From a virus: 64,000 nucleotides of DNA. Below, one piece after another: positions 1-64,000 of the stretch (positions within the stretch are counted from its first letter, which is position 1; every line of letters starts with the position of its first letter). The notes under the pieces are model-generated. The model made no database searches and was not told the origin of the DNA. It worked only from the letters and a program-made list of their open reading frames with translations. The stretch lies in IMG/VR virus record IMGVR_UViG_3300045988_108162, positions 12,467 through 76,466 of that record, one strand, 5' to 3'. The position numbers and the translations under genes were made by a program.

Positions 1-1
1 T

Positions 2-3000
2 CGATCTAATGTTGCTAATGCTGTGTTTAAGGGGTTGGATGCAGAGGATATAGCAATGGAAGCATCAAATGATATTGCTGATTATGTAAATGACAATAAT
101 TTGTTTGATGATATAAATACGTTTTATTCATTATCAAGTCAAGCTTTTGATACAGCTAATCAGTTAAGGGAATTGCGTAATGAGATCAATGATCTGAATG
201 CTGAAATAGAGAGGTTGGCTACAACTCCGAGAAGAGTAGAGGACGGTAATGATACCGAAGCAGAGGCTATAAAACAAAAAACTATTAAATACGATAATCT
301 TAATAAGGAATATAGAAGGTTGTCAGAAGATCTTCTTAGTAGTTATAAAGAAGTATTTTATTCTTTTGATCCTGGAGTATCAGCTCTTGAGTTGTTTAAA
401 TCCGAAACGATAACTGCTGAAGATATATTAAAAGCTTATGATTCTGTTGCTTCTTTAAGCACTTATATCGAGAACAATAAGGGGAAGAAAGAAGCAGAGG
501 ATTTAAGAAAGATGGTGGTAAAATACCAGCAAGCTATTACCCAATATAAGGTTCTACGGTCATTCATGAACTCCATGCAGGATAAGAAATTTATGAGACA
601 CGATTTTTCTTTATTCTCTAAGTTCTTAAATGATATGGTATCTTCTAATACTGAATCTATAGAAAGTGATCGTTTTTATCAGACAGAGGGTAATAATGTC
701 AGTTTGGATGAAAAAATAAATGAACTCCTGAACAATGGTGAAATAGATTCAGATGAGGCATTTACAATGAAAGTATTTGGTCATTTAAATGATGGTATAA
801 CTCAGAAACCGAAAGAGGATATATTGTCTGATTTTGATTATGAGTTGGCTATGGAAGATCTTTTGTCTGCACCTATAGAGGTTAAAGAACGTATAGTAGA
901 CAAGATATATACAGGTAATCAAGATCTTTTATCTCCAAGAGAGAAGGAGATATATGATAAATACAAGCAGGATATTGATGATTACATATCATTTCTTGGA
1001 GACAGTCCGGCTAAGATGATAAAAGATTTATCAGATAAAGTTAGGAGACTTACTGAGCCTCGATCTGTGTATGAGGATAATAAAGCTATTATTGATATGG
1101 CTAAATCCAATTTGGAACCAGATCAAAGGAAGGAACTTGATGATGCTATTTCTTTGTATGTTGATATAATGAACAGACGAGATAAAGGGGAGAAAGTTGA
1201 CGAAGATAAGCTTGCCGATTCGGTATTTACCATAGAAGATCTTGGCCAGGTTGGAAACATCACGGATCTCCTTCCTTATATCGAACAGAACAGGATTATT
1301 GATAAAGGTCGTATTTCCGAATCTACGTTAAGTAATTTTGGGGAGGATGATGCTAATATAGATTCTCTTGTAAATGAATTAGACGAATCTGATAATACGC
1401 CGGGAGCCAATATAGATAGCGCCCAGAATCCAGAGACGTTGATGGTAAGAAGAATCTCCAACGACGGCAATGAAAGGTATGAAATTGCCGGTCTTAGAGC
1501 CGATAAATTTATATCTTCTATAAAATCATTGGTTCCTATTCAAATAAGCTCTGAAACGAACGCTAATGGCACTAAAAGGTATTCTCTTAACATAGGTGGG
1601 GAAACGGCTACTATAATTAAACTTCCTTATCATGCGAGATGGTCTATAGACAAAGAATCGGCTCGTGTTCTTAATCGCTACACAGATGTGTCTATTCAGG
1701 ACGTGGGTAATTCCTATTCTTTGGTTTATAAGCGTCTTGATTCAGATGAGTTGGTTCCGTACAGAACGGGTGTCGGATTCGGAGATAATGAGGTAGATAA
1801 AATAGATCAGGAAGCATTATCTTCTTTGAAAAAAGGAGATAAGGTTAATCTCGAAATAGATGTAAATGATACCTATAATCAGTCTCTTTTTGCCGAATAC
1901 AATGATGCTGTTCAGTCCGGCGATAAAAAAAGAATAGAATCTGCTGAGAATAAACTGGTGTCCAATATGGTTATCAAGGTCATGAGTGGAAACAGATTCG
2001 TTTCTGTTGTAAAAGCTGACACAGGAGGCATAGATGGTATAAGTAAGATAAGAAGAACGGCTTTTAACAAGTGGAAGAAGGACGCCGGCCGGTCGGCTAC
2101 CATCGGCGTCGGCACGCATGTTGTTGCCCAGACCCTTCCCGGAAGACCGGTGTTTAACATGAAGGTGAACGGTCAAGGATATGGCCAGGTAGAAAATCTC
2201 CCTATTACCGAAAAAGGTGCTGAAAAAGTATCTGATGTCGGATATGTATTAAATGGCAAAGTCGTGCTTAAGAACGGATCTAAATACACAGGCTTCCCAT
2301 TTGCTTATTCTATATTAAATGACAAGGGGAATAATTACAAAAATGTAAGAGTTCCGGTAGTTGTCATCAAAGGTAAAAACGGTCTTAATTATCTTTTCCC
2401 AGTTAGCCTGCGTTCTGTGGAATCAGAGGAAGGGCGGAAATGGATGTCTTTTATAGATATGCTGCTTGAATCCGGTGATTCTGAATTGCTACAGATGGGT
2501 CAAGATGATATACAAGATCTTAATGCGTATCTAACCAAGTTAGGCCTTGATCCGGCTTCGTATCAAGTATCGTATTTGAATCCTATTTCAGGGCTTAGAA
2601 AAGCTCGTGAGGCTATAGAAAAATTATCTACGGTTCCTGATGTTGTTAAATGGGTAGAAGATGAAAGCAGGAATGTGAAAGACATTGTGACGTCTGAAGT
2701 AGAATCTGGAATAGATTTCGAAGGTGAGATGTTTGTCGCTCCTAAGATCAGGATTCAGTTTGGTAAATCATCTTCCAGACCTAAATCACTTATAGAGGAT
2801 GATCTTCCTTTCTCTGATGAGGGTAAGACCGTTACTTCTAAAGAATACGTGGATGTTTATGAAGAGGAAATGCCAGAGGAAGGGGCTGCCCGGGAGACTC
2901 AGACGGCGCCATTAGCTCAGCCGGCTCCTGCGGCACAAGCTGCGCAGTCTTTACCTGGCAAGAAGCGTACCTCCAGGAAAAACTTCTCTCTTATGTTAAA

Positions 3001-4591
3001 CGAAATAGAATCTCATATAGAAAAAGAAGGATTGCCGTCTTATGCTAATATTTTTGATTTTATAGCAAGGAAGATTGTAGGAGGTGATTTGAGGTTTCTT
3101 CGTGAGAGAGGTAATCCTAAAAGCCTTAAGGAAGAAATGGGATTAGAACCTAAAGGAACAGTAGGTGATAAAATATCCACTCCTTCCAGTAAAGGTGGTA
3201 AGACTTTAGAAGAATATGTTTCTTGGCTTCGTTCTCAAACAGATCAGGTGGTGGTTGATTATGTTGGGCCAAGATCTGACGAACAAATTATATCAGAGTT
3301 GAAAAACTTTTTGAAATATATTAATTTTGTTCCAAGCAAGGCTTTGAATTATTCTCTTAGAGTCAATGGCATGGATACCCTAAAAGAATATGGCACAAAA
3401 GAGGAAGTAGAAAAAATGGAATCTGATATCAATAGTTTGGTTTCTAAAGTTTTGCCTACGGTGGATAATAAAACTGTAGAAGATGTTTCTACTGCAATAA
3501 AATCAAACAACTTGCCTGCCATATGGGAGCCCGTGGAAAGCCTTGATATGACAAACGAGGAAAAAATAGAGTTTTTGAATAACGTAGCAGATTTCCTTAG
3601 CGGCATACCAGAGTATGATGCTGTCGTGGAGTCTATAGAGTCAGAATCAGATAATATTTTAAATGATGGAAAAGAAGGAAGTGCAGAAGGCGGTGCAGTA
3701 CGCACTGAGGAAGATGGCGATAAAAAGGGAGATGGAGAAGGCAAAGGACAATCCAGAACAAATGTCGAAGTTGAAAGAAATGTCGAATTACCTGGATCTG
3801 AAGAAGGAAGAGTAGATAACTATAGGAAGAACGGAGATAAGTTCTCTGACATTGCTGAAGTTACTTTATGGCTACTTAGAAGGGCTGCCGGCATAACCTC
3901 TATCCCGGAAGGAGAAGAGGTTTATGTAGAGGGAGATGAGGTTAATAGTATTATGACCGATATGGAATCAAGGTATGGTATAGACACCATCAATCACTCG
4001 CATACGACTAAGGCTATAAGGGACCTTAACGGCGTATCAGGTTATAAAGTAGAATACGGCTTAACCTTTTTGACATACGATCCTTTTATTAGAATATCCA
4101 ATCTAAGGAAAGGATCTAAGGCTGCGAAAGACGAACCTCGTATATCCGAAGAGTCGCTTACTCACATATCAAGGGTGACAACCCCTTATTTCCTGTACGG
4201 CGGTGACGAAGCATATACATCTGTTCCGGCTAAAGTAGAACCTATACCGGAGAAGATAATGGGTCGTAATGGTATTAAATTTGGTATGAGTGTAGTCGAG
4301 CTAACCAAATTAGGGTACAAAAAAGCTGGTGGAAACTGGATATATAAATTATATATGAACTCAGGTGTGTATGATTTGTATAATATCAGTACCGGTGAAG
4401 CGTTTAGGGCAAAACCGAATCTTGGAGTTAAGATAAGTTCCAGTGCATTCATCCGCTCTTTATCTCAATCTGGTAGAAAAATACAAAATATGATGAGTAA
4501 TATGAGCCAGGAAGAGATAGACAGGAATAAGAATCTCGTAGAAGGTTCTGATAATTCGGATTCGATAAATGAGTTAAATAAAGAGTGTTAA
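2..4591 (+). CDS. Giant virion-associated/structural-module protein, C-terminal 1522 aa; 5' end lies upstream of the window
   Basis: The frame is open from the first window base to TAA at 4589-4591, about 4.6 kb uninterrupted in AT-rich DNA. It has acidic/Lys-rich low-complexity stretches and an Ala/Pro-rich linker near 2880-2950. No catalytic motif recognised, so the function is an inference from size and context. Confidence 0.7.
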   Translation, partial: RSNVANAVFKGLDAEDIAMEASNDIADYVNDNNLFDDINTFYSLSSQAFDTANQLRELRNEINDLNAEIERLATTPRRVEDGNDTEAEAIKQKTIKYDNLNKEYRRLSEDLLSSYKEVFYSFDPGVSALELFKSETITAEDILKAYDSVASLSTYIENNKGKKEAEDLRKMVVKYQQAITQYKVLRSFMNSMQDKKFMRHDFSLFSKFLNDMVSSNTESIESDRFYQTEGNNVSLDEKINELLNNGEIDSDEAFTMKVFGHLNDGITQKPKEDILSDFDYELAMEDLLSAPIEVKERIVDKIYTGNQDLLSPREKEIYDKYKQDIDDYISFLGDSPAKMIKDLSDKVRRLTEPRSVYEDNKAIIDMAKSNLEPDQRKELDDAISLYVDIMNRRDKGEKVDEDKLADSVFTIEDLGQVGNITDLLPYIEQNRIIDKGRISESTLSNFGEDDANIDSLVNELDESDNTPGANIDSAQNPETLMVRRISNDGNERYEIAGLRADKFISSIKSLVPIQISSETNANGTKRYSLNIGGETATIIKLPYHARWSIDKESARVLNRYTDVSIQDVGNSYSLVYKRLDSDELVPYRTGVGFGDNEVDKIDQEALSSLKKGDKVNLEIDVNDTYNQSLFAEYNDAVQSGDKKRIESAENKLVSNMVIKVMSGNRFVSVVKADTGGIDGISKIRRTAFNKWKKDAGRSATIGVGTHVVAQTLPGRPVFNMKVNGQGYGQVENLPITEKGAEKVSDVGYVLNGKVVLKNGSKYTGFPFAYSILNDKGNNYKNVRVPVVVIKGKNGLNYLFPVSLRSVESEEGRKWMSFIDMLLESGDSELLQMGQDDIQDLNAYLTKLGLDPASYQVSYLNPISGLRKAREAIEKLSTVPDVVKWVEDESRNVKDIVTSEVESGIDFEGEMFVAPKIRIQFGKSSSRPKSLIEDDLPFSDEGKTVTSKEYVDVYEEEMPEEGAARETQTAPLAQPAPAAQAAQSLPGKKRTSRKNFSLMLNEIESHIEKEGLPSYANIFDFIARKIVGGDLRFLRERGNPKSLKEEMGLEPKGTVGDKISTPSSKGGKTLEEYVSWLRSQTDQVVVDYVGPRSDEQIISELKNFLKYINFVPSKALNYSLRVNGMDTLKEYGTKEEVEKMESDINSLVSKVLPTVDNKTVEDVSTAIKSNNLPAIWEPVESLDMTNEEKIEFLNNVADFLSGIPEYDAVVESIESESDNILNDGKEGSAEGGAVRTEEDGDKKGDGEGKGQSRTNVEVERNVELPGSEEGRVDNYRKNGDKFSDIAEVTLWLLRRAAGITSIPEGEEVYVEGDEVNSIMTDMESRYGIDTINHSHTTKAIRDLNGVSGYKVEYGLTFLTYDPFIRISNLRKGSKAAKDEPRISEESLTHISRVTTPYFLYGGDEAYTSVPAKVEPIPEKIMGRNGIKFGMSVVELTKLGYKKAGGNWIYKLYMNSGVYDLYNISTGEAFRAKPNLGVKISSSAFIRSLSQSGRKIQNMMSNMSQEEIDRNKNLVEGSDNSDSINELNKEC

Positions 4592-4593
4592 GT

Positions 4594-5124
4594 ATGAGAA
4601 GGAGATTTTTTAATGCTGCGGATAATTTTGTGGGAGGATGTTATAATAAGTTATCCAATGAAGATATAAAAAGGCTTGGAGGAAAAAGACCTTATGTATG
4701 TCAGTTTAATAAAATTCATATACATATAGGGCCTGTATTAAAAGATCATGATTCCGATGTCAGTGATATAGTGTTTAATAGTGACTGGAATTATGGTAAT
4801 TATGAATCTACGGTTTATCATCATAGCAATAATGGTATTTTTATATTAGGTGGAAATAAAATTGGTAATATAGAAGACCATATGCAAGATCTAACATATT
4901 GGTACGAATATGATCCGAGTCTTAATGAAAATTATTGTTATTATTATTATGAAGCTGATAATAGTGGAAATGCTATTAAGTTGAATGGTGAGTTTAGTGA
5001 TGTTAGCACTGTTTTTAACATTCCCAGTTTGAAGGTTACCACTCTTCGTGATGGCAGTTTGAGTTTTTCAGAGATTTATATAGAAGGAGTTTGGGATCCG
5101 TCATTGTATAAGTCGATTTTATAG
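4594..5124 (+). CDS. MRRR-leader family protein A (N/Y/G-rich small protein; possible host-recognition or virion accessory protein)
   Basis: ATG at 4594 starts MRRRFF; the ORF track begins at an in-frame GTG at 4585. It lies 3 nt after the giant ORF's stop and sits inside the 47-bp repeat at 4560-4606. Confidence 0.6.
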   Translation: MRRRFFNAADNFVGGCYNKLSNEDIKRLGGKRPYVCQFNKIHIHIGPVLKDHDSDVSDIVFNSDWNYGNYESTVYHHSNNGIFILGGNKIGNIEDHMQDLTYWYEYDPSLNENYCYYYYEADNSGNAIKLNGEFSDVSTVFNIPSLKVTTLRDGSLSFSEIYIEGVWDPSLYKSIL

Positions 5125-5209
5125 TTAATTTTGAAAAAAGTTAATTATTATGGGTGTCAAATGTCAGATAGAAAAATTCGATAAATGAGTTAAATAAGGA
5201 GTGTTGAGT

Positions 5210-5788
5210 ATGAGAAGGAGATACGAAGATGTTTCAAGTTTTGTTCAGTATCAGTTGAAGACCAATCAGCAGGGGAATATAGAGGTTTATGTTGATGACA
5301 GGTTTGTTGGAAACGTAAGTGAAGGAGTCTGTAATTGGAAGGATATTGAATACAAGAGTAAGGTTACTATATCTTTGAAAGGAGTCGAGGATAAGGCTAA
5401 AACTTCAAGTAAAAGAGTCGGTCCTTATTGTCACATTTATAGCATATTTGGAGGAAATGAATCTTATCATGCAGGTCCGGATAGTAATATAAAAAAGAGT
5501 CCGGTTACCACCTTTATAATGTATTGTTATAAAAATGGGGATATTACAATTACCACTACTTATACTAAAAATTTATCTGGAACTCTTCAGATAGGTAAAA
5601 CACAATTGACTATCAATTACAAACAAAGTAAAAGTCAGTCTTTCTCCGGTGGTTCTGGAGATTATGTAACATCCGTATCTGATTTCCATTTTGTTACTGG
5701 TCCAGGAAATGATAGCGTTGAGTTCGAAGGAGAGGGAAGATTGATAGTTGAGACAGAGGCTTCGCATTATGAAATAGAAGTTTCATAA
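5210..5788 (+). CDS. MRRR-leader family protein B (S/T/G/Y-rich; body unrelated to A)
   Basis: ATG at 5210 starts MRRRYEDV. The second 47-bp repeat copy (5176-5222) precedes it and carries an AAGGAG ribosome-binding site created by an A-to-G change. Confidence 0.6.
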   Translation: MRRRYEDVSSFVQYQLKTNQQGNIEVYVDDRFVGNVSEGVCNWKDIEYKSKVTISLKGVEDKAKTSSKRVGPYCHIYSIFGGNESYHAGPDSNIKKSPVTTFIMYCYKNGDITITTTYTKNLSGTLQIGKTQLTINYKQSKSQSFSGGSGDYVTSVSDFHFVTGPGNDSVEFEGEGRLIVETEASHYEIEVS

Positions 5789-5803
5789 TTTCTATTTTTA
5801 TAC

Positions 5804-5811
5804 TATCTTTG
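5804..5811 (+). promoter_or_regulatory. Bacteroidota-type -7 promoter box TAnnTTTG (TATCTTTG) 19 nt upstream of the ATG at 5830
   Basis: TATCTTTGTCT here shares the core CTTTGTCT with the box upstream of the 2148-aa gene (16147-16154). Confidence 0.35.
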
Positions 5812-5829
5812 TCTAAAATATTTATCACT

Positions 5830-8088
5830 ATGGGTGTCAAATGTCAGATAGAAAAAAAGGAAAATGAAATAAAACGGGTTAAGGCTCCTAACGGGGAGCC
5901 TTCCGTTCTTTACGAAAGTGCTTTAAAAGTATTAGGAAACAGCGAGCGGGCCCTTCAGGTATGGGCTAAGGCTTACACTCCTGGTTTTTTGTCGTATTAC
6001 GGTCATTGGAATAACCCGGCTCCAGGGGAGATGTTTAACACCGATCCCAATGGCGAACCTCTTTTAGAAGATGTGCTGTCGTATATGAAGCGTCAGACTT
6101 ATTTTGCTGATCCTTTAACGGCTCAGGATGTTAAGGATGTAAGGGATTTCCTTTTGTCTACTCATTATTTTTTCAATGCGTCTTCATTGTCTAATGCTAT
6201 TCTCTTCGATTTTTATGTAGATGGCAGTTTGATACTGAATGAGCAGAAATTAAGGAGATCCGGTTTGTATGATGAAACAGAAATAAGTCGTATTTTATCC
6301 GATCCTTCTGTTTTAAACGAGGTTTCGACTTCCATGAGAAAGTTAATAGATTCTTCTATTAACGAACATGATAGGGAAAAAGATAATTATTTTATGTCTA
6401 TTGACTATCAGTATGGTCCTATTGTTTACAAGGAGGGAGTGTTTAACCAATTTGGTAAAAAAGTACCATATAATCCTTCTGAGCTTTATTATGCTATGCG
6501 TAAAACAGTAGCCGGCATAAAAAACTTTTCTGAATTTTCATCTGCTTTTGAATCGTTGAGAAATTCATATCCTGAACTGGTTGAGAAATTCGTTTCTGAT
6601 AAAGAATTTGCCGAATCTATGTTTGATGAGTTCTCATCTACGAATAAGATTCCGGTAATAAACATAGAAGGGGATGATGTGGTGGAAGGCAAGAGAAGAT
6701 CTTTGTCTAAGCTACAAGATCTTTCTTATTACAATTCCGGCAAAATAGAGTTCCTAAGAGCTCGTATATCAGCTTATTTACATAGGGCTAATGCCGACAC
6801 CGAATCCGATTTAAGAAGCATGATATGGGATATAGAAGAGGCTTGTACGTGGTTTGGCATAGATATAATAGGGACATCGGAAACTTATGATGGCACAGAA
6901 GAATCTTTGAATAAGATAGATAATTTGATGCTGGATCTTGATATTTATGTGGCCAGGCATAATGATGTAAATTATGCTCCAACGCTGGCATCTTCTATAG
7001 ATGATGTTCTTGGTGATAGTACAGACTATTATTTTGGATTATTGCCGGAGTATATGGATAATTTGAATATCGTTTATTCTGAATCCGATATAGACCCAGT
7101 AGAGGCATTTGAGAAACATTCATTGCTTAAGGTAGGAGATAATCTATATCAAAGGATTAGCAAAGATGATCTTAACGAGATGTATCAAATATCAACAGTA
7201 TTAGCCAAGCACAACCTAACTCATTTTTCTACTAAAATATATCCTGAATCTTGTTTTAAGAACGGCGTTTTGGATAAAGAGAAAGTACGGAACGTAGATG
7301 ATAATACGCTCATGGCTTCCATTAAAAAATACGTCAGATCGTTCATGGATTCTCAGAACACAGAGGACATGATAATGACCAGGATGGCGTTTGGGCACCC
7401 TGCGGTACTTGACGTTCCTTACGTGGATGTGGATCGGGAGTATAGTCGATACATGAACAAAAAACAAGATAGCGAAAACCCATTATCCTTATTCGATTTA
7501 TACCAATCTTACCTTGACAACAAACTCCATAAAACAAAATTATATGATAATGCCTATAAGTATCTTGACTTCAAACCTGGTCCATCTTTGGGTCTTATTT
7601 CTGATGATCCTGATATTTTGAAATCAATAGAATTATCTTTATCTGGAAAAGACAGGTTGATGTTGTTTGATTATAGCATGACCAGTACCGACCCTTCTTT
7701 ATCAGAATTGTTTTATTTGGAGAGGTATGACCCTTCGTATGCTGGGAATGATTTTGAACACTATTTTTACACCAGGCACCCGTATTTGTTAAAAGAAAAA
7801 TCGGGTTCTAATATCGTAGAGCAAGATGGTGTTATAACAGCAGAAGGTATTTATGATAATTTTATAAGAGTAGGTAATAAGATATGGTCTAAAGTAAGCG
7901 AGAGTAGTTCCGGCTCTATCTACCAAAATCTGACAGGAACCGAATCGGAGGTGAAATACGATTCTACTCAGAAGGCTAAGACGGTAGAAACTGATTACGC
8001 TCCATACCAAAACAGATCTGGCTTGACGCAAGACATGACCGTAAGCAAGTCTGAATTGGATGATCTTAACAAATTGGAATGCAGGTAA
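5830..8088 (+). CDS. Hypothetical large protein (752 aa), structural-module context
   Basis: A 2.26-kb ORF. ATG at 5830 (MGVKCQIEK) is preferred over the track's TTG at 5809, which lies inside the promoter box. It begins with the 28-bp repeat 5829-5856. Confidence 0.65.
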   Translation: MGVKCQIEKKENEIKRVKAPNGEPSVLYESALKVLGNSERALQVWAKAYTPGFLSYYGHWNNPAPGEMFNTDPNGEPLLEDVLSYMKRQTYFADPLTAQDVKDVRDFLLSTHYFFNASSLSNAILFDFYVDGSLILNEQKLRRSGLYDETEISRILSDPSVLNEVSTSMRKLIDSSINEHDREKDNYFMSIDYQYGPIVYKEGVFNQFGKKVPYNPSELYYAMRKTVAGIKNFSEFSSAFESLRNSYPELVEKFVSDKEFAESMFDEFSSTNKIPVINIEGDDVVEGKRRSLSKLQDLSYYNSGKIEFLRARISAYLHRANADTESDLRSMIWDIEEACTWFGIDIIGTSETYDGTEESLNKIDNLMLDLDIYVARHNDVNYAPTLASSIDDVLGDSTDYYFGLLPEYMDNLNIVYSESDIDPVEAFEKHSLLKVGDNLYQRISKDDLNEMYQISTVLAKHNLTHFSTKIYPESCFKNGVLDKEKVRNVDDNTLMASIKKYVRSFMDSQNTEDMIMTRMAFGHPAVLDVPYVDVDREYSRYMNKKQDSENPLSLFDLYQSYLDNKLHKTKLYDNAYKYLDFKPGPSLGLISDDPDILKSIELSLSGKDRLMLFDYSMTSTDPSLSELFYLERYDPSYAGNDFEHYFYTRHPYLLKEKSGSNIVEQDGVITAEGIYDNFIRVGNKIWSKVSESSSGSIYQNLTGTESEVKYDSTQKAKTVETDYAPYQNRSGLTQDMTVSKSELDDLNKLECR

Positions 8089-8094
8089 TTTTTG

Positions 8095-8108
8095 TATATA
8101 TATATATA
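8095..8108. repeat. (TA)7 dinucleotide microsatellite just after the 5830-8088 stop
   Basis: Sequence tatatatatatata. Confidence 0.8.
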
Positions 8109-8131
8109 GTTTTTTCATAGTTATAATTTGG

Positions 8132-8161
8132 GAAGTGAGGCTTGTGAAAGTCTCACTTTTC
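8132..8161 (+). terminator. Probable intrinsic terminator
   Basis: Hairpin gaagtgag / ctcactt (7-8 bp stem, 12-nt loop) followed by tttcttatat. Confidence 0.45.
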
Positions 8162-8844
8162 TTATATATGCACGTATATCAATAACATACAAGAAAAGTT
8201 AGATTTTCATTGTTTATGAATTATTTTTGTTAAGTTTGCAATATTAGTTTCAGGAAGGGATTATGGAAATAAGGAAAAAGTAAGAACCGAACGTAACTAA
8301 TAACAGTAGGAAATGAGAATCAGTACCATCAAACGTAACAACAGCATTCATCTTATGTATAAAAACATTATGAATGATTTAGGTCAATTAAGAACTGTAG
8401 TTTCAAAATCCTATATTTATAATCTGATACAAAATCAAACCGGATTAAGTATCAGAACTATATCCCATGTACTTAACCATACCAAAGAACAGGATACGGA
8501 TTCTTTGTGAAAAGCATGTATTTTCATACATTTGTTCGTTCTTTAGTTTTAGTAGGGAAAAGTTTTTCATGGTATTTTAGTTTAGATTAGTTGAGGCAGG
8601 ATTCGCAGTGATGCGGATCCTGTTTTGATTTACAGCGCTTTACCCAAAAAAGGAAAAGCGAAAGTTGCTGATTATCAATTTTTACCCATAAATGGGGAAA
8701 ACTACTCGTTGTATATTATATTTCCGTTTTTACTGAAATCCTTCCATTTTATCGGAAACAAACTCAGCCTTGTTCCACCCTGCAATCATGATCTTTGTTA
8801 CGTGCTTCATGCACGTATGTTTAACAATTAAATACTATAAAATT

Positions 8845-9852
8845 ATGGGTGGTGATAAAATCGTCCTTTTAGATGGAGCCGGGGCTAACGGTGGTGGTGC
8901 AGCCACTAACGGTCTTCTTTCAATGATTCCCGGCATGTTTGCTAATTTGATAGGTGGTAATAAAATGGATCCGAATCTGGTGGCGGCTTTGATGAACGGT
9001 CGTAACAACCAGGACGGTTTCGGTGGGGCTAACGGTTGGTGGCTCTGGATAATTGTTTTGTTCTGGCTGTGGGGTGGACGCGGCTTCGGTAACGGTTTTG
9101 GAAATGGCGGTGATTGTTGTGCCAATGGTTTGCCGGCTCAGTTGAATAACGATTACGGTCGTGAACTTTTGATGCAGGCAATTCAAGGTAATCGTAGCGC
9201 CATAGATCAGATTGCTTCTGCTTTGAACTGTTCTACTACTCAACTTCAGAACGCTATCTGCAACGTACAGGGTGCTATTGATAAAGTAGCTGGTCAGGTA
9301 GGTATGACTTCTCAGGCTGTTATCAACGCAGTTCAACAACAAGGTTGTGAAATAGGAAATCAAATCAGCTCTTGCTGCTGCAATCTGAGTTCGTTGATCA
9401 ATCAAAGCACTTGCCAGACTCAGGGAATGATTACTCAGCAAGGTTTTGATAACCAGCTTCGCACGTTGGAACAAACCAATATCTTGCAGAACGGTCTCAA
9501 CCAAGGTCTGGCTAACAATCGTGAGCAAGCTACAAGCCAATTCAATATCTTGTCTGCGAAACTTGACGCCCAAACCGTTATGATCAACGACAAATTCTGT
9601 CAGTTGGAAATGAGGGAGATGCAGAACACTATTGCTCAACTTCGTGAAGAAAAAGCGGCTTTGACAGCTTCGGCATTATCTCAGCAACAAACCCAGAATA
9701 TCGTTGGTCAATTACGCCCGACGGCCGTCCCGGCCTACCCCTCTTGTTCTCCTTACCAGGCTTATACTTGGGGACAGGTATTCGGAGGAGGTTGCTGTAA
9801 TAACGGATGCGGATGTAACAACGGATGTTGCAATAACAACGCTGCTGTCTGA
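8845..9852 (+). CDS. Gly/Gln/Cys-rich membrane protein (one W-rich TM segment, Q-rich coiled-coil, C-terminal CCNNGCGCNNGCCNN tail)
   Basis: Starts at ATG 8845 (MGGDKIVLL); the track starts upstream at 8770. It contains the TM segment WWLWIIVLFWLWGG. The composition is unusual, with Cys doublets and triplets. Confidence 0.6.
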   Translation: MGGDKIVLLDGAGANGGGAATNGLLSMIPGMFANLIGGNKMDPNLVAALMNGRNNQDGFGGANGWWLWIIVLFWLWGGRGFGNGFGNGGDCCANGLPAQLNNDYGRELLMQAIQGNRSAIDQIASALNCSTTQLQNAICNVQGAIDKVAGQVGMTSQAVINAVQQQGCEIGNQISSCCCNLSSLINQSTCQTQGMITQQGFDNQLRTLEQTNILQNGLNQGLANNREQATSQFNILSAKLDAQTVMINDKFCQLEMREMQNTIAQLREEKAALTASALSQQQTQNIVGQLRPTAVPAYPSCSPYQAYTWGQVFGGGCCNNGCGCNNGCCNNNAAV

Positions 9853-9875
9853 TTTTATTAAGAAAGGAGGCTAAT

Positions 9876-10289
9876 ATGGCTTGTGTTTCTAAAATAGGAT
9901 CGTTGTATGAGATGGTTACGAAGAATGTTATTGTCAGTACGACAAATACAGTCTTCGGTATTAACCCACGGGCTTGGATCGCCCTTCCGTGTGAGGGTCT
10001 TATCCTTCTTAAGATAAGGCAAGTAGTCCCCACAGCCGGAAGTGCTCTACCGGTACAGATTGCGGTCCCGGCAAACAGCACAGTTTCAACAGTAGGAGCC
10101 GACACCTGTTGCCCGGTTACGGGAGTGAATGTCGTGAACCCTATTAACGTAGCTGTCACGGGTGCCGCTATGGTAAATGGCACAGAACGCCTTCTGTACT
10201 TCAATAAAGTTCGTGGCGTGTTAAGATTAATGGATTGCTGTGTTCCAGTAGCGGCAGCCCAGGCGTCTGAAGTTAAAGCAGGTAAATGA
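9876..10289 (+). CDS. Hypothetical protein with CC doublets
   Basis: Strong AGGAGG ribosome-binding site 8 nt upstream of the ATG. The 137-aa product contains CCPV and CCVP motifs. Confidence 0.6.
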   Translation: MACVSKIGSLYEMVTKNVIVSTTNTVFGINPRAWIALPCEGLILLKIRQVVPTAGSALPVQIAVPANSTVSTVGADTCCPVTGVNVVNPINVAVTGAAMVNGTERLLYFNKVRGVLRLMDCCVPVAAAQASEVKAGK

Positions 10290-10339
10290 TTTCAGTAGGG
10301 TGATGGAGATCATCACCCTATTTTCACCTAACTAATATT

Positions 10340-10834
10340 TTGATCATGTTTTCAGATTTGAAGAAAGGGTTTCAGGTACATACCCTTGATACTAATACAG
10401 TACCTAAATACGAATTGGGAAAGGTAGTAGCCGTATCCGAACCCAGGTATCTTCCTCCTCAGCCAGGTCAGTATCAGGCGATGCAGACCCGCGTGGTGGA
10501 TCTGACGGTAGAGCTCACTGGCGAAACCAAGACCTATACGGTCCCGGAATCCCAGAATGTGGCTAAGGCTATGGGCATAACATTATCTACCAGCATAGAT
10601 CCGATTATGAACGAGCTGAATGCCATAAAAAGCACCAGTCAGGAAATAATAGACAGCGTAGATGCCCATCGTGCCAAGATAGAGGCTTGTGAATCTATAT
10701 TAGAAGATATCAATCCGGCATTCAAGCAAACGAGAGAGCAGGATCGTAAAATAGCTGGTATAGAAAATAAGGTGAATGACCTTACTGATTCATTCGAAGA
10801 TTTAAAGAAGTTAATTGTAGAACGTTTGAAATAA
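10340..10834 (+). CDS. Hypothetical protein (C-terminal coiled coil)
   Basis: 164-aa ORF tightly packed with its neighbours. Confidence 0.55.
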   Translation: MIMFSDLKKGFQVHTLDTNTVPKYELGKVVAVSEPRYLPPQPGQYQAMQTRVVDLTVELTGETKTYTVPESQNVAKAMGITLSTSIDPIMNELNAIKSTSQEIIDSVDAHRAKIEACESILEDINPAFKQTREQDRKIAGIENKVNDLTDSFEDLKKLIVERLK

Positions 10835-10841
10835 GTATAAT

Positions 10842-11210
10842 ATGATAGTATATGATTTAAATTCAGGACACAGAGAATATCCTGGATATGACGAGATAGA
10901 AGACAGACGAGGTGGAGGCAGAGGCAGAAGCCGGCGTTCTGATGGGACGTACATGGGGTATGGTGGTGGTATTTACGACCATTACGGTATGCATGAGAAG
11001 ATGAAAGAAATGGAAGAGCGCGAAAACGAGCTGGAAGAAAGGGAAAGAAGGCTCGAAGAGCGCGAACGTCGTCATGAAATGGAGGACCGGGAATACCGGA
11101 GGATGGGTTACGAATCCTACCCGACCGATTACTATGGAGACGACAGATACTACGGTGACGGACCTCAGATGCGTAGAGGTCGCGGACGTGGCAGAGGTCG
11201 TTCTTATTGA
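10842..11210 (+). CDS. RGG/RG- and Tyr-rich low-complexity protein with a central ERERRLEERERR coiled coil
   Basis: Contains GGGRGRSRR, ending RRGRGRGRGRSY. It looks like an intrinsically disordered nucleic-acid-binding protein. Confidence 0.55.
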   Translation: MIVYDLNSGHREYPGYDEIEDRRGGGRGRSRRSDGTYMGYGGGIYDHYGMHEKMKEMEERENELEERERRLEERERRHEMEDREYRRMGYESYPTDYYGDDRYYGDGPQMRRGRGRGRGRSY

Positions 11211-11303
11211 GGAGCAGACGCAGAGGATCCAGCTTATCAGAAATATGTAGATACTTACGGCTACCATTTTTCTAATGCTCTCGCTGATGAGGCGGTAAAG
11301 AAG

Positions 11304-11597
11304 ATGGTCAACGTCGATGGATCCAAGAGGATCTGGAAGCAGCCGGAAATAAAAGATATTTTTGAAAAGTGCGGAGCGAAGAAGCCGGATAAAGCGACAT
11401 GGGGCGATGTCCAATATGTCTTTGCAATGTACTATTCGGATGGTTTTCCGAAGGTCTTCAAATGTGAGAACGAGTTGGTGAAAGCTACGTTAATGTATTT
11501 GGATGATCCGGATGCTCCCGAAGGAGTAGCCTTTATAAGATGGCTTGCCGTGCAAGATTACCTCGGCGAAAAAATAAACTGGAAGGATCTGACCTGA
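11304..11597 (+). CDS. Hypothetical protein
   Basis: 97-aa ORF. Confidence 0.45.
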   Translation: MVNVDGSKRIWKQPEIKDIFEKCGAKKPDKATWGDVQYVFAMYYSDGFPKVFKCENELVKATLMYLDDPDAPEGVAFIRWLAVQDYLGEKINWKDLT

Positions 11598-11760
11598 GAT
11601 CCAGATCCAGGTCCTTCCGGTGGTGCGGGAGCCATAGTAAAAAATATGATTCCCGCATTCCCGTTTTTCCCGTTTGGAAAAAAAGGAATAAAAATATTAT
11701 ACCGGTCGGCGGGCAATAGAATACCCGTGGCCGGTTTGTTTCACATAACTTTTTTTTGAC

Positions 11761-11937
11761 ATGAATATAGCACACGAATCTAAATCGAATAAAACCCCAT
11801 TGTATTTAATAGGAGAGTTGATTGGCGTACCGAATACGGTTATGGACTCAGCATTGCATGAACTGAAAGATAGAATAGACAAAGACCCTAAATATAAAGA
11901 TGTTAAAAATTGGCTCGAGTCTTTACCCAAGATCTGA
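11761..11937 (+). CDS. Small hypothetical protein (58 aa, below the ORF-track cutoff)
   Basis: Reads MNIAHESKSNK...LESLPKI. An intrinsic terminator follows about 23 nt later, at 11960. Confidence 0.3.
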   Translation: MNIAHESKSNKTPLYLIGELIGVPNTVMDSALHELKDRIDKDPKYKDVKNWLESLPKI

Positions 11938-11959
11938 ACCTATTTTTTTCAATACCAGG

Positions 11960-11994
11960 CCCGATGCGATTTTAACGTATCGGGTTTTTATTTT
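11960..11994 (+). terminator. Intrinsic terminator
   Basis: Stem cccgatgcg / cgtatcggg (9 bp, one G-T wobble pair), 7-nt loop, then tttttatttt. Confidence 0.6.
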
Positions 11995-12064
11995 AATTTA
12001 TATTGTTTTATTTTAAATCTAATTAATTCATGAATGTCGTACATTTGTTGAAAAACTATTCTAT

Positions 12065-12292
12065 ATGGAAAATAAGGAAGATTACGTTGGTTACGAAGAT
12101 CAAGAACTGTGTAACCGGTATTACAAAGAGGCTGACGCCATGAGACAAAAGCAGGACTGGTCTCGGCTTAGGGCTGTCCCTGCTCCGGCCAAGGGAACGC
12201 CATCGCCCGGCTGGGGACAGCTTGGACGTGGAAATGATGTCCGTGTTAAGTATGTTAGCATCAATTCAGGATTAGGAGGGGACAGGTTATGA
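12065..12292 (+). CDS. Hypothetical protein
   Basis: 75-aa ORF. Its stop overlaps the next start (ATGA), which suggests translational coupling. Confidence 0.45.
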   Translation: MENKEDYVGYEDQELCNRYYKEADAMRQKQDWSRLRAVPAPAKGTPSPGWGQLGRGNDVRVKYVSINSGLGGDRL

Positions 12293-12504
12293 CCGTAGAA
12301 GAATTAGCTAATAAAAGATACGGTGGCGAATTTGTTTTCATGCTTGATCATTTGGAAGGTGTAACAAGATTCGTTTTTGAATGTTTCGATCCCAGACCTG
12401 ATCACGAAGGTAAAAATACTTATATGGTTTCCTATTTTGATAAGCGCATCCGTAGAAGAGACGTAGTAGATGTGCCGTGTTATATGAATATTTTGCCAAA
12501 ATAA
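12289..12504 (+). CDS. Hypothetical protein
   Basis: 71-aa ORF coupled to the upstream gene. Confidence 0.45.
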   Translation: MTVEELANKRYGGEFVFMLDHLEGVTRFVFECFDPRPDHEGKNTYMVSYFDKRIRRRDVVDVPCYMNILPK

Positions 12505-12707
12505 TGAAAATATTAATCTTAAATGTACCTATATTTTCCGGTAATATTATTTCTCCTACCTGGATTAAAGCTGCAAGAGATTTCCAATCTAAATCGAAGG
12601 CAGAAAGAGATTCGTATTGTTCGGTTTGTGGATGTGCGGGAGGGTGTAACTTGTGCGATGATATAAGTAAATATAGGATTTCAGAACAACTAAAATATTA
12701 TATATAA
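12477..12707 (+). CDS. Small Cys-rich protein (CSVCGCAGGCNLCDD)
   Basis: The start is uncertain; MKILIL at about 12507 is also possible. Confidence 0.35.
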   Translation: MLYEYFAKIMKILILNVPIFSGNIISPTWIKAARDFQSKSKAERDSYCSVCGCAGGCNLCDDISKYRISEQLKYYI

Positions 12708-12708
12708 T

Positions 12709-13344
12709 ATGGTTAGAATCGCATATTTCGGAACCGATGGCTGCCCTGGTCATCATGTTATTCCAATACGAGGTAAATTTACGGAAGAGGATGTTAAGGT
12801 AATAGAATCTGTAGATTGTGATGATTTTTATAAGGTGTTTGATGTCATGCGTTTTAAGATAGCTGAGTTTAAAGGATGGACGATATTGGGAATCCCGGCA
12901 AGCTTAGACGATCATAGACCTGGAAGCAAAACCGTTATCTTCATAGAGGGTAAAGCTAACGAAGCTGATTTTATGGAAGTCATACAAGAGTATTCTTTTC
13001 TTAAAAATAATGTAAAGAAACTTGCCGAATTGTATCATGATGGAGAATGGCTTGCGACTGGTAAATTGAATCAAGATCCGCCTACTAACAAGGAGCGGTT
13101 TCAATTTACGTTAGACAAGGATGATGTTATTAACATGATTAGGGGAGTCGATTTAGATCCTTATTCTGATGTGGCGAATGAAATGGAGAAAATCGGATTG
13201 GGATCATCATCTGATTCTTCATATGAGGGTCCCACATGGTCTTGGTTTGTTAACAAAGTAGAACTTTGGCAGAAGAATAATGTATGGGATAGTTTCTCCG
13301 CTGAGTTTTTGTGGGGTTTGTATTGTAGGATAAAGAAAGTATAG
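12709..13344 (+). CDS. Hypothetical protein
   Basis: 211-aa ORF. Confidence 0.55.
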   Translation: MVRIAYFGTDGCPGHHVIPIRGKFTEEDVKVIESVDCDDFYKVFDVMRFKIAEFKGWTILGIPASLDDHRPGSKTVIFIEGKANEADFMEVIQEYSFLKNNVKKLAELYHDGEWLATGKLNQDPPTNKERFQFTLDKDDVINMIRGVDLDPYSDVANEMEKIGLGSSSDSSYEGPTWSWFVNKVELWQKNNVWDSFSAEFLWGLYCRIKKV

Positions 13345-13367
13345 TAACAATTGATTTAAAACAAATC

Positions 13368-14231
13368 ATGGAATTAAAAGATTTTAAAGATGTGATTAGA
13401 GTAATGACAAAAGAAGAGTTCGAATCAACAATCGAAGAAGATATTAAATTCGTTGAGGGATTCAAGAATTTCTTAAAACATGATGATGCCACGAGGATAG
13501 TAGAGCATATCAAGTCTGTGTTAGAAGCATCAGTAGATTACTACTATCCTAATCATCCTGAAGTAGAATTTGAAAAAGATTTTAATATACAATACGATGT
13601 CAATAATATCTTGAACAAATACGGCCACACCGAAATGGGTATGTATAAAATACAGCTCTATATAGAGAATATTTTGGGTAGTATTCAAAACAAGAAGCCT
13701 GTAGACGTGGGAGAAGTCTCTGACGGATACCACACTTTCAATGAATTGTATCGGTATCGCATGTTGTATAACGCTGCCTTCTTTAATCTATTAGCCAGAA
13801 GCGGACAGGTTGAAGTTTGCAAATCAAGGAGACACAGCGACGGAGAAAAATGCTTCGGTTCTGATGATTGGTTTATTGTGATGGCGATCCTACCTACCGG
13901 TCAGGTATCTAATCACTATGAAAGCAAATACTGGGATTTGTTTGATGTTCCTGAAAGAGAAACCGCTTTCGAATACGATGGCCATACACCAAATGAAGCC
14001 TCCGACAGACTTGAAAAGTATCTCAAACTGCCTCGTCATGGCATGACATTCGAACAGGCTTTAGAACGGCTTAAATTAGGTCGTAAGATAAAAAGAATCG
14101 ATTGGGGTAAAAAGTATATCTGTATGTTTGACGTAAATATATTGATGATAGATACAGGTCAAAAAGTAGCATCAAATTGGAATCCAACCGAACATGATAT
14201 TATGTCTAATGACTGGGAGATTGCGGGATGA
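13368..14231 (+). CDS. Hypothetical protein whose C-terminus resembles the phage DUF2829-like module
   Basis: The C-terminus reads FEQALERLKLGRKIKRIDWGKKYI. The resemblance is recalled from memory and weak. Confidence 0.55.
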   Translation: MELKDFKDVIRVMTKEEFESTIEEDIKFVEGFKNFLKHDDATRIVEHIKSVLEASVDYYYPNHPEVEFEKDFNIQYDVNNILNKYGHTEMGMYKIQLYIENILGSIQNKKPVDVGEVSDGYHTFNELYRYRMLYNAAFFNLLARSGQVEVCKSRRHSDGEKCFGSDDWFIVMAILPTGQVSNHYESKYWDLFDVPERETAFEYDGHTPNEASDRLEKYLKLPRHGMTFEQALERLKLGRKIKRIDWGKKYICMFDVNILMIDTGQKVASNWNPTEHDIMSNDWEIAG

Positions 14232-14511
14232 GTTTGTTTGTTTGTTTGTTTGTTCAAAATGTGGCTGTATAGATAATACAGCCACATCCTGTTATTGGGC
14301 TCTTATAAGACCTTGTAAGAATCGTATTTACGATAAGTCGCTAAAGGGATATGAAGGCAAGCCTCTTTGTTCTGAATGTGCCGCTATTGAATATAGTAAG
14401 GGAGACGAAGTGGTGGTAGTTCCTGGAACGTGGCATGGTAAGTTCAAGAAAGAATGGCCTACTGAAGAAGAGAAGAAGCATATTGGTAAAAACGGTATTT
14501 TAAATATGTAA
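14194..14511 (+). CDS. Cys-rich hypothetical protein with an uncertain start (the only ATGs are 14194 and 14209, and the reading frame passes through the GTTT repeat)
   Basis: The ORF overlaps the upstream gene's end. The repeat encodes EFVCLFVCS. Confidence 0.4.
   Translation: MILCLMTGRLRDEFVCLFVCSKCGCIDNTATSCYWALIRPCKNRIYDKSLKGYEGKPLCSECAAIEYSKGDEVVVVPGTWHGKFKKEWPTEEEKKHIGKNGILNM
14232..14254. repeat. (GTTT)5 tetranucleotide microsatellite followed by an 11-bp-stem hairpin at 14259-14287
   Basis: Sequence gtttgtttgtttgtttgtttgtt, then the hairpin atgtggctgta-tagataa-tacagccacat. Confidence 0.85.
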
Positions 14512-14514
14512 ATT

Positions 14515-14820
14515 ATGTGTGATAAGGAAATTGTTGTATGCGCAGCTATATGGGTTCAAGATCACAAGAACAAGCCTCACGGTCCAGTAAACATACCATC
14601 CGGAACCGTATTTTGTGGATTGAGACATTGTTCTATCATTTCTCAGTTTGCAGCTTATGGTATTGCTCATAAAAACCGCAGTGTTCAAGGATTTTTGACG
14701 AGCAAGAATCGGTTTTTAACAAGAGAAGAAGCATCTGAACTTGTTAGAAACAATAATCAGGAAATGGTAGTAGATAGGAGTGCTATTAGAGAACAATTGT
14801 ATTCAGAAGATTTGTATTAA
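14515..14820 (+). CDS. Hypothetical protein
   Basis: 101-aa ORF. Confidence 0.5.
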   Translation: MCDKEIVVCAAIWVQDHKNKPHGPVNIPSGTVFCGLRHCSIISQFAAYGIAHKNRSVQGFLTSKNRFLTREEASELVRNNNQEMVVDRSAIREQLYSEDLY

Positions 14821-14873
14821 CTAAAAAATAAAACAATATGGGATTTATAATCAGAAAGTAAATATTTTATGAT

Positions 14874-15188
14874 ATGATGGACGGCAATCAATTAAAGTAT
14901 GAATTTGACAACAGGGATTTAGATCATATCACATTTAAAGGTGATGGTAAAGAATCTTTTTCATTTAACAGAGCACTTGTTGAAAATTTAATTGAGACAT
15001 TTGAAACCATGCAGGATATATACTCCGATAATTATAGGCTTAAGGTTTATACTGGTAATTGCATAATTCAATTGAACGTAAATCCAAAGGACCCCAGTGA
15101 ATCCTTTTTTGACGTATATGATAGAGATGAGATGAAATTGATATACGGAATAAAGATCAGTATTCTGAAAGAAATGTTTATCATATGA
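14874..15188 (+). CDS. Hypothetical protein
   Basis: 104-aa ORF. Confidence 0.5.
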   Translation: MMDGNQLKYEFDNRDLDHITFKGDGKESFSFNRALVENLIETFETMQDIYSDNYRLKVYTGNCIIQLNVNPKDPSESFFDVYDRDEMKLIYGIKISILKEMFII

Positions 15189-15502
15189 TTACCAAGCAGG
15201 ACATACAAACAGCAGCATCGTATATTTTCCGAAGCAGTTTTGTCTCGGAGGACCAGGCAAGGAAAGCAATGGTAAAAGCCGGCAATAACGCTACCAAGAT
15301 CCTCGTCAAGACCTTTAGAGGCAAGTTGTTCAAGAAAGCTTTTGAAAGAGCCCGTAGAGGAAAGGATATCAGTTCTTTTGAAAGGCAGGAAAAAGAAAGT
15401 GGTTTCAATTTTCTACACAATCCTAATAATGGTCGTATGCAAAGTGGTCATATTATAATAGATGGAATTGGTCTTTTTAAACAAATAATTCATGAAAGGT
15501 AA
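15185..15502 (+). CDS. Hypothetical protein
   Basis: 105-aa ORF; ATGA overlap with the upstream stop. Confidence 0.5.
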   Translation: MITKQDIQTAASYIFRSSFVSEDQARKAMVKAGNNATKILVKTFRGKLFKKAFERARRGKDISSFERQEKESGFNFLHNPNNGRMQSGHIIIDGIGLFKQIIHER

Positions 15503-15660
15503 AAAAGTTGATATTCGTTTAGGCAGAGGTCTGGCGAATCAGATTAAGATAAACAAAACCATCCCAGTGTCTCATAAACCAAAAGAAGAACGTCGAATGA
15601 TGTTTGTTTGTGGTGATGATATTGCTTCTCTTATAAAGCGGTTTGAAAACGAATCAAAGT
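15493..15660 (+). CDS. Small hypothetical protein (55 aa)
   Basis: Reads MKGKKVDIRLGRG...; it overlaps the previous stop and ends just before the terminator. Confidence 0.3.
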
Positions 15661-15667
15661 AATATAA

Positions 15668-15699
15668 AGTCGGACATGTATCTTGTCCGACTTTTTTTA
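15668..15699 (+). terminator. Intrinsic terminator
   Basis: Perfect 9-bp stem agtcggaca / tgtccgact, 7-nt loop, then T7. Confidence 0.75.
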
Positions 15700-15711
15700 T
15701 ATATTTGTGGC

Positions 15712-16035
15712 ATGGCAAGAGGTTATTATTGGATACCACAAACAGATGAAACGTTAAATGGCAGAAGCTATTACGTGGCTAAGATAGTAGGGGATATCAC
15801 GTTTGATACTAAACGAAAAAGAATCGTATTTCAAGCTGATAGGTATTTCCCTGTAGGATCTGTTTTCCATTTTACGCACAATTGCTTCAATTATATCATA
15901 ACTTGCCGACTTCGCAAGCCAGGGCTTTGGTTTGAAGCCAGGAGAGAAGATTCAGGCTCTATTTGCCCTGAAGATATTGAGCGCTTTGAATCGGGAAGGT
16001 TTATTCACCGAGATGGGTACATGCATTACATATAA
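15712..16035 (+). CDS. Hypothetical protein
   Basis: ATG at 15712 (MARGYYW) comes after the terminator. The track's start at 15643 overlaps the terminator. Confidence 0.45.
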   Translation: MARGYYWIPQTDETLNGRSYYVAKIVGDITFDTKRKRIVFQADRYFPVGSVFHFTHNCFNYIITCRLRKPGLWFEARREDSGSICPEDIERFESGRFIHRDGYMHYI

Positions 16036-16146
16036 GCTGAACTTGACGATTTTTCGTCAGATTATAATTTTTTTTCATATCATTTTTAAGCCATCAGACT
16101 GAGAAGTTAGATGACTTTATTTTTTATGATATGCTTGATTTTTAAC

Positions 16147-16154
16147 TACCTTTG
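16147..16154 (+). promoter_or_regulatory. Bacteroidota-type -7 box TACCTTTG, 24 nt upstream of the 2148-aa gene
   Basis: TAnnTTTG; shares CTTTGTCT with the box at 5804. Confidence 0.35.
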
Positions 16155-16177
16155 TCTCATAACAAAAATGTTTTATC

Positions 16178-19100
16178 ATGGTATCAACGTGTATTATTAA
16201 AAGAGATAATAAAAAGAAAGTCGTTTCTGTCTCTACCAGATCAGGGGACAGGTCTATGTTGTTTGATAAAATAGCATCTATTCCCCTTATGGAGAACAGG
16301 GAACGGGCTACTACTGTTTTTAAAACCGTATTTTCCAACAAGTTCTTAAAGGCTTTTGGCGACTGGAGAAAGAGAGTGCCTATCAACAAACAGGCTTATA
16401 ATAAGGTAAAATCCAACATCGATCTTATCCCAGAAGCCTATAGAGAAAGGGTACTGGATAAGGCTTCTAAGATGAGTAATCCTGTTCTTGTGTCAAAATC
16501 AGATGCACCTTATGAAATCCAAGAATCGGGCTTTGGATTTTACAGCCAAGATCTGGGTGATAATATTATGTTGGTAGATGCTATGGTCCCGTCAAGTATT
16601 TCCGTACCGGAAGGACCGGGAATAGACGCAGGGCAGTATCTACAAGATGCTATATCTTCGGACTTCACTCCCGTATCTATGGTACAGGATAAGGGTGTTA
16701 ATTATATGGTTATAAAAGACGGTCTTAAGATATTTAGCCCAGAAGAGCTACCACAGACAGATTCTAATCCTGTGGGTGTAACGTATCAGACCGGAGAGCC
16801 TCGTTTGTTTTTCATGAACGATCGTAGTCAATTATTTGAAGATTACGGAGAAGCTCTTCGCTCTGGCGGAAATGATATTAGAATAGGATTCTTATCAGGC
16901 ACCGTTCAAGAATCTACCGTGGATGGCGTGGCAGACATTACTTACAAGGCTGGAAAGTATGTTCTTAATAATCCCAAATCTTTTATACCGGTCATGACCG
17001 CTTCTGCTTCTACTTCTTTATCAACAAAAGGTGGTATAATTAACTACCTTATAAAGAAAGGTCTTTTGTCAGGATCTAAGATATTCGATCCGGAAACAAG
17101 AAGCTATTATCTTACAGGAGAAGGTCATACAGGACAAATTAGACTTTTCAATTCAGCCTTATCATACACCGAGCTCCGTAATCATTTTGGTTCCGATGTT
17201 TCCATGAACGACCAAGGTATGATAACCATAAGCTCGTTGGATAATAGTAATGTAACTATGAGGCTCGCCACCGGAGGAACGGAAAGGGTTAGCAAAGAGC
17301 AGATAAAGAACGATCTTAAGTCAGGAAGATACAATGAATTGGACGCCAAGTACGATCATTTTGATGCGCTTGTAGTTTCATTCATATTAGAAGACAACGA
17401 TCTTTATGCTGATACTAAAGCTAAGATCGTATCAGATTATAGCAGGCAGGAACGTGATCAACGAAATTCTATTGTCGAGATACTGAAAACTCTTGGCGTT
17501 AGTGTCATAGGTATGACCGATTATATAGAGAAGTACCAAACCAAATACGGGCACGAACCTTCTGCTAAGGCATTGGCGGATATTGCCAATAATGTAATAG
17601 CAGTTGGTGAAGATGCTACTTTATCTGATTTAGTAGAAGAAACAGCCCACTTTCTTGTAGAGGCATACAGAGATCAGAATGCTGTTGAGGCTGTTCTGCA
17701 AGATGTAGAAGGTACGGAAGAGTGGAACCAGTATGCAGGTCAGTATTATAATACATACGGTAAAGCGTATGAAGGAGCTGAGCTTGATAATGCTGTTAGG
17801 AGAGAAATTCTTGGAAAGATCCTCGCCAGGGAGATGCAGGCCGGCACAGCACAGGCGCCGGTAGAGCCCACCTCCTTCCTGGGGCGCGTCCGGCAGCTTT
17901 TCTCTGGAATCGTAAGCTGGCTTAAATCAGCTTTATCAACCCAAAGACAAGATTTGAATAACGTTATTAAAAACATTCGTGATCTTGCCATTACTGACAT
18001 AGATAAAGGATTTGACACCTCTCTGTTAAAGGATAATGACTTTACATTATACTCCCTTTCTTCTATGAACAAGAACAAGTTTCTTGAGTCTAAGATCAGA
18101 TCACTAAGAAAAACATTAAGAGACTTACGTCAGATAAGCTCTGATAGGGCTGTAACTACGTCTATGACCCTTGCGCAGCTTAAGACCATAGAAGATAAGA
18201 TAAATAAGGTAGAGACCGAAATAGACAAGAATGAGATGGCGGCTGCCATGAACAGCATGATCTCCACAGCCGAAGCTCAGGTCAGATACTTAAGCAATGT
18301 GGTGAACACCATCCTTCATGGTGATACCAAAGACGGCAAGCTTCACTTCAATACCAATGATCGAAAGAACGTAGATATTATCAACAATCAGGTTCTTCCG
18401 ATCATGAACGATCTTCGAGGATATATCCGTAACAGAAGTACCGAATTTGATGAACGTGAAAAGCAGGATTATACAAATAGGATCAACACCGTCATTGCCG
18501 ACATCAATGGTATTCAGTCTGATATTAAATCAGTACAAGACCTTGATGAAAGTACGTTGCTTGATAAGTTAATGAACGAACTTCATGTGCCGGCAGATAA
18601 GGTAAAGAGAGTAAAAGAATTTTTCGACAAGGTTCAACACGATGTTTCTTGGATAAGTAGGTGGTTTGGTATATTAGAGCATTCTTCCAGTCCGTTCAAT
18701 AACGCTCTTGGAGCTATGATTGCCAAAGACAATTACAATGCGATGGTGAATGCCCAGCCCGCCATATCCGATTTCCTGGCATATGCGAAAAAGCATGGTT
18801 TTAACAAATCTGAATTTGAAAAACTGCTTCAGAAAGTAGACGGAAAAACTTCTAATTACCTTCGTAGTGCTCTTGATATGGCTAAATACGATCGTAATAA
18901 GAAGCTGGCGCAGATGCGAGCGTTTGCGACTGCCATGAACATAGAGATATCAGAAGAAGAAATTGGTGATGTGGTTGACAATAACCGTAATTACGTATTT
19001 AAAAGAGAAGTAGTTGACAAGGATGGAAATACGGTTACTGAAAACGCTAAATTCAAACCATCGTCTGATAGGGTTAATACCGATATTTTTACCATCGAGC

Positions 19101-22100
19101 AGGAAAAGATCTATACGGAACAGATGGAAAAGTGGGATGCTGAAAATTCGGAACTGGAATTTAGTGAAAGTTATGCCACAAGAATGGAATCCATATACAA
19201 AAAGGCTGAAGAAGAATTAGGGCATCCAGTTTCTCAAACAACCAAAGAATACCTTAATGCTCTATCCAGGCAAAAACGGATACTGAGGCAGCCTTTTATT
19301 GATAGCGGTGGTAATTTTGATGAAGTTGCCTATTTTAAAAGCAGCAATTACGAAGAAGAAGGACTGCTTCGTAAACAACGTAAAGAAGCAGCTTCAGAAT
19401 ACATATATGTAGGAACCAGGAGAGTGGAAAAAACCGGCGACCAACTTAAGATGGCCAAAGAAATACAAGCTATAAATGAAGTTTGGAGAAAGGAATCAAA
19501 TAATGTTACTAATGCCGTATCAGAATCGTTTTTGCAAAAATTGAGAGCGATTCAGAGCGAATCAGGAGGGGAAGCTGCATTGAGAACGCTTATGTTGGGT
19601 GGTCACCTGTCATTCAACGATCGGTTTTGGAATGATATAGAATCGGAACAGTCAGCGCGCACCGAATCAAATAACAAGGCTTCGTATCTCAAAATGGCGC
19701 ATGATATCATTAGTTCTACGACAAGCGATAGAGATGCGACTGACGTGGATTCTATTGTGAAAGATATAGAAAAAAATAAGGCTATTATCAAGGAAATAAT
19801 CGGAAACAATCGCGATGTGGCTGATATCGGAGAAATTAACGAAGCAACATTTACCTCATCCGAAAGAGATGCTTTTAGGGCCGCATCTGAAGCTATTGAA
19901 GCCGATTACGCTATTTTGATAGATTATGCTAAGATGGTGGGTCTTGAAGATATTGATAAGTACCTTACTAAAAGCAATAAGGCTGAAAACGAAGTAAATC
20001 AGTCTTATTTAAATGCTCTTGCTGACTCCAAGGAAGTGGAATGGAAGTTCGTACAACGTCATACTACGGCGAAGAAAGCAAAAAGGATTCAGGCTTTAAG
20101 GGATAAGCTGTTTAAGGCTGCTGATAACCGATATCTGTTTACCGTATCTGAAACCAACTACCTGTCAGAAAAGCTTGGTATAAGCAAAGAATTAGACGGT
20201 AGAGATTTTAGGAATGCTGTTAATGCTAAGATGGCCAGCTTGTTTTTAAATAATACAAGAGAAGAGGGTATAGAAGCTGACATAAAAGCGGGCATAGAAG
20301 AGGCCAATGCTATTGTTAATGAATTTGCCAGGAGCCAGGTCTTTTCGTACTATAAACGCATGGCGCCTACTGGATATGCGGCTATGATCGACAAAATCGG
20401 TCGAGGTGAGATAGATGTGGCGCAGATGGTTAAGGACGTACAAAACGGTACATCCACCCAAGATTATGGCATGGATATATCGTACCTTTCTTTCGATCCT
20501 GCAAGGGCATGGGTGGCTGAATCTGAAGCCGAAAATAGCGGCCGTAATCCTGATTATGTAAAAGATCATGGGTATGGTCATCGAATGCCTAAGAAAAGCC
20601 TGTATCGTGATGAATCGTATTTCAATGACTTTGGCATCAAGTATGATGTTGACGGTAATGAGGTTGCTACTAAAAATGTAGAGCAGTGGAATATGATTCA
20701 AAAACTCAAGGAAATAAAAAGACAATCCCTTGATCTATACAAAGAGCAGAGCCCGAACCTGTATGCTATTCCACAGATATCAAAACAAGACATAGAACGT
20801 ATAGAAGGATTGGGTATTAACTTCAAAAATACGGTTCGTAATTTTGTATCAGATCTGTGCCTGGACAGAGTAGACGATTCTCTATATGGTAAGACCAGGC
20901 AAGGAGAAGTGTATGACCCGGAAGACAGACTTAGGTCTATACCTAAATACTACATATATGAGTTGGAGAACCAAGATGATGTATCTCACGATTTTGGCTA
21001 CTCTTATTCGATGCTTATGATGCAGTCATCGTTATACAACGAAAAGCAGAAGTCTATAGAGCTCGCTCAAGGACTGGAACAGATGTTACTGAACAAGCAA
21101 TTTGAAGGCGGTAAGAAGGCTGAAGCAACCCAAGCATATCAGATGTTCAGAGACTTCTTCAACGATCATTATTATGGCATTAGGATGAACACCAAAAAAC
21201 TTACGGTGAACATCGGAGGATATACGGTAGACCTTACAAGAATTATGATGGCTGTTGAAAGATTTATGTCGGTCATGAACTTGGCACTGTCTCCGTTTGT
21301 GGCAGCTACCGGCGCCTTAACAGGTCATATCAACCTCATCATGGAATCTGCCGTAGGACAGTATATAAGCAAAGACTCCCTTAAATACGCATCGGCTGAA
21401 TTTTCACGCCTTGCTCCATCTTGTATAGCAGAAACCGGAGACATAGATAGGAAAAGCAAATTATATGTCATAGGTGAGAGAATGGGGATATTCAATATCC
21501 GAAATCGTATGTATGGTGCCGGATACAATAGAGCGGCCAGGACCTTAATGCGTTCGCCTATGTATGCTTTTATGGAAATCCTGAACTACCCTCTTGATCC
21601 GCAGGTTATGATTGCTACTATGGACAATGTTCGTTATTACAAAGGCCGGTTCTACACGTTCCAAGATTTCAAGATGGAAAAAGAACGCAATAAAGAACAG
21701 AGTACCATAAAAAGAGAATGGAACGCATTAAAAGATCGTACTTTATGGAGTATGGTAGACGTCGTGGATGGGAAGGTGGTTGTAAAGCCCGGATCAGGTG
21801 TTACTGTTGAGGAAGTTGAAACCCAGATGGCTATAACCAGGAATCAAGTCCGTAGCTTGTCGCAGATATGTAACGGATCTTTGAATGAAGAAAACCGAAC
21901 TGCTGCATCGCGCAACTGGATAGCCAGGTTCATGACCGCCCACCGAGGATGGTTGGTGCTGGCGGCTCAACGTCTGTGGAAAAGACGTGGCTTCAATTTC
22001 CAGACAATGCAAGAAGAGGAAGGGTTGTCAATTACGTTAAAGAATATGATAGCCAAAACATTTAGCCTGGCTTCCGAGTCTGGTATGAAAAACATCATAG

Positions 22101-22624
22101 ATGCCTGGAATGAAAATAAAGACAATATGAATGAGGTAGAAAAAACCAATCTCAAACGTCTCAGTGTCTATGCCGGCACGTTCCTTATCATGCAGGCCGT
22201 ATCTATGCTTCTTGCCGGATGGCGTGATGATGATGAAAACGAAGAAAGTTGGCTTACTCAATTCGGATCCTATGTCGGATTCAGAACCATAAACGAAATA
22301 GCTTCACAGATGCCGTTTATTATGGAGCTTAACGTTGTAGATATCATTAACGACCCGTTTGTTATGGGACGGAAGCTGAAGGATCTTACCGATCTTAGGA
22401 ATTATTCACTTGATAAAGTAACATCCGGTACATACAAGGGAGAGTCTAAGTTATTTAGGCAACTCGCCAAACAGACGTTTATCAAACAATGGTATAACAT
22501 TAAGACGCCGGAAGACGTAGCACGCGCCTATAACTGGTGGCAGCAGACGAACAACAAGTCAATGATGTTCTTCATCGGCGCCACTCCTGATTCGGAAGGA
22601 GACGATGATGTTAGCTACAAATAG
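16178..22624 (+). CDS. Giant (2148 aa) virion-associated protein; candidate internal/ejected protein
   Basis: A 6.4-kb uninterrupted ORF. It has no Walker motif and no double-psi beta-barrel RNA-polymerase catalytic motif (DxDGD) that I could find. It has many coiled-coil-like segments. Confidence 0.7.
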   Translation: MVSTCIIKRDNKKKVVSVSTRSGDRSMLFDKIASIPLMENRERATTVFKTVFSNKFLKAFGDWRKRVPINKQAYNKVKSNIDLIPEAYRERVLDKASKMSNPVLVSKSDAPYEIQESGFGFYSQDLGDNIMLVDAMVPSSISVPEGPGIDAGQYLQDAISSDFTPVSMVQDKGVNYMVIKDGLKIFSPEELPQTDSNPVGVTYQTGEPRLFFMNDRSQLFEDYGEALRSGGNDIRIGFLSGTVQESTVDGVADITYKAGKYVLNNPKSFIPVMTASASTSLSTKGGIINYLIKKGLLSGSKIFDPETRSYYLTGEGHTGQIRLFNSALSYTELRNHFGSDVSMNDQGMITISSLDNSNVTMRLATGGTERVSKEQIKNDLKSGRYNELDAKYDHFDALVVSFILEDNDLYADTKAKIVSDYSRQERDQRNSIVEILKTLGVSVIGMTDYIEKYQTKYGHEPSAKALADIANNVIAVGEDATLSDLVEETAHFLVEAYRDQNAVEAVLQDVEGTEEWNQYAGQYYNTYGKAYEGAELDNAVRREILGKILAREMQAGTAQAPVEPTSFLGRVRQLFSGIVSWLKSALSTQRQDLNNVIKNIRDLAITDIDKGFDTSLLKDNDFTLYSLSSMNKNKFLESKIRSLRKTLRDLRQISSDRAVTTSMTLAQLKTIEDKINKVETEIDKNEMAAAMNSMISTAEAQVRYLSNVVNTILHGDTKDGKLHFNTNDRKNVDIINNQVLPIMNDLRGYIRNRSTEFDEREKQDYTNRINTVIADINGIQSDIKSVQDLDESTLLDKLMNELHVPADKVKRVKEFFDKVQHDVSWISRWFGILEHSSSPFNNALGAMIAKDNYNAMVNAQPAISDFLAYAKKHGFNKSEFEKLLQKVDGKTSNYLRSALDMAKYDRNKKLAQMRAFATAMNIEISEEEIGDVVDNNRNYVFKREVVDKDGNTVTENAKFKPSSDRVNTDIFTIEQEKIYTEQMEKWDAENSELEFSESYATRMESIYKKAEEELGHPVSQTTKEYLNALSRQKRILRQPFIDSGGNFDEVAYFKSSNYEEEGLLRKQRKEAASEYIYVGTRRVEKTGDQLKMAKEIQAINEVWRKESNNVTNAVSESFLQKLRAIQSESGGEAALRTLMLGGHLSFNDRFWNDIESEQSARTESNNKASYLKMAHDIISSTTSDRDATDVDSIVKDIEKNKAIIKEIIGNNRDVADIGEINEATFTSSERDAFRAASEAIEADYAILIDYAKMVGLEDIDKYLTKSNKAENEVNQSYLNALADSKEVEWKFVQRHTTAKKAKRIQALRDKLFKAADNRYLFTVSETNYLSEKLGISKELDGRDFRNAVNAKMASLFLNNTREEGIEADIKAGIEEANAIVNEFARSQVFSYYKRMAPTGYAAMIDKIGRGEIDVAQMVKDVQNGTSTQDYGMDISYLSFDPARAWVAESEAENSGRNPDYVKDHGYGHRMPKKSLYRDESYFNDFGIKYDVDGNEVATKNVEQWNMIQKLKEIKRQSLDLYKEQSPNLYAIPQISKQDIERIEGLGINFKNTVRNFVSDLCLDRVDDSLYGKTRQGEVYDPEDRLRSIPKYYIYELENQDDVSHDFGYSYSMLMMQSSLYNEKQKSIELAQGLEQMLLNKQFEGGKKAEATQAYQMFRDFFNDHYYGIRMNTKKLTVNIGGYTVDLTRIMMAVERFMSVMNLALSPFVAATGALTGHINLIMESAVGQYISKDSLKYASAEFSRLAPSCIAETGDIDRKSKLYVIGERMGIFNIRNRMYGAGYNRAARTLMRSPMYAFMEILNYPLDPQVMIATMDNVRYYKGRFYTFQDFKMEKERNKEQSTIKREWNALKDRTLWSMVDVVDGKVVVKPGSGVTVEEVETQMAITRNQVRSLSQICNGSLNEENRTAASRNWIARFMTAHRGWLVLAAQRLWKRRGFNFQTMQEEEGLSITLKNMIAKTFSLASESGMKNIIDAWNENKDNMNEVEKTNLKRLSVYAGTFLIMQAVSMLLAGWRDDDENEESWLTQFGSYVGFRTINEIASQMPFIMELNVVDIINDPFVMGRKLKDLTDLRNYSLDKVTSGTYKGESKLFRQLAKQTFIKQWYNIKTPEDVARAYNWWQQTNNKSMMFFIGATPDSEGDDDVSYK

Positions 22625-22802
22625 ACGAAGAATATCAGACTTGCATTGTTTTTGTATGATTCCAATATGTTATATTAGCATCGTCAAAGAGTAGATTGTA
22701 CGTTTTTTGTTCTTACTTGAAAAGTTTGTAGGTTTATTTTTTCTGAAATTGTTTTCTTACCGGTTATCAGTCAGAGATGATAGGGAACCGGTTTCTTTTG
22801 TT

Positions 22803-23450
22803 ATGAAAAAAAATAGTATCTTGCAAAAAAAAATGAGAAGAAGATTTCAAATAGGGATGGGGGTAAATCCCTCGCTTATAATCAATAAAGGCATATACAT
22901 CCAACATGTAGATGGAGGATTATATACAAAACAAAATTGGTCTAATAAAGGATATTCCAATGATCTATGCAATGGAATAGCTCTTGTAGATAAAGTGTGT
23001 TTTGTTATAGCCACCGAATATATTGGCACATTTCGTTGGGGTAAGGATGGAGAAATAGACAATATATTTGCACAAGATAGTTCTCATATGGGAACTATTA
23101 AAAAGGATTATTGGGGGCGTGAAAATCAGAATGCGTATCTTGAATATGATACCAGTAATACAGATTACGCTTTTAATAAAGTTAATAGCTATTTATTTAA
23201 AAATGGTCAAAATGGATATGTAGGTGGCGCCGGAGAGTTTTTTTTGATATCATTGTATGCTAATGAAATAAACGAATGCCTTTTAATGGTAGGAGGTACG
23301 ATAATGAGTAATAGAATGTGGACATCCACTCGAAATGAAAAATTTACCTATTCGTGGTATTATGATATAAACATCCAAGGAGATCATTTGGATACAGGTT
23401 CAAGGGGTAGTTCACATTATGTCCGTCCTTTTACTGAATTAATTTTATGA
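22803..23450 (+). CDS. MRRR-leader family protein C (N/Y/G/W-rich)
   Basis: Alternative start at 22833 (MRRRFQIG). The first 11 codons contain an A8 and an A9 tract (MKKNSILQKKMRRRF). Confidence 0.55.
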   Translation: MKKNSILQKKMRRRFQIGMGVNPSLIINKGIYIQHVDGGLYTKQNWSNKGYSNDLCNGIALVDKVCFVIATEYIGTFRWGKDGEIDNIFAQDSSHMGTIKKDYWGRENQNAYLEYDTSNTDYAFNKVNSYLFKNGQNGYVGGAGEFFLISLYANEINECLLMVGGTIMSNRMWTSTRNEKFTYSWYYDINIQGDHLDTGSRGSSHYVRPFTELIL

Positions 23451-23454
23451 AATT

Positions 23455-23550
23455 ATGAGAAGAAGATACGAAAATGATATTAAGTTATACGAATATGTAA
23501 TAAATAGCAACTGTATAGGCGGAACCATATTCGTAGATGGAAAAATGTAG
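23455..23550 (+). CDS. MRRRY leader mini-ORF (31 aa) overlapping the next ORF
   Basis: Starts with the same ATGAGAAGAAGATAC leader. It ends at TAG at 23548, which lies inside a -1-frame ORF that opens at 23508. Confidence 0.35.
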   Translation: MRRRYENDIKLYEYVINSNCIGGTIFVDGKM

Positions 23551-23570
23551 GTGTCGTAAGCTCCAGTCCT

Positions 23571-24182
23571 TTGATTTACGTTACTCCAAAACCAATCATC
23601 TCTTCTATTAGTATCTCAGGGGGATTGCCCTCTGATAATAGAGAATTGATAGATACATATACTGAAAATAGTACAGATATTCAAGGATTAGATAAAATAG
23701 CTATAATTGTTTCTCCACAAAATGGAAATGATTATAATATTCTACACGTTAGTTTGCCTGTCATTAACTTTGTTCTTGTTTCTACTCCTATTACTTACAA
23801 AAAATATAAAGTTTATCATAATCACGCTCCAGAGTCTATTTACAATGTTGTTCCTGGATTATATAACCTGAATTACACCTACGAAATAAAAGAGGAGACA
23901 GATGAAGGGACACCTGGCAGCCCTACCTATAAAGCTCTTTACAAGAATGGTTCAAAATGGAATCTGGGGGTTGTTGATAGCAATGTCAATATAGAAGGTA
24001 GACTTAATAATACAGTATCGTTAAACACTGTTTCTATAATACATATTCAGTCTAATATACAAGATGATAGCTACATAGTATTTAAAGCTGACGTAAACCT
24101 GTGTCTAATAGATCCTTCTGATAGATATAACCCTGTATATAATAATACTATAACCAAACAATTGCGATATGAGTTCAAATAA
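23571..24182 (+). CDS. N/Y-rich 203-aa ORF with no ATG anywhere (the track starts it at a TTG); it may be the body of an MRRR family member D reached by recoding, or a pseudogene
   Basis: The frame is open from 23508 and has no in-frame ATG. It ends 40 nt before the bidirectional terminator. Confidence 0.4.
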   Translation: MIYVTPKPIISSISISGGLPSDNRELIDTYTENSTDIQGLDKIAIIVSPQNGNDYNILHVSLPVINFVLVSTPITYKKYKVYHNHAPESIYNVVPGLYNLNYTYEIKEETDEGTPGSPTYKALYKNGSKWNLGVVDSNVNIEGRLNNTVSLNTVSIIHIQSNIQDDSYIVFKADVNLCLIDPSDRYNPVYNNTITKQLRYEFK

Positions 24183-24222
24183 AAAAATAAGGTGATTATA
24201 TACAACTTTGCACCATCTATAT

Positions 24223-24268
24223 AAAACAGAAGCCGGATAATGATTAACGTATATCCGGCTTCTGTTTT
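24223..24268. terminator. Bidirectional intrinsic terminator at the strand-switch point
   Basis: Perfect 17-bp inverted repeat aaaacagaagccggata ... tatccggcttctgtttt with T/A tracts on both sides. Confidence 0.8.
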
Positions 24269-24274
24269 ATATGG

Positions 24275-24463
24275 TTAAAATTCTTTTTCGTTACCACCTT
24301 TTTTAGAGGTGGTTTTATCAAAAAGAGGGTCGTTAGGATCTGTTTTGGGATTATAGCTAAATACACCTTTAGCTATTCTCTTCATATCCTTCTCTAATTT
24401 TCCACTTTTACTACTTCTGATCGTAGTAGTGGTTGATATTGTGAATTTCTTATTTTTTTTCAT
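24275..24463 (-). CDS. Small basic protein (62 aa)
   Basis: Starts ATGAAAAAAAATAAG, an A8 run right after the ATG. It overlaps the transposase stop by 4 nt. Confidence 0.35.
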   Translation of the reverse strand: MKKNKKFTISTTTTIRSSKSGKLEKDMKRIAKGVFSYNPKTDPNDPLFDKTTSKKGGNEKEF

Positions 24464-25440
24464 GCCGTAATTTTCTTTAGTTGTGAATACCTTAATCGTC
24501 GTTTGGTATTCTGCAAAAATACATCGAATCTTTCAGATTCCGATAGATGTTTCGTGTTATATCTGAAAGATTCGCAATCTACATATCTTTGAAGATGTTT
24601 TCTCGACACCCAGAAATGGGTTCCAGAAATCATTTTCTTCAAATGGCTCCAATATCCTTCGATTGTGTTTGTTGATCTTCTGCCTATTACATACGCTCCC
24701 TTTTTGTGATATACTTTTTGATGATCAAACTTTTCTTTGTCGATCCCGTTATACGCATACCATTCGTCAGAATATATGGTAGAATTAGGGTGAACGGTAT
24801 TGTATATCAAAGGAAGTAAGGTTTTACCTTTTGTGTCTGTAACGACATAAGCGACAACAAATCCTTCTCGTTGGAGTGTCCCAAACACAGGGGTTTTATC
24901 TTTTAAAGATCTCCCCTGTGCATCTTTAACTTTATCCTTACTATGTCTATTCTTGTTTTTGCCACCAATATAAGTTTCATCCACTTCAATCTCGCCTTTC
25001 AAACACGGCTCTTTTATTTCAATACTAAAACAATTATGAATACGTTGAAGCATAAACCAAGCCGTTTTCTGTGTTACTCCCACGATTTTAGACAACTGTA
25101 AAGATGATACTCCTCTTTTCATTTCAACAACAATGCCTTTCCCTTCGATATTGATATACATCTTTCTTCCACCACATCCAAGGCTGTTCCATCCGCTCGG
25201 TACGTTTTCCACCATAGGCTTAAGCACCCAGCTTTCACCGTCTATCCTAATCCATCCAGGATCGTCTTTGTGCTTGTCGTACATATTTTGCCAAAAAGAG
25301 CATTCGTAGCACCATCCCTTGTCTTCCATGATAGTTCTTATCTCACACCTTTCAAATCCATCTGCATCCATCGTGTGCGGAGAATGAGGCTGGTGAGGGG
25401 TGCCACATTTTGGGCATACGAGTTTTAAATTCTTTTCCAT
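24460..25440 (-). CDS. IS1595-family (ISXO2-like) DDE transposase
   Basis: N-terminal CPKCG zinc ribbon. The HTH reads LSKIVGVTQKTAWFMLQRI and the catalytic core reads DETYIGGK...TIYSDEWYAY...NTIEGYWSHLKK...KHLQRYVDCESFRYN. An insert of about 100 aa sits between the ribbon and the HTH. Confidence 0.8.
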   Translation of the reverse strand: MEKNLKLVCPKCGTPHQPHSPHTMDADGFERCEIRTIMEDKGWCYECSFWQNMYDKHKDDPGWIRIDGESWVLKPMVENVPSGWNSLGCGGRKMYINIEGKGIVVEMKRGVSSLQLSKIVGVTQKTAWFMLQRIHNCFSIEIKEPCLKGEIEVDETYIGGKNKNRHSKDKVKDAQGRSLKDKTPVFGTLQREGFVVAYVVTDTKGKTLLPLIYNTVHPNSTIYSDEWYAYNGIDKEKFDHQKVYHKKGAYVIGRRSTNTIEGYWSHLKKMISGTHFWVSRKHLQRYVDCESFRYNTKHLSESERFDVFLQNTKRRLRYSQLKKITA

Positions 25441-25441
25441 A

Positions 25442-25675
25442 TTATTTCACTTTTACGATCTTAATAGAATCTCCGATATTGTATTCCCCTTGGTATCCAA
25501 CGAATTTTATAAATCTATTACTGTTAAATATTGAAAATCTTCCGTCTTCACCATAATACATTATACATCCACCATCTAAAGGACGTAGATCATATATAAC
25601 CCATCCGTCATTAACCCGAATATCATGCGAACATGATGATAACACAAGTGCCATCAATAAAACAAAATACCTCAT
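25442..25675 (-). CDS. Putative lipoprotein (signal peptide plus LSSC lipobox)
   Basis: Reads MRYFVLLMALVLSSC. Its stop is 1 nt from the transposase ATG. Confidence 0.5.
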   Translation of the reverse strand: MRYFVLLMALVLSSCSHDIRVNDGWVIYDLRPLDGGCIMYYGEDGRFSIFNSNRFIKFVGYQGEYNIGDSIKIVKVK

Positions 25676-25682
25676 ATTATTT

Positions 25683-25874
25683 TCAGCATAAAAATTTGTA
25701 ACCTGGTTTTACGGCCTCTGCTTCTTCTCTCGTATCAAACATTAAGGTAGTGACAGCTCCTATGCCTTCACAAACGTAAGATACTTTCACCCACCACCTA
25801 AAAATCCCAGAGCCGTAATCATCATAGTACGGCTCAGAAAGAACCTCTTCTACGTACCCATCTAAGTAATTCAT
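25683..25874 (-). CDS. Small hypothetical protein
   Basis: 63-aa ORF. Confidence 0.35.
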   Translation of the reverse strand: MNYLDGYVEEVLSEPYYDDYGSGIFRWWVKVSYVCEGIGAVTTLMFDTREEAEAVKPGYKFLC

Positions 25875-26587
25875 GATCGTTCCTCCTTGTTTTTAGGTTC
25901 TGCCTCTTCGAGTATGCTGATCACCTTGTCAACAATATCCGAATCAGACATTTTCTCAATAAAAACATCCATTGCCTTAGTTATGTCATTGGCTTCTTTT
26001 TCTTCAAGAGCTATTTCTCCACCGGTAATAGCATCAGATAATAATGTAGATAAGTATCTTATCTTATCAATGCTCATAAACGTAAACGGGTTACCTCCTT
26101 GACCTCCACCCATTTCTTTCATAATCTGATATCCACCTGAAATAAGTCTGCTGGATGTCAGAGCCAAGGAAGACACGATAAGGGCCAGGACCGCCGCTTC
26201 CGTCCGCTCCTCAGACACACCCTTCGACCACACGGCTGCCCTTATAGCGCCAGCCAGGTTGTCTATGTATGGCATGAGGCAGTCTTCCATAACTTGTGTT
26301 ATATCAGCTATAACCTCACTACGCTCTTTATTTATGTAATAGATAGAAGCATTATACCTCTTTATCTCCTTATCCATATCATTTAAAAAGCGCTTGATGT
26401 TGTGCTTATACATAGGACTGCCTTTAATTACCTCCTTCAGTTTAATAATGTAATTATAAGCCTGGTCGTTTACGAACAACGTCATGGTCTCAACCGTTGA
26501 ATGAAGTGTGTTAAGACTGTTAAGAATCTTATCGAAATTGTTTATCAAATAAGCTCTTCTGGCTTTTGCTGCGTAGTTAATCATCAC
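25871..26587 (-). CDS. Hypothetical protein
   Basis: 238-aa ORF; 4-nt overlap with its neighbour. Confidence 0.55.
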   Translation of the reverse strand: MMINYAAKARRAYLINNFDKILNSLNTLHSTVETMTLFVNDQAYNYIIKLKEVIKGSPMYKHNIKRFLNDMDKEIKRYNASIYYINKERSEVIADITQVMEDCLMPYIDNLAGAIRAAVWSKGVSEERTEAAVLALIVSSLALTSSRLISGGYQIMKEMGGGQGGNPFTFMSIDKIRYLSTLLSDAITGGEIALEEKEANDITKAMDVFIEKMSDSDIVDKVISILEEAEPKNKEERS

Positions 26588-27107
26588 ATTCGAATTTTAG
26601 ATTTTCAAGTTCATTCAATTGTTTCTTAGTCAATTCGATCAGGTACGTTCTCCGTTCCTCTGCATGTTTTAAAGCTTCTTCTTTGCTCTCAAAAGCATCC
26701 CTTCCTATTTCATAAGGAGTGATCCTATCAGGAATGTCGGCTAACAAAAGACCACCATACTCTTCTATTTTAGCTTTTACTTTTCTTATTATACCGTCTC
26801 TCATGCACGCATCTGTAATCCATATAAACCTATCACATTCTTCTAATTCCCTTTCGTACAATTCATACCATTCTGGTTTAGGAAATCTTAATGTAAATCT
26901 AATCTCGGTATCTTTTTCTAAGACATTAATATCATACGCCTCCGGCCACAGCTCTTTTATACTGTTCTCGTCTTCAGCATATGCTACCAATACAAATGAA
27001 TTACTGGATTCTGCACTACACCAATATGGATATTTTATAGGCCATTTGACTGGACGGTAATCATTGTTACAGTCATCCTTTCTAATGTAAAATCTTGCTT
27101 TAATCAT
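26577..27107 (-). CDS. Hypothetical protein
   Basis: 176-aa ORF. Confidence 0.55.
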   Translation of the reverse strand: MIKARFYIRKDDCNNDYRPVKWPIKYPYWCSAESSNSFVLVAYAEDENSIKELWPEAYDINVLEKDTEIRFTLRFPKPEWYELYERELEECDRFIWITDACMRDGIIRKVKAKIEEYGGLLLADIPDRITPYEIGRDAFESKEEALKHAEERRTYLIELTKKQLNELENLKFECDD

Positions 27108-27108
27108 G

Positions 27109-27417
27109 TTATTCTACTTTTTTGATTTCGCTTAAATCGTCTTCATGCACCAAATAAGATCCTCTTCCCGGTCTTCCTTCTTTATTAACTTCCTGGATTG
27201 TAAATATAACTGTTCCAGGACTCATGATTTGCACGCTCTTAAAAAAACCAACAAGAGGCTCTTTCGAACGTTTGTAAAAAACGCTCACTTTATCTCCCTT
27301 CTTTAACCCATAAACAGAATCGAAATACTCTTTTTTGATTCTATCAATATTGTCTTTATGATTTCTTATAGCACGAAGCTCTTTTTCCCATAAATAATTT
27401 AGCTGTTCTTTTGTCAT
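27109..27417 (-). CDS. Hypothetical protein
   Basis: 102-aa ORF. Confidence 0.5.
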   Translation of the reverse strand: MTKEQLNYLWEKELRAIRNHKDNIDRIKKEYFDSVYGLKKGDKVSVFYKRSKEPLVGFFKSVQIMSPGTVIFTIQEVNKEGRPGRGSYLVHEDDLSEIKKVE

Positions 27418-27980
27418 TTCTTTTCCTCCTTACTTAAAGGCATTAACCCTTTTCCGTGCTTGTCATACCACAGCATAGCTATACAGTTCCATGCACATTG
27501 TGCAAGATGAAAACATCCTGTATCGGAATCCACTCTTTCCCCTTTCATGTATTCCATTAGGTGTCTAAACATTGCAGCTCGATACCGTTCAAATCCGTCG
27601 TCAAGATTCTGCCAATTATTAGACCCATATTTCTTGGCTCCGGCATGATAGACTCTTACAATGTCTTCAATCTCTTCCATCGGAAGCAAATCCCATCGTA
27701 GTTTGTCGTCAATGATGTCATTTTTCACTGATTTTATTGAAGTACTTTTTTCTGGATCTCCTACACGAATAAGTTCCATAATGTCTGTTTCTATAATAAT
27801 TGCGTCTCCATTGTAATAAACTTCAGCAAACTTGTCATTTTCTTTTATGTTTGTTGCTGAAGTCACTAAAGATCCTTTGTATATTATAGTGTTTTTATCT
27901 ATCTTATCATCTTTCAGTGTTTGAAAAATAGATCCTTTTGGATAAAGGATGTTTTTAGTATTATTGTCCATTTTTTCCAT
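27414..27980 (-). CDS. dATP/dGTP pyrophosphohydrolase-like (phage MazG-like/DUF550-type) domain protein
   Basis: The C-terminal half reads DKLRWDLLPMEEIEDIVRVYHAGAKKYGSNNWQNL...RYRAAMFRHL. This matches the phage dNTP-diphosphohydrolase N-domain signature as I remember it. Confidence 0.55.
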   Translation of the reverse strand: MEKMDNNTKNILYPKGSIFQTLKDDKIDKNTIIYKGSLVTSATNIKENDKFAEVYYNGDAIIIETDIMELIRVGDPEKSTSIKSVKNDIIDDKLRWDLLPMEEIEDIVRVYHAGAKKYGSNNWQNLDDGFERYRAAMFRHLMEYMKGERVDSDTGCFHLAQCAWNCIAMLWYDKHGKGLMPLSKEEKK

Positions 27981-28024
27981 CGTTTTATCGTTGTTTTAAT
28001 CAATTAGTATAATGATATAGTCCA

Positions 28025-28372
28025 TTATTTTTCTTCTTCGCCTATAAAGCGATCAAATTCTTCTCCGCTCATAACAATGCGGTTAATGATAATTATGCCG
28101 TTATTGCTATAATCACCACTTTTAACTCCCATATCATCAAGCTCCTTCTTTAATTCTTCAAATGTGGGACCTGTCTTGCTTTTAAAAAATAAAGTAGCAT
28201 GTACAATCTTTTCGTTGTTTAGTTTTGCTCTCACGGTATAGACATATCCTTTTTCCTCTTCATCCTTTTTGTTGACACCATCAAGGATGCTATTTATCAT
28301 ATCCTTGTCCTCACGTGATAGGTTAGATATAGCGATTCTGCCCTTTAACCTAAATATTTCGTTTTCGTTCAT
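28025..28372 (-). CDS. Hypothetical protein
   Basis: 115-aa ORF. Confidence 0.5.
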   Translation of the reverse strand: MNENEIFRLKGRIAISNLSREDKDMINSILDGVNKKDEEEKGYVYTVRAKLNNEKIVHATLFFKSKTGPTFEELKKELDDMGVKSGDYSNNGIIIINRIVMSGEEFDRFIGEEEK

Positions 28373-28656
28373 AACCTTCCATTTTTGTTGTTTTCAAAAT
28401 ATTGTCTTACGGCTTCTATAGCCTTATCATCATCAAAAGCCTCTTCAAACTCCGTATAGAACCTATCTCGTTCCATGCAGAATGTGTTTTTCCCTTCCGG
28501 TATAGGACGGAACACAACCACCCTCTCTTTGTCGTGATTGGTTCCTATTATGTTATTATCTAAGATAATAGAATACCTTCTTGAACTCTTGTTGATAACA
28601 ACATCATGTTGAAGACCATACAATTTAAGTATTTCCCTTAATTCATTTGTTTCCAT
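28369..28656 (-). CDS. Hypothetical protein
   Basis: 95-aa ORF. Confidence 0.5.
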   Translation of the reverse strand: METNELREILKLYGLQHDVVINKSSRRYSIILDNNIIGTNHDKERVVVFRPIPEGKNTFCMERDRFYTEFEEAFDDDKAIEAVRQYFENNKNGRL

Positions 28657-29013
28657 TTATATTATTCCTTCCAAATTTACTTTAATAGAACCATTTATAG
28701 TTTTAATGCTCCCATCTATGGTTGAAATCACATCATCTAAATAATTTATAATACCTTCCATGTCATCAACCACCTCCTCCATATAAGTTACAGCCTGATC
28801 TGATTCCCAATATCTTTCTGAGTCTTGTAACGATTCAGGTATATTATCTCTCGCCTCAGTCTCTTCGTCTAAAATCATATCAACATCATCTTTGGCTGAA
28901 TTTATGTTGTGCTTCAACTCTGACAACTTTGATTTGATGTATTCAAAATCCGTTTTATACTTATTTACATTGTTAATAACATCCGATATTTTTTTTCTTC
29001 TCTTGTTGTTCAT
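28657..29013 (-). CDS. Hypothetical coiled-coil protein
   Basis: 118-aa ORF. Confidence 0.5.
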   Translation of the reverse strand: MNNKRRKKISDVINNVNKYKTDFEYIKSKLSELKHNINSAKDDVDMILDEETEARDNIPESLQDSERYWESDQAVTYMEEVVDDMEGIINYLDDVISTIDGSIKTINGSIKVNLEGII

Positions 29014-30431
29014 GCCTTTATCCTATTATAATATTCGATAATCTTTTCTTTTCTATCTCCTGGTTTTACTGCCATATTCTCAGCCAAGAACCTAAAATAC
29101 GACACCGGTATGTCCTTGAATCTAATTCCTTCATATTTTCCAAACCACATTATTATACTGTCAAGATCGTCTTCTCTCCTACCATCTCCATTCACAGATT
29201 TAAGCGAGGCTGCCCGGCGAAGGATCTCGTCTTTGGTAATAATATCACCCATCCTTATATTGGACAGAAGTTGATCTCCGGCAAACATACACCAGCCCTT
29301 AGAAGGGAATTGTTCGATTGTCAAGTCTTCTATCCGACCGAAACGCCTCATGTTGTCGCAGCAATCAACTATCAGCGCCTCTTTCTTGTCAGGATGGATG
29401 CGGACGGCGCGGCCTAATATTTGGTAATATGTTGAATATGAGAATGTTGGGCGACCAAACATCACACAATCAAGTTCAGGAAAATCAAATCCGGTAGCAA
29501 GCGTTGAATAATTAAAAACCACCTTCAACTTTCCTTCTTTGAAATCGGATATAATTTGCTCTCTTTTCTTTTTGGTTGTTAGCGATGTTACGACACCGGT
29601 TATGGCTCCCATCTTGGCATTCATGAACTCTGATATTCTATTACATGATTCAATAGAATCCATGCAAACCAAAATGGCTTTACGTTCGTTCATAAGTTGA
29701 AGAAGGCGCTTGTAGATAGAGTTGTTTAAGCCATTTCGTACAATACTTTCTTTAATAGATTCGTTGGTGTATTCAGCTCCGGTGCTGTTCAACATCAGAG
29801 CCGATTCATCAAAAGACCATCGTTCGTACTTAAGTGGACACCAAAACCCTTGAGAAGTTAATTCTTGTATTTGAGTCACATGAACTATTTTCTTGAAGAA
29901 ATTATGCTCGTCTTTCGTCAGCATATTGAGCTTGCTGTAGTTTCCTTCCAGCATGGAACTGTAGGTTCGGAGGCGGCAGGGAGTGGCGGTGAAGCCCAGC
30001 ACCTTCGCCTCTGGGAACCTGTTCATAAACTCCATAAATTCAGAACCTTCTTCAGGAGAATACCCGCTATGCACCTCATCTATCAATAATGTGTCTATCC
30101 CTATATCTTTCAACCTTGCTACGTCTTTCTTTATGCTTTTAAGTGTAGCATAAGTCATAGCCGATAACTCTTTTTTTTTACATGAAGCAGAATATATGGT
30201 AGGTTTAGAACCGAATGATACAGCCTTCGCATAATTCTGCTCCAGAATCTCTTTAGATGGCTGTAATACAAGGATAGGTCTTTTTAATTCATGAGCTATC
30301 TTGCTAATTATCAAAGACTTCCCCGCTGCACACGGCAAGACTTCTATGCCAGGCTTCTTAGATCTTCCTGTAAGGAACTTAAGCCCGGCATCTACTGCCT
30401 CTTTTTGGTAAGGTCTAAGTTCAAAGCCCAT
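29010..30431 (-). CDS. SF2 DExH-box DNA helicase
   Basis: Motif I is LPCAAGKSLI, motif II is LIDEVH, motif III is GFTATP, and motif VI is YQILGRAVR. Confidence 0.85.
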   Translation of the reverse strand: MGFELRPYQKEAVDAGLKFLTGRSKKPGIEVLPCAAGKSLIISKIAHELKRPILVLQPSKEILEQNYAKAVSFGSKPTIYSASCKKKELSAMTYATLKSIKKDVARLKDIGIDTLLIDEVHSGYSPEEGSEFMEFMNRFPEAKVLGFTATPCRLRTYSSMLEGNYSKLNMLTKDEHNFFKKIVHVTQIQELTSQGFWCPLKYERWSFDESALMLNSTGAEYTNESIKESIVRNGLNNSIYKRLLQLMNERKAILVCMDSIESCNRISEFMNAKMGAITGVVTSLTTKKKREQIISDFKEGKLKVVFNYSTLATGFDFPELDCVMFGRPTFSYSTYYQILGRAVRIHPDKKEALIVDCCDNMRRFGRIEDLTIEQFPSKGWCMFAGDQLLSNIRMGDIITKDEILRRAASLKSVNGDGRREDDLDSIIMWFGKYEGIRFKDIPVSYFRFLAENMAVKPGDRKEKIIEYYNRIKA

Positions 30432-30798
30432 CGCAATCTATTTTACTGTTTTTTGAAAGTTCTATTATCGCCTCTTTCAACATCTCCCTTGCTTTATCTT
30501 CGTTATCTTCAAGCAAGCATACACTGCACGATATGCCCATACGATCCCCATAAGCCTCGGCATTACCTAATGTGAATGCGCAGCAGTAATCATAATCCAT
30601 GTTTTTTGCTACGGCAATAAACTGATTATCTTCTATCAGTACAGCATATTCAGCATCAGTTTCACACATGATAATGGCTTTATCTTTTTTTATAGACAAT
30701 ACCTTGTTTCTAAAAAGTCCGTTATAAATCCATAGTTCCTTTCCTGCATTTTTATAAAACGCAACCATATCTTCCTTGATTGTAACTTCTTTTTTCAT
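30421..30798 (-). CDS. Hypothetical protein
   Basis: 125-aa ORF. Confidence 0.5.
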   Translation of the reverse strand: MKKEVTIKEDMVAFYKNAGKELWIYNGLFRNKVLSIKKDKAIIMCETDAEYAVLIEDNQFIAVAKNMDYDYCCAFTLGNAEAYGDRMGISCSVCLLEDNEDKAREMLKEAIIELSKNSKIDCDGL

Positions 30799-30801
30799 GA
30801 C

Positions 30802-31158
30802 TTACTTGTGTTTAACATCAGTAATTAAAACATATCTTTTAACAATATCTTCAAGACTCACAGAAGAACGTATATATAGTTTTTCTTCGTACTCATATAG
30901 AGCGTACCCTTCTTTTATGTCTAATATCTTAATCACATGCTTGCCTCTTTCAAATGGATCCTCAAAGTAGTTCTTATGTTCGTATCTTTGACCTACTTTG
31001 ATTTTGTCAGTTTTCTTCTTCATCTTATAACGATCTACTGCTCTACCTGTTTTTATGAAAGCTGTCGTGAGTAAGTATAATAAAACTAAATACAAAAGGA
31101 TCGCTACTCCACATATTAGATCTTCTTTCATTACACTCCTTTTAAATAGTTGAACCAT
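30802..31158 (-). CDS. Hypothetical membrane protein
   Basis: 118 aa with one TM helix. Confidence 0.5.
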   Translation of the reverse strand: MVQLFKRSVMKEDLICGVAILLYLVLLYLLTTAFIKTGRAVDRYKMKKKTDKIKVGQRYEHKNYFEDPFERGKHVIKILDIKEGYALYEYEEKLYIRSSVSLEDIVKRYVLITDVKHK

Positions 31159-31297
31159 ATATCCTCCAGCTTCTCCTGAAGCTCAAACGCTTTCTTGAAA
31201 TTCCCGCATCGTACAGCAACTTCTCTCATGTATGTCAAGTTTATAACTTCCGGATCTTGCCGGTATTTTGTTCTTAACTTTTGAACATCATCGTATT

Positions 31298-32317
31298 TCA
31301 TCGTTTTATCTTTTTAGACGGATCCCAATCCGAAGAGAAAGGGCATTCGTTTTTGTTATGTAATCCAAAGTCGCAATAATAACACAGTGCTGACGGGCAG
31401 GGTAGCTTGTTTTGCGAAACAGGCTGGCTTAGGGTGGCACGCCGCTTGCTATACCTGGCTCCTTCTGCTCCCTGGATGTACGCTTGAAATGATTTTACAC
31501 TATTATCTTCAAAATCATACATTTTAGATAAAGTGTCATTTAGCATTTCTATAGATTTTGTTTTACGTTCCTCATCCACCTTAACCTTTTGGTACTGCCT
31601 GGTCCTGGTAAAGAAATAGATGTTCATATCTGGTAGAACCCCACCATATCTTCTATAGATGTAAAACGAATATATAGGATGCTGTAAATTTGTTTCCAGC
31701 TTTTTAGAATCAAAAATTTTATTACCTGATTTCCAATCTATGACATAATGATGGATCACCCCTTTGCTCTTTATAGCCAGATGAAGGTCTACTGATCCTA
31801 CTATGTACACATGTGTATGAACGTCACCATTTATATCAACAGGCTTAGGAAGACGATACGGCAGCACAAAATCTTCTTCTACTCCAACTATAGCACCGTG
31901 TCTGATAAGTTTCTCACAGGGATTAAGATCACTATCAGCTATCATAAACCTATTGCCGTCTTTTTTGAACAGATCCACAATCCAAGCAAGAAGCTCCCCA
32001 GATTGTTTCATGGCTATCATCATATTTTCTGGTGATTGCCAAGGTATGTCTTCTTGATAGGAATAGTAACTTATCGCTTCTCCAAGGTCTTTACCAGAAG
32101 GCTGTCTTCCGTTCTTAAAGAAGTATTCCAGTGTTTTATGGATAACCGTACCATAAGATGTAGCTTCTTGTTTTTCTGTAGACCTTTTACCCTCTACGTA
32201 AGTCTTATACCATTTCATTGGACAAGTAAGAAACGTATCTATCTGGGAATAAGATATGGCAAGACGTTTCACACCATTAAACTCCTTATATAGCAAATGT
32301 GTTTCCGGGACCATCAT
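31298..32317 (-). CDS. Cas4/RecB-like PD-(D/E)XK exonuclease with Cys cluster
   Basis: The N-terminus reads SQIDTFLTCPMKWYKTYVEG. IDWKSG supplies the catalytic Lys, and the C-terminus has the Cys cluster CPSALCYYC...C. Confidence 0.7.
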   Translation of the reverse strand: MMVPETHLLYKEFNGVKRLAISYSQIDTFLTCPMKWYKTYVEGKRSTEKQEATSYGTVIHKTLEYFFKNGRQPSGKDLGEAISYYSYQEDIPWQSPENMMIAMKQSGELLAWIVDLFKKDGNRFMIADSDLNPCEKLIRHGAIVGVEEDFVLPYRLPKPVDINGDVHTHVYIVGSVDLHLAIKSKGVIHHYVIDWKSGNKIFDSKKLETNLQHPIYSFYIYRRYGGVLPDMNIYFFTRTRQYQKVKVDEERKTKSIEMLNDTLSKMYDFEDNSVKSFQAYIQGAEGARYSKRRATLSQPVSQNKLPCPSALCYYCDFGLHNKNECPFSSDWDPSKKIKR

Positions 32318-32673
32318 AAGTCATTGTCTTTAAATCCTTCCGGGTAATATACGACATACTTCTTACCGTCTTCTGGTGTCATGGCAAACTGCATGTAGTT
32401 ATTACGATTACGATGCTTACCATCTAATCCTCGCTTCCAATACAGAATCCCGTCTATATCCACATAAGACCGTCCGCGTTCGGCTCTAACTACGTCCGTG
32501 TGCAGCAGATACCCGTCGGAAGACACAATCCATACTTTATCTCCTTTGTTTAAATAAGATATTCTTTTTCTTACAACAACCTTTTTCTTATTATCCAATA
32601 CAAATTCCTCGTCAGTCATACTCTTCGTCCTCCTCTTCTTCTGTTTCAAAATCAATTCCATAACACTGATCAT
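32314..32673 (-). CDS. Hypothetical protein
   Basis: 119-aa ORF. Confidence 0.5.
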   Translation of the reverse strand: MISVMELILKQKKRRTKSMTDEEFVLDNKKKVVVRKRISYLNKGDKVWIVSSDGYLLHTDVVRAERGRSYVDIDGILYWKRGLDGKHRNRNNYMQFAMTPEDGKKYVVYYPEGFKDNDL

Positions 32674-32826
32674 AATGCTTGGTCAGTTCTTCTGGTTCTA
32701 AATCTTGTCCAAAATCCATGTTAAAAATATCGTAATTAGTAAAGCACTGTTCCTGCCGGCAGGAAATCTATGAATGCTGCTTTTATTTCTTCAATTAGGC
32801 CCAAGTGTAACCTTGGGCCATTGTAT

Positions 32827-34527
32827 TTATTTTTTGTCATCTCCTTTTAGCTTCTTTAAAGTATCTGCAATCGGAAGCTGATCAATGACTCCCAATGCCG
32901 GAGCGACGGTCTTAACAACATTGTTAAGGAAATTACCGGTACTGTTCTGACCGCCGTCAAATACCGTGATATTTCCGAGGTTAATGTGCTCAAATGCCTT
33001 AACCTGTTCTCCAGCAATTTCTTTCCACTGATTAACCATCTTGTACTGGATGGCTATCTGAGGATTGGATTCTGCTGCTTCCACCATAGCCTTAAATCCG
33101 TCGGCTTCTGCCATTAACGACTTTTTCTTACCTTCGGCTTCTGCTTCCAACTTCATCTTAATAGCCTTTGCTTCGGCTTCTGCTTTTGCCAAATTGGCTG
33201 CTGCTTCAGCGGCAGCCCGGCGTTTAATCTTTTCTGCTTCAGCATCAGCTTGCAAGATAGCCTCTTCCTTCTGGGTTTCAGCCGGCACAATCTTTTCAGC
33301 CTTAAGCGCAGCCTGAACTTTCTTAGCCTTAGCTTCTTCCACTTCTTTGTCGGCAAGCTCTTTTGCTGTTTTTACAGCCGCTTCCGATTTAACTTTTTCT
33401 TCTCCGGCCTTCTTTTCTGATTGAGCTTTGATGATCTGTAGTTCTGATACTGACACAGCAACCTCCTTCTGGGCATTGTTGTATCCTATAGACGCATTTT
33501 TCTCAGCCTCAGCCTTCTTAATCTGAGCTTCAGAGTCTTGTATTGCTATAGCCGCTTCCTTGTCAGCTTCAGCCTTATTCTTTCCGACTTCTTCCATTCT
33601 TTCAGCCTCAGCTTTGTTTACCTCAAGTTCTGCCTTAGATCTTGCAATCGCCGATTCTTTGTCAGCCAAAGTCTTTGCAATAACCGCAGCCCTATCTCTA
33701 TCGGCTTGAGCTACACCGATCTGTTTTTCTTTATCGGTTAAAGCCAAAGCTACTTCTTTTTCTTTCTTTGTTTCAGCTACTACCGTTTCCTTTTCTTTTT
33801 CAGTATAGGCAATTTGAATCTCTTGCTCTTTTTGGGTATTAGCTACAGCCGTTTCTTTTTCCTTTTGCTGTACAGCAATCTTAATAGCACCCAGCTTTTC
33901 CTGTTCTTCGATATTAGCCTGTGCTTCGTTCAGGGCCTTACTTTCAGCTTCTTTGCCAAGATTCATGATATAGCCGGCTTCGTCTCTGATGTCACTGATG
34001 TTGATATTTAGGAGGTAAAGGCCTAACTTATTAAGTTCGTTATCAATGTTTTTTCTTGCCTTATCCAAAAACTCATCCCTGTCAGAATTAAGTTTTTCAA
34101 TCGTCATTTCAGCAATGATCAAACGCATTTGGCCATAAACGATATCCGTAATAAGATTTTCAGTAGATTCAGTATCCATCCCCAAAAGCCTTTCTGCTGC
34201 ATTCTGCATAATTTCAGGATTTGTGCTGATTGCTACTGTAATAGTAGTAGGTACATCCACTCTGATATTTTGAGACGACAAAGCACCGGTGAGCCTACAA
34301 TCTATTTGCATAGGCTCCATAGACAAAATATCATAGCTTTGAATAATAGGCAAGACGAATGCCGCTCCACCATGATATAATTTCGCCGATTTCTTTTCCC
34401 CACCTGTCTTACCATAAACGACCAAGACTTGATTAGGCTTACATCTACGATACCTTGATAAGACTCCGATGATTGTCAAAATAATCACTACAGCTAAGAT
34501 AGCTGACACGTACATGATTGTTGTCAT
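32827..34527 (-). CDS. floT: FloT-type flotillin (SPFH/band-7 domain protein with a long EA-rich flotillin repeat region)
   Basis: N-terminal TM segment, then YRRCKPNQVLVVYGK...GGAAFVLPIIQ. The mid-region reads YIMNLGKEAESKALNEAQ, followed by AEAEK/EA repeats and a C-terminal ITVFDGGQNSTGNF. This is co-linear with B. subtilis FloT as I remember it. Confidence 0.85.
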   Translation of the reverse strand: MTTIMYVSAILAVVIILTIIGVLSRYRRCKPNQVLVVYGKTGGEKKSAKLYHGGAAFVLPIIQSYDILSMEPMQIDCRLTGALSSQNIRVDVPTTITVAISTNPEIMQNAAERLLGMDTESTENLITDIVYGQMRLIIAEMTIEKLNSDRDEFLDKARKNIDNELNKLGLYLLNINISDIRDEAGYIMNLGKEAESKALNEAQANIEEQEKLGAIKIAVQQKEKETAVANTQKEQEIQIAYTEKEKETVVAETKKEKEVALALTDKEKQIGVAQADRDRAAVIAKTLADKESAIARSKAELEVNKAEAERMEEVGKNKAEADKEAAIAIQDSEAQIKKAEAEKNASIGYNNAQKEVAVSVSELQIIKAQSEKKAGEEKVKSEAAVKTAKELADKEVEEAKAKKVQAALKAEKIVPAETQKEEAILQADAEAEKIKRRAAAEAAANLAKAEAEAKAIKMKLEAEAEGKKKSLMAEADGFKAMVEAAESNPQIAIQYKMVNQWKEIAGEQVKAFEHINLGNITVFDGGQNSTGNFLNNVVKTVAPALGVIDQLPIADTLKKLKGDDKK

Positions 34528-34558
34528 AACTTTTAAAATTTAATTGTTGATAAAAAAA

Positions 34559-35053
34559 TTAGATACTTAATTCTCCTTCTTCATATTTTATATTCGACTT
34601 GTCGCCGTTTTTGTAGGTTTTTCCAGACAAGCATCTTACTCTCATTTGCTCTTGTCTTCCATTTTTCGAAATATTTACCATATAATGATTCTTCCCTGAT
34701 CTAAATACTATCTCCACCTCTCTGCCATTTAAATCTTCCGGACATTCGTACACCATTTCTTGTTTTAACTTAAGAAGTAACTTATATACGTAAAACAAAA
34801 CGATAAAGAAAAACGACCCTATCACAACCCCTACTAAATGGGAACCCGAAAAGTAGGTAGTCCAGCTATATCCAAGAATAAAATGTGTTATGCCCTTGAA
34901 TGATATGATGTCCGACAAAGACATACTTAAATCAGAAGCACTGTCAATGTCAATATCCGTATCCAGATCAGATCCTAATATCGACAACAAAAACTGTATA
35001 ACAAAAGCAAATGACGCTATTAAAGCCATGCATAAAATTATGTCACTTCCCAT
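34559..35053 (-). CDS. NfeD-like short membrane protein (two TM helices plus a C-terminal OB-fold), the usual flotillin partner
   Basis: It lies immediately upstream of the flotillin on the same strand, as in yuaF-floT. The C-terminal beta-rich domain reads EVEIVFRSGKNHYMVNI...RVRCLSG. Confidence 0.6.
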   Translation of the reverse strand: MGSDIILCMALIASFAFVIQFLLSILGSDLDTDIDIDSASDLSMSLSDIISFKGITHFILGYSWTTYFSGSHLVGVVIGSFFFIVLFYVYKLLLKLKQEMVYECPEDLNGREVEIVFRSGKNHYMVNISKNGRQEQMRVRCLSGKTYKNGDKSNIKYEEGELSI

Positions 35054-35294
35054 ACCCTTCTGTTATTATTTTGTAAACAAGATCAGTCATATCTTTGATG
35101 GTCTCCATATCATAATCAATAATAACAATATTGAATTTTTGTTCCACCATCACTTCCAGTTCAATTTGATCAACAGAATCTAATCCAAGTTCTTTAAACG
35201 TCACATCTTCTTCATGAACTATATCTATTTCCGAATTAAGAAACTGAGTAATAATTATATCCTCTATTATCTTTCTGATTCTTACTTTTTCCAT
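35043..35294 (-). CDS. Acyl carrier protein-like (PP-binding) protein
   Basis: Reads FKELGLDSVDQIELEVMVEQKFNIVI; this is the DSL/DSV phosphopantetheine-attachment Ser motif with the helix II pattern. Confidence 0.65.
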   Translation of the reverse strand: MEKVRIRKIIEDIIITQFLNSEIDIVHEEDVTFKELGLDSVDQIELEVMVEQKFNIVIIDYDMETIKDMTDLVYKIITEGYGK

Positions 35295-35995
35295 TGCTTT
35301 CTAATTTTGTTAAATAAATACGTTTTTATGTTTTTCAATCGCTCTTTGTCTGTTTCCGAACTTCCGGTAAACAAATAATCCGGATTTCCTTTAGCCGGCG
35401 GCGTAGGCAATTTAGATACGGCAAACAACCAATCCATTTCCTTATTCTTCTTAGACTCCAAATAAGGCTCGGTAGCGATCTTAAATTTTTCAGCTATTAA
35501 GTCAAAGAGCTTTGAGTTTTTAAGGTTCATATGGACTGAAAAAGCCTGAGAAGGCGGTTTCCATATGAAGTTACATAAGCTCATTGTGTAATCTCCTGAC
35601 TCTGCTATATAAGATTCTGTTACCTGAAGTATGACCTCTTTCTTAAATGAGGTGTTACCCATAAACCAACACAATCTGGATTCCGCTTCTTTTTTGCTGA
35701 CACCTATGTCTTTTGAATATGATTCGTACATTCCTATCATAATCTTCAACGTTTCCAGAACCTCGTCCGTCATTTCCGGTGTCTCTATATAATTCACAAA
35801 AGACGTTCCTTTGTTGGTTAATCTCATCACGCCTGATTTTAATTTCTCAACCAGGCCAAGCTCTATATATCTCCCAGCATCTTCTTCCGGCATGGCTTCG
35901 ATCATAACCGAATCCTTCTGTCTTATGGCAAGAAGATTAGCGAGATCATTAGGAGTCATGTCTGATGCTGCAAGTTGTCTGAAATTGATGTACAT
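35282..35995 (-). CDS. Hypothetical protein
   Basis: 237-aa ORF; 13-nt overlap with the ACP-like gene. Confidence 0.55.
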   Translation of the reverse strand: MYINFRQLAASDMTPNDLANLLAIRQKDSVMIEAMPEEDAGRYIELGLVEKLKSGVMRLTNKGTSFVNYIETPEMTDEVLETLKIMIGMYESYSKDIGVSKKEAESRLCWFMGNTSFKKEVILQVTESYIAESGDYTMSLCNFIWKPPSQAFSVHMNLKNSKLFDLIAEKFKIATEPYLESKKNKEMDWLFAVSKLPTPPAKGNPDYLFTGSSETDKERLKNIKTYLFNKIRKQWKK

Positions 35996-35997
35996 GC

Positions 35998-36204
35998 CTA
36001 ATCAGCTTTAATAAAAATAACATCCTTGTTATCCTCCCTCTCCGCGTGATTACACGGACCTGCAACCACACCCACTGCCCCGCATGTAAAGTAATTAAAT
36101 ATACATCCTTCACATCCTGCATCTGGTGCCGTAGGTTCCACGCATTTTAATCTCACAAGTCCGGCATCAAACACTTCTCCTATTTTAAATTCCTTCTTTT
36201 CCAT
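35998..36204 (-). CDS. Small Cys-rich protein
   Basis: Contains CVEPTAPDAGCEGC...CGAVGVVAGPC. Confidence 0.4.
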   Translation of the reverse strand: MEKKEFKIGEVFDAGLVRLKCVEPTAPDAGCEGCIFNYFTCGAVGVVAGPCNHAEREDNKDVIFIKAD

Positions 36205-36219
36205 ATTTCCTCCTTGTTT

Positions 36220-36822
36220 TTAACTGTTGTATCCTTCTTTGATAATCGAATTTCTACCGGTAGATACCGACTGTCGAAGATCGTCATGTACAGAATCTAC
36301 CGTAGAATACTTGTTTCTGGTTGTAAAAATCACTTCCAGCATCTCCTTGTAATCACCTAAAGCCACTTCGTATCTTGGATCCACTTTGGCTTTTCTTTCA
36401 GCCTCGGCATTACTTTTAGCCAGCTCTCGGTCGAGAAGATCTTCTTTGATTCGGTCAGCAATCATATCAAGTTCTTTTTTAATAACTTCTCCTGCTGCCC
36501 GAAGTTGACCTTCTACGTCACCAAGCTGGTCTTGGACGGTTCCTATTTCTTTCTTTAGGCGATCGTATTCGTTAATCATACCCATATCACCTGCATAGCC
36601 GGAAAAGTCCTTGATTATTCTGGTTCCTTCTTTAAGGAGCTCAATAACTCGTCTTTTACGTTCTCTGCTTATTAAAGACGGAAGACGATAATTCATATCC
36701 GCCACCGCCTTATCATGTATGGAGTTGATTAAAAACATCTCTCTTTCATCTCCTGCAAACTCAGTAAGAACCAAAAGGAACTTACTTATCAGGTATTCGT
36801 TTTCTTCTACTGTCAGTCTCAT
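36220..36822 (-). CDS. Hypothetical coiled-coil protein
   Basis: ATG at 36822 (MRLTVEEN) is preferred. The track extends the ORF in frame to 36975 across the DnaB-like stop. An A9 run lies in the 14-nt spacer. Confidence 0.5.
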   Translation of the reverse strand: MRLTVEENEYLISKFLLVLTEFAGDEREMFLINSIHDKAVADMNYRLPSLISRERKRRVIELLKEGTRIIKDFSGYAGDMGMINEYDRLKKEIGTVQDQLGDVEGQLRAAGEVIKKELDMIADRIKEDLLDRELAKSNAEAERKAKVDPRYEVALGDYKEMLEVIFTTRNKYSTVDSVHDDLRQSVSTGRNSIIKEGYNS

Positions 36823-36836
36823 GGTTCTTATTTTTT

Positions 36837-37970
36837 TTAATACAATGACTGTTCTTCTTTTGTCTCTTGTTCTTGTTCCTGATTGTCCGTAACGTCTTCC
36901 ACAGTATAGAGCTTGGGCGGCGTCGGCGGCTGGTTGGGGTTCACGAACTTCGTCCCGCCCTCCCCGTACATCCATCCATGCCCCGGCAGAATCTCTGGGT
37001 GGATTGTATTAGTAAGCTCTTCCATACTAACTTGCCTTACCTTCAGTATATGATGAAACACCAGTCCGGCTGTCCTGAATGATGTTTTGTTTTCAGTTTT
37101 AAACCTATCAAGAGTCTGATACCAATCTTTCCCAAATATCATATACTTATCCAGCCCGTACCTACGAGGATTGTGCAAACCTATCATTAACGTACATAAC
37201 TGACCCAGCGTATCAGATTGGTAAAAATCAGAAAGACGCGGAGGCTGCTCTTGTGGGCTTTTTATCCTTCCTTCTATCTCTCTGTTGAATTGTGATATGA
37301 TGAGGAAAAATATGTTTTTATATACTAATTTAGCTTCGTTCATAACCGCCACCAAATCATCTATAGCCGACTTAGGATCTAACCCCATTCTTTTTATCAA
37401 AGCAATATGATCGACTTTAAATATTATAAGACGTTTGTCTTTGTGTTTGGTAGCTATATGATACACAGCCGCCTCAAACTCTTTTACCGTACACGGAGCA
37501 TCGATGTATATTATATTATTCCTGATTTCACCTTGAAGGATTTCAAACATCCTCATCTCTTCCACTGTATTAGAATCTTGCCTTCTTAATATTTCAGGAG
37601 CCCGCTTTTTCATATCCTGGCTCATTCTACGAAGAAGAAGATCTTGAGGATTCATTTCGAACTCGCAATTAACAAGAAAATAATCTTCTGCTTGCGGGTT
37701 GATCATCGGATTCATCACATTTTCCAATATCTTTTGGGCCACATACGATTTACCTACAGATGGCCGGGCTCCTATGGCAATAGCATGCTGAGGGAAAATA
37801 CCTCCAAGCAAAGCCTCATCAATATAATCGTATCCGGTTTTAGCGGGGATAAGCTCTCCCCGCCTGTATTTCAAGATATTCTCATACGCCTCTTCCATGA
37901 CCTGTTTAGAGGTCTTGAATATCCTTCTTATATCTATCCTATTTGCTATCTCCTCGTGCATTTTTGTCAC
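36837..37970 (-). CDS. DnaB-like replicative helicase (RecA-fold C-terminal domain)
   Basis: Walker A reads GARPSVGKSY, the DnaB H3-like motif reads ISQFNREIEGR, and Walker B reads IIFKVDHIAL. Confidence 0.75.
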   Translation of the reverse strand: MTKMHEEIANRIDIRRIFKTSKQVMEEAYENILKYRRGELIPAKTGYDYIDEALLGGIFPQHAIAIGARPSVGKSYVAQKILENVMNPMINPQAEDYFLVNCEFEMNPQDLLLRRMSQDMKKRAPEILRRQDSNTVEEMRMFEILQGEIRNNIIYIDAPCTVKEFEAAVYHIATKHKDKRLIIFKVDHIALIKRMGLDPKSAIDDLVAVMNEAKLVYKNIFFLIISQFNREIEGRIKSPQEQPPRLSDFYQSDTLGQLCTLMIGLHNPRRYGLDKYMIFGKDWYQTLDRFKTENKTSFRTAGLVFHHILKVRQVSMEELTNTIHPEILPGHGWMYGEGGTKFVNPNQPPTPPKLYTVEDVTDNQEQEQETKEEQSLY

Positions 37971-38217
37971 CTTTTGTATCCGATTTGGATCCCCTATTAG
38001 CTTTTACTGATTTATACCTAAGACCGTTCTTGGTATGAGAACAATCCTTTCCTTTTCTCCAGCCCTTACCCTTCTTCTTGTCCGTTTCGTAGTTTTTACG
38101 ACCAAGCTCTCGGCGTTTGGCTTTCTGTTCCGGTCTGGCATTTATCTCCTTGTCCTTTTTAGCCTTTTTCTTCCTGGCTTCGGGATGAGTCCTGTAGTAC
38201 TCTGTTGATCTGCCCAT
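37939..38217 (-). CDS. Lys/Arg-rich basic protein (histone-like composition)
   Basis: 92 aa, very basic, with KKKAKKDKE and KKKGKGWRKGK. It overlaps the DnaB-like start by 32 nt. Confidence 0.4.
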   Translation of the reverse strand: MGRSTEYYRTHPEARKKKAKKDKEINARPEQKAKRRELGRKNYETDKKKGKGWRKGKDCSHTKNGLRYKSVKANRGSKSDTKGDKNARGDSK

Positions 38218-38269
38218 GTGCTTATATTTTTTTTGATTAATAATAGCACAAAGATAGGCAATTCGCGCC

Positions 38270-38836
38270 CTATTTCAACCTGCCGTAGCTCATATCAGGA
38301 TCACACCAGACATGTCCGTCTTTCTCATCATGAAGATACTCAGGACATCCTCTACATGCGCTACTGCCTGACACTATTTGATTGTTTTTATTAGGGCACT
38401 TATCTCCAGGCTTATGCCATTCTATTCTCGAACCTGATCGCTCTTTGTTTACATGACAGAACTGAAAGATTTTCCCCATCGTCTTCTCTCCGAACATACC
38501 TATATGTGTGTACTCTTCCGGTATAGAGAGAAATTCAGATAAATCTTTATACACCCTTTCCCGTTCCTCCGGCGTAGACCATAGTCTGTCAAGTTCGGCA
38601 TGGACTCTTATCTTAAGAGACCTCAGTGATGGCCCCGCAAGCCGGCCTTTAGCTTTTCCCTTATTCGGCCCTGATTCATGAACACCGACATAAGCATTGC
38701 ATGGTTTACACATCATAACCATCCCTAATCCTTTTCTGTTATATATTTTATCGGCATTGACCAGCTCGGTTTCTTTTCCGCAATAAGGACAAATTTCGCC
38801 TCTTAAAACCCGTTGTTGGCGCTCATTAAGTTCCAT
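38270..38836 (-). CDS. Zn-ribbon protein (CPYCG...CKPC)
   Basis: 188-aa ORF. Confidence 0.5.
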   Translation of the reverse strand: MELNERQQRVLRGEICPYCGKETELVNADKIYNRKGLGMVMMCKPCNAYVGVHESGPNKGKAKGRLAGPSLRSLKIRVHAELDRLWSTPEERERVYKDLSEFLSIPEEYTHIGMFGEKTMGKIFQFCHVNKERSGSRIEWHKPGDKCPNKNNQIVSGSSACRGCPEYLHDEKDGHVWCDPDMSYGRLK

Positions 38837-39078
38837 ACCCTATTCTTTTGTTTTTCTTTAAACTTTTCATACAAACTGCTTTCAGTTTCCATTTCCGAAA
38901 TCTCTACCTCTACGTCCTCTCTTTTGAAAATTACTTTCTTGGCTGTCGGATATGCACATTTAGAGATACGAATAGCATTACGAATAGCGTAAACAAAATA
39001 CGTTTCTGGTGACGATTCGATCACCACTACCTCATTTAAAGTGTTTTTGTAATTTTCCATATTATCTGCTTGCTTCAA
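38803..39078 (-). CDS. Hypothetical protein
   Basis: 91-aa ORF. Confidence 0.45.
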   Translation of the reverse strand: MKQADNMENYKNTLNEVVVIESSPETYFVYAIRNAIRISKCAYPTAKKVIFKREDVEVEISEMETESSLYEKFKEKQKNRVWNLMSANNGF

Positions 39079-39416
39079 TTATATAACCAGGATGATCTTC
39101 ACACGCCTCTTTGTATTCGATAAGAAACTTAAGAAATGAATCATAAGACCCCCATCCGTTTTCTGGTTCGTATCTCAAAAGACTCTTTCTCTTGGAGATC
39201 ATAATATATATACCTTTTGTGAGTATCTTCACCATCTCCTTAGTATCTATTTCCCTACCCAATTCTTCCGGTCTCCAAACATAATCGTATAGTGTTTCTT
39301 TGTTTTCTGATACGAATATTTTTTTGTGCCATCTTGTTCATGTTGTGGGTGATGTTTGCAACCCATTTACGATCCTCTTCTTTCTTCTTGCTCTTAATAT
39401 AAACGTCCAGGCTCAT
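39062..39416 (-). CDS. Hypothetical protein whose frame is split at an A7 tract (39319-39325); the track sees only the 39062-39262 part
   Basis: ATG at 39416 gives MSLDVYIKSKKKEEDRKWVANITHNMNKMAQK. After deleting one A the frame continues as ...ETLYDYVWRPEELGREIDTKEMVK into the 39062-39262 ORF. Confidence 0.4.
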
Positions 39417-40407
39417 AATATTTCTCTTTTACTTTGTTATTAATTATCAAATCTGCCACATCATCTCCGTCCCCTACATTCTCAACACTCTGAAGATAGT
39501 CCGATACTTTTATCCTTGACTTCATCATCATCCCATCTATCTTTTTACTCCATGTGTCAAATGCTTGTCCTTTGTCCGGAAAAGCTACAGTCTTTCTATC
39601 TTTTAAAACATCTATCACTTCCGGCCTTAGATTCTGCAACCCACCGGTAGCTACAAATAACTCATCCGGTTTATTCACAGCGCATATAATAGCCGTCTTT
39701 TCTGATTCCACCAAATTAACCACCTTATCCGGATACTGGCTTAGAAGATGTTCTCCGAACAGGCATTGTCTAAACAAGAAGTCTCTTGCATGCAACGAGT
39801 GATAAAACATGACATGAGGCCGCTCATTGTCACCGTCTTTTTCTTTCACTCTTTTTACATCAATCTCATTCCCCTGGCTGTCGGTCTTTATATAAAAATC
39901 CATGATCTTGCCGGTTCTACATACAAAATCTTTGTCTATCTGCCAGAATATACAACACCCTTTCCATCCCCATAAGTCCATTGTTCCGACATGATACCTC
40001 CTGAATACATCAGATACCCTTTCTTTTCCCCATAGAGACGATAAAAATCTAAATACGGTGTTTCTGTCGTCTGGAACCACAGTCCTCTCAAACTCGCTAA
40101 AAGGTATGTAATTTACAACGTCAGGATTTACAGGAGGACGATAAGCTCTTATACACTTGTTTCCCGAAATCCAAAGATCTTTGTCACCTACATCCTTACC
40201 AGTAGGTCGTTTATCGTAACCGCAAGTCCGTTCATGATCGCATCTTCCGAACTCGTTGCCAACAACCTGACCTGTTGCCACATCAATATAAGGAGTGAGG
40301 CACCGGCTTTTTCCGCAAGCCGGGCAGGTTAGCTTCAGCCGGCTCCTTCCGGGCCTGCGGTCAAGTTGAAACCGGGGTACGTTTTCGTATCTTCTGAAAT
40401 CAAGCAT
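39394..40407 (-). CDS. Primase-like protein (N-terminal Cys4 zinc ribbon plus a Toprim-like region)
   Basis: The ribbon reads CPACGKSRC...CDHERTC. The Toprim-like E is in VNLVESEKTAI and the acidic cluster in TVAFPDKGQAFD. Confidence 0.5.
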   Translation of the reverse strand: MLDFRRYENVPRFQLDRRPGRSRLKLTCPACGKSRCLTPYIDVATGQVVGNEFGRCDHERTCGYDKRPTGKDVGDKDLWISGNKCIRAYRPPVNPDVVNYIPFSEFERTVVPDDRNTVFRFLSSLWGKERVSDVFRRYHVGTMDLWGWKGCCIFWQIDKDFVCRTGKIMDFYIKTDSQGNEIDVKRVKEKDGDNERPHVMFYHSLHARDFLFRQCLFGEHLLSQYPDKVVNLVESEKTAIICAVNKPDELFVATGGLQNLRPEVIDVLKDRKTVAFPDKGQAFDTWSKKIDGMMMKSRIKVSDYLQSVENVGDGDDVADLIINNKVKEKYYEPGRLY

Positions 40408-40750
40408 TTTTAACTCCTCTCATTGCTTCTATGATTCTATCCGCTATAGTTATAGACCATGACACCACATCTGGTATATATACTCCGCAATCTATTTCTC
40501 CTTTTCTATCTTGCATTTTAATGAACTCAATAGAATAAGCCTTAACAAGATCGAATCTACGTTGTTCCCAGTCTACATCTTTGTTCTCATCATCCACAGG
40601 AAGGGTATCGAGATAATAATTTAAACTCTCATTTATCACACTTCCGTTGCTGTCATAGAATTGTATTTGGTCATAGTCGCTTCTTATAGTTGAACCACTG
40701 AAGGTGATTACGTCTATTATCTCCCCGGTTCTTCTAATTTTTCTTTTCAT
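40400..40750 (-). CDS. Hypothetical protein
   Basis: 116-aa ORF. Confidence 0.5.
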   Translation of the reverse strand: MKRKIRRTGEIIDVITFSGSTIRSDYDQIQFYDSNGSVINESLNYYLDTLPVDDENKDVDWEQRRFDLVKAYSIEFIKMQDRKGEIDCGVYIPDVVSWSITIADRIIEAMRGVKNA

Positions 40751-40980
40751 ACTATTCTTGTGTTTCTAACCAGTATAGGCATTGTCACATTAACAGTCTT
40801 GCCATATTTCTCGTAAGATGTGAGTATGCATATTGCATACTTATCCCCTATTTTCAAATCTTTCGATAATCTTAATCTTGAACCCCTTTTGATGTTAATA
40901 AAACAATTACCAAAAGGATTGATACATATCGGTTTTACGATTTCCACATAATCTCCTTTAGGAATAACAATATCACTCAT
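40747..40980 (-). CDS. Hypothetical protein
   Basis: 77-aa ORF. Confidence 0.45.
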   Translation of the reverse strand: MSDIVIPKGDYVEIVKPICINPFGNCFINIKRGSRLRLSKDLKIGDKYAICILTSYEKYGKTVNVTMPILVRNTRIV

Positions 40981-42293
40981 ATTACGAATCTTTTAGACAT
41001 TTCCTCAGCAATATCATATACGACAATATGATCCTCTTCATTGTACGGCTTATTGATATTCAGCACTCCTTTTCTCACTTTAAACTTCTTATCTTTTCTA
41101 AGGTGATTCAACATACCTTGTTGGAACACACAGTCCGCCTTTTCAAGTGCTACACTGTCTTCTGTCCATTCTTTCAGCGTATATCCTTTACTGCTCGTGC
41201 TTTTTGGAGAAAAGTTCATAATACGTGCATCAATGCCATACCATGCTTTAACCATTCTTCTTTCAGCTTCCAATTGGAATGCATATGATTCCCATATTCC
41301 TCCCGATTTAAAGTCAAGAATGACCACTTCTTCTTTTTCCACTTCTCTTACTTCCTTCTTCGGATCACCTTTTTTGAACTGTCCGGTAGCCCTTTGATAC
41401 ACGGCTCCAAAATAACCTTCTTCTTTGTATTTGAATGTCATTTTAACCATCGCATCAATAGGTGTTGCTACAAGGTAATCCTCTAAAGAAAGGATTCTTT
41501 CTATCATCATCGGTTTCACCTTGTAATCAGAACAGAATTTGGCAAACTTCATGACCCTGACAATCATATCGTCAAGATCATCTATGCTATTAAAGAACCG
41601 ATCAAGATTTTTCTTAGATATCTTCAGCTTGCCTTCTTGCACTGTCTTAACCACAAAGCTTCGATTTAAGACCATATCTCTACCTGTTAGGTACAATCCG
41701 TATAAGTAGTGCATGATCGTTCCCTTATCGGCTTCATACTGCGCTACCTCTTCTGGATTGCGACCAAGCATCTTTATCTCTTGCTTCCATTCCTGAAGTG
41801 CTGTCTTATCATCTACATACCCATCTTTGATTAAAGTTGTTACCGAAGCATATATCTTAGCCGTCCCATCATCCATCTTTCTTACATAAAAACGATTATC
41901 GTCTAATGTCAATCTTACGAATTTGGGGGTCTCAATCTTCTTTAACTCATCACAGATATAAAACGGCTCTAATGTTTCCTGATTTTCTGTAAACGGATTC
42001 GAATCTTCTTCTCCAGGGTTAGGAGCGGCTTCCTCCGCCTGAGCTTCCGGTTCCTCCTTCTGGGCCTGCTCTGGCTCAGGCGCCGGCTCTTCAACTATTG
42101 GAACCTGCCCGCCTCTTTCTGCTATGTCTCTGTTCTTTATTAAAGACATAACCTCCTTCTTCAACTGCTCTGGTGTTTGGTTAGGATCTGACACCGACAT
42201 CACAACATCGTTCATTCTAAACAATGTATTTCCTTCTCCTTCCACCATAGGGACAAACCCTAAATCTGTCAATATTTTTATTTTCTCTTTCAT
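40977..42293 (-). CDS. PD-(D/E)XK family nuclease (YqaJ/lambda-exonuclease-like C-terminal domain), acidic Pro-rich N-terminal linker
   Basis: Reads VVILDFKSGGIWESYAFQLEAE, a D..K core. The call rests on the motif alone. Confidence 0.45.
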   Translation of the reverse strand: MKEKIKILTDLGFVPMVEGEGNTLFRMNDVVMSVSDPNQTPEQLKKEVMSLIKNRDIAERGGQVPIVEEPAPEPEQAQKEEPEAQAEEAAPNPGEEDSNPFTENQETLEPFYICDELKKIETPKFVRLTLDDNRFYVRKMDDGTAKIYASVTTLIKDGYVDDKTALQEWKQEIKMLGRNPEEVAQYEADKGTIMHYLYGLYLTGRDMVLNRSFVVKTVQEGKLKISKKNLDRFFNSIDDLDDMIVRVMKFAKFCSDYKVKPMMIERILSLEDYLVATPIDAMVKMTFKYKEEGYFGAVYQRATGQFKKGDPKKEVREVEKEEVVILDFKSGGIWESYAFQLEAERRMVKAWYGIDARIMNFSPKSTSSKGYTLKEWTEDSVALEKADCVFQQGMLNHLRKDKKFKVRKGVLNINKPYNEEDHIVVYDIAEEMSKRFVI

Positions 42294-42475
42294 GATCTTC
42301 CTCTAATCAATTCTTCTTTAATACAATGTAACACTGTTTCCACTTCATCTTTATCTCTATCTTTCACTGCGATAGCTATATCCTTGCCATAACTCTCTCT
42401 TTGTATGTGAGCATAAAAGATAGTTTCATCGTCAGCTTCTATTCTTATTTTATAAAGTTTTCTCATATCTGTCAA
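42290..42475 (-). CDS. Small hypothetical protein
   Basis: 61-aa ORF. Confidence 0.35.
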   Translation of the reverse strand: MTDMRKLYKIRIEADDETIFYAHIQRESYGKDIAIAVKDRDKDEVETVLHCIKEELIRGRS

Positions 42476-42974
42476 TTATTTCAATAATTAATCTACCTCT
42501 TTCTTTAATCATTCCCTTGTTTTCCATATCCAGCACCTTCTTTACCGCATACTTCCACACAAAAGGAAATTCTGTTTCAAGTTTATCAAATTCCATCCGG
42601 TCAAGATACATGTCGAATACCGTATGCTCCGATTCATGAAGGAAAACTATATTATCCCTGCAAGTAGCAACCGACTTATATATCCTTTTCGGAAGTATGT
42701 GACAGACGTTGCATACTGTAGGAAAATGAATAGCCTTACCGGTCATAGACATTCGAATAGCACTCAACTCCTCCAACATAAGACGAAAAAACCCGGATAA
42801 ATCCGGGTTCTCTAACTTTTTCTTCTTGCTGCTGTTTTTAATGGATGTAATTCTGTCTTTTTTCTTCGGAGTCAACTCTTTGCTCCTGCAAGCCTGGCAT
42901 AAGCCATGACTTCTTATCATTACTTTTCGTCCGCATTTTTCGCAGACGTATAGCTTCTTTTCCTTGCTTTCCAT
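42450..42974 (-). CDS. Zn-ribbon protein, possible HNH-like fold
   Basis: Contains CEKCGR...CQAC and CNVCH...N...H; this is weak evidence. Confidence 0.4.
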   Translation of the reverse strand: MESKEKKLYVCEKCGRKVMIRSHGLCQACRSKELTPKKKDRITSIKNSSKKKKLENPDLSGFFRLMLEELSAIRMSMTGKAIHFPTVCNVCHILPKRIYKSVATCRDNIVFLHESEHTVFDMYLDRMEFDKLETEFPFVWKYAVKKVLDMENKGMIKERGRLIIEIIDRYEKTL

Positions 42975-43159
42975 TCGAATAATAATGATATTATTGAAAA
43001 GAATAATCCCGCTGAAGCTAGTAGATAAGGTACGTTCATTAATAATTTAGATACCTCGTCTGTCTTAATCACTATCAGAAGGAAAGCGCCTGCTGAAAGC
43101 AATGATATTATCGCCACAACAAGCGCTATGTTGGAAACTACATCAGCCTTACTCTTCAC
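42920..43159 (-). CDS. Small membrane protein
   Basis: Two predicted TM helices. Confidence 0.4.
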   Translation of the reverse strand: MKSKADVVSNIALVVAIISLLSAGAFLLIVIKTDEVSKLLMNVPYLLASAGLFFSIISLLFEWKARKRSYTSAKNADEK

Positions 43160-43619
43160 TCTTCTTCTCGCCTAATTTTTCAGCTCCCTTCTGAAGATCG
43201 TATTTAAACACTTCAATGATTTTCGTTTCCACAATAGACTCGCAATTCCAGTCTCCTAACGTACCCTGCATACCTTTAGTCAACACAGCTTCGGCATCCT
43301 TAGGATTGCCGGCCTGGATATACATATAGCATGGAGTTTTCTTTTCTTTACCTTTCTTTTCATCCAGTGTAATGTAATTCACCTTACACTTATACCAGTA
43401 CTCAGCTTCTCCGTTGAAGAAGATTTCCGACACTTTAATAGGATTAATTTTTACAACCTCGAAAGAATTGTACAAATCCTTGAAGATCTCCAACGATCTT
43501 GATTCTGCCTCTGTGTAAGACAAGGCATCCACTAAATACTTTTCAGTTACTTTCTTTTTTTTGCCGTTCTCGATATTATCAATCTCGGCTTTTACCGTAA
43601 TTTCAAACCAGCGATTCAT
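43149..43619 (-). CDS. Hypothetical protein
   Basis: 156-aa ORF with an in-frame A8 (KKKK). Confidence 0.5.
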   Translation of the reverse strand: MNRWFEITVKAEIDNIENGKKKKVTEKYLVDALSYTEAESRSLEIFKDLYNSFEVVKINPIKVSEIFFNGEAEYWYKCKVNYITLDEKKGKEKKTPCYMYIQAGNPKDAEAVLTKGMQGTLGDWNCESIVETKIIEVFKYDLQKGAEKLGEKKSEE

Positions 43620-43630
43620 TGTATTAATAT

Positions 43631-43885
43631 TTAATTAGTTGATTTCTTTCCTTTCTCTATACTGTTTTTAAATCTTTCAGAACACCACTGCAAAACGTCC
43701 ATCATCATCATCTCATTATTAGATAAGATACCTTTTATAACTAACGCCAATTGATGCTGTGACATTCGTTGGCTCATATCAAATCTTCTTTCCTCTTCAT
43801 TTACTATCGTAGCCACGAAATACTTACACCCCTCTAAGTGCGTCAGAGCCTCAATCATAGCTTCTTTTATCTCTTTTTCTTCCAT
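43631..43885 (-). CDS. Hypothetical protein
   Basis: 84-aa ORF. Confidence 0.45.
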   Translation of the reverse strand: MEEKEIKEAMIEALTHLEGCKYFVATIVNEEERRFDMSQRMSQHQLALVIKGILSNNEMMMMDVLQWCSERFKNSIEKGKKSTN

Positions 43886-43966
43886 CCTGTTTGTTTTTTT
43901 TTGGATAAAGATATGTCTTTTGATAATAAAAAAGATTCAAAATTATTTAATTTAGCTTAATTGCTG

Positions 43967-44641
43967 CTATTTTAATTCGTCAGGTATAGGAACTGGTATA
44001 GACATGTCGAACTTTTTTCTGATAAACACCTCTGTTTCTTCATTGAATGGATAGGCCTCCTTGATAAAATTCATAGCCACCTCCATGTCGCCATCTGCTA
44101 TATCTTTATACCTCTCAAAGATGCCAACCATGTCGTTGTTATATGAACGCTCTTGTTTTATATTGTACACGTATTTCAATACCCTATCTTTGATTTCATT
44201 GGCTTTTTTCACGGTGTCATTGAAGGTGTTTATACTTGTCAATTCAGGGTTTTTATTTTTCTCATCTATCTTATCAAACTCTTCCTTGCTATATCCTGTT
44301 TCTCCTTTAACAGCCGGGCAAACACCCTCCTTCATGATCCAAAACTGTTCATACGATCCTGCCAGATATCTCGATTCTGTTTTAAATGCATTATACTTGA
44401 CAAGCAAATTAGCCACCTCTGTTGCACCTTCTATGGTTCTAAAACCGATGCCGATATCTTTTAACATAAATACCGGAACTCCCATTCTTGGATACACGAC
44501 TTCTTTTTCGTTCTTTATATTCCAGTTTTTAGCTTCAATTGGAATACCTTTACCAGCAAGCTCTTTGTCTATATACAGATATATCTCTTTGCATGTCAAT
44601 GATACAATCTCATCCCTGCTTAAATCAAAAACTGTTTTCAT
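43967..44641 (-). CDS. Hypothetical protein
   Basis: 224-aa ORF. Confidence 0.55.
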   Translation of the reverse strand: MKTVFDLSRDEIVSLTCKEIYLYIDKELAGKGIPIEAKNWNIKNEKEVVYPRMGVPVFMLKDIGIGFRTIEGATEVANLLVKYNAFKTESRYLAGSYEQFWIMKEGVCPAVKGETGYSKEEFDKIDEKNKNPELTSINTFNDTVKKANEIKDRVLKYVYNIKQERSYNNDMVGIFERYKDIADGDMEVAMNFIKEAYPFNEETEVFIRKKFDMSIPVPIPDELK

Positions 44642-44841
44642 TTTTCTTTATTTATTAAATTAAACAACTTACTTCTTTGTTCAGGCTCCGTATATTCTAC
44701 CCATATATCGGCTGCCACATTTCTAAGAAATTCCATAAAGTCTTGATGATCTCTGTATTCAGTAGAATCGACTTTTCTCACAAAACTTAGAATTTCCTTT
44801 AACATCTTATTGTTTTCTTCAAGAAGTTCTCTGTCAGTCAT
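44638..44841 (-). CDS. Hypothetical protein
   Basis: 67-aa ORF. Confidence 0.4.
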   Translation of the reverse strand: MTDRELLEENNKMLKEILSFVRKVDSTEYRDHQDFMEFLRNVAADIWVEYTEPEQRSKLFNLINKEK

Positions 44842-44949
44842 AACCTTTCAAATTTTCTTCTTAAGCCTTTACCTGCCCAGATATCATGTCTTTTTCTTGA
44901 TAAATCTTTGCTGCTTTTCCAATATCTTCTCTCTTCATAATTTTATACT

Positions 44950-45210
44950 TTAATCTAACACTCCAATAAAATCATCGGGAGTTATATATCCTGCTGATTC
45001 CATACAGTCTATAATCTCATTCGCATTCATTTCTGAACAGTTCCATTCAAGCATGATTTCATTTCCTGGAGTCATGCTCAAATTAGGCTCAATATCTCTA
45101 AATCCTGAGAAAGCAAGATGTTTCCAAATGGATTGCAGTGCAAGGTCTGCTTCATTTTGTTTGTTTTCTGCTTTCTTTATGGCATTTCTTAATCTTTTAT
45201 TCATTATCAC
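44950..45210 (-). CDS. Hypothetical protein
   Basis: 86-aa ORF. Confidence 0.45.
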   Translation of the reverse strand: MIMNKRLRNAIKKAENKQNEADLALQSIWKHLAFSGFRDIEPNLSMTPGNEIMLEWNCSEMNANEIIDCMESAGYITPDDFIGVLD

Positions 45211-45466
45211 CCCCTCCCTCTTCTTCTTTGCATGGGAGCAAGTCTTCGATGTATGCCCAGCGCATATAATGATTCTTTTCCGAAAGTTCTTCCCATGGCT
45301 TGCTCTTGGTTAAAAAATAGACCAAATCATAAGCACTGTCAATATCCTCCACAATGAGCAGCTTCCCTTTGTCTGGCTTTTCTCTTGCATCGTGCCACAC
45401 GCTGTTAATGCGCCATTCTGCACCAGCTTTAAAAAGAGGAACAGCATATTCTATATCTTGTTTCAT
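45197..45466 (-). CDS. Hypothetical protein
   Basis: 89-aa ORF. Confidence 0.45.
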   Translation of the reverse strand: MKQDIEYAVPLFKAGAEWRINSVWHDAREKPDKGKLLIVEDIDSAYDLVYFLTKSKPWEELSEKNHYMRWAYIEDLLPCKEEEGGGDNE

Positions 45467-45510
45467 GTCTTATTATTGTTTAATTAATTTAAATATTTTT
45501 AGTTTTGAAA

Positions 45511-45758
45511 TTATTTAATATGCTTATCGGCTGGATTGATTATCAATCCATCGTCACATGAAGGGAATGATATGTTAGATTCTCCATTATCAAGATTAGT
45601 CAGTTTAACCGTTCCAGCATATTCATCATCCACAAAAAAAACAATTGACCCGAAGAAACCACAAACCTGCATTGATATGCATTCATCATTGCTCCAAGTT
45701 GTCTAATCTTAGTTTTAATCTCTAAAAGTTGAGCGTTGTTGATTATATTCTTATTCAT
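45511..45758 (-). CDS. Small hypothetical protein split at a T8 tract (plus-strand A8 at 45634-45641); a -1 shift would join the two halves
   Basis: The 57-aa N-terminal part MNKNIINNAQ...SSGQLFF ends soon after the run. The -1 frame continues as VDDEYAGTVKLTNLDNGESNISFPSCDDGLIINPADKHIK. Confidence 0.3.
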
Positions 45759-45911
45759 ATTTTATTAAAGTTTATCTATTATTTTGTCATCCATTTCCTG
45801 CCATTCATCACTCACGCTTATAACCAATCCTATGACAGTGAATGATAATAGCAACGTAAAAATAAGCCATAACAGAAAGCAGATAAAAACACATACATAC
45901 CTCATGATTTT

Positions 45912-46658
45912 TCAGTTGTTAGATAAAAGCAAAATCGGTTCATTTGACTCCGCAATTGCTTTTATTTGTTCTGGATTGATAAAACTCTTGACTTGTTCGC
46001 TTATATTACAAATGGACTTGATCATATCAACGAATAATTTCGAGGTACATTCGTTACACTCCACTTCCATTATCTGTTTATGTCTATTGTATGATATGCT
46101 CGTTACACAATTCAGCCAGTGCGCATAGGTTCCTTTTTCTGTATTTAACCTGCTGTATTCTACTTTTGTCTCTCCATTTCCATATTCAATTACTCTTTTT
46201 AGAAATGGTTTTGCATAAACACTAAAACCGAAAGGTTCGGCATTTAAAGCATCTAAACGAGAAGTTCCATCTCTCCATTCTCCATTCTCATAGTTCCCTG
46301 TCCATTCCACAGAGGGGTTAGGAACAATGTTTCCGTTTTTGTCATAGGCAAATGAACATAGAGTTTCTAACTGATACTTAATAACAGGTACTTCTTCTAC
46401 TATTTTATAACTCAAACATCTCTTCAGAACTTTCCTGATTTGACTCACTAGATCAGAAAATGATGTGCTATTGAAATATCCTTCGTTACCTAATCTGTTT
46501 GTAGGTAATTTGATCCCATAAGAACGAATCTTATCCACATCTTCTTTTGATAAAGTAGTGGTAAGCACTCCTTTTTGGGTGATATTCACTTTAACAGTTA
46601 CAGATAAACTGTTGTTATCATTCTTTTCCGTTATATTTAGTGTTGTTAATACTGCCAT
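45912..46658 (-). CDS. Hypothetical protein
   Basis: 248-aa ORF. Confidence 0.55.
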   Translation of the reverse strand: MAVLTTLNITEKNDNNSLSVTVKVNITQKGVLTTTLSKEDVDKIRSYGIKLPTNRLGNEGYFNSTSFSDLVSQIRKVLKRCLSYKIVEEVPVIKYQLETLCSFAYDKNGNIVPNPSVEWTGNYENGEWRDGTSRLDALNAEPFGFSVYAKPFLKRVIEYGNGETKVEYSRLNTEKGTYAHWLNCVTSISYNRHKQIMEVECNECTSKLFVDMIKSICNISEQVKSFINPEQIKAIAESNEPILLLSNN

Positions 46659-46676
46659 AATAAGATCTTTTTGAAA

Positions 46677-46928
46677 TCAATTCGAATAAATATAATGCAT
46701 TCCTGCTTCATATACCCTATGTACATCAGGGTCATTCTTGTCTTCCGGTTCCAATTCACTTTCTTCACGAGTATAATTCCATTCAGAGTTGTAGTACATA
46801 TCCTCATTTGTTTTCTCCAAGGAGCAATCTTTCATCAAATTCATATTTTCTCCCCAGACTGCAACTTCTTTCTGTTGCTCTTCTTCTGTCATAAGAGATA
46901 TTTTGTCTTTCAATTCTTTCCAGGTCAT
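46677..46928 (-). CDS. Hypothetical protein
   Basis: 83-aa ORF. Confidence 0.45.
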   Translation of the reverse strand: MTWKELKDKISLMTEEEQQKEVAVWGENMNLMKDCSLEKTNEDMYYNSEWNYTREESELEPEDKNDPDVHRVYEAGMHYIYSN

Positions 46929-46952
46929 GATTTTTAAAAGATGATTAATAGT

Positions 46953-47336
46953 TTATTCTACATCAAAAAGTTGATCTAACACTAATAATTCGGCATCCAT
47001 GTCTTCATCTTTCGGGAAACGAACTTTTATATTTCCAAACTTAGATGTCTTAAACAAGATGTAGGGGTTCATATCTTCGGCAGTCACCGGCTTATACTCC
47101 TTAACTTCCGACATCTTGAGATACCAGTCACCTATTTTTACAAACCCAGAAAAGATAGAACACAGATGCGCTTTTACAGACTGTATCTCCTTTTTATCTT
47201 TGAAAGGTATAATTTCGTCCTTTCCCCTTATCCTGATTGACAAGAAAGGACGAATGTTATCTGTTTCATTTTGAAATTTGAAGCCTGTTATGGCTTGCTT
47301 GGGGATTCTTCTTCCCATTAATATAAAATAGCTCAT
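46953..47336 (-). CDS. Hypothetical protein
   Basis: 127-aa ORF. Confidence 0.5.
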   Translation of the reverse strand: MSYFILMGRRIPKQAITGFKFQNETDNIRPFLSIRIRGKDEIIPFKDKKEIQSVKAHLCSIFSGFVKIGDWYLKMSEVKEYKPVTAEDMNPYILFKTSKFGNIKVRFPKDEDMDAELLVLDQLFDVE

Positions 47337-47647
47337 TGTGATAAGTGATTTTGTTTTATATCAGGTAAGTAATTTGTAATAACATCAAGTGATATCCATA
47401 ACTCTGGCTCTATGCTGTTTTTTATTCTATCACTGAAAAGAGAATTATCATCACAATCACAATGAGAGATTGTGATATAACAATCTTGATAATCCCACCA
47501 ATGAGCCGATTTAAAATCGTCTCCTCCATTCCAAAACCCTATTCTTATACCTCTTGGGTTGAAATCTTCATCTATCCAACTTGGGTGATAAGCCAACACT
47601 TCTTCTCCCTCTGAAGGTTTTTCCTCTTTGAATTTCTTCCAGTTCAT
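47333..47647 (-). CDS. Hypothetical protein
   Basis: 104-aa ORF. Confidence 0.5.
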   Translation of the reverse strand: MNWKKFKEEKPSEGEEVLAYHPSWIDEDFNPRGIRIGFWNGGDDFKSAHWWDYQDCYITISHCDCDDNSLFSDRIKNSIEPELWISLDVITNYLPDIKQNHLSQ

Positions 47648-47747
47648 CTCACCTTTAATTAATTAGACACAAATATACAAGTTTTACTAAGATGCCCTTC
47701 TGTCATCTCTTTGACATACTCCCACACCTAAAGTTCGCGGTAGTATG

Positions 47748-48092
47748 TCAATCTATTGATTTCTTCCCAATCTTTTTAATCTTTGTTGGTCTTGACAATC
47801 GATAATCCTTTTCTATCGGCCTATCGAATACGTCATTCCTATATCCTTTCTCGTAAATACTAACCCTTGCACAAAACTCAACCACATCGCCTGGTAATAA
47901 ATCGGCGCTTTCGAATCCTTTTGTCAAATCAAACCACAAATGATCTGTTACTATTTTACCATCGAGTAACACGTCTTGTAAAAGTATTGTCTTTACAGGT
48001 CCTTTATACCCATCCCTGAATCCAAAACGAATGAATGTCGCTGTAAATACGTGCCGATCTCTTGATCCTATTATTTTCAGTTCTTTTCTCAT
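47748..48092 (-). CDS. Hypothetical protein
   Basis: 114-aa ORF downstream of the ATPase. Confidence 0.5.
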   Translation of the reverse strand: MRKELKIIGSRDRHVFTATFIRFGFRDGYKGPVKTILLQDVLLDGKIVTDHLWFDLTKGFESADLLPGDVVEFCARVSIYEKGYRNDVFDRPIEKDYRLSRPTKIKKIGKKSID

Positions 48093-48098
48093 TCTCTT

Positions 48099-48905
48099 TC
48101 ATTTATTTGTTTCACTTATGAAATTGACAACATCCTTTAGATATCCTTCTGTCATCTCTATGAAATTCACACAATCTAATTTGCTTAATTTGTAAATCAA
48201 TGCCGGATTGTGTACTATGGCTATAATTTGCGTTTGTGGTTTATGGAATGACAATACATTATAAATTTGCATTATATTGTCAATGTCAAGATTCCTGTCT
48301 GGCTCATCCATGAGAACCGTGTATTCAAAACTGCTTTCTGTTAATGTTATGCGGTTTCTTTTATAATACTTCAACAGACTATCAATTCTTTTAATCCAAA
48401 ACGCATTTGATTTTTTCTTGTATTCTACAAGATCTTGTATTGGAAACGTATAATCCTTTTGACCGAACATTAAATTGAAAAGTGATTCCAATGATAACAC
48501 CACTTTCTCTCCATAAGATCTTCTAATATTATTCACATACAAATCTAAGTTGCTGATGTTTTTCAATACGCTATCTCGATTCATCTCCGCCGATGGCAAT
48601 AAACGGAATACTTTCCCTGCATAATCGGATGATATATCAATCCCATCAAGAACCTTATCATCATCATCAAACATAGGTGGAAAATCCAGTGCCTCGGTCG
48701 GTATTTCAGAGCACATGGACTTCTCGCATAACGCATACATTGACATGATGTTAAGCAAAGTTGATTTTCCACTACCGTTTTTACCTATAATTACATTCAC
48801 TCCTGGCTTGAAAATAAATTCTCTACCATTTTCAAACGCTTCTATGTCAGAAGCATATTCAAATGGAGTTTTTGTATTGTCTTTTATTTTTACCGATGTT
48901 ATCAT
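48099..48905 (-). CDS. Small ABC/SMC-type (AAA_21-like) ATPase
   Basis: Walker A reads GKNGSGKSTLLN, Walker B reads VLMDEPDRNLD, and the H-loop reads IVHN. No LSGGQ signature motif seen. Confidence 0.7.
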   Translation of the reverse strand: MITSVKIKDNTKTPFEYASDIEAFENGREFIFKPGVNVIIGKNGSGKSTLLNIMSMYALCEKSMCSEIPTEALDFPPMFDDDDKVLDGIDISSDYAGKVFRLLPSAEMNRDSVLKNISNLDLYVNNIRRSYGEKVVLSLESLFNLMFGQKDYTFPIQDLVEYKKKSNAFWIKRIDSLLKYYKRNRITLTESSFEYTVLMDEPDRNLDIDNIMQIYNVLSFHKPQTQIIAIVHNPALIYKLSKLDCVNFIEMTEGYLKDVVNFISETNK

Positions 48906-48917
48906 ATGTAATCCTTT

Positions 48918-49754
48918 TTAAAAATCAATTACCGCCCGAACCCTGTAACTATTGTACTCAATGTTGCTGTGCGTGCCGCCATTGGAGAAGCTCACGAACC
49001 ATGCGCTGACCTTGCTGTACTCGGTACTGGACCAATACCGCGCCGAGGAGAGGGGAGATGCCGAAACATAAGCGAATGCTTTGTTTAGTTCGTCCATATG
49101 ATGGGCCATTAAATTTAATTGACCAAGAGATGGTATATACTCGTCATCTTCCAGCAGATTTCTCAATTTTGGATTTCTGGCTACAAGGCGTTCCGTATTG
49201 CCGCGTCCGTCAATATCAAACAGCGCATCACATTCACGTTCGTAATATGTCTCACTTCCGGATTCTTTACGGCTATCATTGTCAAGCAACCGTACACTAT
49301 CATGCTCCTCCAGCGAGATAGCAAACGATACGTCTTTGTGTTTTAATCCGATATAACGCACATTCTCTTTAATATTCTCTCCAGTAAACGGCTCAGCGTG
49401 TCCGTTTCCGTAGATTAGATACAAACCATCTTTTCTTGATGGTACTCTATTTTCACATACGCATCTTTCATTTTTTGGTCTTACAATTATGTTCAACTCA
49501 TTCAACACATGATCTTTTATGACTTCCTTGCTTATTCTTTCTACAAAACCATAATTCCTTTGTTTAAGCTCATCATTTACCATACATCTGATCCAATTTT
49601 CTATCTGATTGTTTCCTCCGTATGTATTATGCATGCACCTTTTTACAAGCTTTTCCAATAATGATTCTATGTTTTTGATTATATCTTCTTTGGTAAGGTG
49701 AAGTTCATTTAGTATGCAGTTTCTTACCGCCTTGTATTCTTTACTTGTGCTCAT
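48918..49754 (-). CDS. Hypothetical protein immediately upstream of the ATPase (possible partner)
   Basis: 278 aa, 13-nt spacer to the ATPase. It has a GC-rich 3' end. Confidence 0.55.
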   Translation of the reverse strand: MSTSKEYKAVRNCILNELHLTKEDIIKNIESLLEKLVKRCMHNTYGGNNQIENWIRCMVNDELKQRNYGFVERISKEVIKDHVLNELNIIVRPKNERCVCENRVPSRKDGLYLIYGNGHAEPFTGENIKENVRYIGLKHKDVSFAISLEEHDSVRLLDNDSRKESGSETYYERECDALFDIDGRGNTERLVARNPKLRNLLEDDEYIPSLGQLNLMAHHMDELNKAFAYVSASPLSSARYWSSTEYSKVSAWFVSFSNGGTHSNIEYNSYRVRAVIDF

Positions 49755-49908
49755 AATATATCCACTTAATACTGTAAATTATATTTTTTCTCTCTCCCAC
49801 TGTCTTCCCCTATAGGATTATTCCATCCATATTTTACAGCCGTAGCTTTAAATAGAGGAAGTCCATAAAATCTATAATCATTCTCAAGATGAGCATATAC
49901 TGTTGATT

Positions 49909-50571
49909 TCATTTCAGCTCTTTAATTAAAGCATCCGCATATATTACAGCTAATTCAGCCGCCTTATCACACGTCTCCAATATTAATTCACCGTGAGGTC
50001 CACGCCCTGATACGGATGTGATCGGAAGCATGGTTTTTGCCATCTCGTATCTACGTTGTTCCCAATCTACATGGGTGTTACACGGTTCTTGATTGACCTG
50101 TATATATCTTCCTTCAATATTAGAAGATCTTAATGTTTCCGCATTCTCTTCGCCGAATGCAACCAGAATAGACCCACATCCTGGACTTTCACCTATTGTT
50201 CCATCTTCTCTGTGGAATTTTATCCTTCCTTTCATGAACAATATACCTTTTGCTTTCGGGAATACAACATCCTGAAACATCTTATTGTCAAGACGATTAA
50301 AAAGAAGAGCTATTCCATTATTGTGCTCTACCATACGAGCAATAAAATGCTCTATAGTCGGTCTTGAATAAGGTGGGTTTAACCATACCCTTCCTTCCCA
50401 TTTTTGTTTTAATCCATCTTGCTCTTTGTTATACATAACCCTGGCTGTCCTCCATAACGGACGCATAGGCGCACATGGATCTAAATCAAATTTCCCTAAA
50501 GCGTCTATAATTTCTTTAGGTGTGTACCATTCATCTGTACTGTTTTTAGATTTCTCAAATGATGTATTCAT
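49909..50571 (-). CDS. dam: Phage Dam-family DNA N6-adenine methyltransferase
   Basis: Reads DEWYTPKEIIDALGKFDLDPCAP, then WLNPPYS; both are diagnostic of the phage Dam family. Confidence 0.75.
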   Translation of the reverse strand: MNTSFEKSKNSTDEWYTPKEIIDALGKFDLDPCAPMRPLWRTARVMYNKEQDGLKQKWEGRVWLNPPYSRPTIEHFIARMVEHNNGIALLFNRLDNKMFQDVVFPKAKGILFMKGRIKFHREDGTIGESPGCGSILVAFGEENAETLRSSNIEGRYIQVNQEPCNTHVDWEQRRYEMAKTMLPITSVSGRGPHGELILETCDKAAELAVIYADALIKELK

Positions 50572-50589
50572 ATATCTATGTTTTATAAG

Positions 50590-51252
50590 TTAATCCCATC
50601 CTCCAGTAGTGTACAAAGATACATCTTCCTCCTCTACGTTTACACCTTTAATAGCCTGTAGAAGTTTTTTCTTTGTCTCCCGGCACATATTGTAACCATA
50701 TCCTTTATACCGATATGAGCGCTCCCATGTGCTTACTGGAAAAGGAATATTTTCGTCAATGACCAGCCTCTTCATATGAAGATGTTCGAAGAATTTCTCA
50801 TGATAGAGTAGTTTGTACTCGTATGCTACTATGCTTGCGGATGAGAATGGAAAATAATCATCTTCTTTTTCTTCGTATTTGGGCTCCTTATAGTAAGCCA
50901 TTTTTGTCACAGTAAAATCGAAGCTCCTAAGAATCTCTTTCGGCTTTCCAAACTCTGACTCTATGAACTCTATCCATACCTTTTCTCCCTCTTTCTGGAA
51001 CGCACATACCTTCTCATTTCTGTACTTAAATTTCCATCCTTCTTTCTGATGTTTTTCATCATTGAACGAATCAATAGCCTCCTGAAAATCGCTTTCACTT
51101 TCAAAGAAAATATCAATGTCTTTTACTCTTTCTCCGGAAAGGATATTTTTAAAACATCCACCAGCTATGAATCCTTTGTGGCCTTCCATATACTTGTCAA
51201 GCCATCTTATTTGCCAGAAATTATCTGGAGTATCTATTACAAAATTATTCAT
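50590..51252 (-). CDS. Minimal nucleotidyltransferase-fold (Pol-beta-like) protein
   Basis: GGCFKNILSGERVKDIDIFF matches the hG[GS]...DhD pattern. A third acidic residue probably lies in RSFDFT. Confidence 0.5.
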   Translation of the reverse strand: MNNFVIDTPDNFWQIRWLDKYMEGHKGFIAGGCFKNILSGERVKDIDIFFESESDFQEAIDSFNDEKHQKEGWKFKYRNEKVCAFQKEGEKVWIEFIESEFGKPKEILRSFDFTVTKMAYYKEPKYEEKEDDYFPFSSASIVAYEYKLLYHEKFFEHLHMKRLVIDENIPFPVSTWERSYRYKGYGYNMCRETKKKLLQAIKGVNVEEEDVSLYTTGGWD

Positions 51253-51270
51253 ATTGCTTATGTTTTGCCG

Positions 51271-51525
51271 TTACCAAGCGAGATAAAAATTCCGCTTCAC
51301 AATAATACAATGAGTGTAATTACTCAGGTCGATTCCGTTGTCCGTAAATGCATCCAGGACCCGTTTTTCCACGTATTTGAGTTTTACTGTTATCCCCTTC
51401 TTAAACACTTCTATTAACTTCTCATTGCACTCAATAGGTCCAATAAGACAGTATCTATTCGAAGGACTGTCTGATATACAATATGTCTGACATCCTAACA
51501 TGTTGCTTAAAATTACTTCGTTCAT
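51271..51525 (-). CDS. Hypothetical protein
   Basis: 84-aa ORF. Confidence 0.45.
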   Translation of the reverse strand: MNEVILSNMLGCQTYCISDSPSNRYCLIGPIECNEKLIEVFKKGITVKLKYVEKRVLDAFTDNGIDLSNYTHCIIVKRNFYLAW

Positions 51526-51532
51526 AATTTCT

Positions 51533-52009
51533 CTATGATTCTAATATGGTGTCTACAAACTCCGTTATTTTATCAACGGATTCTTTTGATAAGGTATATC
51601 TTCTCCAATCCCATCTAAAATGCGCTTTTGGGAGATTTTTAGTAGAATATTTTTCATTTCCGTCCTTGTTAGTCCATTCGTAATTATCCTCTGGATCCGC
51701 CACTTTTATCCCCGATTTAGGTCCGTTACGAAAGCTATATAGCATTCTTATAACCGATTCAAAATCCGAACCTATATCAAATAGCATATGATACACCTTG
51801 TTTATTAAAGCCCTATCAGCTTGTTCCAAGTCTTCACCAAACAACTCTCTTACGCTCCAATTTTTCATTTCTGAATAACGAATGAAATTAAGTTTCCCTT
51901 TTTCTATATTAGGATTTTTTCTTGATAATACAAGCTCCAAATCTTTCACAAATGATTCTTTTAGCTTCTGTTGTCCTAACAAGGCGGTGTATTTGCTTAC
52001 TATATCCAT
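51533..52009 (-). CDS. Hypothetical protein
   Basis: 158-aa ORF. Confidence 0.5.
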   Translation of the reverse strand: MDIVSKYTALLGQQKLKESFVKDLELVLSRKNPNIEKGKLNFIRYSEMKNWSVRELFGEDLEQADRALINKVYHMLFDIGSDFESVIRMLYSFRNGPKSGIKVADPEDNYEWTNKDGNEKYSTKNLPKAHFRWDWRRYTLSKESVDKITEFVDTILES

Positions 52010-52233
52010 TATCCAAAGTTTTTTAATATTGCTTCAAACGAATCATATTTAATCCCTAATGTATCATGCGCCTTTTGGGATCCACATTCACATTCTCCTA
52101 CCTTATGTTCTGATCCACAATCGCATAAGTCGATCCCCAAATGGTTGACGCAGTGGTCGCAGCAGCAGGACTGGTGAAGCCATGTGGCATCACCAGCATC
52201 CAAATCCAATTTTTCAAATGTTTCCCAAAACAT
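52009..52233 (-). CDS. Small Cys-rich (Zn-binding-like) protein
   Basis: Contains CCCDHCVNH...CDCGSEHKVGECECG. Confidence 0.4.
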   Translation of the reverse strand: MFWETFEKLDLDAGDATWLHQSCCCDHCVNHLGIDLCDCGSEHKVGECECGSQKAHDTLGIKYDSFEAILKNFG

Positions 52234-52303
52234 GCTATTCGAAGCTCCATTATCAAATCTGATAGTGACTGCACTGCATTTACATTTTGTATGTATTCTA
52301 TTT

Positions 52304-52552
52304 TCATATATGTTCCATTTTCAAAATTTCTGGGGACAGATATTCTTGTAACTCCAATTTGCGTATTGGAACAAGACAATCCAGATGTTTAGCATCCATT
52401 TCTTGCTTATCTTCATCTACCCACGTTAAAGTACCTTCACTGCTACATTCCGGGCATTTGTCAGCTCCACATGGAAGAAGCATTTGTGCTCCACATAAGA
52501 CACATCTTACCCAGTCTCCGTGCTGCACCCCTTCGTATGTTCTTGTTTTCAT
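52304..52552 (-). CDS. Small Zn-ribbon protein
   Basis: Contains CVLCG...CPEC. Confidence 0.4.
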   Translation of the reverse strand: MKTRTYEGVQHGDWVRCVLCGAQMLLPCGADKCPECSSEGTLTWVDEDKQEMDAKHLDCLVPIRKLELQEYLSPEILKMEHI

Positions 52553-52554
52553 AT

Positions 52555-52749
52555 TTATTGTTTATCATTTATAACATTTACTTCTTTACTCCACAAACGT
52601 CTCTTATATATCGGAGTGATGCCGATCAGAATACCACTATCTTCACCCCAATACTGAAGTGTTTTGGACTCAATTTTATGATGCAATTCCTGTATCCCTC
52701 CTTTGTTTCTGTCATAAGGATAAAAATCAGATAATTTTACCATTTTCAT
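52555..52749 (-). CDS. Small hypothetical protein
   Basis: 64-aa ORF. Confidence 0.35.
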   Translation of the reverse strand: MKMVKLSDFYPYDRNKGGIQELHHKIESKTLQYWGEDSGILIGITPIYKRRLWSKEVNVINDKQ

Positions 52750-53483
52750 TTTTCTGGATTTTCAGTAGTTCCTAAAAGACATTCATTACCCTCAAAATGA
52801 ATACAATAATCCCATAATGTTCCATTGGAACATTCGTACTTATAAGGCAATCCATTATAATCGTCCACAATTTCCCTTGCAAACAAACTGATATTCCATT
52901 TTTTATTTCCTTCTTTTCTTACCAGCACTTTGTCAAACGGCTTAAAATCATATTTCAGCTTTTCTTCAATCCCAAAGAAGCGTTTCAGATACTCTTTAGC
53001 TTCAGGTTCTTTGCTTGCCTTTAATGCGTCAACCAACTTTTGTCTTTCGGATTCAGTGGCAAATCTGTATTTTTCTATCTTATTTTCCCAAGCAGATAAA
53101 CCATCTTCTATTTTAAGAATACCTTTTTGATTTAAAGAGGCATAAAAAGACGTTAAATATTTCCCATGTGTATTTAAAATAAAGATATAGCTACCATCTT
53201 TATTACTTAACACCTCTCCATCTTTAAACGTAGTATATTCTGGAACTTCAAGAAGGAGTCGATTTGCGCTACTAAGTGCTTTTCCTGTAGCAGAAAACCA
53301 GTCTGCCGATACAGAAATCGAATGAATTACAACCAATAACGGACAATTTGACGAATTGTCTTCATATACGATTTCTGCTCTATTTTGTCCTTTCTCTGTC
53401 ACAATACGACCTGCTATTTCCCCTATGTTTATTTTTTTCGCCGTTTCTAAATCAAACGGAATTGTTGCTGTTCTCTGTTCCAT
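52746..53483 (-). CDS. Hypothetical protein, intact copy of a tandem paralog pair
   Basis: 245 aa. It shares an N-terminus (PFDLETAKKI) and a C-terminal DFKPFDxVLVR...LFAR...YKYEC...GNExLLGT domain with the next gene. Confidence 0.55.
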   Translation of the reverse strand: MEQRTATIPFDLETAKKINIGEIAGRIVTEKGQNRAEIVYEDNSSNCPLLVVIHSISVSADWFSATGKALSSANRLLLEVPEYTTFKDGEVLSNKDGSYIFILNTHGKYLTSFYASLNQKGILKIEDGLSAWENKIEKYRFATESERQKLVDALKASKEPEAKEYLKRFFGIEEKLKYDFKPFDKVLVRKEGNKKWNISLFAREIVDDYNGLPYKYECSNGTLWDYCIHFEGNECLLGTTENPEK

Positions 53484-53487
53484 GATC

Positions 53488-54232
53488 TTATTTGCTTTTA
53501 TTAGTTCCTAAAAGATGCTCATTTCCTTGGTATGGGATACACTCTTTGTATCTCAAACCTCCCAAGCATTCATATTTATATTCTTCTTCTCTTACTCTGG
53601 CAAATAAGTGTAGATTCCAATTTTCCAAATTGCTTGCTCTCACCAAGACTTGATCGAATGGCTTAAAATCGCATTTCTTTTCTTTAGTCAGCAAGTATTC
53701 GTACTCACTTAGATATTGTTTTATTATTCCTGCTTTTTTAAGGTTTTCTGTATTAGCAATTCTTTCAGCAAAAGATTTTTTCTCTTCCTCTGTGGCTAAT
53801 CTAACATACTTGGATTTATCCTCACCACACACACTTGTCCATATTGGAGCTTCTTCAGATGTAATCTCGCCATATGCCGATATACCATATATGCATCCCA
53901 TATCTCCTTCTCTATTAATAATACCATTATATATAAATGGGTTCCCAAGCGTGCTTATTAATACATCTCCTTTCTTAAAATACGCTCCAGCCTCTACTTC
54001 CAATTCCAGAACGTTGTTGAAAAAAGTACGACCTTCTGTATCGGCATATATAGCACTTATCCCAGATTCATCTTTTTTTTACAAAAAGTAAATTATAACG
54101 ATCTGCACAGTCTTTTGACTCATATACAAATTCTATTTTAATATTACCAATTAATACTGAACCTTCTATTTCTCCGCTTTTAATTTTTCTCGCCGTATTT
54201 AAATCAAACGGAACAATAATTGAATTTTCCAT
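53488..54232 (-). pseudogene. Frameshifted paralog of the 52746-53483 gene, interrupted at a plus-strand T8 tract (an A8 in the minus-strand coding sense) at 54070-54077; alternatively a slippage-dependent gene
   Basis: ATG at 54232 gives MENSIIVPFDLNTARKIKSGEIEGS...LLFVKKR, then a stop. Deleting one A fuses it in frame to the track ORF 53488-54003, giving about 247 aa co-linear with the paralog. Confidence 0.45.
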
Positions 54233-54274
54233 ATTTTTCTTATTTTTTAGTTGTTATGAAATAAGATGAGTTAC

Positions 54275-55339
54275 TTAAACCCATCCCAGTTGTTTTGCTA
54301 TTCTCTCCATTTCGTCATATGCTATCCTATGACATCCAGCGGTTAGCAAATCGTTTTCGTACCGATTTAGACTCCACTGGTGACCGGTGACGTCCTCCAC
54401 CAGACCGTGCCGAAACTCGGCGCCCCGGTGCATTGCCGACACAGCCCGCCACAGTTTTCTGGCTTCTGCTACTCCAATCTTTATCTGTTTACTTGTCTCA
54501 ATAATATTTCTTTTTATACGGATCCAGGCGTTAGGTTTTTCACCAGGAATATAGAAAGGTGTATTCAAGAAATTTATTTCTCCTGACTTCCACTCTTCCA
54601 GTTTTTCATCAAAATCCTTGTAACGGGCTTCTTCTTCCTTTCTTAATCTCTCTAATTTTATTCTTTCTCTTTCTTCCTCACCCTTTCTCCATCTTTCAGA
54701 TCTTTCTGAATACTTAATCCATGTACCTTCCCCGCAAACTTCATCTACAATCACATTAACGGTTCCAAGGACTTCCAGTGCTTGATGATTCAACAATATC
54801 TGGAAAATGTGTTTCAATTCACGGACATACTCACGTTTAATCTTATCTGATTTCCGTGATAATTCATGGTTAGTTCCAAGCCATTCGTTTGCGCTCTTTT
54901 TAAGAAGACGCCGGGGAGTCCCCATATCGAAGAACTCAATATAATCCATCAGATTTTTAAACGTTTCCCAAATATCTCGATAGGACAATTCGGTTCTTGC
55001 TTTTTTGTATTTTTCAATAGCATCTTTAATGGATTCCAACATATTGGTAACAAAGAGCATGTTACCGATACAATATGACATATTACATTCAACATAGAAC
55101 ACCTTTGAACCAGTTGGTATTGCTTCACGAACATAATATTGATGCTTGCTTGTAGTAGAAGAATAGTATGTATCATTAATCAAATACGCCTTTTCTCCAC
55201 GCTTGTTTCGCACGATTCTTCCGACCTCAAAATGTCTTCCATAGGAATAAATACTTTCACCTTCAAAATAGAAGTTACTACCATGCGCTGATTCTTGCTT
55301 TTCGTTTGCCCATAAGTGAGCGACCATTGAATTGTTCAT
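54275..55339 (-). CDS. Hypothetical protein
   Basis: 354-aa ORF with a GC-rich atypical segment near its 3' end. Confidence 0.55.
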   Translation of the reverse strand: MNNSMVAHLWANEKQESAHGSNFYFEGESIYSYGRHFEVGRIVRNKRGEKAYLINDTYYSSTTSKHQYYVREAIPTGSKVFYVECNMSYCIGNMLFVTNMLESIKDAIEKYKKARTELSYRDIWETFKNLMDYIEFFDMGTPRRLLKKSANEWLGTNHELSRKSDKIKREYVRELKHIFQILLNHQALEVLGTVNVIVDEVCGEGTWIKYSERSERWRKGEEERERIKLERLRKEEEARYKDFDEKLEEWKSGEINFLNTPFYIPGEKPNAWIRIKRNIIETSKQIKIGVAEARKLWRAVSAMHRGAEFRHGLVEDVTGHQWSLNRYENDLLTAGCHRIAYDEMERIAKQLGWV

Positions 55340-55351
55340 ATAAGTATGTTT

Positions 55352-55759
55352 TTAATTGTTTAACTTGCTTCTATTATATGATTCTCTTTGTTCATATTTT
55401 TCAATGCGTTCGGTTATCATATCGCAGAAGACTTGCCCCTCTTTTTCGGAACCTCTGAAGTAACCAACCATCTTCAGGATATTTCCGTCAAATTCATGGA
55501 CAAACTTGTTATAATAATGTTCACCCATTACCCGTCCGTATTTTTCTACGAACAAATCCTTGTCCAGTGATTCATCCTTAAAGCAACGGTTGTAATCCCA
55601 TCTTACGATACGAAACAATGTTTCAAAATTCAATCTTTCCATATCTTGTATTTTATGAATTTCCTCACATTCTTCATCCGTTAATCCAGTGTAATCATCA
55701 TTGATTAACGGACAAGCCCAATAAGATGGCAACCTGTATCTTATTACTTTTATGCTCAT
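55352..55759 (-). CDS. Hypothetical protein
   Basis: 135-aa ORF. Confidence 0.5.
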   Translation of the reverse strand: MSIKVIRYRLPSYWACPLINDDYTGLTDEECEEIHKIQDMERLNFETLFRIVRWDYNRCFKDESLDKDLFVEKYGRVMGEHYYNKFVHEFDGNILKMVGYFRGSEKEGQVFCDMITERIEKYEQRESYNRSKLNN

Positions 55760-56148
55760 AGTTTTATTAATCTACAGTTACTATCTTCAAATACCGGAAC
55801 CTTCCCTTGTTCTCTAAAATAAGCAGTGGCCACCTTGAAAGCATAAAGCGGATTTACTTTCTGGATTTCTCGTTGTGATTTATAGAAAGATACTGGCTGG
55901 CATACATAGAAGTTTTCATTGCCAAGACTCCCAAAAAGCCAATCCATACTACCTTCATCACAATTAGTGCCACCCAGTATTATTAAATCACATCCGGTCT
56001 TCCGGGTCCCTAAGATGAATGTCTTGTTCTTATTCTCTGGCCGCATAAATATCTCTTTATCAATATTAAACCAATCACTTTGGCAACTTTCTACATCCCT
56101 TAGAACGATCTCGTCAATCTCACGGGCATATTCTTCTTGTGTTTTCAT
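55756..56148 (-). CDS. Hypothetical protein
   Basis: 130-aa ORF. Confidence 0.5.
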   Translation of the reverse strand: MKTQEEYAREIDEIVLRDVESCQSDWFNIDKEIFMRPENKNKTFILGTRKTGCDLIILGGTNCDEGSMDWLFGSLGNENFYVCQPVSFYKSQREIQKVNPLYAFKVATAYFREQGKVPVFEDSNCRLIKL

Positions 56149-56160
56149 AAGGCATGTTAT

Positions 56161-56703
56161 TTAAAAGAAACTCCAACAATATGTCACAATAAATTCCCTC
56201 ATTCCGTATTCAGCAAGCTGCTGAAACGATTCTATCCCATTACAATAATAAAAAACATTATCATTATCATCATCGTTGATACTCAGCGATAGTTTGATTG
56301 TCACTCTTTTATCGTCTCCTGTTTCTTTCCACACAATCTGACATTCTACGTATTCAGGCTCCTTACCTGTTCTTTCTACAAATTCAAGGAATCTTAAATC
56401 AATTTCATATTTGACTCCTTCAACATTAGATATCACTACCTCGTTTTCACAATCACTGCAAATAGCATGCATGAAAGCTCCATCAAAATAATCTATTATT
56501 TTTCCGGTATTCGGATTTACTATAGCTTCACAGGCGACATTTGTTCCACCACATCTTGTACATATATATCCCATAATTATCTGTTTTTTAAAATGTTCAA
56601 CAATTTCATCTACTGTAGCCTTACGCCACGCAAAGCAGGCCCCGTCTCCCCTGAACCGGAGCTCTTCGCACTTTACCCACCTGTCTCCTGTGGCGTCCGT
56701 CAC
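56161..56703 (-). CDS. Hypothetical Cys-containing protein
   Basis: 180-aa ORF. Confidence 0.5.
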   Translation of the reverse strand: MTDATGDRWVKCEELRFRGDGACFAWRKATVDEIVEHFKKQIIMGYICTRCGGTNVACEAIVNPNTGKIIDYFDGAFMHAICSDCENEVVISNVEGVKYEIDLRFLEFVERTGKEPEYVECQIVWKETGDDKRVTIKLSLSINDDDNDNVFYYCNGIESFQQLAEYGMREFIVTYCWSFF

Positions 56704-56719
56704 TATCAGCCATTATAAC

Positions 56720-57634
56720 CTATTCTTCTAAGCCATTCTCTATCATGACTTCCTTTATCAATTCATCTGTCTCCTCGTAACATCCCCAGCAAGAATCAAC
56801 CTCTTCCCATTCTTCACAATCTTCATCCTCCCTTGATTCGTCTTTGTATTTCTTGGTAAATGCTACCTTCTTTTCAAGAACGTACCCTTTTACATCTCCC
56901 CACATCCACATACCTATGGACTTTACTTCATCATCTATAATCTTGGCACAATCTTCTTTCCAATCTCCTTCTTTGTCGCAGACTTCATTATCATATTTTT
57001 CTTTTGTAGCGTATGCTATCCCTTTTATATAATCACCTTGACTATAACCCCTTGTTGACCACTCTATAGCCACCACATCTTTTCCGTATTTGGATATGAT
57101 ATCTAACAAATCTTCGTCATCCAGATCCTCTATTAATTCTCCTCTGTAATCAAAGTCCGTCAAATCACTTGGAAAAAACTCTTGACCTATATATGGACTT
57201 GTCTTATGCTTCAACTCCCATACATTGTCACCTCTGTTGTATGTAAATGAGATCTCATTCGCTTCCCCTTTCTTTAAATATTTTACAATGTCTTTCTGTT
57301 TTATATGCTTCATTACAATAGCATCAATAACATCTCTAAGATCATGCTTGTTATCGTAGAAGAAAGTTTTCCAATTGCATTCATCATGCAATCGATGCGT
57401 ATCAGAGTATTCAAAAAAGAATGACCCAAACAAACCCCAATTAGTTATAGGGCATTCTGAATCATGACAATAATACACTTTAATGCGATAATCGCCTACT
57501 TCTTTTGTTGTAATAAGATCGTCTTCCATGTCTTTATATTTTAAGATATAATATACTACATTACCGTATAAATCCACTCTTTTTCTTTCCTGTATGACTA
57601 CCTCGTAAGGCATTTCCTTGTCTCTTTTCTCCAT
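56720..57634 (-). CDS. Hypothetical acidic protein
   Basis: 304-aa ORF, D/E-rich. Confidence 0.55.
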   Translation of the reverse strand: MEKRDKEMPYEVVIQERKRVDLYGNVVYYILKYKDMEDDLITTKEVGDYRIKVYYCHDSECPITNWGLFGSFFFEYSDTHRLHDECNWKTFFYDNKHDLRDVIDAIVMKHIKQKDIVKYLKKGEANEISFTYNRGDNVWELKHKTSPYIGQEFFPSDLTDFDYRGELIEDLDDEDLLDIISKYGKDVVAIEWSTRGYSQGDYIKGIAYATKEKYDNEVCDKEGDWKEDCAKIIDDEVKSIGMWMWGDVKGYVLEKKVAFTKKYKDESREDEDCEEWEEVDSCWGCYEETDELIKEVMIENGLEE

Positions 57635-57708
57635 CTTTATCCTCCTTTCTTAAAAAAAACGACACCTATCTTCACAGACCAGTGCCGGCAACTAACTTAC
57701 ATGGAAAA

Positions 57709-58119
57709 CTACTTAACCTCAACTAATTCTACAGAGCTGTAGAATTTAGTGAAGCTACCAACAAATTCTCTTATATTTTTATATTCTTCTGGTCGTTTTC
57801 TGTTACCGTCTTTTATATAATTTACCCACAGTCTATCCTCTATGTTCTTAACCGCATTCTCTATAGTAAATTCGTCGCTGACACACATTAAACACGAAGA
57901 CCCGGTTTTCTTATGTGGTTTATACACCCTTGAAAAAGACCACATTTTTATCCTGTCGTATATATATCCGTTGTTGGGATAAACGAATCCTATTCGTTTA
58001 TCACCTTCTTTGGCGTAAAATACACCCGGTTCCTTTCCTCCCTTTCTATATACCACAAATCCTTTTTCTTTTAGGATCTTAACTACTTTATCTAATTCAT
58101 TTTCTACGTTCATTTTCAT
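57709..58119 (-). CDS. Hypothetical protein
   Basis: 136-aa ORF. Confidence 0.5.
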   Translation of the reverse strand: MKMNVENELDKVVKILKEKGFVVYRKGGKEPGVFYAKEGDKRIGFVYPNNGYIYDRIKMWSFSRVYKPHKKTGSSCLMCVSDEFTIENAVKNIEDRLWVNYIKDGNRKRPEEYKNIREFVGSFTKFYSSVELVEVK

Positions 58120-58558
58120 GCAAAAATTTAAAAACGACCCTCATTACATCTCCAAAGTTCTCCACTTTAACCCACTCATGAGCTACTGCTCTAAGTACGG
58201 ATGTTTCGTATGTTGGAACATTGTCTTCTTCAACCACCTTACAAGAAGCCAGAACCCCTTCGGCACGGTCATGCAGCTCGCAGAGACCGTCCGGCCGGCG
58301 GAATGCGCACCACCCATCTTTCACTGTCGGCTGGATCATCGCTATTGGTTTTTCTTTCACTGCAAGATACCCTACCATCCACATTGTTTCTTTTAGCCTG
58401 TCAGCGTATCCGGCATCTATGATAGCTTCTATGTCTTTTGGCGTACCAATACAAGGAACCTCACACATGTTCTTGCATTTATCACATGTACAAGGCTGCT
58501 CCCATCTATTATGATCTATGCCAACCAACCTCTTTATCCGTTCTACTTCCTCTTTCAT
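58097..58558 (-). CDS. Hypothetical Cys-cluster protein
   Basis: 153 aa, with CTCDKCKNMCEVPC. It carries an internal GC-rich island. Confidence 0.5.
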   Translation of the reverse strand: MKEEVERIKRLVGIDHNRWEQPCTCDKCKNMCEVPCIGTPKDIEAIIDAGYADRLKETMWMVGYLAVKEKPIAMIQPTVKDGWCAFRRPDGLCELHDRAEGVLASCKVVEEDNVPTYETSVLRAVAHEWVKVENFGDVMRVVFKFLHENERRK

Positions 58559-58559
58559 A

Positions 58560-58844
58560 TTATACTGTCTCTGTTAGTTTTTCATAATACAACTTCATTT
58601 CCGGTGAAGCGTATTCCATGAACGCTTCGAATAAGCGAGGCACCTCTATTATCATATTCACATTACAACCTTCTGCCTGTGAAAGCGATTCAAGATCATT
58701 ACTGTATGAACATGTTACATGAGCTCCTACATTAAACACATGTAAATCTAATCTTACATATTCCATACATAAATCTAACGCTTTAAACAAGTTCTTTACT
58801 TCATTCTTGTCAAAAAGTTCTACAAATTCTCTCAACCCCATCAT
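58560..58844 (-). CDS. Hypothetical protein
   Basis: 94-aa ORF. Confidence 0.45.
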   Translation of the reverse strand: MMGLREFVELFDKNEVKNLFKALDLCMEYVRLDLHVFNVGAHVTCSYSNDLESLSQAEGCNVNMIIEVPRLFEAFMEYASPEMKLYYEKLTETV

Positions 58845-59224
58845 TTTACTATCCTTTCTACGTGTTTAATTAATACTACTGCTATTCCCTTACCGGTTTT
58901 TATCGCACATTCCGATCCTTTTATCCATTCTACACACCCTACATACTTTTCCGTAGCATGAAATCCGGGATTGTATTTTCCAGATGTACTGAACTCTACC
59001 GTATCCCCTACCTTCAGATCATCAAAAGCGACAGACCATGTGGTCCAAATTCTATCATGTCTCCCAGGCTGAATGGCCCCAATTACGCCCTTCTTACGAC
59101 CGTTTTTTATTGCCCTTAGTATTATCTTCCTATCACCTTCGATAAGGCTGCAAAAGCGCCCGTAAAAGGTCAAATCAACCTGTTTTCCTCCTATTTCTTC
59201 TCTTATTTTTGTTATTCTGTTCAT
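58841..59224 (-). CDS. Hypothetical protein
   Basis: 127-aa ORF. Confidence 0.5.
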   Translation of the reverse strand: MNRITKIREEIGGKQVDLTFYGRFCSLIEGDRKIILRAIKNGRKKGVIGAIQPGRHDRIWTTWSVAFDDLKVGDTVEFSTSGKYNPGFHATEKYVGCVEWIKGSECAIKTGKGIAVVLIKHVERIVK

Positions 59225-59468
59225 TTTCTGATTTTGTTTTATTTTTTTCTTTGTTTTTTCTATCTTCTATAGAAGATGATAATAACATTATCTTTTCTAT
59301 GTTACTTTTTGACTGTAAAAAAGAATCGCATTTCATTACTACTACCACCTTCTTAAGTTCCCCATTATCATACAGCGATACACGCATCATGTTTTGCACC
59401 TCGTCCACTATCAGACCTGGAGTAGTCTTAGCCATTTTGCGTAGCTTATTATACTCCGGTCTTTTCAT
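59175..59468 (-). CDS. Hypothetical basic-tailed protein
   Basis: 97-aa ORF. Confidence 0.4.
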   Translation of the reverse strand: MKRPEYNKLRKMAKTTPGLIVDEVQNMMRVSLYDNGELKKVVVVMKCDSFLQSKSNIEKIMLLSSSIEDRKNKEKNKTKSENEQNNKNKRRNRRKTG

Positions 59469-59733
59469 TTCCTCTGTTTATTACTCTATAGTATTTATCC
59501 TTATCCCCTTCTTTCAACTTCTCCAGATAGAAAATTCCATCATGTAAATGAGACAAACAAAACCTGTATCCGTATTTCTGTACTCTTCTTACATGATCCC
59601 GCAGTCTTATCTCTTCATTTTTGTCTTGTACTTTGATTTTAATACTGTCTCCTTCTTTGATTGTGTATAAAATAGTTTGAATCTCTTCTTTTTTCATCTT
59701 ATAAAATATTTTAACGGCAGCACCTATACTCAC
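59449..59733 (-). CDS. Hypothetical protein
   Basis: 94-aa ORF. Confidence 0.45.
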   Translation of the reverse strand: MSIGAAVKIFYKMKKEEIQTILYTIKEGDSIKIKVQDKNEEIRLRDHVRRVQKYGYRFCLSHLHDGIFYLEKLKEGDKDKYYRVINRGNEKTGV

Positions 59734-59760
59734 GCACCACTACTGCCTTATGTTTAACAA

Positions 59761-60570
59761 TTAAATACTTAACTCTTCAATGGTCAAGCCTTTTTCTTTT
59801 GCCCATTTTAACATTGAGCATAATTCTGTTTCTGATTTATATTTCGGATCACGCCACGCCCATCCGAATTTATCCAGGACATGATGATATAATTCGTCGG
59901 CCTTTGCCGTGTAAATGTCTTTGAATAAATGCTCCGAACCTTCTGGTATAAGCATCTCTGTTGTTGCAAAATCAGAATACGACAAACATCCGTAAGCGTA
60001 TTCTGTTATTTTACTCCACGCTTCTCCGGCTTTAAATCCAAATTCTTTTACAAAAGCCAAAGTTAGATACATATTTAATAATATTGTTACATCATATCCC
60101 GAATCTGACTTTCTTTCTATTATTTCCTCTTCAAATTCCTTTAAATCTTCAGGCCCAAAAAAGATGTATCCTGGTACCGACCGGTAATTAGCCTCCGCAT
60201 ACTTCTTGCATTTATCATCATTGACAATCTTACCAATGTTAAATAACATCTTTTGCCTCCATTCATCACAAAACTCTACCTCTACGTTCATCCAATCGGT
60301 ACCATAATTGTATTCTTTTGGATGTCCGACCGATGTTACCTTTATGTTATTTACGCCATATCCGTAAAGGTATTCACTTACCTCATTCGCCCATTCCTGT
60401 ACAAAAGGAATAAACTTATTGCAATAAGAATCAAAATCAAAATCCGATTCTTCCTCATATTCCGGCATCTCTTCATAATCTTGTTCAAAGAAATAGCGAG
60501 GATCCGCTATTGTTTCATAGAAACTTACGTTAATGAAACAAAACTCGTTGGTTGTCGTTTTTAATATCAC
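59761..60570 (-). CDS. Hypothetical protein
   Basis: 269-aa ORF. Confidence 0.55.
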   Translation of the reverse strand: MILKTTTNEFCFINVSFYETIADPRYFFEQDYEEMPEYEEESDFDFDSYCNKFIPFVQEWANEVSEYLYGYGVNNIKVTSVGHPKEYNYGTDWMNVEVEFCDEWRQKMLFNIGKIVNDDKCKKYAEANYRSVPGYIFFGPEDLKEFEEEIIERKSDSGYDVTILLNMYLTLAFVKEFGFKAGEAWSKITEYAYGCLSYSDFATTEMLIPEGSEHLFKDIYTAKADELYHHVLDKFGWAWRDPKYKSETELCSMLKWAKEKGLTIEELSI

Positions 60571-60821
60571 AGCTTTTTGTATTTACGTACATTTTTCGTG
60601 CCATAGAATCTACACATGGCACGAATCTGACTATAAAATACTTTTGTCCTCCTGGCCTCAAAGTATTTAAACATTTCTTCATTCTTTGTTTCCCACACGT
60701 AATCCGTTTGGGAACTCATGTGATTTTTGTCCTTGCGTGAATAATGGTAATATGATACCACAACACGTTTCGCACCATTCTTTATAGGTACGATATTCAC
60801 ATCTATGTTATTATCTGTCAT
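60567..60821 (-). CDS. Hypothetical protein
   Basis: 84-aa ORF. Confidence 0.45.
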   Translation of the reverse strand: MTDNNIDVNIVPIKNGAKRVVVSYYHYSRKDKNHMSSQTDYVWETKNEEMFKYFEARRTKVFYSQIRAMCRFYGTKNVRKYKKL

Positions 60822-60940
60822 CTTATTATTGTTTTATGCATTATATAAATACAAAGAGCGCATACCTTCACAGGCCGGCGCTCCTTTCAATAAAAATGAA
60901 AAAACTAACATTACATAAACATATTGTTTTTTAATCTTTA

Positions 60941-61174
60941 TTACAATACTTTTGTTCCGCAATTATTATATCTTCCGTACTCTTTTTTCGTATCATTCAA
61001 GATTTCAAAAACCATCTTCTTGTGATCTTCGTTTGGTAACCTATCCTTAACAGCCGATATTACGCCCGCTATAGACGTAAAGCCTGAATCTGTTATTGAA
61101 CACAGCAACACACCTCTGTCGGCTCCGGTGCTTATTGCTGACGCCTTTATAATATCATTCTTGTATATTCTCAT
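60941..61174 (-). CDS. Hypothetical protein
   Basis: 77-aa ORF. Confidence 0.4.
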   Translation of the reverse strand: MRIYKNDIIKASAISTGADRGVLLCSITDSGFTSIAGVISAVKDRLPNEDHKKMVFEILNDTKKEYGRYNNCGTKVL

Positions 61175-61352
61175 AATCTTTCGTTTTATTATCTACAAAC
61201 TTATCTATATCGTCTCTTATTCTTTTTAGCACTCCGGCTATAATTGTCGGCATTTCTCCTCCGGTACGGTTCAGAGTTTCTATCACCCCGTCAATCTTAC
61301 CCATTTGACGCCATAAGAAATTGGCGTCTTTCGCATTAAATTCCCCCATCAT
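61155..61352 (-). CDS. Hypothetical protein
   Basis: 65-aa ORF. Confidence 0.4.
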   Translation of the reverse strand: MMGEFNAKDANFLWRQMGKIDGVIETLNRTGGEMPTIIAGVLKRIRDDIDKFVDNKTKDYENIQE

Positions 61353-61584
61353 GTCTTATTTTACAGTAAACAACTTGCTTTTTTAAGCACCAGTCTTGCG
61401 ATTCTGAGAGTGAACACCGTCCTGTGTTGTTAAAAAATATACAATCTTTGCAGAACATAACAGGCTCTTCGTCGTCACTAACTACTTTGACCTCATACTC
61501 TATGCCATACAATTTTAATCTAAATACATCCCCTGCTTCTTTAGAAGACAAATCCATGTTCGGACCGAATGTTATTACTTCCAT
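61336..61584 (-). CDS. Hypothetical Cys-containing protein
   Basis: 82-aa ORF. Confidence 0.45.
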   Translation of the reverse strand: MEVITFGPNMDLSSKEAGDVFRLKLYGIEYEVKVVSDDEEPVMFCKDCIFFNNTGRCSLSESQDWCLKKQVVYCKIRHDGGI

Positions 61585-61604
61585 ATAATTATGTTTTATT
61601 GTTT

Positions 61605-61698
61605 GTGAGATGCCCAGAATCGAACCAGGACCGGCACATACGCACCGGCACGCCGCGTCATCCCTCTATGATACAGAAATAGGCATGTCTATCCTCAC
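61605..61698 (-). tRNA. tRNA-like element A (about 93 nt, type-II-like length); canonical T arm but a non-canonical acceptor stem
   Basis: In minus-strand sense the T arm reads CCUGG-UUCGAUU-CUGGG, followed by CAUCUCAC. The 5' partner GUGAG(G)AU pairs with it only if one G bulges. It sits in a 170-nt gap between minus-strand genes. Confidence 0.4.
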
Positions 61699-61757
61699 GA
61701 ACCGACATGCCAAAACCCAAAACTTAATTTGATGAATAAAATAGATTAACAAAAATA

Positions 61758-62072
61758 CTATTCTAATTCTTTTATAATATCTTTCACAATATTCAGCCTC
61801 ACCTCCTTCGTTTCTGGACTAAGACAACCAAACCACCCATAAAACGTTCTTGTTTCCTCTGGTTCTGTGGCCATACTTATCTTCTCCTCCAATTCCGGGA
61901 AATATATTCTCACCATTTCGTCTGAACTAAACTCATATATATTTTTATGTGTTTTGAAATACATAAACACTACATTTCTTAACGCAACACATATGTATTC
62001 CCCATCCTCTAACCTATCAATCATCTCATATACCTTTTTCCATATGAATAATCGCTCTTCTTTTGTAAACAT
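61758..62072 (-). CDS. Hypothetical protein
   Basis: 104-aa ORF. Confidence 0.5.
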   Translation of the reverse strand: MFTKEERLFIWKKVYEMIDRLEDGEYICVALRNVVFMYFKTHKNIYEFSSDEMVRIYFPELEEKISMATEPEETRTFYGWFGCLSPETKEVRLNIVKDIIKELE

Positions 62073-62086
62073 ATCCTTCTTTATTT

Positions 62087-62428
62087 TTATGGTATTATTT
62101 GACTGTATGCAGACTTTTCCATGTACACAACACTATGTTCCTGTCCAAGTATTTTCTTTGCTGCTTCTTTCTTTATCGCGCAATATCTCCCTGTACGATA
62201 CGGATTCTTTTGATCTGATCCATCCTCGACTTCGATAATAAAACAACCTCCGTCATCTATTATCTTTTTGCAATTGTCACATATTTCTCCCGTGCATATA
62301 TGATGCGGCGCCTGCCCTTTGATGTTATTCCCTAATAAAGCAATCCCCATCTCTTCGCCACATATCATGCAGACTTCTATAGACGGATTCAATCCGTGTT
62401 CTGGATGTAATGTAATACCATCTTTCAT
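62087..62428 (-). CDS. Zn-ribbon-like protein
   Basis: 113 aa, with CMICG...CDNC. Confidence 0.5.
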   Translation of the reverse strand: MKDGITLHPEHGLNPSIEVCMICGEEMGIALLGNNIKGQAPHHICTGEICDNCKKIIDDGGCFIIEVEDGSDQKNPYRTGRYCAIKKEAAKKILGQEHSVVYMEKSAYSQIIP

Positions 62429-62829
62429 TTTCTTTCCTCCTTCATTAATTCTATTATAAACTTTTTATCTTGTTCCCACAATGGCAGCCCTTCTTTTACT
62501 GTGTATGCCACTGTTTCCCTCTCTCCTATTAATCGCACGGCAATCTCTCTTGCTTTCAAGTCATCCTCCTCATGCGATTTATTTATTAAATCATAGGCAC
62601 ATGATTCCACCTTTTGCCTTTCGATTATTATCGAACCCATTAACTCGCTTATATACGATCCTAAAAACGATAAGACATTAATAGCTTTCCCAATATCATT
62701 TGAAATAGCACTTGCTAAATACATCTTATCCATATACTCCGGCAAAGCCTCGTATGCCGTTTCTATGTTTTTATACTGATTTTCGTTTACCTCCCTTTTA
62801 ATCAGTTCTTCAAATTCTTCTTTTAACAT
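62425..62829 (-). CDS. Hypothetical protein
   Basis: 134-aa ORF. Confidence 0.5.
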   Translation of the reverse strand: MLKEEFEELIKREVNENQYKNIETAYEALPEYMDKMYLASAISNDIGKAINVLSFLGSYISELMGSIIIERQKVESCAYDLINKSHEEDDLKAREIAVRLIGERETVAYTVKEGLPLWEQDKKFIIELMKEERK

Positions 62830-62852
62830 GTTCTTCCCTATTTTAATGTTGT

Positions 62853-62925
62853 GTGAGATCGCCGGAATCGAACCAGCCTACCGCACCATGAATCCCATAA
62901 AGCAAATGCTCCGATCTTCGCAGAC
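62853..62925 (-). tRNA. tRNA-like element B; same conserved 3' module as A (GGUUCGAUUCCGGC-GAUCUCAC), 5' half poorly defined
   Basis: T arm GCUGG-UUCGAUU-CCGGC pairs with one G-U wobble. The best 5' acceptor candidate, GAAGAUC, pairs at only 5 of 7 positions. It sits in a 225-nt intergenic gap. Confidence 0.3.
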
Positions 62926-63053
62926 GGGAGCATTCTGTCTAAAGCATAAGAAAATTAATGAAGAAATTTTTCTCACTTACGCCATAGCATCTAAAATAGC
63001 TATCAGCACTATTTCTATGACAAACATAATAGAAAATATCTTAAATGCCTTTT

Positions 63054-63380
63054 TCATATCGCTATCTCCTCCTTCTTCTTTATGTTTATAGTTCTTCTAT
63101 ATAGGACCTCTCCGGTCGTAATATTCTGTGCGCTTACACTAATACGAACACAGTCCTTTAACCAACTCGGTCTGTGTTTAAGCAATTCTTTAGCACTCGT
63201 TCTTAATATCATCTCTTTGGCATCTGATACCGGCATAGACCTGTTGCTTATTAGTCTACTACTTTTCGAACCTGTAGAAGATACCCAATTTATCCAAATA
63301 TAATGTATTGTTCTTTCCATCTTTTTTCTTTTTACGTTCCACAATAAACTGTCCTGGCTCTGCTCCGACCTACGTTCCAC
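63054..63380 (-). CDS. Hypothetical protein
   Basis: 108-aa ORF. Confidence 0.5.
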   Translation of the reverse strand: MERRSEQSQDSLLWNVKRKKMERTIHYIWINWVSSTGSKSSRLISNRSMPVSDAKEMILRTSAKELLKHRPSWLKDCVRISVSAQNITTGEVLYRRTINIKKKEEIAI

Positions 63381-63395
63381 CTACAACCGCAGGCC

Positions 63396-63674
63396 TTAGC
63401 CCAAGGCGCCGCCTACTCCCCCCTCTATGGCAGCCTGTTCGTACCTACAAAGCCAGTCTCCATCTACACAACTATCACTACGCGATAATAAACATTTATC
63501 CTTATAACAATCATAAAAAATACACCTATCACAACTGTAATCCTTAACGTCTACACAGCTAACTACCTTAGCATATACTATACCATCACTGCCTTCTATT
63601 CCTTTCACCCCAAAAATAGAACCTTCTACCTCCTTACTCAAATCTAAGTCAGGCGCAAAATCATATACGTTCAT
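63396..63674 (-). CDS. Hypothetical Cys-rich protein
   Basis: 92 aa. It is the first gene of the minus-strand module and has a GC-rich 3' end. Confidence 0.5.
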   Translation of the reverse strand: MNVYDFAPDLDLSKEVEGSIFGVKGIEGSDGIVYAKVVSCVDVKDYSCDRCIFYDCYKDKCLLSRSDSCVDGDWLCRYEQAAIEGGVGGALG

Positions 63675-63718
63675 GTTGTTTATATTTTAATTGTTAAACA
63701 TTTCACTTACTACCAGCC

Positions 63719-64000
63719 TATGGAATACTGTTTTAAAACGCTATCATACTTTATTTTGTTGGAAAACCTACAGAATACTGTCTTAAAACGCTGTAAGTCT
63801 TATTTAAAACGCTGTAAGTCTTAATTTTGTTGGAAAACCTACAGAATACTGTCTTAAAACGCTGTAAGTCTTAATTAAAACGCTGTAAGTCTTAATTTTG
63901 TTGGAAGACCTACAGAATACTGTTTTAAAACGCTGTAAGTCTTAATTAAAACGCTGTAAGTCTTAATTAAAACGCTGTAAGTCTTAATTTTGTTGGAAGA
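63719..64000. repeat. Nested tandem repeat array (truncated by the window end): units of about 71-92 bp made of a head, 2-3 copies of a 21-bp sub-repeat, and a tail
   Basis: The head is tacagaatactgtyttaaaacgctgtaagtcttaatt. The 21-bp sub-repeat is aaaacgctgtaagtcttaatt. The tail is ttgttggaaracc. There are at least 4 units, plus a degenerate first unit at 63719-63768. Each unit carries a TAATTTTG box. Confidence 0.9.

Follow-up and report, generated by a model that had tools for sequence, protein, structure and literature searches.

In the Hendrix/Juhala model, lambdoid phage genomes become mosaic when illegitimate recombination, on rare occasions, joins them at a gene boundary and the conserved flanks then allow homologous exchange. 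Switches of the Gin/Cin/Rci type act through crossover sites in inverted repeats and a site-specific recombinase, and fuse alternative C-terminal segments to a constant N-terminal part. In the T-even phages, the internal-protein (IP) loci, as treated in the portion of the review by Rao and Black that cites Repoila et al. 1994 (Rao and Black 2010, PMC3012670), encode highly diverse injected proteins whose sole common part is a short N-terminal capsid targeting sequence. The cargo proteins of a crAss-like podovirus are, unlike the T-even IPs, giant proteins (PMC10172136).

Here we analyze a window (the whole stretch of DNA under study, 64,000 nucleotides) from an epsilon crAss-like phage of the gut, whose closest GenBank relative is crAssE-Sib. 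In this window two small genes, A and B, stand in tandem between a giant structural-protein gene and a conserved gene, C. As in Hendrix/Juhala mosaicism, the locus displays unrelated genes at one position between conserved flanks, transitions at gene boundaries, short homologies at these boundaries and an arrangement that has spread into many backgrounds. Unlike the classical case, the window keeps both parental alleles in tandem, with the scar, in the form of partial copies of the flanking genes, still readable; moreover, stacking happened in both orders here and can be followed with population-level counts.

The accessory-gene slot and its occupants

The slot in the window comprises the following features:

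23..4591, plus strand: 3' part of the giant structural-protein gene, taken from the ORF list; the ORF runs off the window start, and its last 32 nt are the first part of repeat R1
4560..4606, plus strand: R1 copy 1 (original), made of the giant-gene tail, its stop, a 2-nt spacer and the first 13 nt of gene A (the MRRR codons plus 1)
4594..5124, plus strand: gene A, 176 aa, MRRRFFNA..., MRRRFFNAADNF..., allele group A1; one of two alternative slot occupants
5135..5176, plus strand: R2 stub, a partial copy of the spacer upstream of gene C and the first 27 nt of that gene, perfect over 5149-5176
5150-5188, plus strand: stub ORF of 12 codons, MGVKCQIEKFDK*, a truncated gene C start
5176..5222, plus strand: R1 copy 2, a partial copy of the giant gene's last 32 nt and the MRRR codons, now non-coding and upstream of gene B
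5210..5788, plus strand: gene B, 192 aa, MRRRYEDVSSF..., allele group B1; the alternative slot occupant
5815..5856, plus strand: R2 original copy, with the end of the B-type spacer and the true gene C start; 28 nt perfect at 5829-5856
5830..8088, plus strand: gene C, 752 aa, the conserved right flank of the slot

The orthologue of the giant gene in crAssE-Sib encodes a protein of 2208 aa annotated as 'structural protein'; the giant gene product is without a match in Pfam, PHROG or PDB, and searches of the same three collections with A and B likewise recovered none. No similarity between A and B was detected beyond MRRR, in agreement with the original prediction that they are otherwise unrelated. 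Gene B has remote relatives at 27-44% identity that have an N-terminal domain in common. AF2 gave no usable model of either A or B (pLDDT 35 and 41), and any function of these two genes discussed below is putative.

The original prediction had also treated gene B as an exchangeable module and had proposed that alignment to relatives would reveal variants with one, two or different genes at this position. Our comparison, which drew on metagenome assemblies only, many of them from one IMG/VR dataset (3300045988), bore this out: A or B alone, A-B, B-A and interrupted versions were all recovered between the same flanks. Among the 139 distinct related loci listed, the slot holds A only in 66, B only in 41 (as it also does in crAssE-Sib, where the order is giant-R1-B-R2-C), an A-B tandem in 8, the window included, and a B-A tandem, with a junction unlike that of A-B, in another 8; the remainder carry A or B plus TnpB insertion elements. 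The slot is normally occupied in the population by A or B, which are unrelated in sequence and both start with MRRR[F/Y]. The inserts found in the slots of relatives are TnpB of the IS200/IS605 family, with the OrfB_IS605 RuvC-like and Cas12f1-like TNB zinc-finger domains: the ORFs of two loci, L003 (410 aa) and L116 (390 aa), match PF01385 (E = 2e-20 and 1e-17, respectively) and PF07282 (E = 2e-12 and 5e-20). These elements lie between YTAT(G) and GGGTGTCAAATG in 9 A-type loci and 1 B-type locus, and there is none in the window.

Homologues of gene C extend down to 22% identity, and we inspected the gene contexts of those at 69-43%. In these distant relatives the slot is empty, or contains antirepressor-like genes, one other MRRR gene or an MRRR array of at least four unrelated genes, all starting with MRRR[F/Y]. 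The whole phage group shows variation at this position: the interval from the giant structural gene to gene C is a polymorphic slot for accessory genes, with the hallmark of a mosaic or hyperplastic slot, namely alternative unrelated genes or none between conserved flanks.

Repeats R1 and R2 and the two junction types

A repeat search of the window confirmed the two direct repeats: R1, of 47 nt, at 4560-4606 and 5176-5222 (2 mismatches; 96%), and R2, of 28 nt, with perfect copies at 5149-5176 and 5829-5856 and an extension to 42 nt at 88% (5135-5176 and 5815-5856). Each has exactly 2 occurrences in the 64-kb window with 3 mismatches allowed, and the chance expectation is 0, as no match was obtained in any of 100 dinucleotide-preserving shuffles. 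The ORF list likewise upheld the gene layout, including the 12-codon stub and the abutting repeats; the R2 stub and R1 copy 2 meet at 5176 with a 1-nt overlap. R1 consists of the 3' end of the giant structural gene and the MRRR start codons, and R2 of the 5' end of gene C. Each border is present once in the single-gene relatives, every one of which has one copy of R1, and the B-only phage crAssE-Sib has a single R1 that matches R1 copy 2 of the window at every position.

The inner copies of R1 and R2 are therefore the copied ends of neighboring genes, made by the joining event, and not borders carried by the cassettes as pre-existing sites. Since they are truncated and non-functional copies of the flanking genes, each of A and B must once have directly abutted both the giant gene and gene C. 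The two substitutions in R1 copy 2 had been read as creating an AAGGAG ribosome-binding site and a TGA stop. As an adaptation of that copy, this did not survive the comparison: among the 139 related loci listed both sites are free polymorphisms, AAGGAG with TGA is the commonest form before A and before B alike, and AAAGAG with TAA, as in window copy 1, is a rare combination.

The A-B loci have one junction common to all, in which the stub runs directly into TTCGATAAATGAG; that of the window recurs identically in 7 IMG/VR contigs and 4 contigs from other metagenome studies. One junction is also common to all the B-A loci of the 139-locus census; here the stub runs into TAAGAATCTCGTAGAAGG... and an imperfect microhomology, AGATAG(A/G)AA, is seen between the gene C start and the giant tail. 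Microhomology at the window junction is weak, amounting to 1 nt and a nearby TC.GATA similarity. The copied giant tail measures 32 nt at the A-B junction versus 65 nt at the B-A junction, and 8 further contigs from independent metagenome studies repeat both junction types. The R2 breakpoint is the same in both and falls in the A7 run of gene C (codons 9-10). This favors a hot spot, or a common ancestry in which a single event was combined with a 32-nt deletion and re-assortment, over two events that were fully independent.

The tandem classes also differ in their alleles. The A-B genomes carry allele A1 and the B-A genomes allele A2, which are separated by ~44 differences in 528 nt, and both allele groups are also present in A-only genomes. 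Over its first 1.5 kb, gene C is nearest to B-only genomes in 6 of the 8 A-B loci and nearest to A-only genomes in 5 of the 8 B-A loci. Derivative forms were also recovered: locus L276 has an in-frame fusion of residues 1-62 of A to the C-terminal part of B between intact R1 and R2. One contig, L285, has the short junction between B and A, i.e. in the reverse order.

Origin of the tandem loci

Taken together, these features make it probable that the A-B tandem arose when an A-type and a B-type genome underwent offset recombination, with the inner repeat copies as scars of the stacking. On the A-type side, the genome would have been broken at, or copied as far as, roughly nt 27 of gene C, and this end would have been attached to a B-type genome at a point 32 nt before the giant gene ends. 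Illegitimate recombination, recombination guided by microhomology and template switching in replication are the candidate mechanisms, presumably acting in a mixed infection; the step would have led from single-gene to tandem forms and duplicated 28-42 nt at the start of gene C (R2) as well as 47 nt comprising the giant-gene end and MRRR codons (R1). The B-A genomes would result from the same kind of event with other alleles and the longer 65-nt giant-tail copy. The tandem would then have spread to other backgrounds through homologous recombination in the long flanks. Its short direct repeats now make it possible for either gene to be lost, for fusions to form and perhaps for the order to change, and a part of the single-gene genomes could have reverted from tandems by deletion. 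Such an event resembles a tandem segmental duplication that arises through unequal or microhomology-mediated recombination, with template switching of the MMBIR type, in which the downstream end of a segment is joined to its upstream end, here at 1-9 nt of imperfect microhomology, and direct repeats arise that are able to mediate later deletion. It differs in that the two units hold different, non-homologous genes, and for this reason the partners would have been two different genomes rather than sister copies.

The original prediction likened the locus to an integron, and small, promoter-poor, unrelated ORFs stacked in the same orientation with a repeated boundary sequence do recall cassette arrays. 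A dedicated site-specific system of the integron, shufflon or tail-fibre-switch type, with R1 and R2 as the sites where a recombinase inserts, excises and reorders MRRR cassettes, would fit the occurrence of the genes singly, in both orders and in arrays, the R2 breakpoint common to both junction types and the reverse order of L285. The L285 contig, however, has 4.9x coverage and its order is an alternative path in the same assembly graph. Furthermore, the junction (5125-5225) contains no attC-like imperfect palindrome that folds single-stranded: as ssDNA it reaches -1.2 kcal/mol (z = +1.12), and a fold at least as stable is reached by 178 of 200 shuffles. The repeat search of the window found no inverted repeats involving R1 or R2. 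The annotation of the complete crAssE-Sib genome lists no integrase, invertase or other site-specific recombinase, Pfam scans of the flanking window ORFs revealed no integrase, and no IntI or attI was found. The boundaries copy neighboring genes, the right breakpoints differ with junction type so that the two junctions are of unequal length, single-gene genomes have no extra site, and the DNA flanking the other MRRR genes is not conserved, nor are their MRRR codons the same. Inversion of the Gin/Cin/Rci type is likewise contradicted by repeats that are direct, by A and B being complete ORFs on the same strand and by the lack of a detected recombinase. A site-specific system is thus largely refuted already, and we assign it a very small probability; what stands of the original cassette reading is the exchangeable module, without the integron analogy or an adaptive role for the substitutions of copy 2.

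Somewhat less remote, though still unlikely, is that the RNA-guided nuclease TnpB made the breaks that led to the tandems. In some relatives the 410-aa TnpB element is located exactly at the gene C start, with a guide that would match R2; 'empty' genomes would be cut in mixed infection, and the broken end would prime on the giant-gene tail of the other genome by microhomology. The insertions in 9 A-type loci and 1 B-type locus accord with this, as does the end of the stub at position 23-25 of the would-be target; the A1 group has 8/8 A-B loci and 6/9 loci with an intact TnpB element downstream of A, and the breakpoint common to both junction types would be explained. ISDra2 TnpB, in the work of Karvelis et al. 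2021, reportedly cut 15-21 bp from the TAM, and the breakpoint observed here falls 2-4 nt past this textbook cut. The guide, TAM and cut site of the relatives' TnpB are putative only, and an Rfam search with the element recovered no match, which also counts against its involvement. The A7 homopolymer alone could serve as a slippage or template-switch hot spot, and common ancestry of the two junctions would make a hot spot unnecessary. We consider it very unlikely that a tandem, A-B or B-A, was ancestral and that A-only and B-only genomes are its deletion products, even though recombination between R1 copies would delete A, that between R2 copies would delete B, exactly the single forms observed, and microhomology deletions do occur in the slot. 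Against such an ancestor stand the truncated, non-functional state of the inner repeats, the minority status of tandems (16/139 loci listed), the restriction of each tandem class to a subset of the A and B allele diversity of single-gene genomes, and the more distant relatives, one with an empty slot and others with single different genes. Finally, the comparison data are metagenome assemblies and mixtures of A-type and B-type strains clearly co-exist, so the assembly could have produced a chimera; yet this appears extremely improbable. The junction of GATAGAAAAA with TTCGATAAATG is absent from both parents, and its parts overlap by 1 nt, leaving no shared k-mer to join them, so that k-mer mis-joining cannot account for it; in addition, contigs of independent origin agree on it and a derivative fusion exists. 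Offset recombination between two genomes remains our preferred account.

The MRRR[F/Y] leader and the significance of the locus

The MRRR genes are a real class, with a second slot in the window:

22833..24182, plus strand: second MRRR slot, downstream of a 2148-aa giant ORF, with genes D and E
22833-23450, plus strand: gene D, MRRRFQIG...
23455-24182, plus strand: gene E, MRRRYENDIK..., broken by a frameshift in an A5 run at 23541-23545

At the position of gene E, crAssE-Sib has instead an unrelated MRRRFENIKT gene, and it encodes exactly 4 MRRR[F/Y] ORFs, all within the virion-gene block. To A, B, D and E the relatives add at least 8 other distinct genes with MRRR[F/Y] starts. The Arg codons vary between genes, and hence the leader is conserved at the protein level only. 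As in the T-even IP loci, these are small unrelated proteins with only a short conserved N-terminal leader in common, encoded in hypervariable slots of the virion-gene block, and their number and kind vary between close relatives. They are unlike the IPs in that the leader is of 5 residues and of other sequence, and in that one MRRR protein of a relative matches tail-category PHROGs; for the MRRR proteins, the capsid targeting, leader cleavage, injection and counter-defence role of the T4 proteins would be putative.

We tentatively suggest, as a possibility that is far from assured, that MRRR[F/Y] might be a functional N-terminal tag, a virion-incorporation or tail-docking signal, for clade-wide exchangeable small proteins in hypervariable slots beside giant virion-protein genes. 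Stacking, swapping and fusing of cassettes would then vary what the phages carry into, or display to, their Bacteroidales hosts; the R1/R2 scars of the window would be a snapshot of this process, which may be sped up by TnpB-guided breaks, and the system would be the crAss-like counterpart of the T4 internal proteins.

The phenomenon is ordinary phage mosaicism, unusually well documented, together with an undescribed leader motif. Among the viruses of the human gut, crAss-like phages are the most abundant, and to our knowledge the epsilon group is uncultured. The locus provides a population-scale example of the gain, loss and shuffling of small accessory genes in crAss-like phages, in which one can see both parental forms, two tandem products whose junctions are still legible, a fused chimera and insertions of transposons. 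The slot would lend itself to insertions in engineering and to use as a strain marker, and the MRRR[F/Y] leader offers a handle for finding virion-associated or injected accessory proteins in crAss-like phages.

Gene layout and repeats at the slot

The original prediction placed two direct repeats around the small genes with MRRR starts, and a repeat search, pattern counts and shuffles confirmed them; the gene layout, too, agrees with the prediction. The repeats mark a position, termed here the slot, between a giant structural-protein gene and gene C (752 aa), which in the window is occupied by gene A (176 aa) and gene B (192 aa).

Features of the slot in the window
4560-4606 and 5176-5222: R1, copies 1 and 2 (47 nt, 96%; repeat search)
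5135-5176 and 5815-5856: extended R2, copies 1 and 2 (42 nt, 88%; repeat search)
5149-5176 and 5829-5856: perfect core of R2, copies 1 and 2 (28 nt, 100%; repeat search)
4591: end of the giant ORF
4594-5124: gene A, MRRRFFNA...
5150-5188: stub ORF of 12 codons, a partial gene C start (MGVKCQIEKFDK, then stop)
5210-5788: gene B, MRRRYEDV...
5830-8088: gene C

Allowing up to 3 mismatches, the R1 and R2 patterns each occur exactly twice in the window, with 0 occurrences in 100 dinucleotide-preserving shuffles of it. R1 copy 1 spans the final 32 nt of the giant gene, stop codon included, followed by a 2-nt spacer and 13 nt from the start of gene A; ahead of gene B, copy 2 repeats this sequence in what is now a non-coding position. 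The second copy of R2 is the true start of gene C, and the first is a truncated duplicate that abuts R1 copy 2 with an overlap of 1 nt at 5176. Given this composition of the copies, the inner junction (5135-5222) is a gene C start fused to a giant-gene end; the repeat search placed it in no inverted repeat. The two R1 polymorphisms flagged by the original prediction segregate freely in every context. Direct comparison detected no similarity between A and B past MRRR, which leaves the notion that they are diverged alleles of one gene unsupported.

Arrangements of the slot in related genomes

The sole GenBank phage match to the window is crAssE-Sib (record title 'csAssE-Sib', OR575929, 151 kb, human gut), an epsilon crAss-like phage of the proposed genus Epsilonunovirus (PMC11054128). 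Its order is giant gene-R1-B-R2-gene C with each repeat single, its R1 is identical to R1 copy 2 of the window, and the extra 616 bp of the window correspond to gene A and the junction. A stretch of ~1.1 kb located 3' of gene C in crAssE-Sib (L001 9813-10918), with annotated repressor-like and antirepressor genes, is absent in the window (8632-8721) and represents another indel hot spot adjoining the slot.

We surveyed relatives by three IMG/VR scans anchored on gene A, gene B and the giant-gene tail. The matches listed in these scans, with the window and crAssE-Sib, give at least 139 distinct locus sequences, a census dominated by one IMG/VR dataset and hence to be read as counts of forms, not frequencies.

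Slot arrangements among the 139 distinct loci listed
A only: 66 loci
B only: 41 loci
A-B, window included: 8 loci
B-A: 8 loci
A or B together with a TnpB insertion (element or remnant): 16 loci

Wherever downstream sequence is readable, A and/or B adjoin the giant-gene tail (119 flank-anchored loci listed), and this flank-anchored scan revealed no third cassette type among close relatives. The module exchange proposed in the cassette reading of the original prediction is thereby borne out; its integron-like mechanism is not, as the defining sites and enzymes of integrons, shufflons and invertible tail-fibre switches were sought in the junction DNA, in Pfam scans of flanking window ORFs and in the crAssE-Sib annotation and not found, and an attC-like structure is ruled out by the lack of folding at the inner junction.

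All A-B loci have one junction in common, ...CAGATAGAAAAA|TTCGATAAATGAG..., and all B-A loci in the census another, ...CAGATAGAAAAA|TAAGAATCTCGTAGAAGGTTCTGATAATTCGGATTCGATAAAT..., with 65 nt of giant-gene tail kept in B-A versus 32 nt in A-B. By our reading of the sequences, the B-A crossover lies within imperfect microhomology between the gene C start (AGATAGAAAAA) and the giant tail (AGATAGGAA|TAAG), and the window junction has microhomology of 1 nt only, along with nearby TC.GATA similarity. Metagenome contigs were also scanned separately for the stub with a base other than A after it; of the 9 further contigs recovered, all from independent studies, 4 carry the A-B junction, 4 the B-A junction and one (L285) the short junction between B and A. 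In L285 (5951-7158; ERZ1027087 NODE_659, contig coverage 4.9x) B is followed by the short A-B type junction and then by A, with A1 and B1 alleles. If this unconfirmed order is real, re-ordering mediated by the repeats has taken place since; it may also be a misassembly, as the assembly graph of an A-B genome offers the same order as an alternative path. Among the B-A loci, the T-run after the MRRR codons of gene A, usually T6, is T5 in L118/L119, where it frameshifts A, and T9 in L125, where the frame is kept; this variation may be sequencing error or homopolymer instability.

Allele groups bear on the parentage of the tandems. Gene A of the A-B genomes belongs to group A1, also present in A-only and A+TnpB genomes, and that of the B-A genomes to group A2, also common in A-only genomes, the two groups having about 44 differences in 528 nt. 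The B alleles fall into one group in 8/8 B-A genomes and into another in 6/8 A-B genomes. Over its first 1.5 kb, gene C is nearest to B-only genomes in 6/8 A-B loci and to A-only genomes in 5/8 B-A loci, as expected if the downstream parent had contributed the second gene. The upstream flanks of the tandem loci show mixed affinities. Both flanks of the window are nearest to the same B-only genome, L082 (99.7% and 99.9%), which suggests that the segment with A and the junction entered an L082-like background by later homologous recombination.

Origin and fate of the tandems

We consider it probable that the tandem is the recombination scar of stacking two alternative slot occupants. As both inner copies are truncated parts of neighbouring genes, A and B must each at one time have had the giant gene and gene C as immediate neighbours, which points to a direction from single-gene genomes to tandems. 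Most economically, the stacking would be explained by one offset, microhomology-guided crossover or a template switch in replication, with an A-type and a B-type genome present in the same infected cell.

In both junction types the R2 break lies inside the A7 run of gene C, and this shared breakpoint has several possible explanations. The run might be a hot spot of slippage or breakage; the two junctions might descend from one event, followed by a 32-nt deletion and re-assortment; or the break might reflect a nuclease cut, for which a 410-aa TnpB is the candidate. Two different TnpB-only elements, with a 410-aa and an about 390-aa TnpB, occupy the slot of relatives, and both types match Pfam OrfB_IS605 and Cas12f1-like TNB.

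TnpB forms of the slot (element ends approximate only, from other copies)
L003 4560-5972: TnpB insertion
L131 4620-6025: TnpB insertion
L116 4580-5815: TnpB insertion
L018 4600-4810: TnpB remnant

Across relatives the TnpB forms are located behind A, behind B or inside genes. Whether A or B precedes it, the 410-aa element is inserted precisely at the start of gene C, where the empty-slot sequence is YTAT|GGGTGTCAAATGTCAGATAGAAAAAAAGG. A TnpB cut would fit the site of this element, which in 10 relatives is precisely YTAT(G)|GGGTGTCAAATG..., and the stub ends at position 23-25 of the putative guide-matched target; however, this is a few nt past the cut distance of ISDra2 TnpB, which is 15-21 bp. 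No Rfam match to a TnpB guide RNA was obtained in the inserted element, and the crAssE-Sib copy of TnpB is too diverged to set the element ends.

Once a tandem is formed, recombination between the R1 copies can remove A, and between the R2 copies B. Deletions in the slot certainly do happen: the Logan contig L276 (ERR13957346, 2501-2848) carries, between intact R1 and R2, an in-frame fusion of A(1-62) to the C-terminal 53 aa of B, joined at 3-5 nt of microhomology, and this chimera derives from an A-B tandem by deletion at the microhomology. The database proteins P0025, P0052 and P0056 are likewise forms of A or B with internal deletions. In L136 and L148 a TnpB element is inserted within B, so these genomes, at least, can dispense with B.

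MRRR leaders beyond the slot

Gene C homologues can be traced down to 22% identity, and the slot next to them varies in content.

Slot content in relatives, by identity of their gene C
69% (L268): empty, 26-nt spacer
53% (L270): at least 4 unrelated genes, all with MRRRF starts
47% (L271, L272): KilA-N/ANT or Bro-N/ANT antirepressor-like gene
43% (L273, L274): single 152-aa MRRRYMAN gene

One L270 gene encodes a Gly_rich_2 protein that matches tail-category PHROGs (E 1e-7). L271 and L272 have identical gene C proteins, and their antirepressor-like genes (2906-3934 versus 2951-3934) differ in the N-terminal domain, KilA-N versus Bro-N, with the rest identical, which is a domain swap within the cassette.

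The window contains a second MRRR slot behind a 2148-aa giant ORF.

Second slot and other features of the window
22833-24182: second MRRR slot, with genes D (MRRRFQIG) and E
23455-24182: gene E, MRRRYENDIK, MRRRYENDIKLYEYV..., frameshifted
24460-25440 (-): 326-aa ORF with an ISXO2-like DDE transposase domain (PF12762, E 4e-42), an IS1595-family transposase adjoining the second slot
13368-14231 (+): 287-aa protein with a WDGH domain (E 6e-36) and a Thoeris anti-defense 2-like (Tad2-like) domain (E 7e-11), a candidate anti-defence gene

The frameshift of E lies in an A5 run (23541-23545), where one added A yields a 242-aa ORF; the split may reflect a pseudogene, an error in sequencing or slippage-dependent expression. 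E resembles B over the first 37 residues (41% identity). In crAssE-Sib (109702-110773; L277 403-1474) D is kept and an unrelated 149-aa MRRRFENIKT... gene takes the place of E, the homology stopping right after the MRRR codons, at 23475; window 23476-25120, which contains the transposase, is unmatched in crAssE-Sib. In the complete genome of crAssE-Sib, exactly 4 ORFs of 50 aa or more start with MRRR, all of them with MRRR[F/Y] and all within the virion-gene block. The fourth (63285-64007; L275 3286-4008; MRRRFLIKNRE..., 240 aa) lies just 5' of a TnpB gene and a muzzle-protein gene, so that MRRR and TnpB genes are neighbours again.

The Arg codons of MRRR vary between cassettes (AGA, AGG, CGA, CGG), indicating that it is the leader peptide, rather than a site in the DNA, that is conserved; a DNA-level border in the form of an AAGGAG-containing 13-mer is rejected, as other MRRR genes use CGA, CGG or AGA. 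Remote relatives of B (27-44% identity) have the same N-terminal domain, most with Arg-rich starts. We found no mention of the MRRR[F/Y] motif in the searchable literature. Neither Pfam nor PHROGs matched A, B, C or the giant protein, and PDB sequence searches gave nothing significant for profiles of A and B or for gene C and both giant proteins. AlphaFold2 models from shallow alignments were unusable (pLDDT 35 for A, 41 for B), Pfam gave no support to a DUF1566-like assignment of D, and a sigma-70 promoter and terminator scan of the locus, with a model not apt for Bacteroidales phages, remained at chance level.

These leader-tagged, hypervariable small proteins are reminiscent of the internal-protein loci of T-even phages, whose diverse products have only a capsid targeting sequence as a common feature (PMC3012670). 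The giant proteins that crAss001 encodes in the equivalent region are cargo that is ejected, and its tail fibres dock via their N-terminal residues (PMC10172136). MRRR[F/Y] might be a packaging tag or a docking tag. The slot is a textbook-style phage mosaic hot spot with a surviving recombination scar, and the interest of the locus lies mostly in the quality of this natural experiment and in the MRRR[F/Y] leader.

Follow-up and report, generated by a model that had tools for sequence, protein, structure and literature searches.

Comparison across related loci shows the N-terminal sequence MRRR[FY] behaving as a peptide tag constrained at the amino-acid level; the protein bodies behind it fall into at least seven unrelated families, whose common part is this leader alone. 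The genes so marked behave as cassettes: co-circulating genomes exchange or lose them, carry them duplicated in one order or the other, and contain fused forms of them. The tag marks the left junction, and homopolymer frameshifts within the cassettes look, from their pattern among relatives, like phase variation. The reading that we favour, at a probability of about 0.4, is a cassette system in which the tag would dock interchangeable modules on the virion, with swapping of modules and homopolymer switching. The phage of the window (the whole 64-kb stretch analysed here) is epsilon crAss-like (Epsilonunovirus), from the human gut, and 94% identical to crAssE-Sib. The four tagged genes of the window encode small, dispensable, fast-evolving accessory proteins of this system.

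The leader and its conservation

The string ATGAGAAGRAGATWY occurs four times in the window, at 4594, 5210, 22833 and 23455, always on the + strand, against 0.02 occurrences expected from shuffles (0 of 100 shuffles reach four), and ATG followed by three arginine codons is found nowhere else in the six frames of the 64 kb. Because arginine makes up only 5.1% of residues in window ORFs of at least 100 aa, MRRR[FY] on 4 of about 70 genes lies far above codon bias. The original prediction of four genes with a common MRRR(F/Y) start is thus confirmed, and its caveat, that codon bias might make the leader common in unrelated genes, does not apply. Its description of the bodies as rich in N, Y, G and S also holds, these residues making up 33–36% of each of the four proteins. 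A twin-arginine (Tat) or lipoprotein signal peptide was ruled out by inspection of the four proteins: no hydrophobic h-region follows the RR, since residues 6–25 are polar or charged in all of them.

Our survey took in about 240 related loci, in which the leader marks three cassette loci within the tail/cargo gene block. Among 205 leaders from 160 population loci (close relatives, whose counts are not independent events), the three arginines are spelled AGA-CGA-AGA 60 times, AGA-AGG-AGA 82 times and AGA-AGA-AGA 61 times, with AGA-CGT-AGA and AGA-AGA-AGG once each; the third locus adds AGG-CGT-CGT, AGA-CGT-CGT, AGG-AGG-AGA and AGG-CGA-AGA, and distant phages AGA-CGC-AGG and AGA-AGA-CGT. Substitutions are rare: MKRRY (L004), MRCRL (L209) and MRRIF (L092, an allele already frameshifted), along with ATG changed to ATA in L030 and a leader lost altogether in L020. 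The leader is often extended to MRRR[FY]E[ND], and an M(R/K)RR start is likewise seen in distant homologues that have PEGA-like/BACON or Gly_rich_2 domains. Because the arginine codons vary synonymously while distant homologues keep this start, conservation lies at the level of the peptide and not of RNA or DNA.

The tag is confined in its distribution. The whole 151 kb of crAssE-Sib holds only five MRRR starts, all of them MRRR[FY], and in the 160 locus-1/locus-2 population loci MRRR starts occur only at cassette sites and only on the + strand. A search of other phages, as the original prediction had proposed, gave a divided answer: the distant homologues carry M(R/K)RR, but no MRRR start lies beside the giant-ORF homologues of crAss001 (first 50 kb), cr52_1 or Cellulophaga phage phi17:2, so that Crassvirales as a whole do not share the tag. 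Scans for sigma-70 promoters and terminators, which are ill-suited to Bacteroidota, stayed at background level.

Two cassette loci

The four genes sit in two pairs. The prediction that each pair directly follows a giant ORF is right for the first (2-nt gap), whereas the second begins after a 208-nt spacer. The frameshift in gene 4, the duplicated flanks of gene 1, the cassette behaviour and the frameshift hot spots had not figured in that prediction. The features of locus 1 are:

23–4591, + strand: giant ORF 1, 3′ part, 1522 aa; a virion 'structural protein', 2208 aa in crAssE-Sib
4560–4606, + strand: left handle copy 1, the end of giant ORF 1 plus ATGAGAAGGAGAT; 47-nt direct repeat D2
4594–5124, + strand: gene 1, MRRRFFNA..., 176 aa, family A; an alternative cassette, not in crAssE-Sib
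5135–5176, + strand: truncated duplicate of the right handle; repeat D7, from junction comparison
5176–5222, + strand: left handle copy 2, the displaced 3′ end of giant ORF 1 plus leader; from the repeat and junction comparison
5210–5788, + strand: gene 2, MRRRYEDV..., 192 aa, family B1; from ORF reading and relatives' loci
5830–8088, + strand: conserved 752-aa gene downstream of locus 1; intact in 78 of 78 relatives

Giant ORF 1 is intact in 80 of 80 relatives, and its final 34 nt form the left flank of the locus; the right handle is the start of the 752-aa gene (D7 copy 2, 5815–5856). The two copies of D2 (4560–4606 and 5176–5222) are 96% identical over 47 nt, so that the repeat of pair 1 reaches 34 nt upstream of the ATG. 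Between the genes, 5135–5176 repeats the upstream region and first nine codons (MGVKCQIEK) of the 752-aa gene and is joined directly to left handle copy 2, making a tandem-cassette junction. A single cassette, A or B1, occupies locus 1 in 69 of 80 relatives (gene 2, of family B1, is the sole gene there in crAssE-Sib); the tandem runs A then B1 in four relatives and the window, and B1 then A in another four, the junctions of the two orders differ, each bringing the beginning of the 752-aa gene up against the 3′ end of giant ORF 1.

Locus 2 comprises:

16178–22624, + strand: giant ORF 2, 2148 aa, virion structural protein (phrog_37651, E 5.6e-78)
22625–22832, + strand: 208-nt spacer 5′ of gene 3; from the sequence
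22833–23450, + strand: gene 3, MRRRFQIG..., 205 aa, family C; intact in the window
22859–22863, + strand: G5 run, codons 9–11 of gene 3, frameshift hot spot; from the relatives' alignment
23238–23245, + strand: T8 run in gene 3, frameshift hot spot; from the relatives' alignment
23455–23550, + strand: gene 4, 5′ part, MRRRYENDIKLYEYVINSNCIGGTIFVDGKM, then TAG; from ORF reading
23541–23545, + strand: A5 run, frame-loss site of gene 4; from the relatives' alignment
23544–24182, + strand: gene 4 body, −1 frame, family B2b; restored protein 242 aa, predicted all-beta
24223–24269, no strand: long hairpin, right border of locus 2; read from the sequence

Giant ORF 2, whose homologues occur in crAss-like and Cellulophaga phages, is likewise intact in 80 of 80 relatives, and an A run at the end of the spacer (22825–22833) abuts the ATG of gene 3. 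Gene 4 is not an intact ORF: its frame from 23455 meets TAG at 23548–23550 after 31 codons. The A5 site reads A6 in 30 of the 31 relatives aligned there, and intact versions of 242–243 aa are present in relatives; programmed −1 frameshifting at A5 is unlikely, since GGA-AAA-ATG is a non-canonical heptamer and those 30 relatives simply have A6. The hairpin separates the last part of the + strand late block from the convergent − strand genes. Across relatives the locus is arranged as C–B2, C–D, D–B2, D′–B2d, a single cassette, or without an MRRR ORF; the last is the case in 13 of 80, and of two such loci that were read, one is a complete cassette deletion. Such whole-locus deletion, together with the loci lacking an MRRR ORF, marks these genes as dispensable. 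Automatic annotation splits or mis-starts them: in the largest database cluster of gene-3 homologues, with 3360 member sequences, an out-of-frame leader has led to a start being called at a spurious codon further upstream.

Whether cassettes are swapped, deleted or duplicated in tandem, the breakpoint on the left falls at the leader. In leader-to-leader deletions (L099, L103, L120 and L125), a second-position cassette, D or B2, comes to stand at the first-position start.

Protein families and distant homologues

The bodies had been described as unrelated. This holds for genes 1 and 3, which resemble neither each other nor genes 2 and 4 beyond residues 1–6 to 1–15, but not for genes 2 and 4, which share about 40 homologous N-terminal residues (hhalign 88%, E 3e-6). 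In profile–profile comparison families A, B, C and D align only over residues 1–6 to 1–15; three more unrelated families are E (Pfam Gly_rich_2, E 3.6e-16), F and G, and chimeric cassette proteins are also present. That no described family would be recognized here is borne out: the four window proteins have no match in Pfam, PHROGs or NCBIfam, PDB searches by sequence and by profile were uninformative for families A, B and C as for both giant ORFs, and our literature searches turned up neither the tag nor the cassettes, nor homopolymer switching on the phage side, for crAss-like phages. For C, B2b and B2a, word-indexed homology searches returned only close relatives without annotation. A FENN-type protein found no match by tblastn against GenBank phages; in a database of 90%-identity cluster representatives it has 231 homologous proteins, with identities down to 78% among the 120 listed.

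The original guess of beta-sandwich or lectin-like folds, and its proposed profile and structure checks, fared well for family B only: an intact gene-4 homologue is modelled as all-beta and Ig/FN3-like (pLDDT 81), and distant relatives carry BACON. For gene 3, an AF2 model from an eight-sequence alignment is unusable (pLDDT 31) and there is no PDB profile match; its assignment as DUF1566 or C-type-lectin-like, which also lacks a Pfam or NCBIfam match, is unsupported.

An HMM search of 1.84 billion representative proteins recovered distant homologues that start MRRRL, MRRRS, MRRRF, MKRRL and similar. The basic start is followed by a PEGA-like domain, and some of these proteins reach 650–1268 aa with BACON and viral BACON_2; family B relatives on the 1268-aa scale carry repeated Ig-like modules. 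Their genes adjoin those for CrAss ring proteins and for giant proteins of 2100–2234 aa, and one distant locus also has Ro60/TROVE and tail lysozyme genes. Judged by profile scores (18–20 bits, cut-off 20.8), the resemblance of the distant homologues to PEGA (PF08308) appears real although below threshold; the window proteins themselves show no PEGA match at E ≤ 0.1 or at the gathering score, and by Pfam none of the four has a BACON domain, which is confined to the long distant family B homologues. The threshold for Gly_rich_2 (PF21722) is passed (60.3 bits against 24.3) by the MRRRF protein at the third locus of crAssE-Sib, which lies outside the window, and none of the four window genes belongs to PF21722.

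Homopolymer frameshifts

In assembled metagenome consensus sequences, frameshifted alleles make up 23 of 56 relatives (41%) for family C and 22 of 36 (61%) for B2a, as against controls of 0 of 80 for the 9.4 kb of giant ORFs and 0 of 78 for the 752-aa gene. A single lesion, at G5, T8 or GGGGGAGGGG (codons 22–25 of FENN-type B2), accounts for 24 of 25 disrupted C alleles and 19 of 23 disrupted B2a alleles. Length changes in family C go in both directions (G5: +1 in eight relatives, +3 in one and +4 in two; T8: −1 in six and +1 in seven). A further stop is present in only one allele. Runs of G, T or A occur in many cassettes, whether within the first 10–25 codons, at other coding positions or shortly before the gene. 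The sole G/C run of at least 7 in crAssE-Sib is a G11, 19 nt 5′ of the MRRRF Gly_rich_2 gene; the corresponding run is G7–G10 in the 23 relatives scored, 16–19 nt upstream. Of eight G/C runs of at least 8 in distant phages, seven lie inside leader-bearing genes or at most 40 nt upstream of them; G9–G13 runs occupy the same N-terminal position there. Two marks of a contingency locus are present: a homopolymer in the coding or 5′ region, and frame-changing tract lengths far commoner than in neighbouring genes.

Whether this amounts to a switch is a separate matter from the function of the tag. It seems unlikely to us that the frameshifts merely reflect useless genes in decay or homopolymer assembly errors. 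The genes are indeed dispensable, given whole-locus deletion and loci without an MRRR ORF; non-coding T7–T8 runs near giant ORF 2 vary in 41–51% of relatives, so that slippage is frequent and gene 3 may simply tolerate it; and in data that are all metagenome assemblies, tolerated loss of function would give a similar snapshot. Sequencing error, however, is opposed by the absence of any disruption over 9.4 kb of giant ORFs in 80 of the same contigs, and old pseudogenes by the near absence of second lesions in disrupted alleles. Decay sits poorly with intact alleles that are visibly conserved at the protein level while being very diverse, as in the FENN-type homologues, and the G9–G13 runs in distant phages likewise argue for a switch.

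Possible roles of the tag

Most likely, in our judgement, the tag would dock interchangeable adhesin-like modules onto the virion. As a short segment for docking or assembly, likely a beta strand, it would allow one common virion site to take unrelated modules: Ig-like/PEGA-like beta sandwiches, glycine-rich domains and, in relatives, BACON-type adhesins. Changes in homopolymer length would turn the reading frame off and on, and surface adhesins would be varied by cassette swap and phase variation with the attachment site unchanged. Against docking, only 5–7 residues are common across families, compared with the 26–58-residue anchors of crAss001; the neighbouring giant proteins are of cargo type and equally fit an internal or ejected role; and neither the PDB searches, which gave no homologue, nor the pLDDT of 31 for gene 3 lends it structural support.

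By analogy, the main rival to docking is a T4-like capsid-targeting role, which we hold to be rather improbable: the tag would direct small internal proteins to the capsid or tail as cargo, to be packaged with the giant cargo and ejected, for example as anti-defence effectors. In its favour, giant virion or cargo-type ORFs stand immediately before or beside the genes; arms-race effectors would be expected to show the dispensability, hypervariability and cassette-like behaviour seen here; the N terminus has a strongly basic character, as does that of the crAss001 cargo protein gp45 (MAKKKIKRRGK); and T4 internal proteins offer an analogy. The family B relatives, however, reaching 1268 aa with BACON and PEGA-like carbohydrate-binding or surface-type domains, point outwards; we saw neither a protease cleavage motif nor a prohead protease, and the domain searches made here showed no defence or anti-defence domain.

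The original prediction had offered three readings of the leader (a translational or regulatory signal, a recombination handle or a targeting peptide), and peptide-level conservation best favours the last. Less probable again than cargo targeting is a leader with no peptide function, a recombination handle and historical scar: the retained 5′ part of an expression slot that stays fixed, from promoter or coupling region through the start codon to the first codons, with new bodies repeatedly spliced in behind it by recombination. The left breakpoints at the leader, the identity of pair 1 reaching 34 nt upstream and the leader-to-leader deletions are all as such a handle would have them. But 13 nt alone are short for homologous recombination, and the flanks do much; a scar would stay identical in nucleotides or drift as protein, whereas at least nine codon spellings encode almost unchanged amino acids; and the leader stands at three loci with different flanks and, in distant phages, on homologous PEGA-like and Gly_rich_2 proteins. 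An RNA-level signal, whether SD-like or a purine-rich downstream box of late genes, is very improbable and largely refuted, it would appear, by the codon spellings. AGA/AGG spellings are purine-rich, and the SD-like GAAGGAG noted in the leader does occur in pair 1; pair 2 has GAAGAAG instead, other leaders read AGG-CGT-CGT, AGA-CGT-CGT or AGA-CGC-AGG, and no other late-block gene has the leader. SD pairing is, moreover, little used in Bacteroidota.

Were the tag a docking signal, it would define the attachment chemistry of a whole class of orphan gut-phage proteins and give a minimal tag with which crAss-like particles could display foreign domains. The dominant viruses of the human gut virome are Crassvirales, and what is known of how they vary towards hosts and mucosa comes mainly from diversity-generating retroelements and from phase variation in the host; the docking reading suggests a second, phage-side strategy, in which a pool of common-tag modules is combined with cassette exchange and homopolymer switching of single modules. 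It is more doubtful that MRRR[FY]E[ND] is a universal plug of 5–7 residues by which many unrelated modules, homopolymer-switched and exchanged between genomes, reach one virion site; if true, this would mean combinatorial, phase-variable surface display in one of the most abundant human gut virus groups, and the plug would be a ready-made portable display tag.

Comparison with known systems

T4 internal proteins have unrelated bodies and a common N-terminal capsid-targeting sequence, and are encoded at a polymorphic locus; in T4 the prohead protease cuts off the leader at a hydrophobic-x-Glu site and the protein ends up inside the head, a system that Mullaney and Black, and Repoila et al. in 1994, reportedly described. 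The MRRR genes are similar in having a short common leader on unrelated small proteins, a locus hypervariable between related phages, and conserved flanks that, with the leader, bound the exchanged cassettes. They differ in lineage (Crassvirales), in showing no sequence similarity and no evident prohead-protease cleavage motif (Glu is common at position 6, but the T4 hydrophobic-x-Glu motif is not evident), in family B relatives that resemble external adhesins, and in homopolymer switches that have no T4 counterpart.

Campylobacter phages are said, by Sorensen et al. in 2021, to have receptor-binding protein genes that are phase-variable through polyG tracts. Hypermutable G runs in phage structural or adhesin genes, with tract lengths that differ among close relatives, are common to both systems; ON/OFF subpopulations are known there, while here switching is suggested by assembled sequences. 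Here T8, A6 and promoter-proximal G7–G11 runs are also involved, the cassettes are interchangeable and share a tag, and the host phylum is Bacteroidota.

Short N-terminal segments of 26–58 residues attach two head fibres and the tail fibre in crAss001; the head fibres gp21 and gp29 are small proteins, the distal domain of gp29 is Ig-like, the tail fibre is gp22, and uncharacterised fibre analogues are predicted in other crassvirus groups (PMC10172136). Accessory proteins with a short N-terminal docking segment, established there by structure and proposed here, are the shared element, but the anchors are longer than our 5–7-residue motif, the genomic position is different, and the fibre N termini (MKTLRTLK, MKRVLNLG and MFFTQED), none of which starts MRRR, do not resemble the tag; the likeness would be a functional analogy only. 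BACON/Ig-like proteins of crAss-like phages have been shown experimentally to act as adhesins (PMC13370021). The distant homologues of family B resemble such gut-phage adhesins, and PEGA proteins (PF08308), in joining a basic start to a PEGA-like domain and BACON/BACON_2; the window proteins themselves reach no Pfam threshold.

The leader and its genes

Dinucleotide-preserving shuffles of the window predict 0.02 copies of ATGAGAAGRAGATWY; the window itself has four, each on the + strand (4594, 5210, 22833 and 23455). A six-frame scan of the window for ATG followed by three arginine codons returns the same four sites and none besides, and the shared leader that had been noticed, MRRR[FY], is real. 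Arginine makes up only 5.1% of residues in the long ORFs, and codon bias therefore does not explain these starts. The first two genes (pair 1, at locus 1) follow giant ORF 1 and the last two (pair 2, at locus 2) follow giant ORF 2. Their bodies had been called unrelated; this does not hold for genes 2 and 4, which have about 40 N-terminal residues in common (hhalign 88%, E 3e-6), but in every other pair of families alignment is confined to residues 1-6 to 1-15. The SD-like GAAGGAG ascribed to the leader is limited to pair 1, where shared nucleotides reach 34 nt upstream of the ATG (a 47-nt repeat). Gene 4 is broken, and intact versions of 242-243 aa, with A6, are present in relatives.

Features of gene 4 and of the flanks of gene 1
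23548-23550, + strand: TAG ending the frame opened at 23455 after 31 codons, with the body in the -1 frame to 24182 (six-frame scan)
23541-23545, + strand: A5 run at the frame junction of gene 4 (from the sequence)
4560-4606 and 5176-5222: duplicated left flank around gene 1, made up of the leader and the final 34 nt of giant ORF 1 before it (repeat comparison)
5135-5176 and 5815-5856: duplicated right flank around gene 1, made up of the sequence leading into the next conserved gene and that gene's first nine codons (repeat comparison)

Elsewhere in the window, a hairpin at 24223-24269 (arms of about 17-20 nt), which the sigma-70/terminator scan did not report, lies between the end of the + strand late block and convergent - strand genes. 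At the right end (63733-63989) stands the window's largest repeat family, an array of 71-nt tandem units, each with 21-23-nt sub-repeats (TTAAAACGCTGTAAGTCTTAATT), that looks iteron-like in sequence.

Exchange of leader-bearing cassettes

Phage crAssE-Sib (OR575929.1, 151 kb), a human-gut Epsilonunovirus in the epsilon crAss-like group, shares 94% identity with the window region; the paper describing it (PMC11054128) leaves the leader genes undiscussed. Giant ORF 2 matches PHROG 37651, 'virion structural protein', and distantly homologous proteins occur in crAss-like and Cellulophaga phages. At locus 1 of crAssE-Sib, a gene-2 homologue stands alone after giant ORF 1, without gene 1; at locus 2 the first gene is a gene-3 homologue, its leader spelled ATGAGACGAAGA, and the second is a different 149-aa protein, MRRRFENI..., whose upstream flank is nearly unchanged (1 difference in 60 nt). 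Bracketed by its duplicated flanks, gene 1 is thus an alternative cassette in tandem with gene 2.

For the end of each giant ORF we retrieved 80 loci from IMG/VR. Locus 1 carries one cassette, of family A (gene 1) or B1 (gene 2), in 69 of 80; tandems run A then B1 in four, as in the window, and B1 then A in another four, with different junctions that imply independent origins. Most genomes have at locus 2 a family C cassette (gene 3) followed by B2 (the family of gene 4, sub-type B2b) or by D, a further cassette family; D-B2, D'-B2d and single cassettes also occur, and 13 of 80 loci hold no MRRR ORF, one of two such loci read being a complete cassette deletion. B2 comprises at least four sub-types plus mosaics, and fusions in the databases (P0063 and P0064, for example) join the N-terminal half of one cassette family to the C-terminal half of another. 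Mean pairwise identity is 91-96% for cassette proteins versus 99.6% for the adjacent end of giant ORF 2, a control biased upward by the choice of loci. Among the database proteins examined (P0001, P0005, P0063 and P0064), the largest gene-3 homologue cluster (3360 members) carries its leader out of frame, the call beginning at a spurious start upstream (MQKKNEKKISNRGG...), and a cluster of 1878 members has been called without its full N terminus.

A third locus

MRRR starts number only five in the complete genome of crAssE-Sib, every one of them MRRR[FY]: the three at loci 1 and 2 described above, and two at a third leader locus.

62743-64115 of OR575929.1, outside the window: third leader locus, shortly before the muzzle-protein gene

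MSRRRYF... (153 aa) lies here together with an MRRR pair at 63285 and 64017. The first of the pair, MRRRFLIKN..., has its start spelled ATG-AGG-CGT-CGT, lies downstream of a G11 run and matches Pfam Gly_rich_2 (E 3.6e-16); the second, MRRRFENVNMV..., is a remnant of 32 aa. A TnpB gene adjoins the locus. The 80 population loci taken for the Gly_rich_2 gene show four Gly_rich_2 sub-types and add three families with the leader: F (169 aa), G (218 aa) and I (158 aa), the last encoded on the opposite strand and a distant relative of D. With families A-D, at least seven unrelated bodies thus have the leader in common. Across three of these loci (L230, L232 and L235), a C8 run comes after the leader remnant MRRRFDIGSPPP*, and an opposite-strand leader-bearing gene encodes MRRRFSNIMS (158 aa); L235 has the Gly_rich_2 gene in two tandem copies. 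Much smaller IMG/VR contigs (L184-L203, 4-59 kb) encode Gly_rich_2 proteins 85-89% identical to that of crAssE-Sib, starting MLRRRTIGSKK..., a similarity which suggests that phages of different types exchange this module.

Frameshift hot spots

Disrupted alleles were found in 23 of 56 relatives for family C and 22 of 36 for B2a, with neighbouring genes on the same contigs as control: none of 80 was disrupted in 9.4 kb of giant ORFs and none of 78 in the 752-aa gene, a conserved gene downstream of locus 1. Among the disrupted alleles, 24 of 25 in C and 19 of 23 in B2a have a single lesion, an extra stop being present in only one.

Tracts at which frames shift
22859-22863, gene 3 (codons 9-11), + strand: G5 run, with length changes of +1, +3 and +4 in relatives
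23238-23245, gene 3, + strand: T8 run, -1 and +1 in relatives
FENN-type B2 (a B2 sub-type), codons 22-25: GGGGGAGGGG, frameshift lesion site
Gene 4: A6 run, frameshift lesion site

Four of the ten G/C runs of at least 5 in the whole window fall within genes 3 and 4. In crAssE-Sib the sole run of at least 7 is the G11 that precedes the Gly_rich_2 gene by 19 nt, and this tract is G7 (2), G8 (3), G9 (8) or G10 (10) in the 23 relatives scored. In two distant phages, seven of eight G/C runs of at least 8 lie inside leader-bearing genes or at most 40 nt upstream of them, including three small genes in L168, a distant crAss-like contig, that start M(I/AV)RRFYN and each have G9-G10 at about codon 15. 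As read from assembled sequences, this tract-localised pattern is the signature expected of contingency loci.

Lengths also vary, in 6-51% of close relatives, at T5-T8 runs in non-coding sequence that precedes giant ORF 2 (15692-15698, 16050-16125) and at a (TA)n microsatellite following the 752-aa gene (8095-8108). The only other control-set gene with a notable disruption rate (5 of 54 relatives) is a 360-aa ORF at 8770-9852, annotated 'spike protein/glycoprotein' in crAssE-Sib.

Bodies and their neighbourhood

Families A, B, C and D have no match in Pfam, PHROG, NCBIfam or PDB. An AF2 model of an intact gene-4 homologue (pLDDT 81) is predicted all-beta, its first strand formed by residues 2-6, and its structural matches are limited to generic Ig/FN3 sandwiches; AF2 gave no usable model for gene 3. 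A family-B profile HMM search of 1.84 billion representative proteins found distant homologues (<50% identity) with a PEGA-like motif, Y.YT[IV].SNC.GG.V..D....G, after a basic start; some are 650-1268 aa long, with BACON and viral BACON_2 domains and 2-4 PEGA-like copies. Such homologues sit in crAss-like tail modules, beside CrAss_Ring_1/2 and giant proteins of 2100-2234 aa, and of three such loci two have BACON proteins nearby and one has Ro60/TROVE and lysozyme genes. One distant phage has a 2117-aa giant ORF between two leader-bearing genes, a B-type gene before it and a Gly_rich_2 gene after it. L168 (9235-10750 and 13035-14203) carries, besides its three small genes, two family-B genes head to head, their ATGs 34 nt apart and one frameshifted in a G11 run; this head-to-head pair could be an inversion switch.

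What is conserved, and what it may do

The RRR codons take at least nine spellings across the data, while amino-acid changes in the leader are rare (one MKRRY, one MRCRL, and one MRRIF in an allele already frameshifted); the start codon became ATA in one locus, the leader was lost in another, and position 5 toggles between F and Y inside one sub-family. The distant family-B homologues start MRRRL, MRRRS, MRRRF, MRRN, MKRRL or MLRKR, and Gly_rich_2 homologues in other, smaller phage contigs MLRRR, MRRKK or MKRS. The varied spellings and these basic starts together show that what is conserved is a basic N-terminal peptide, rather than an RNA or DNA motif. It is not universal in Crassvirales: no MRRR start was found in the first 50 kb of crAss001, nor in cr52_1 and Cellulophaga phage phi17:2 beside their giant-ORF homologues.

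The leader had been read as a translational or regulatory nucleotide signal, a recombination handle or a targeting peptide. With spellings varying and the peptide kept, the first reading is not supported, and an RNA signal is essentially excluded. Cassette junctions do lie at the tag, as a recombination handle would have them, but the synonymous codon variation disfavours a pure 'expression-slot scar'. Peptide-level conservation favours a targeting peptide, although its docking role is one we infer. The data show a tag conserved at the peptide level, on bodies that are unrelated, dispensable and interchangeable, with junctions at the tag and frame switching localised to tracts. The tag would be a short docking or assembly segment bringing diverse adhesin-like modules to a common virion site, a functional reading we regard as moderately uncertain. 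Its main rival is by analogy with T4, in which a capsid-targeting leader is carried by internal proteins: the tag might likewise mark ejected internal proteins, a reading favoured by the position of the genes beside cargo-type giant proteins.

For docking through the N terminus there is precedent in the fibres of crAss001, anchored via short N-terminal segments, with unknown analogues predicted in other crassvirus groups (PMC10172136); for adhesin-like modules, precedent lies in the BACON/Ig-like proteins of crAss-like phages, shown experimentally to be adhesins (PMC13370021). The leader genes are the visible tip of a larger leader-cassette system, of which literature searches found no description, and which we class with two known kinds: polymorphic loci with a shared leader, and phage adhesin genes in which homopolymers drive phase variation.

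Follow-up and report, generated by a model that had tools for sequence, protein, structure and literature searches.

Why would a bacteriophage carry a flotillin gene and, directly beside it, a gene for what looks like the NfeD partner of such a protein? What flotillins and NfeD proteins do in bacteria is itself still debated. A preliminary description of one such locus, made from its sequence, had read five adjacent ORFs on the same strand as a phage version of the bacterial yuaF–floT operon, in which an NfeD-like protein precedes a FloT-like flotillin, next to genes for an acyl carrier protein (ACP)-like protein, a 237-aa protein and a 68-aa Cys-rich protein. It had further suggested that the ACP-like gene hints at lipid or acyl chemistry, and that the combination had not been described in phages. 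We revisited these readings in the window, which here denotes the whole stretch of 64,000 nt that was analysed (positions 12,467–76,466 of the IMG/VR record IMGVR_UViG_3300045988_108162).

Genomic Setting of the Gene Block

All five ORFs were found on the minus strand where the preliminary description had placed them (Table 1). The entire window is collinear with the complete genome of csAssE-Sib (OR575929.1; 151 kb), which has genes for the terminase, portal and MCP, with a DNA identity of 92–96% throughout and 94.9% across positions 30,000–38,000. csAssE-Sib is essentially the same phage, its flotillin being 97.7% identical to that of the window. Further, the same gene block was present in 82 of the 82 independent viral loci examined, and it recurs, with phage genes on either side, in hundreds of assemblies obtained independently from many samples. 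Thus, the collinearity with OR575929.1 and the presence of the block in every viral locus examined settle a doubt raised at the outset, namely that the region might be host DNA brought in by misassembly: it is phage DNA.

Our scan of IMG/VR recovered 162 loci of the lineage. A second scan with a broader alignment that also included bacterial and KIT04 flotillins recovered 174 relatives as against 162, which is essentially one lineage, and the loci among the best 80 were identical in both scans. The block is also found in a second phage species (L165/L166), with a flotillin identity of 83%. The phage belongs to a very common lineage of the human gut with genomes of ~150 kb, and its hosts likely belong to the order Bacteroidales. 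A crAss-like (Crassvirales) assignment was not adopted, as the only cultured relatives of its MCP in the collection searched are Cellulophaga phages (phi4:1 and phi17:2), with 34% identity.

The block is flanked by genes for a DnaB-like helicase, a PD-(D/E)XK exonuclease and an SF2 helicase (Pfam, PHROGs), which bears out its earlier placement within the phage replication/accessory module. Scans for sigma-70 promoters, with a tool that holds no Bacteroidales promoters, and for intrinsic terminators returned counts equal to those of shuffled controls; the operon boundaries are, therefore, unsupported by promoter or terminator signals.

Table 1. Features of the gene block, in positions of the window.
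Feature	Position	Strand	Basis
Flotillin, prokaryotic SPFH2/reggie-like type, 566 aa	32827..34527	-	Pfam Band_7 and Flot
Spacer between NfeD-like and flotillin genes, 31 nt, stop to start codon	34528..34558	-	operon-type spacing
Probable short NfeD-like protein (YuaF/YqiJ type), 164 aa	34559..35053	-	predicted structure and gene order
Predicted ACP-like protein, 83 aa, Ser40 in DSV motif	35043..35294	-	PP-binding, phrog_5934
p237, MarR-like winged-helix DNA-binding protein with helical C-terminal domain	35282..35995	-	fold
p68, small protein, 68 aa, 5 Cys	35998..36204	-	ORF; weak phrog_33085 match

The Flotillin

The domain architecture of the largest protein of the block is that of a flotillin. 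First, an N-terminal hydrophobic anchor is predicted at about residues 5–24, with a hydropathy peak at residues 10–19 that reaches Kyte–Doolittle values of 2.4–2.8 at residues 10–16. Second, the SPFH domain matches Pfam Band_7 at residues 30–211 (90 bits against a cut-off of 23.6, E = 2.5e-25). Third, an E/A/K-rich coiled-coil region spans residues ~206–450 with an 11-residue periodicity (lags 11, 22 and 33). Fourth, the C-terminal Flot domain (PF15975) is matched at residues 450–559 (37.7 bits against a cut-off of 27, E = 2.5e-9). The best sequence matches in the PDB are human flotillin-2 (1e-22) and flotillin-1 (1e-17), while PHROGs v4 holds no family matching the phage protein. The earlier label "FloT-like" holds at the level of the flotillin family, as given by Band_7 and Flot, but not at that of the FloT equivalog: with NCBIfam NF058507 the protein scored 146 bits where 700 are required, and the match, best at residues 9–275, lay mainly in the N-terminal half.

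Among the 120 closest flotillin homologues, the two commonest lengths, 566 and 555 aa, and several of the rarer ones (577, 544, 533, 478 and 467 aa) are separated by whole multiples of 11 aa, the length of the repeat. The periodicity is apparent in the protein and not in the DNA; Tandem Repeats Finder reported only one short array of 27 nt in the gene.

A Probable NfeD-like Partner

The 164-aa protein comes from the gene that directly precedes the flotillin gene, in the same orientation. It had been described as NfeD-like, with two TM helices and an OB fold. Direct searches found no match to the Pfam NfeD domain (PF01957) even at E up to 10, and nothing in NCBIfam, PHROGs, PADLOC or, by phmmer and by hmmsearch with a six-sequence profile, the PDB. 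Because these searches were empty, we drew the assignment from structure and from a wider profile. The AlphaFold model contains helices at residues 2–25, 52–69 and 72–101, followed by a six-stranded β-barrel at residues 112–163 (pLDDT 83–89). The best structural matches of this C-terminal OB-like barrel (residues ~110–164) in the PDB are NfeD domains. Only two segments exceed a Kyte–Doolittle value of 1.6, the third helix being weakly hydrophobic, and a conserved acidic DxDxDxD loop is found at residues 28–48. In the wider family of this protein, 2 of 78 members match Pfam NfeD (best 6e-5), and the 78-member profile has as its top PDB match YuaF (2k14_A), a match that covers the whole OB domain but is weak (E = 0.046). 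In size and architecture the protein fits the definition of the short NfeD proteins, whose ~140–175 aa comprise hydrophobic stretches at the N-terminus and, after these, a soluble all-β (OB) domain (PMC2636767). We therefore treat it as probably NfeD-like by modelled structure and gene order. The barrel, the two hydrophobic segments and the gene order of the earlier reading were recovered, but a domain match was not.

The gene order itself, in which an NfeD-like gene precedes a flotillin gene of the same orientation by 31 nt, corresponds to the yuaF–floT (NfeD2–SPFH2) arrangement, here in a phage, as had been proposed. The spacer is mostly 31–34 nt long in the viral loci and mostly 20–26 nt in the bacterial loci.

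Relationship to Known Flotillin and SPFH Systems

How new is such a locus in phages? Three CDS of csAssE-Sib (WOZ57345.1, WOZ57346.1 and WOZ57347.1) already carry the labels "flotillin family protein", "transmembrane protein" and "acyl carrier protein", although the partner gene is not labelled NfeD-like. Phage ORFs with SPFH domains have been catalogued since 2006 (PMC1524935; PMC13239085), and a flotillin family protein is annotated in the genome of Vibrio phage KIT04. Thus, the claim that the combination had gone undescribed in phages has to be narrowed: our literature search found no paper analysing this phage operon, its derivation from the host or the selection acting on it, but its flotillin, the KIT04 protein and other SPFH ORFs were on record. 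The flotillin of KIT04, the SPFH ORFs of the T4-like phages 44RR, Aeh1 and RB43 and the SPFH lipoprotein of GIB1 are likewise phage-encoded membrane proteins of the SPFH family. However, they are distant from the protein described here (identity ≤34%, in the SPFH domain only), and their genes are apparently single, with no recognisable NfeD partner; in KIT04 there is just an 82-aa ORF upstream.

Among cellular systems, B. subtilis yuaF–floT (yuaFGI) and E. coli yqiJ–yqiK are the SPFH2–NfeD2 operons of Hinderhofer et al. 2009 (PMC2636767), and the former is induced by membrane stress via sigma-W (PMC2636767). In contrast to yuaFGI, the phage flotillin is not a FloT orthologue, there is no yuaI-like third gene, and the partner lacks a Pfam NfeD match. 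The closest counterpart is a Bacteroidales operon found in Bacteroides, Parabacteroides, Prevotella, Phocaeicola and Leyella, which has the same two genes in the same order, on the same strand and with a short spacer, and whose partner protein has the acidic loop and the OB domain in common with the phage one. The phage copy differs from it in its location in a replication module, its lower GC3, its diverged coil, anchor and tail, and its placement in a clade of its own.

Origin of the Pair by Capture from Bacteroidales

On Bacteroidales chromosomes (80 loci), the flotillin is 62–67% identical to the phage copy across the whole protein. A homologue of the NfeD-like gene lies directly upstream of the flotillin gene in 80 of 81 bacterial loci, in a neighbourhood of housekeeping genes. 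Taken by domain, the identity between the phage and host flotillins reaches 79% in the SPFH domain and 83% in the C-terminal domain, while the anchor, coil, tail and NfeD-like partner have diverged from the host versions. The partner, at 30–44% identity, has diverged far more than the flotillin, which could mean a changed function. In an NJ tree that is indicative only, the phage flotillins are monophyletic and fall outside the sampled Bacteroidales. The GC3 is 0.38 for the phage genes versus 0.52 for the bacterial ones.

Thus, the phage pair is, with near certainty, a copy of the core chromosomal NfeD-like/flotillin (NfeD2–SPFH2) operon of Bacteroidales. Both genes were captured together, in a single old event, by one lineage of ~150-kb gut phages, and the captured copy has since drifted to the base composition of the phage. 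SPFH2 and NfeD2 genes are known to form conserved operons that are laterally transferred together (PMC2636767).

A Variable Slot Under Purifying Selection

The pair occupies a variable accessory position of the replication module, with the ACP gene on one side of this slot and the p119/exonuclease genes on the other. One relative (L172) retains the synteny of this module, with p237 and, next to p237, an ACP gene, yet has other cargo in the slot and no flotillin pair; in two more (L173 and L174), p237 is kept without the ACP gene and the pair is absent. The cargo in one relative comprises DNA methylase and radical-SAM genes. Additionally, a rare natural variant (L175) has lost most of the cassette, and such deletions imply that it is not essential in every setting.

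Where present, the operon is under strong purifying selection, which matches that on the phage replication genes. Between species, dN/dS is 0.064, with dS being saturated for several genes. For this reason, we added within-lineage pN/pS values: the flotillin has 0.042 and the NfeD-like gene 0.168, as compared to 0.060 in the exonuclease and 0.078 in DnaB.

Possible Roles During Infection

We favour, with a probability of roughly 0.5, the reading that the pair furnishes an SPFH scaffold of the host type, by which the inner membrane of the infected cell is preserved or reorganised. The two genes would be transcribed alongside the early/middle replication genes, as assumed from strand and spacing. 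The flotillin would enter the host inner membrane via its N-terminal hydrophobic anchor. There, its SPFH domain, its hendecad coiled coil and its C-terminal Flot domain would mediate oligomerisation into a scaffold or cage of the host type, onto which the NfeD-like partner may dock via its OB domain. As the SPFH and C-terminal domains are ~80% identical to those of the host, mixed phage–host oligomers are plausible. The benefit to the phage would lie in replacing or reinforcing the stress-protective flotillin system of the host after the takeover of host gene expression, such that membrane proteins, and the integrity or energisation of the membrane, are kept working until lysis. The cassette would then be an auxiliary, host-sustaining gene set, like other host-derived phage genes. 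The S. aureus FloA–NfeD pair, which stabilises unfolded proteins without ATP and is required for stress survival (PMC11222466), is a plausible model, by analogy, for how the phage pair might work: it is likewise a membrane pair of flotillin and NfeD that is protective under stress or ATP depletion, although FloA belongs to another SPFH subfamily and to a Gram-positive host.

Several other roles have to be weighed against such a host-sustaining scaffold. One is superinfection exclusion or inter-phage competition, with the complex altering the inner membrane such that the entry of later phage DNA is blocked, or sequestering receptors or channels. A predicted membrane anchor on a protein encoded among early/middle genes would suit this role, as would the dispensability of the cassette in some genomes, often seen with accessory conflict genes, and the DNA methylase and radical-SAM cargo of a relative, which we infer to be plausibly conflict-linked. 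We nevertheless consider exclusion unlikely. The functional domains have remained close to a housekeeping host protein, whereas conflict genes usually diversify; the flotillin pN/pS speaks against an arms race; and PADLOC models match neither the flotillin, the NfeD-like protein nor the ACP-like protein, their sole matches being chance-level ones to p237 and p119 (E about 0.01).

A second is that the phage proteins, by co-assembly with host SPFH complexes or by mimicry of them, redirect or inhibit a membrane partner of the host, as counter-defence or as part of the takeover. Candidate targets of this kind are an FtsH-type protease and a membrane-acting abortive-infection effector. The conservation of the oligomerisation domains alongside a diverged anchor, coil, tail and NfeD-like partner would suit such hijacking. 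FtsH is bound by SPFH proteins of several subfamilies (PMC2636767), and a preprint raises the idea that an SPFH domain of a Crassvirales phage acts in the manner of HflK/C. However, the reported FtsH binding concerns SPFH1, SPFH3 and SPFH4 and not the flotillin subfamily SPFH2 (PMC2636767), and the phage flotillin has no phage-specific extra domain, so that we regard this role, too, as rather improbable.

It is comparably doubtful that the virus specifies an SPFH cage or microdomain of its own in the Bacteroidales inner membrane that actively organises infection, possibly co-assembling with the host domains. This could, for example, take the form of compartmentalised phage replication or assembly, or of the neutralisation of membrane-targeting abortive-infection effectors.

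The cassette has the DnaB-like helicase gene on one side and the exonuclease/SF2 helicase genes on the other, a location that might also evoke an anchoring platform at the membrane where phage DNA is replicated or virions are assembled, with the scaffold concentrating replication or morphogenesis proteins of the phage in microdomains; flotillins serve as scaffolds to which client proteins are recruited (PMC5718613; PMC3892786). This has a low probability: related phages with the same replication genes manage without the pair and, the slot being a position for variable cargo, the location implies no replication role.

The Adjacent ACP-like Gene and Its Neighbours

The 83-aa protein is, as judged from sequence, a divergent, phage-type ACP-like protein, in line with its earlier reading as a PP-binding protein with a DSV serine. 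It matches PF00550 in Pfam (26.7 bits against a cut-off of 20.8, E = 6.8e-6), phrog_5934 "acyl carrier protein" at 2e-8 and ACPs in the PDB at about 1e-5, and its LGLDSVDQIEL aligns with LGLDSLDTVEL of ACP; its best scores against the ACP equivalogs of NCBIfam are 28–30 bits versus cut-offs of 70–71. The ORF of the 68-aa Cys-rich protein was also confirmed; p68 is variably present among relatives, with no gene called at its position in L165/L166. An acyl enzyme or a PPTase partnering the ACP was ruled out as an identity for p237, whose fold is that of a MarR-like winged helix. It is a member of the phage replication module that lies outside the flotillin cassette.

Could these three genes and the flotillin pair nevertheless form a single module for lipid or acyl modification, as the earlier suggestion of acyl chemistry would have it? 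Their tight packing, with overlaps of 13 nt between the p237 and ACP-like genes and 11 nt between the ACP-like and NfeD-like genes, and the intact DSV serine motif could be taken in its favour. Against it, homologues of p68, p237 and the ACP-like protein were found near none of the 81 bacterial flotillin loci, and no PPTase, acyl or lipid enzyme is annotated in the 151-kb relative genome. Further, the ACP-like gene has a within-lineage pN/pS of 0.48, indicative of relaxed constraint, and the serine of its motif, while kept in L166, is an Asp in L172. Since the relatives that lack the pair keep p237, one of them together with the ACP-like gene, and since p237 is a winged-helix DNA binder, the adjacency of the ACP-like and flotillin genes is incidental. 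The lipid/acyl module is, thus, largely refuted, and the suggested link of the ACP to acyl chemistry is not supported; the ACP-like gene, p237 and p68 are independent phage genes outside the flotillin cassette.

Finally, the idea that the pair is a neutral passenger, or that host and phage DNA were joined into a chimera during assembly, as its host derivation and the occasional deletion variants might intimate, is refuted by the hundreds of independent assemblies with phage genes on both sides, the phage-like composition and the purifying selection, which is strong even where synonymous sites are saturated.

Implications

The flotillin gene was already annotated in GenBank, and these data point to no cultured phage–host pair. 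What they add is that an abundant gut phage lineage retains a full two-gene operon, beyond an SPFH domain. The abundance of the lineage, the strong selection on the operon and the natural deletion and repeat-length variants together make it a tractable system for the role of flotillins under acute stress. If the scaffold does actively organise infection, this would be the first case in bacteria of a virus encoding a functional flotillin scaffold, and it would offer a natural genetic handle on bacterial flotillin function in a phage lineage that is highly abundant in the human gut. With this operon, a membrane-architecture gene joins the host-derived auxiliary genes of gut phages.

A flotillin operon within the replication module of a gut phage

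The genes for a 164-aa NfeD-like protein and a 566-aa flotillin form a complete, host-derived NfeD2–SPFH2 operon (a short NfeD partner type with its flotillin subfamily), which occupies an accessory slot in the phage replication module and is kept there by selection. All five ORFs named in the preliminary description are present on the minus strand and, as it proposed, they lie inside the replication/accessory module, flanked by a DnaB-like helicase, an exonuclease and an SF2 helicase. The yuaF–floT-type arrangement suggested there also holds, with the NfeD-like gene directly upstream of the flotillin gene as in SPFH2–NfeD2 operons.

Coordinates of the features discussed (window positions unless a locus is given)
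Feature	Location	Strand	Remark
SF2 helicase	29010-30431		473 aa; downstream side of block
SF2 helicase, deletion variant	L175:8882-11335		817 aa
SF2 helicase, relative without the pair	L173:10014-11837		607 aa
PD-(D/E)XK exonuclease	31298-32317		downstream side of block
Flotillin, 566 aa	32827-34527	minus	ORF
Flotillin coiled coil	33180-33910		aa ~206-450
NfeD-like protein, 164 aa	34559-35053	minus	ORF
NfeD-like acidic loop	34910-34970	minus	aa 28-48
ACP-like protein, 83 aa	35043-35294	minus	ORF
p237, 237 aa	35282-35995	minus	ORF
p68, 68 aa	35998-36204	minus	ORF; 5 Cys
251-aa ORF	36220-36975	minus	139-nt overlap with DnaB-like gene
DnaB-like helicase	36837-37970		transcriptionally upstream side of block
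Fusion ORF, 159 aa	L175:6001-6480		corresponds to window 32827-35053
DNA methylase, p119-like gene, two radical-SAM proteins	L172:7941-10946		slot content; equivalent to window 32674-35042
ACP-like protein of L172	L172:7675-7938		Asp for Ser
DGR of OR575929.1	L002:45751-47816		outside studied region
NAD-salvage genes, second phage species	L165:17180-19726; L166:16880-19342
Bacterial flotillin P0109	L083:8001-9980		659 aa

The region is phage DNA. Positions 30000-38000 share 94.9% identity with 'phage csAssE-Sib' from the human gut (OR575929.1; complete genome, 151 kb), with which the remaining window is collinear at 92-96% identity and which features terminase, portal, major capsid, tail, tRNA and a DGR; base composition showed no foreign island. 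IMG/VR has 162 contigs with the flotillin gene, which is also found on hundreds of metagenome contigs of 130-155 kb. All 82 viral loci examined carry the flotillin, NfeD-like, ACP and exonuclease genes, and 81 of them p237, p68 and DnaB. This collinearity and recurrence speak against host DNA in a misassembled or chimeric contig, a concern raised initially. For the MCP, the phage collection contains just two cultured relatives, Cellulophaga phages phi4:1 and phi17:2 (145 kb; 34% identity), neither of which gave a flotillin match.

Several further features were observed in these genomes. The DGR of OR575929.1 has VR/TR/IMH features and a reverse transcriptase, with a putative tail fibre protein as its target; several TnpB genes and tRNA clusters also lie outside the studied region. 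A second phage species codes for a NAMPT/NAPRTase-like and a phosphoribosyltransferase-type protein of NAD salvage; in one of its loci (L165), a TnpB/OrfB_IS605 element occupies the 5' part of this region, and the NAMPT ORF is 497 aa versus 820 aa. The true start of the 251-aa ORF is probably an internal ATG, since gene calls for its counterpart in related contigs are ~200 aa. The two SF2 helicases longer than that of the window both match Pfam Hom_end_hint (intein/homing-endonuclease type), and therefore reflect a mobile insertion in some genomes.

The flotillin and its NfeD-like partner

The 566-aa protein contains Band_7/SPFH (aa 30-211, E 2.5e-25) and flotillin C-terminal (aa 450-559, E 2.5e-9) domains, both above the Pfam curated thresholds, and its closest solved structures in PDB are human flotillin-2 and flotillin-1. 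Of its earlier designation as FloT-like, membership of the flotillin family stands, but with 146 bits, where the cut-off is 700, it does not qualify as a FloT equivalog. It has a single strongly hydrophobic segment at the N-terminus, and the E/A/K-rich coiled coil between the two domains displays a clear 11-residue (hendecad) periodicity. Length variants are common among phage-lineage homologues (408-595 aa). Among 120 homologues, the two most frequent lengths (566 and 555 aa) and several less frequent ones (577, 544, 533, 478 and 467 aa) are spaced by multiples of 11, which equals the coil repeat and therefore indicates gain and loss of repeat units in register; many others (568, 564, 560 aa and more) fall off this spacing.

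The 164-aa protein gave no match in Pfam (E up to 10), NCBIfam, PHROG or PADLOC searches, and a six-sequence profile found nothing in PDB. An AlphaFold prediction from six homologues, with pLDDT 72 for the whole protein and 83-89 for its C-terminal third, has three N-terminal helices, two of them strongly hydrophobic, and a six-stranded beta-barrel, in agreement with the two TM helices and OB fold first proposed. Among PDB structures, Bacillus subtilis YuaF (2k14) ranked 10 and the short NfeD homologue 2exd ranked 40 against this model; generic OB folds such as ribosomal uS17 scored nearly the same, and the fold match alone is therefore not exclusive to NfeD. An exhaustive HMMER search recovered a family of 155-190 aa (409 cluster representatives at E up to 1e-3), of which 2 of 78 members reached Pfam NfeD; the best PDB match of the 78-member profile was YuaF, spanning the entire OB domain with a borderline E of 0.046. 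NfeD2 proteins (YuaF/YqiJ) are short, combine hydrophobic segments at the N-terminus with an all-beta domain, are scarcely similar in sequence to other NfeDs, and are always paired with SPFH2 flotillins (Hinderhofer et al., PMC2636767), a description that the 164-aa gene fits in its position directly upstream of the flotillin gene. We accept the protein as NfeD-like, of putative NfeD2 type, on structural and contextual grounds, although it falls outside the Pfam NfeD definition. Conservation across the family, in both phages and bacteria, is highest in an acidic DxDxDxD-type loop between helices one and two (D31, T32, D35, D48 and an SFKG motif), which looks like a metal-binding or interaction motif. 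We know of no described function for this loop.

Capture from a Bacteroidales-type host

A scan of one bacterial genome per species recovered 80 flotillin loci in Bacteroides, Parabacteroides, Prevotella, Phocaeicola, Leyella and Xylanibacter, with 62-67% full-length identity to the phage flotillin. Of 81 bacterial loci, 80 have the flotillin gene directly preceded, in the same orientation, by the gene for an NfeD-like homologue of 164-165 aa that shares 30-41% identity with its phage counterpart (one direct comparison gave 39%, E 2e-40); the operon has housekeeping genes as neighbours. Neighbour-joining trees place the phage flotillins in one clade outside all sampled Bacteroidales, and likewise the NfeD-like proteins of the phages. 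Taken with the flotillin identities in the tree set (65-73% phage–bacterium, 71-100% bacterium–bacterium) and the GC3 difference (0.38 in phage, 0.52 in bacterial genes), these single outside clades show that both genes were acquired in one ancient event from a Bacteroidales-type host. SPFH genes and their NfeD partners are known to travel laterally together (Hinderhofer et al., PMC2636767).

Two bacterial variants stand apart. Phocaeicola vulgatus-type loci (L139-L144 and L153) carry a second, more divergent pair class, 62-63% identical to the phage protein, which forms a long branch in both trees and accompanies the standard copy in two MAGs; it could be a paralogue or bin contamination. P0109 owes its length to a tandem duplication at the end of its SPFH domain, where ~90 residues are repeated; this could be real or an assembly artefact.

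A variable cargo slot and the ACP-like gene

Among related phages, both genes of the pair are present in a second abundant species (flotillin 83% identical; order DnaB, p200, p237, ACP, NfeD-like, flotillin, exonuclease), but three more distant relatives lack them. L172 (a 154-kb ENA contig) has the order p236, ACP, DNA methylase, p119-like gene, two radical-SAM proteins, exonuclease; in L173 (150 kb), p235 is followed by two small ORFs and then the exonuclease; and L174 differs from both. Thus, p237 is the gene common to these phages, with the ACP gene beside it in the flotillin-carrying species and L172. Other genes fill this place in L172, so the stretch from the ACP gene to p119/exonuclease is a hotspot for variable cargo, of which the flotillin operon is one alternative. 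The p237 family extends deeper among phages (to 36% identity), its members marking related phages with shared replication-module synteny, and several related gut phage contigs of ~150 kb conserve p237 beside DnaB. Its model (pLDDT 86.8) has an N-terminal MarR-like winged-helix domain and a helical C-terminal domain; it may be a DNA-binding or regulatory protein of the replication module.

The 83-aa protein is ACP-like with a DSV serine, as originally read: it exceeds the PP-binding threshold, matches the PHROG 'acyl carrier protein' family, and its LGLDSVD aligns with the ACP serine motif. The further suggestion that its proximity to the flotillin hints at joint lipid or acyl chemistry is not supported, because the slot beside it is variable, no homologue of ACP, p237 or p68 was found near the 81 bacterial flotillin operons, p237 has a winged-helix fold, the annotation of the whole 151-kb genome lists no PPTase, acyl-ACP synthetase or lipid genes, and the ACP-like gene is under relaxed constraint (pN/pS 0.48). 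In L172, moreover, Asp replaces the phosphopantetheine-attachment Ser (LGFDDLD), which raises doubt whether members of this phage family are always carrier proteins. The tight spacing between the ACP-like gene and the pair is only phage gene packing.

Relation to known systems

Among known systems, the pair is closest to the NfeD-like/flotillin operon of Bacteroidales chromosomes and, more broadly, to the SPFH2–NfeD2 operons yuaF–floT and yqiJ–yqiK. Host-derived SPFH/flotillin genes are already known from phages as a kind: T4-like SPFH ORFs were tabulated in 2006 (PMC1524935), one in phage GIB1 is present for reasons unclear to its authors (PMC13239085), another is listed in a Crassvirales preprint, and a flotillin is annotated in Vibrio phage KIT04, where no NfeD is obvious. 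In OR575929.1, near-identical to the window, the gene is already annotated as 'flotillin family protein' and the gene next to it as 'acyl carrier protein', and IMG labels the protein 'flotillin'. The initial impression that the combination was undescribed in phages thus holds in part: the literature searched yielded no paper analysing this flotillin, and PHROGs v4 no matching family. New here are the recognition of the NfeD-like partner, the capture of the whole operon from Bacteroidales, the evidence for selection on it, and the decoupling of the ACP from the pair.

Selection, natural deletion and proposed function

Across 67 distinct IMG/VR alleles, the flotillin has a pN/pS of 0.042, below that of the exonuclease (0.060) and DnaB (0.078); the NfeD-like gene stands at 0.168. 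Between the two phage species, flotillin dN/dS is 0.064, with dS near saturation. The cassette is dispensable in some genomes: L175 (a 41-kb contig, Logan SRR31242603), a natural variant of the same phage, has lost ~1.7 kb, which leaves an in-frame fusion of ~83 N-terminal residues from the NfeD-like protein with the final ~75 residues of the flotillin; all flanking genes are intact. P0147 is a second such fusion protein.

Identity to the host flotillin is 79% in the SPFH domain and 83% in the C-terminal domain, and 44-56% in the anchor, coil and tail. Because the functional domains have evolved conservatively and no PADLOC defence model matches the cassette, a role in conflict is less likely than one in sustaining the host; superinfection exclusion by the pair, or hijacking or poisoning of host SPFH partners by the phage flotillin, are both improbable. 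It is somewhat less probable still that the pair serves as a replication or assembly platform.

The mechanism we favour, at roughly even odds, is a host-type flotillin/NfeD-like scaffold. It is suggested by B. subtilis yuaFGI being a membrane-stress (sigma-W) operon (PMC2636767), and by the protective FloA–NfeD of Staphylococcus aureus, which stabilises unfolded proteins without ATP and is required under stress (PMC11222466). The phage flotillin would anchor in the inner membrane and oligomerise with its NfeD-like partner, possibly mixing phage and host flotillin subunits, and the resulting scaffold would sustain or reorganise membrane function during infection.
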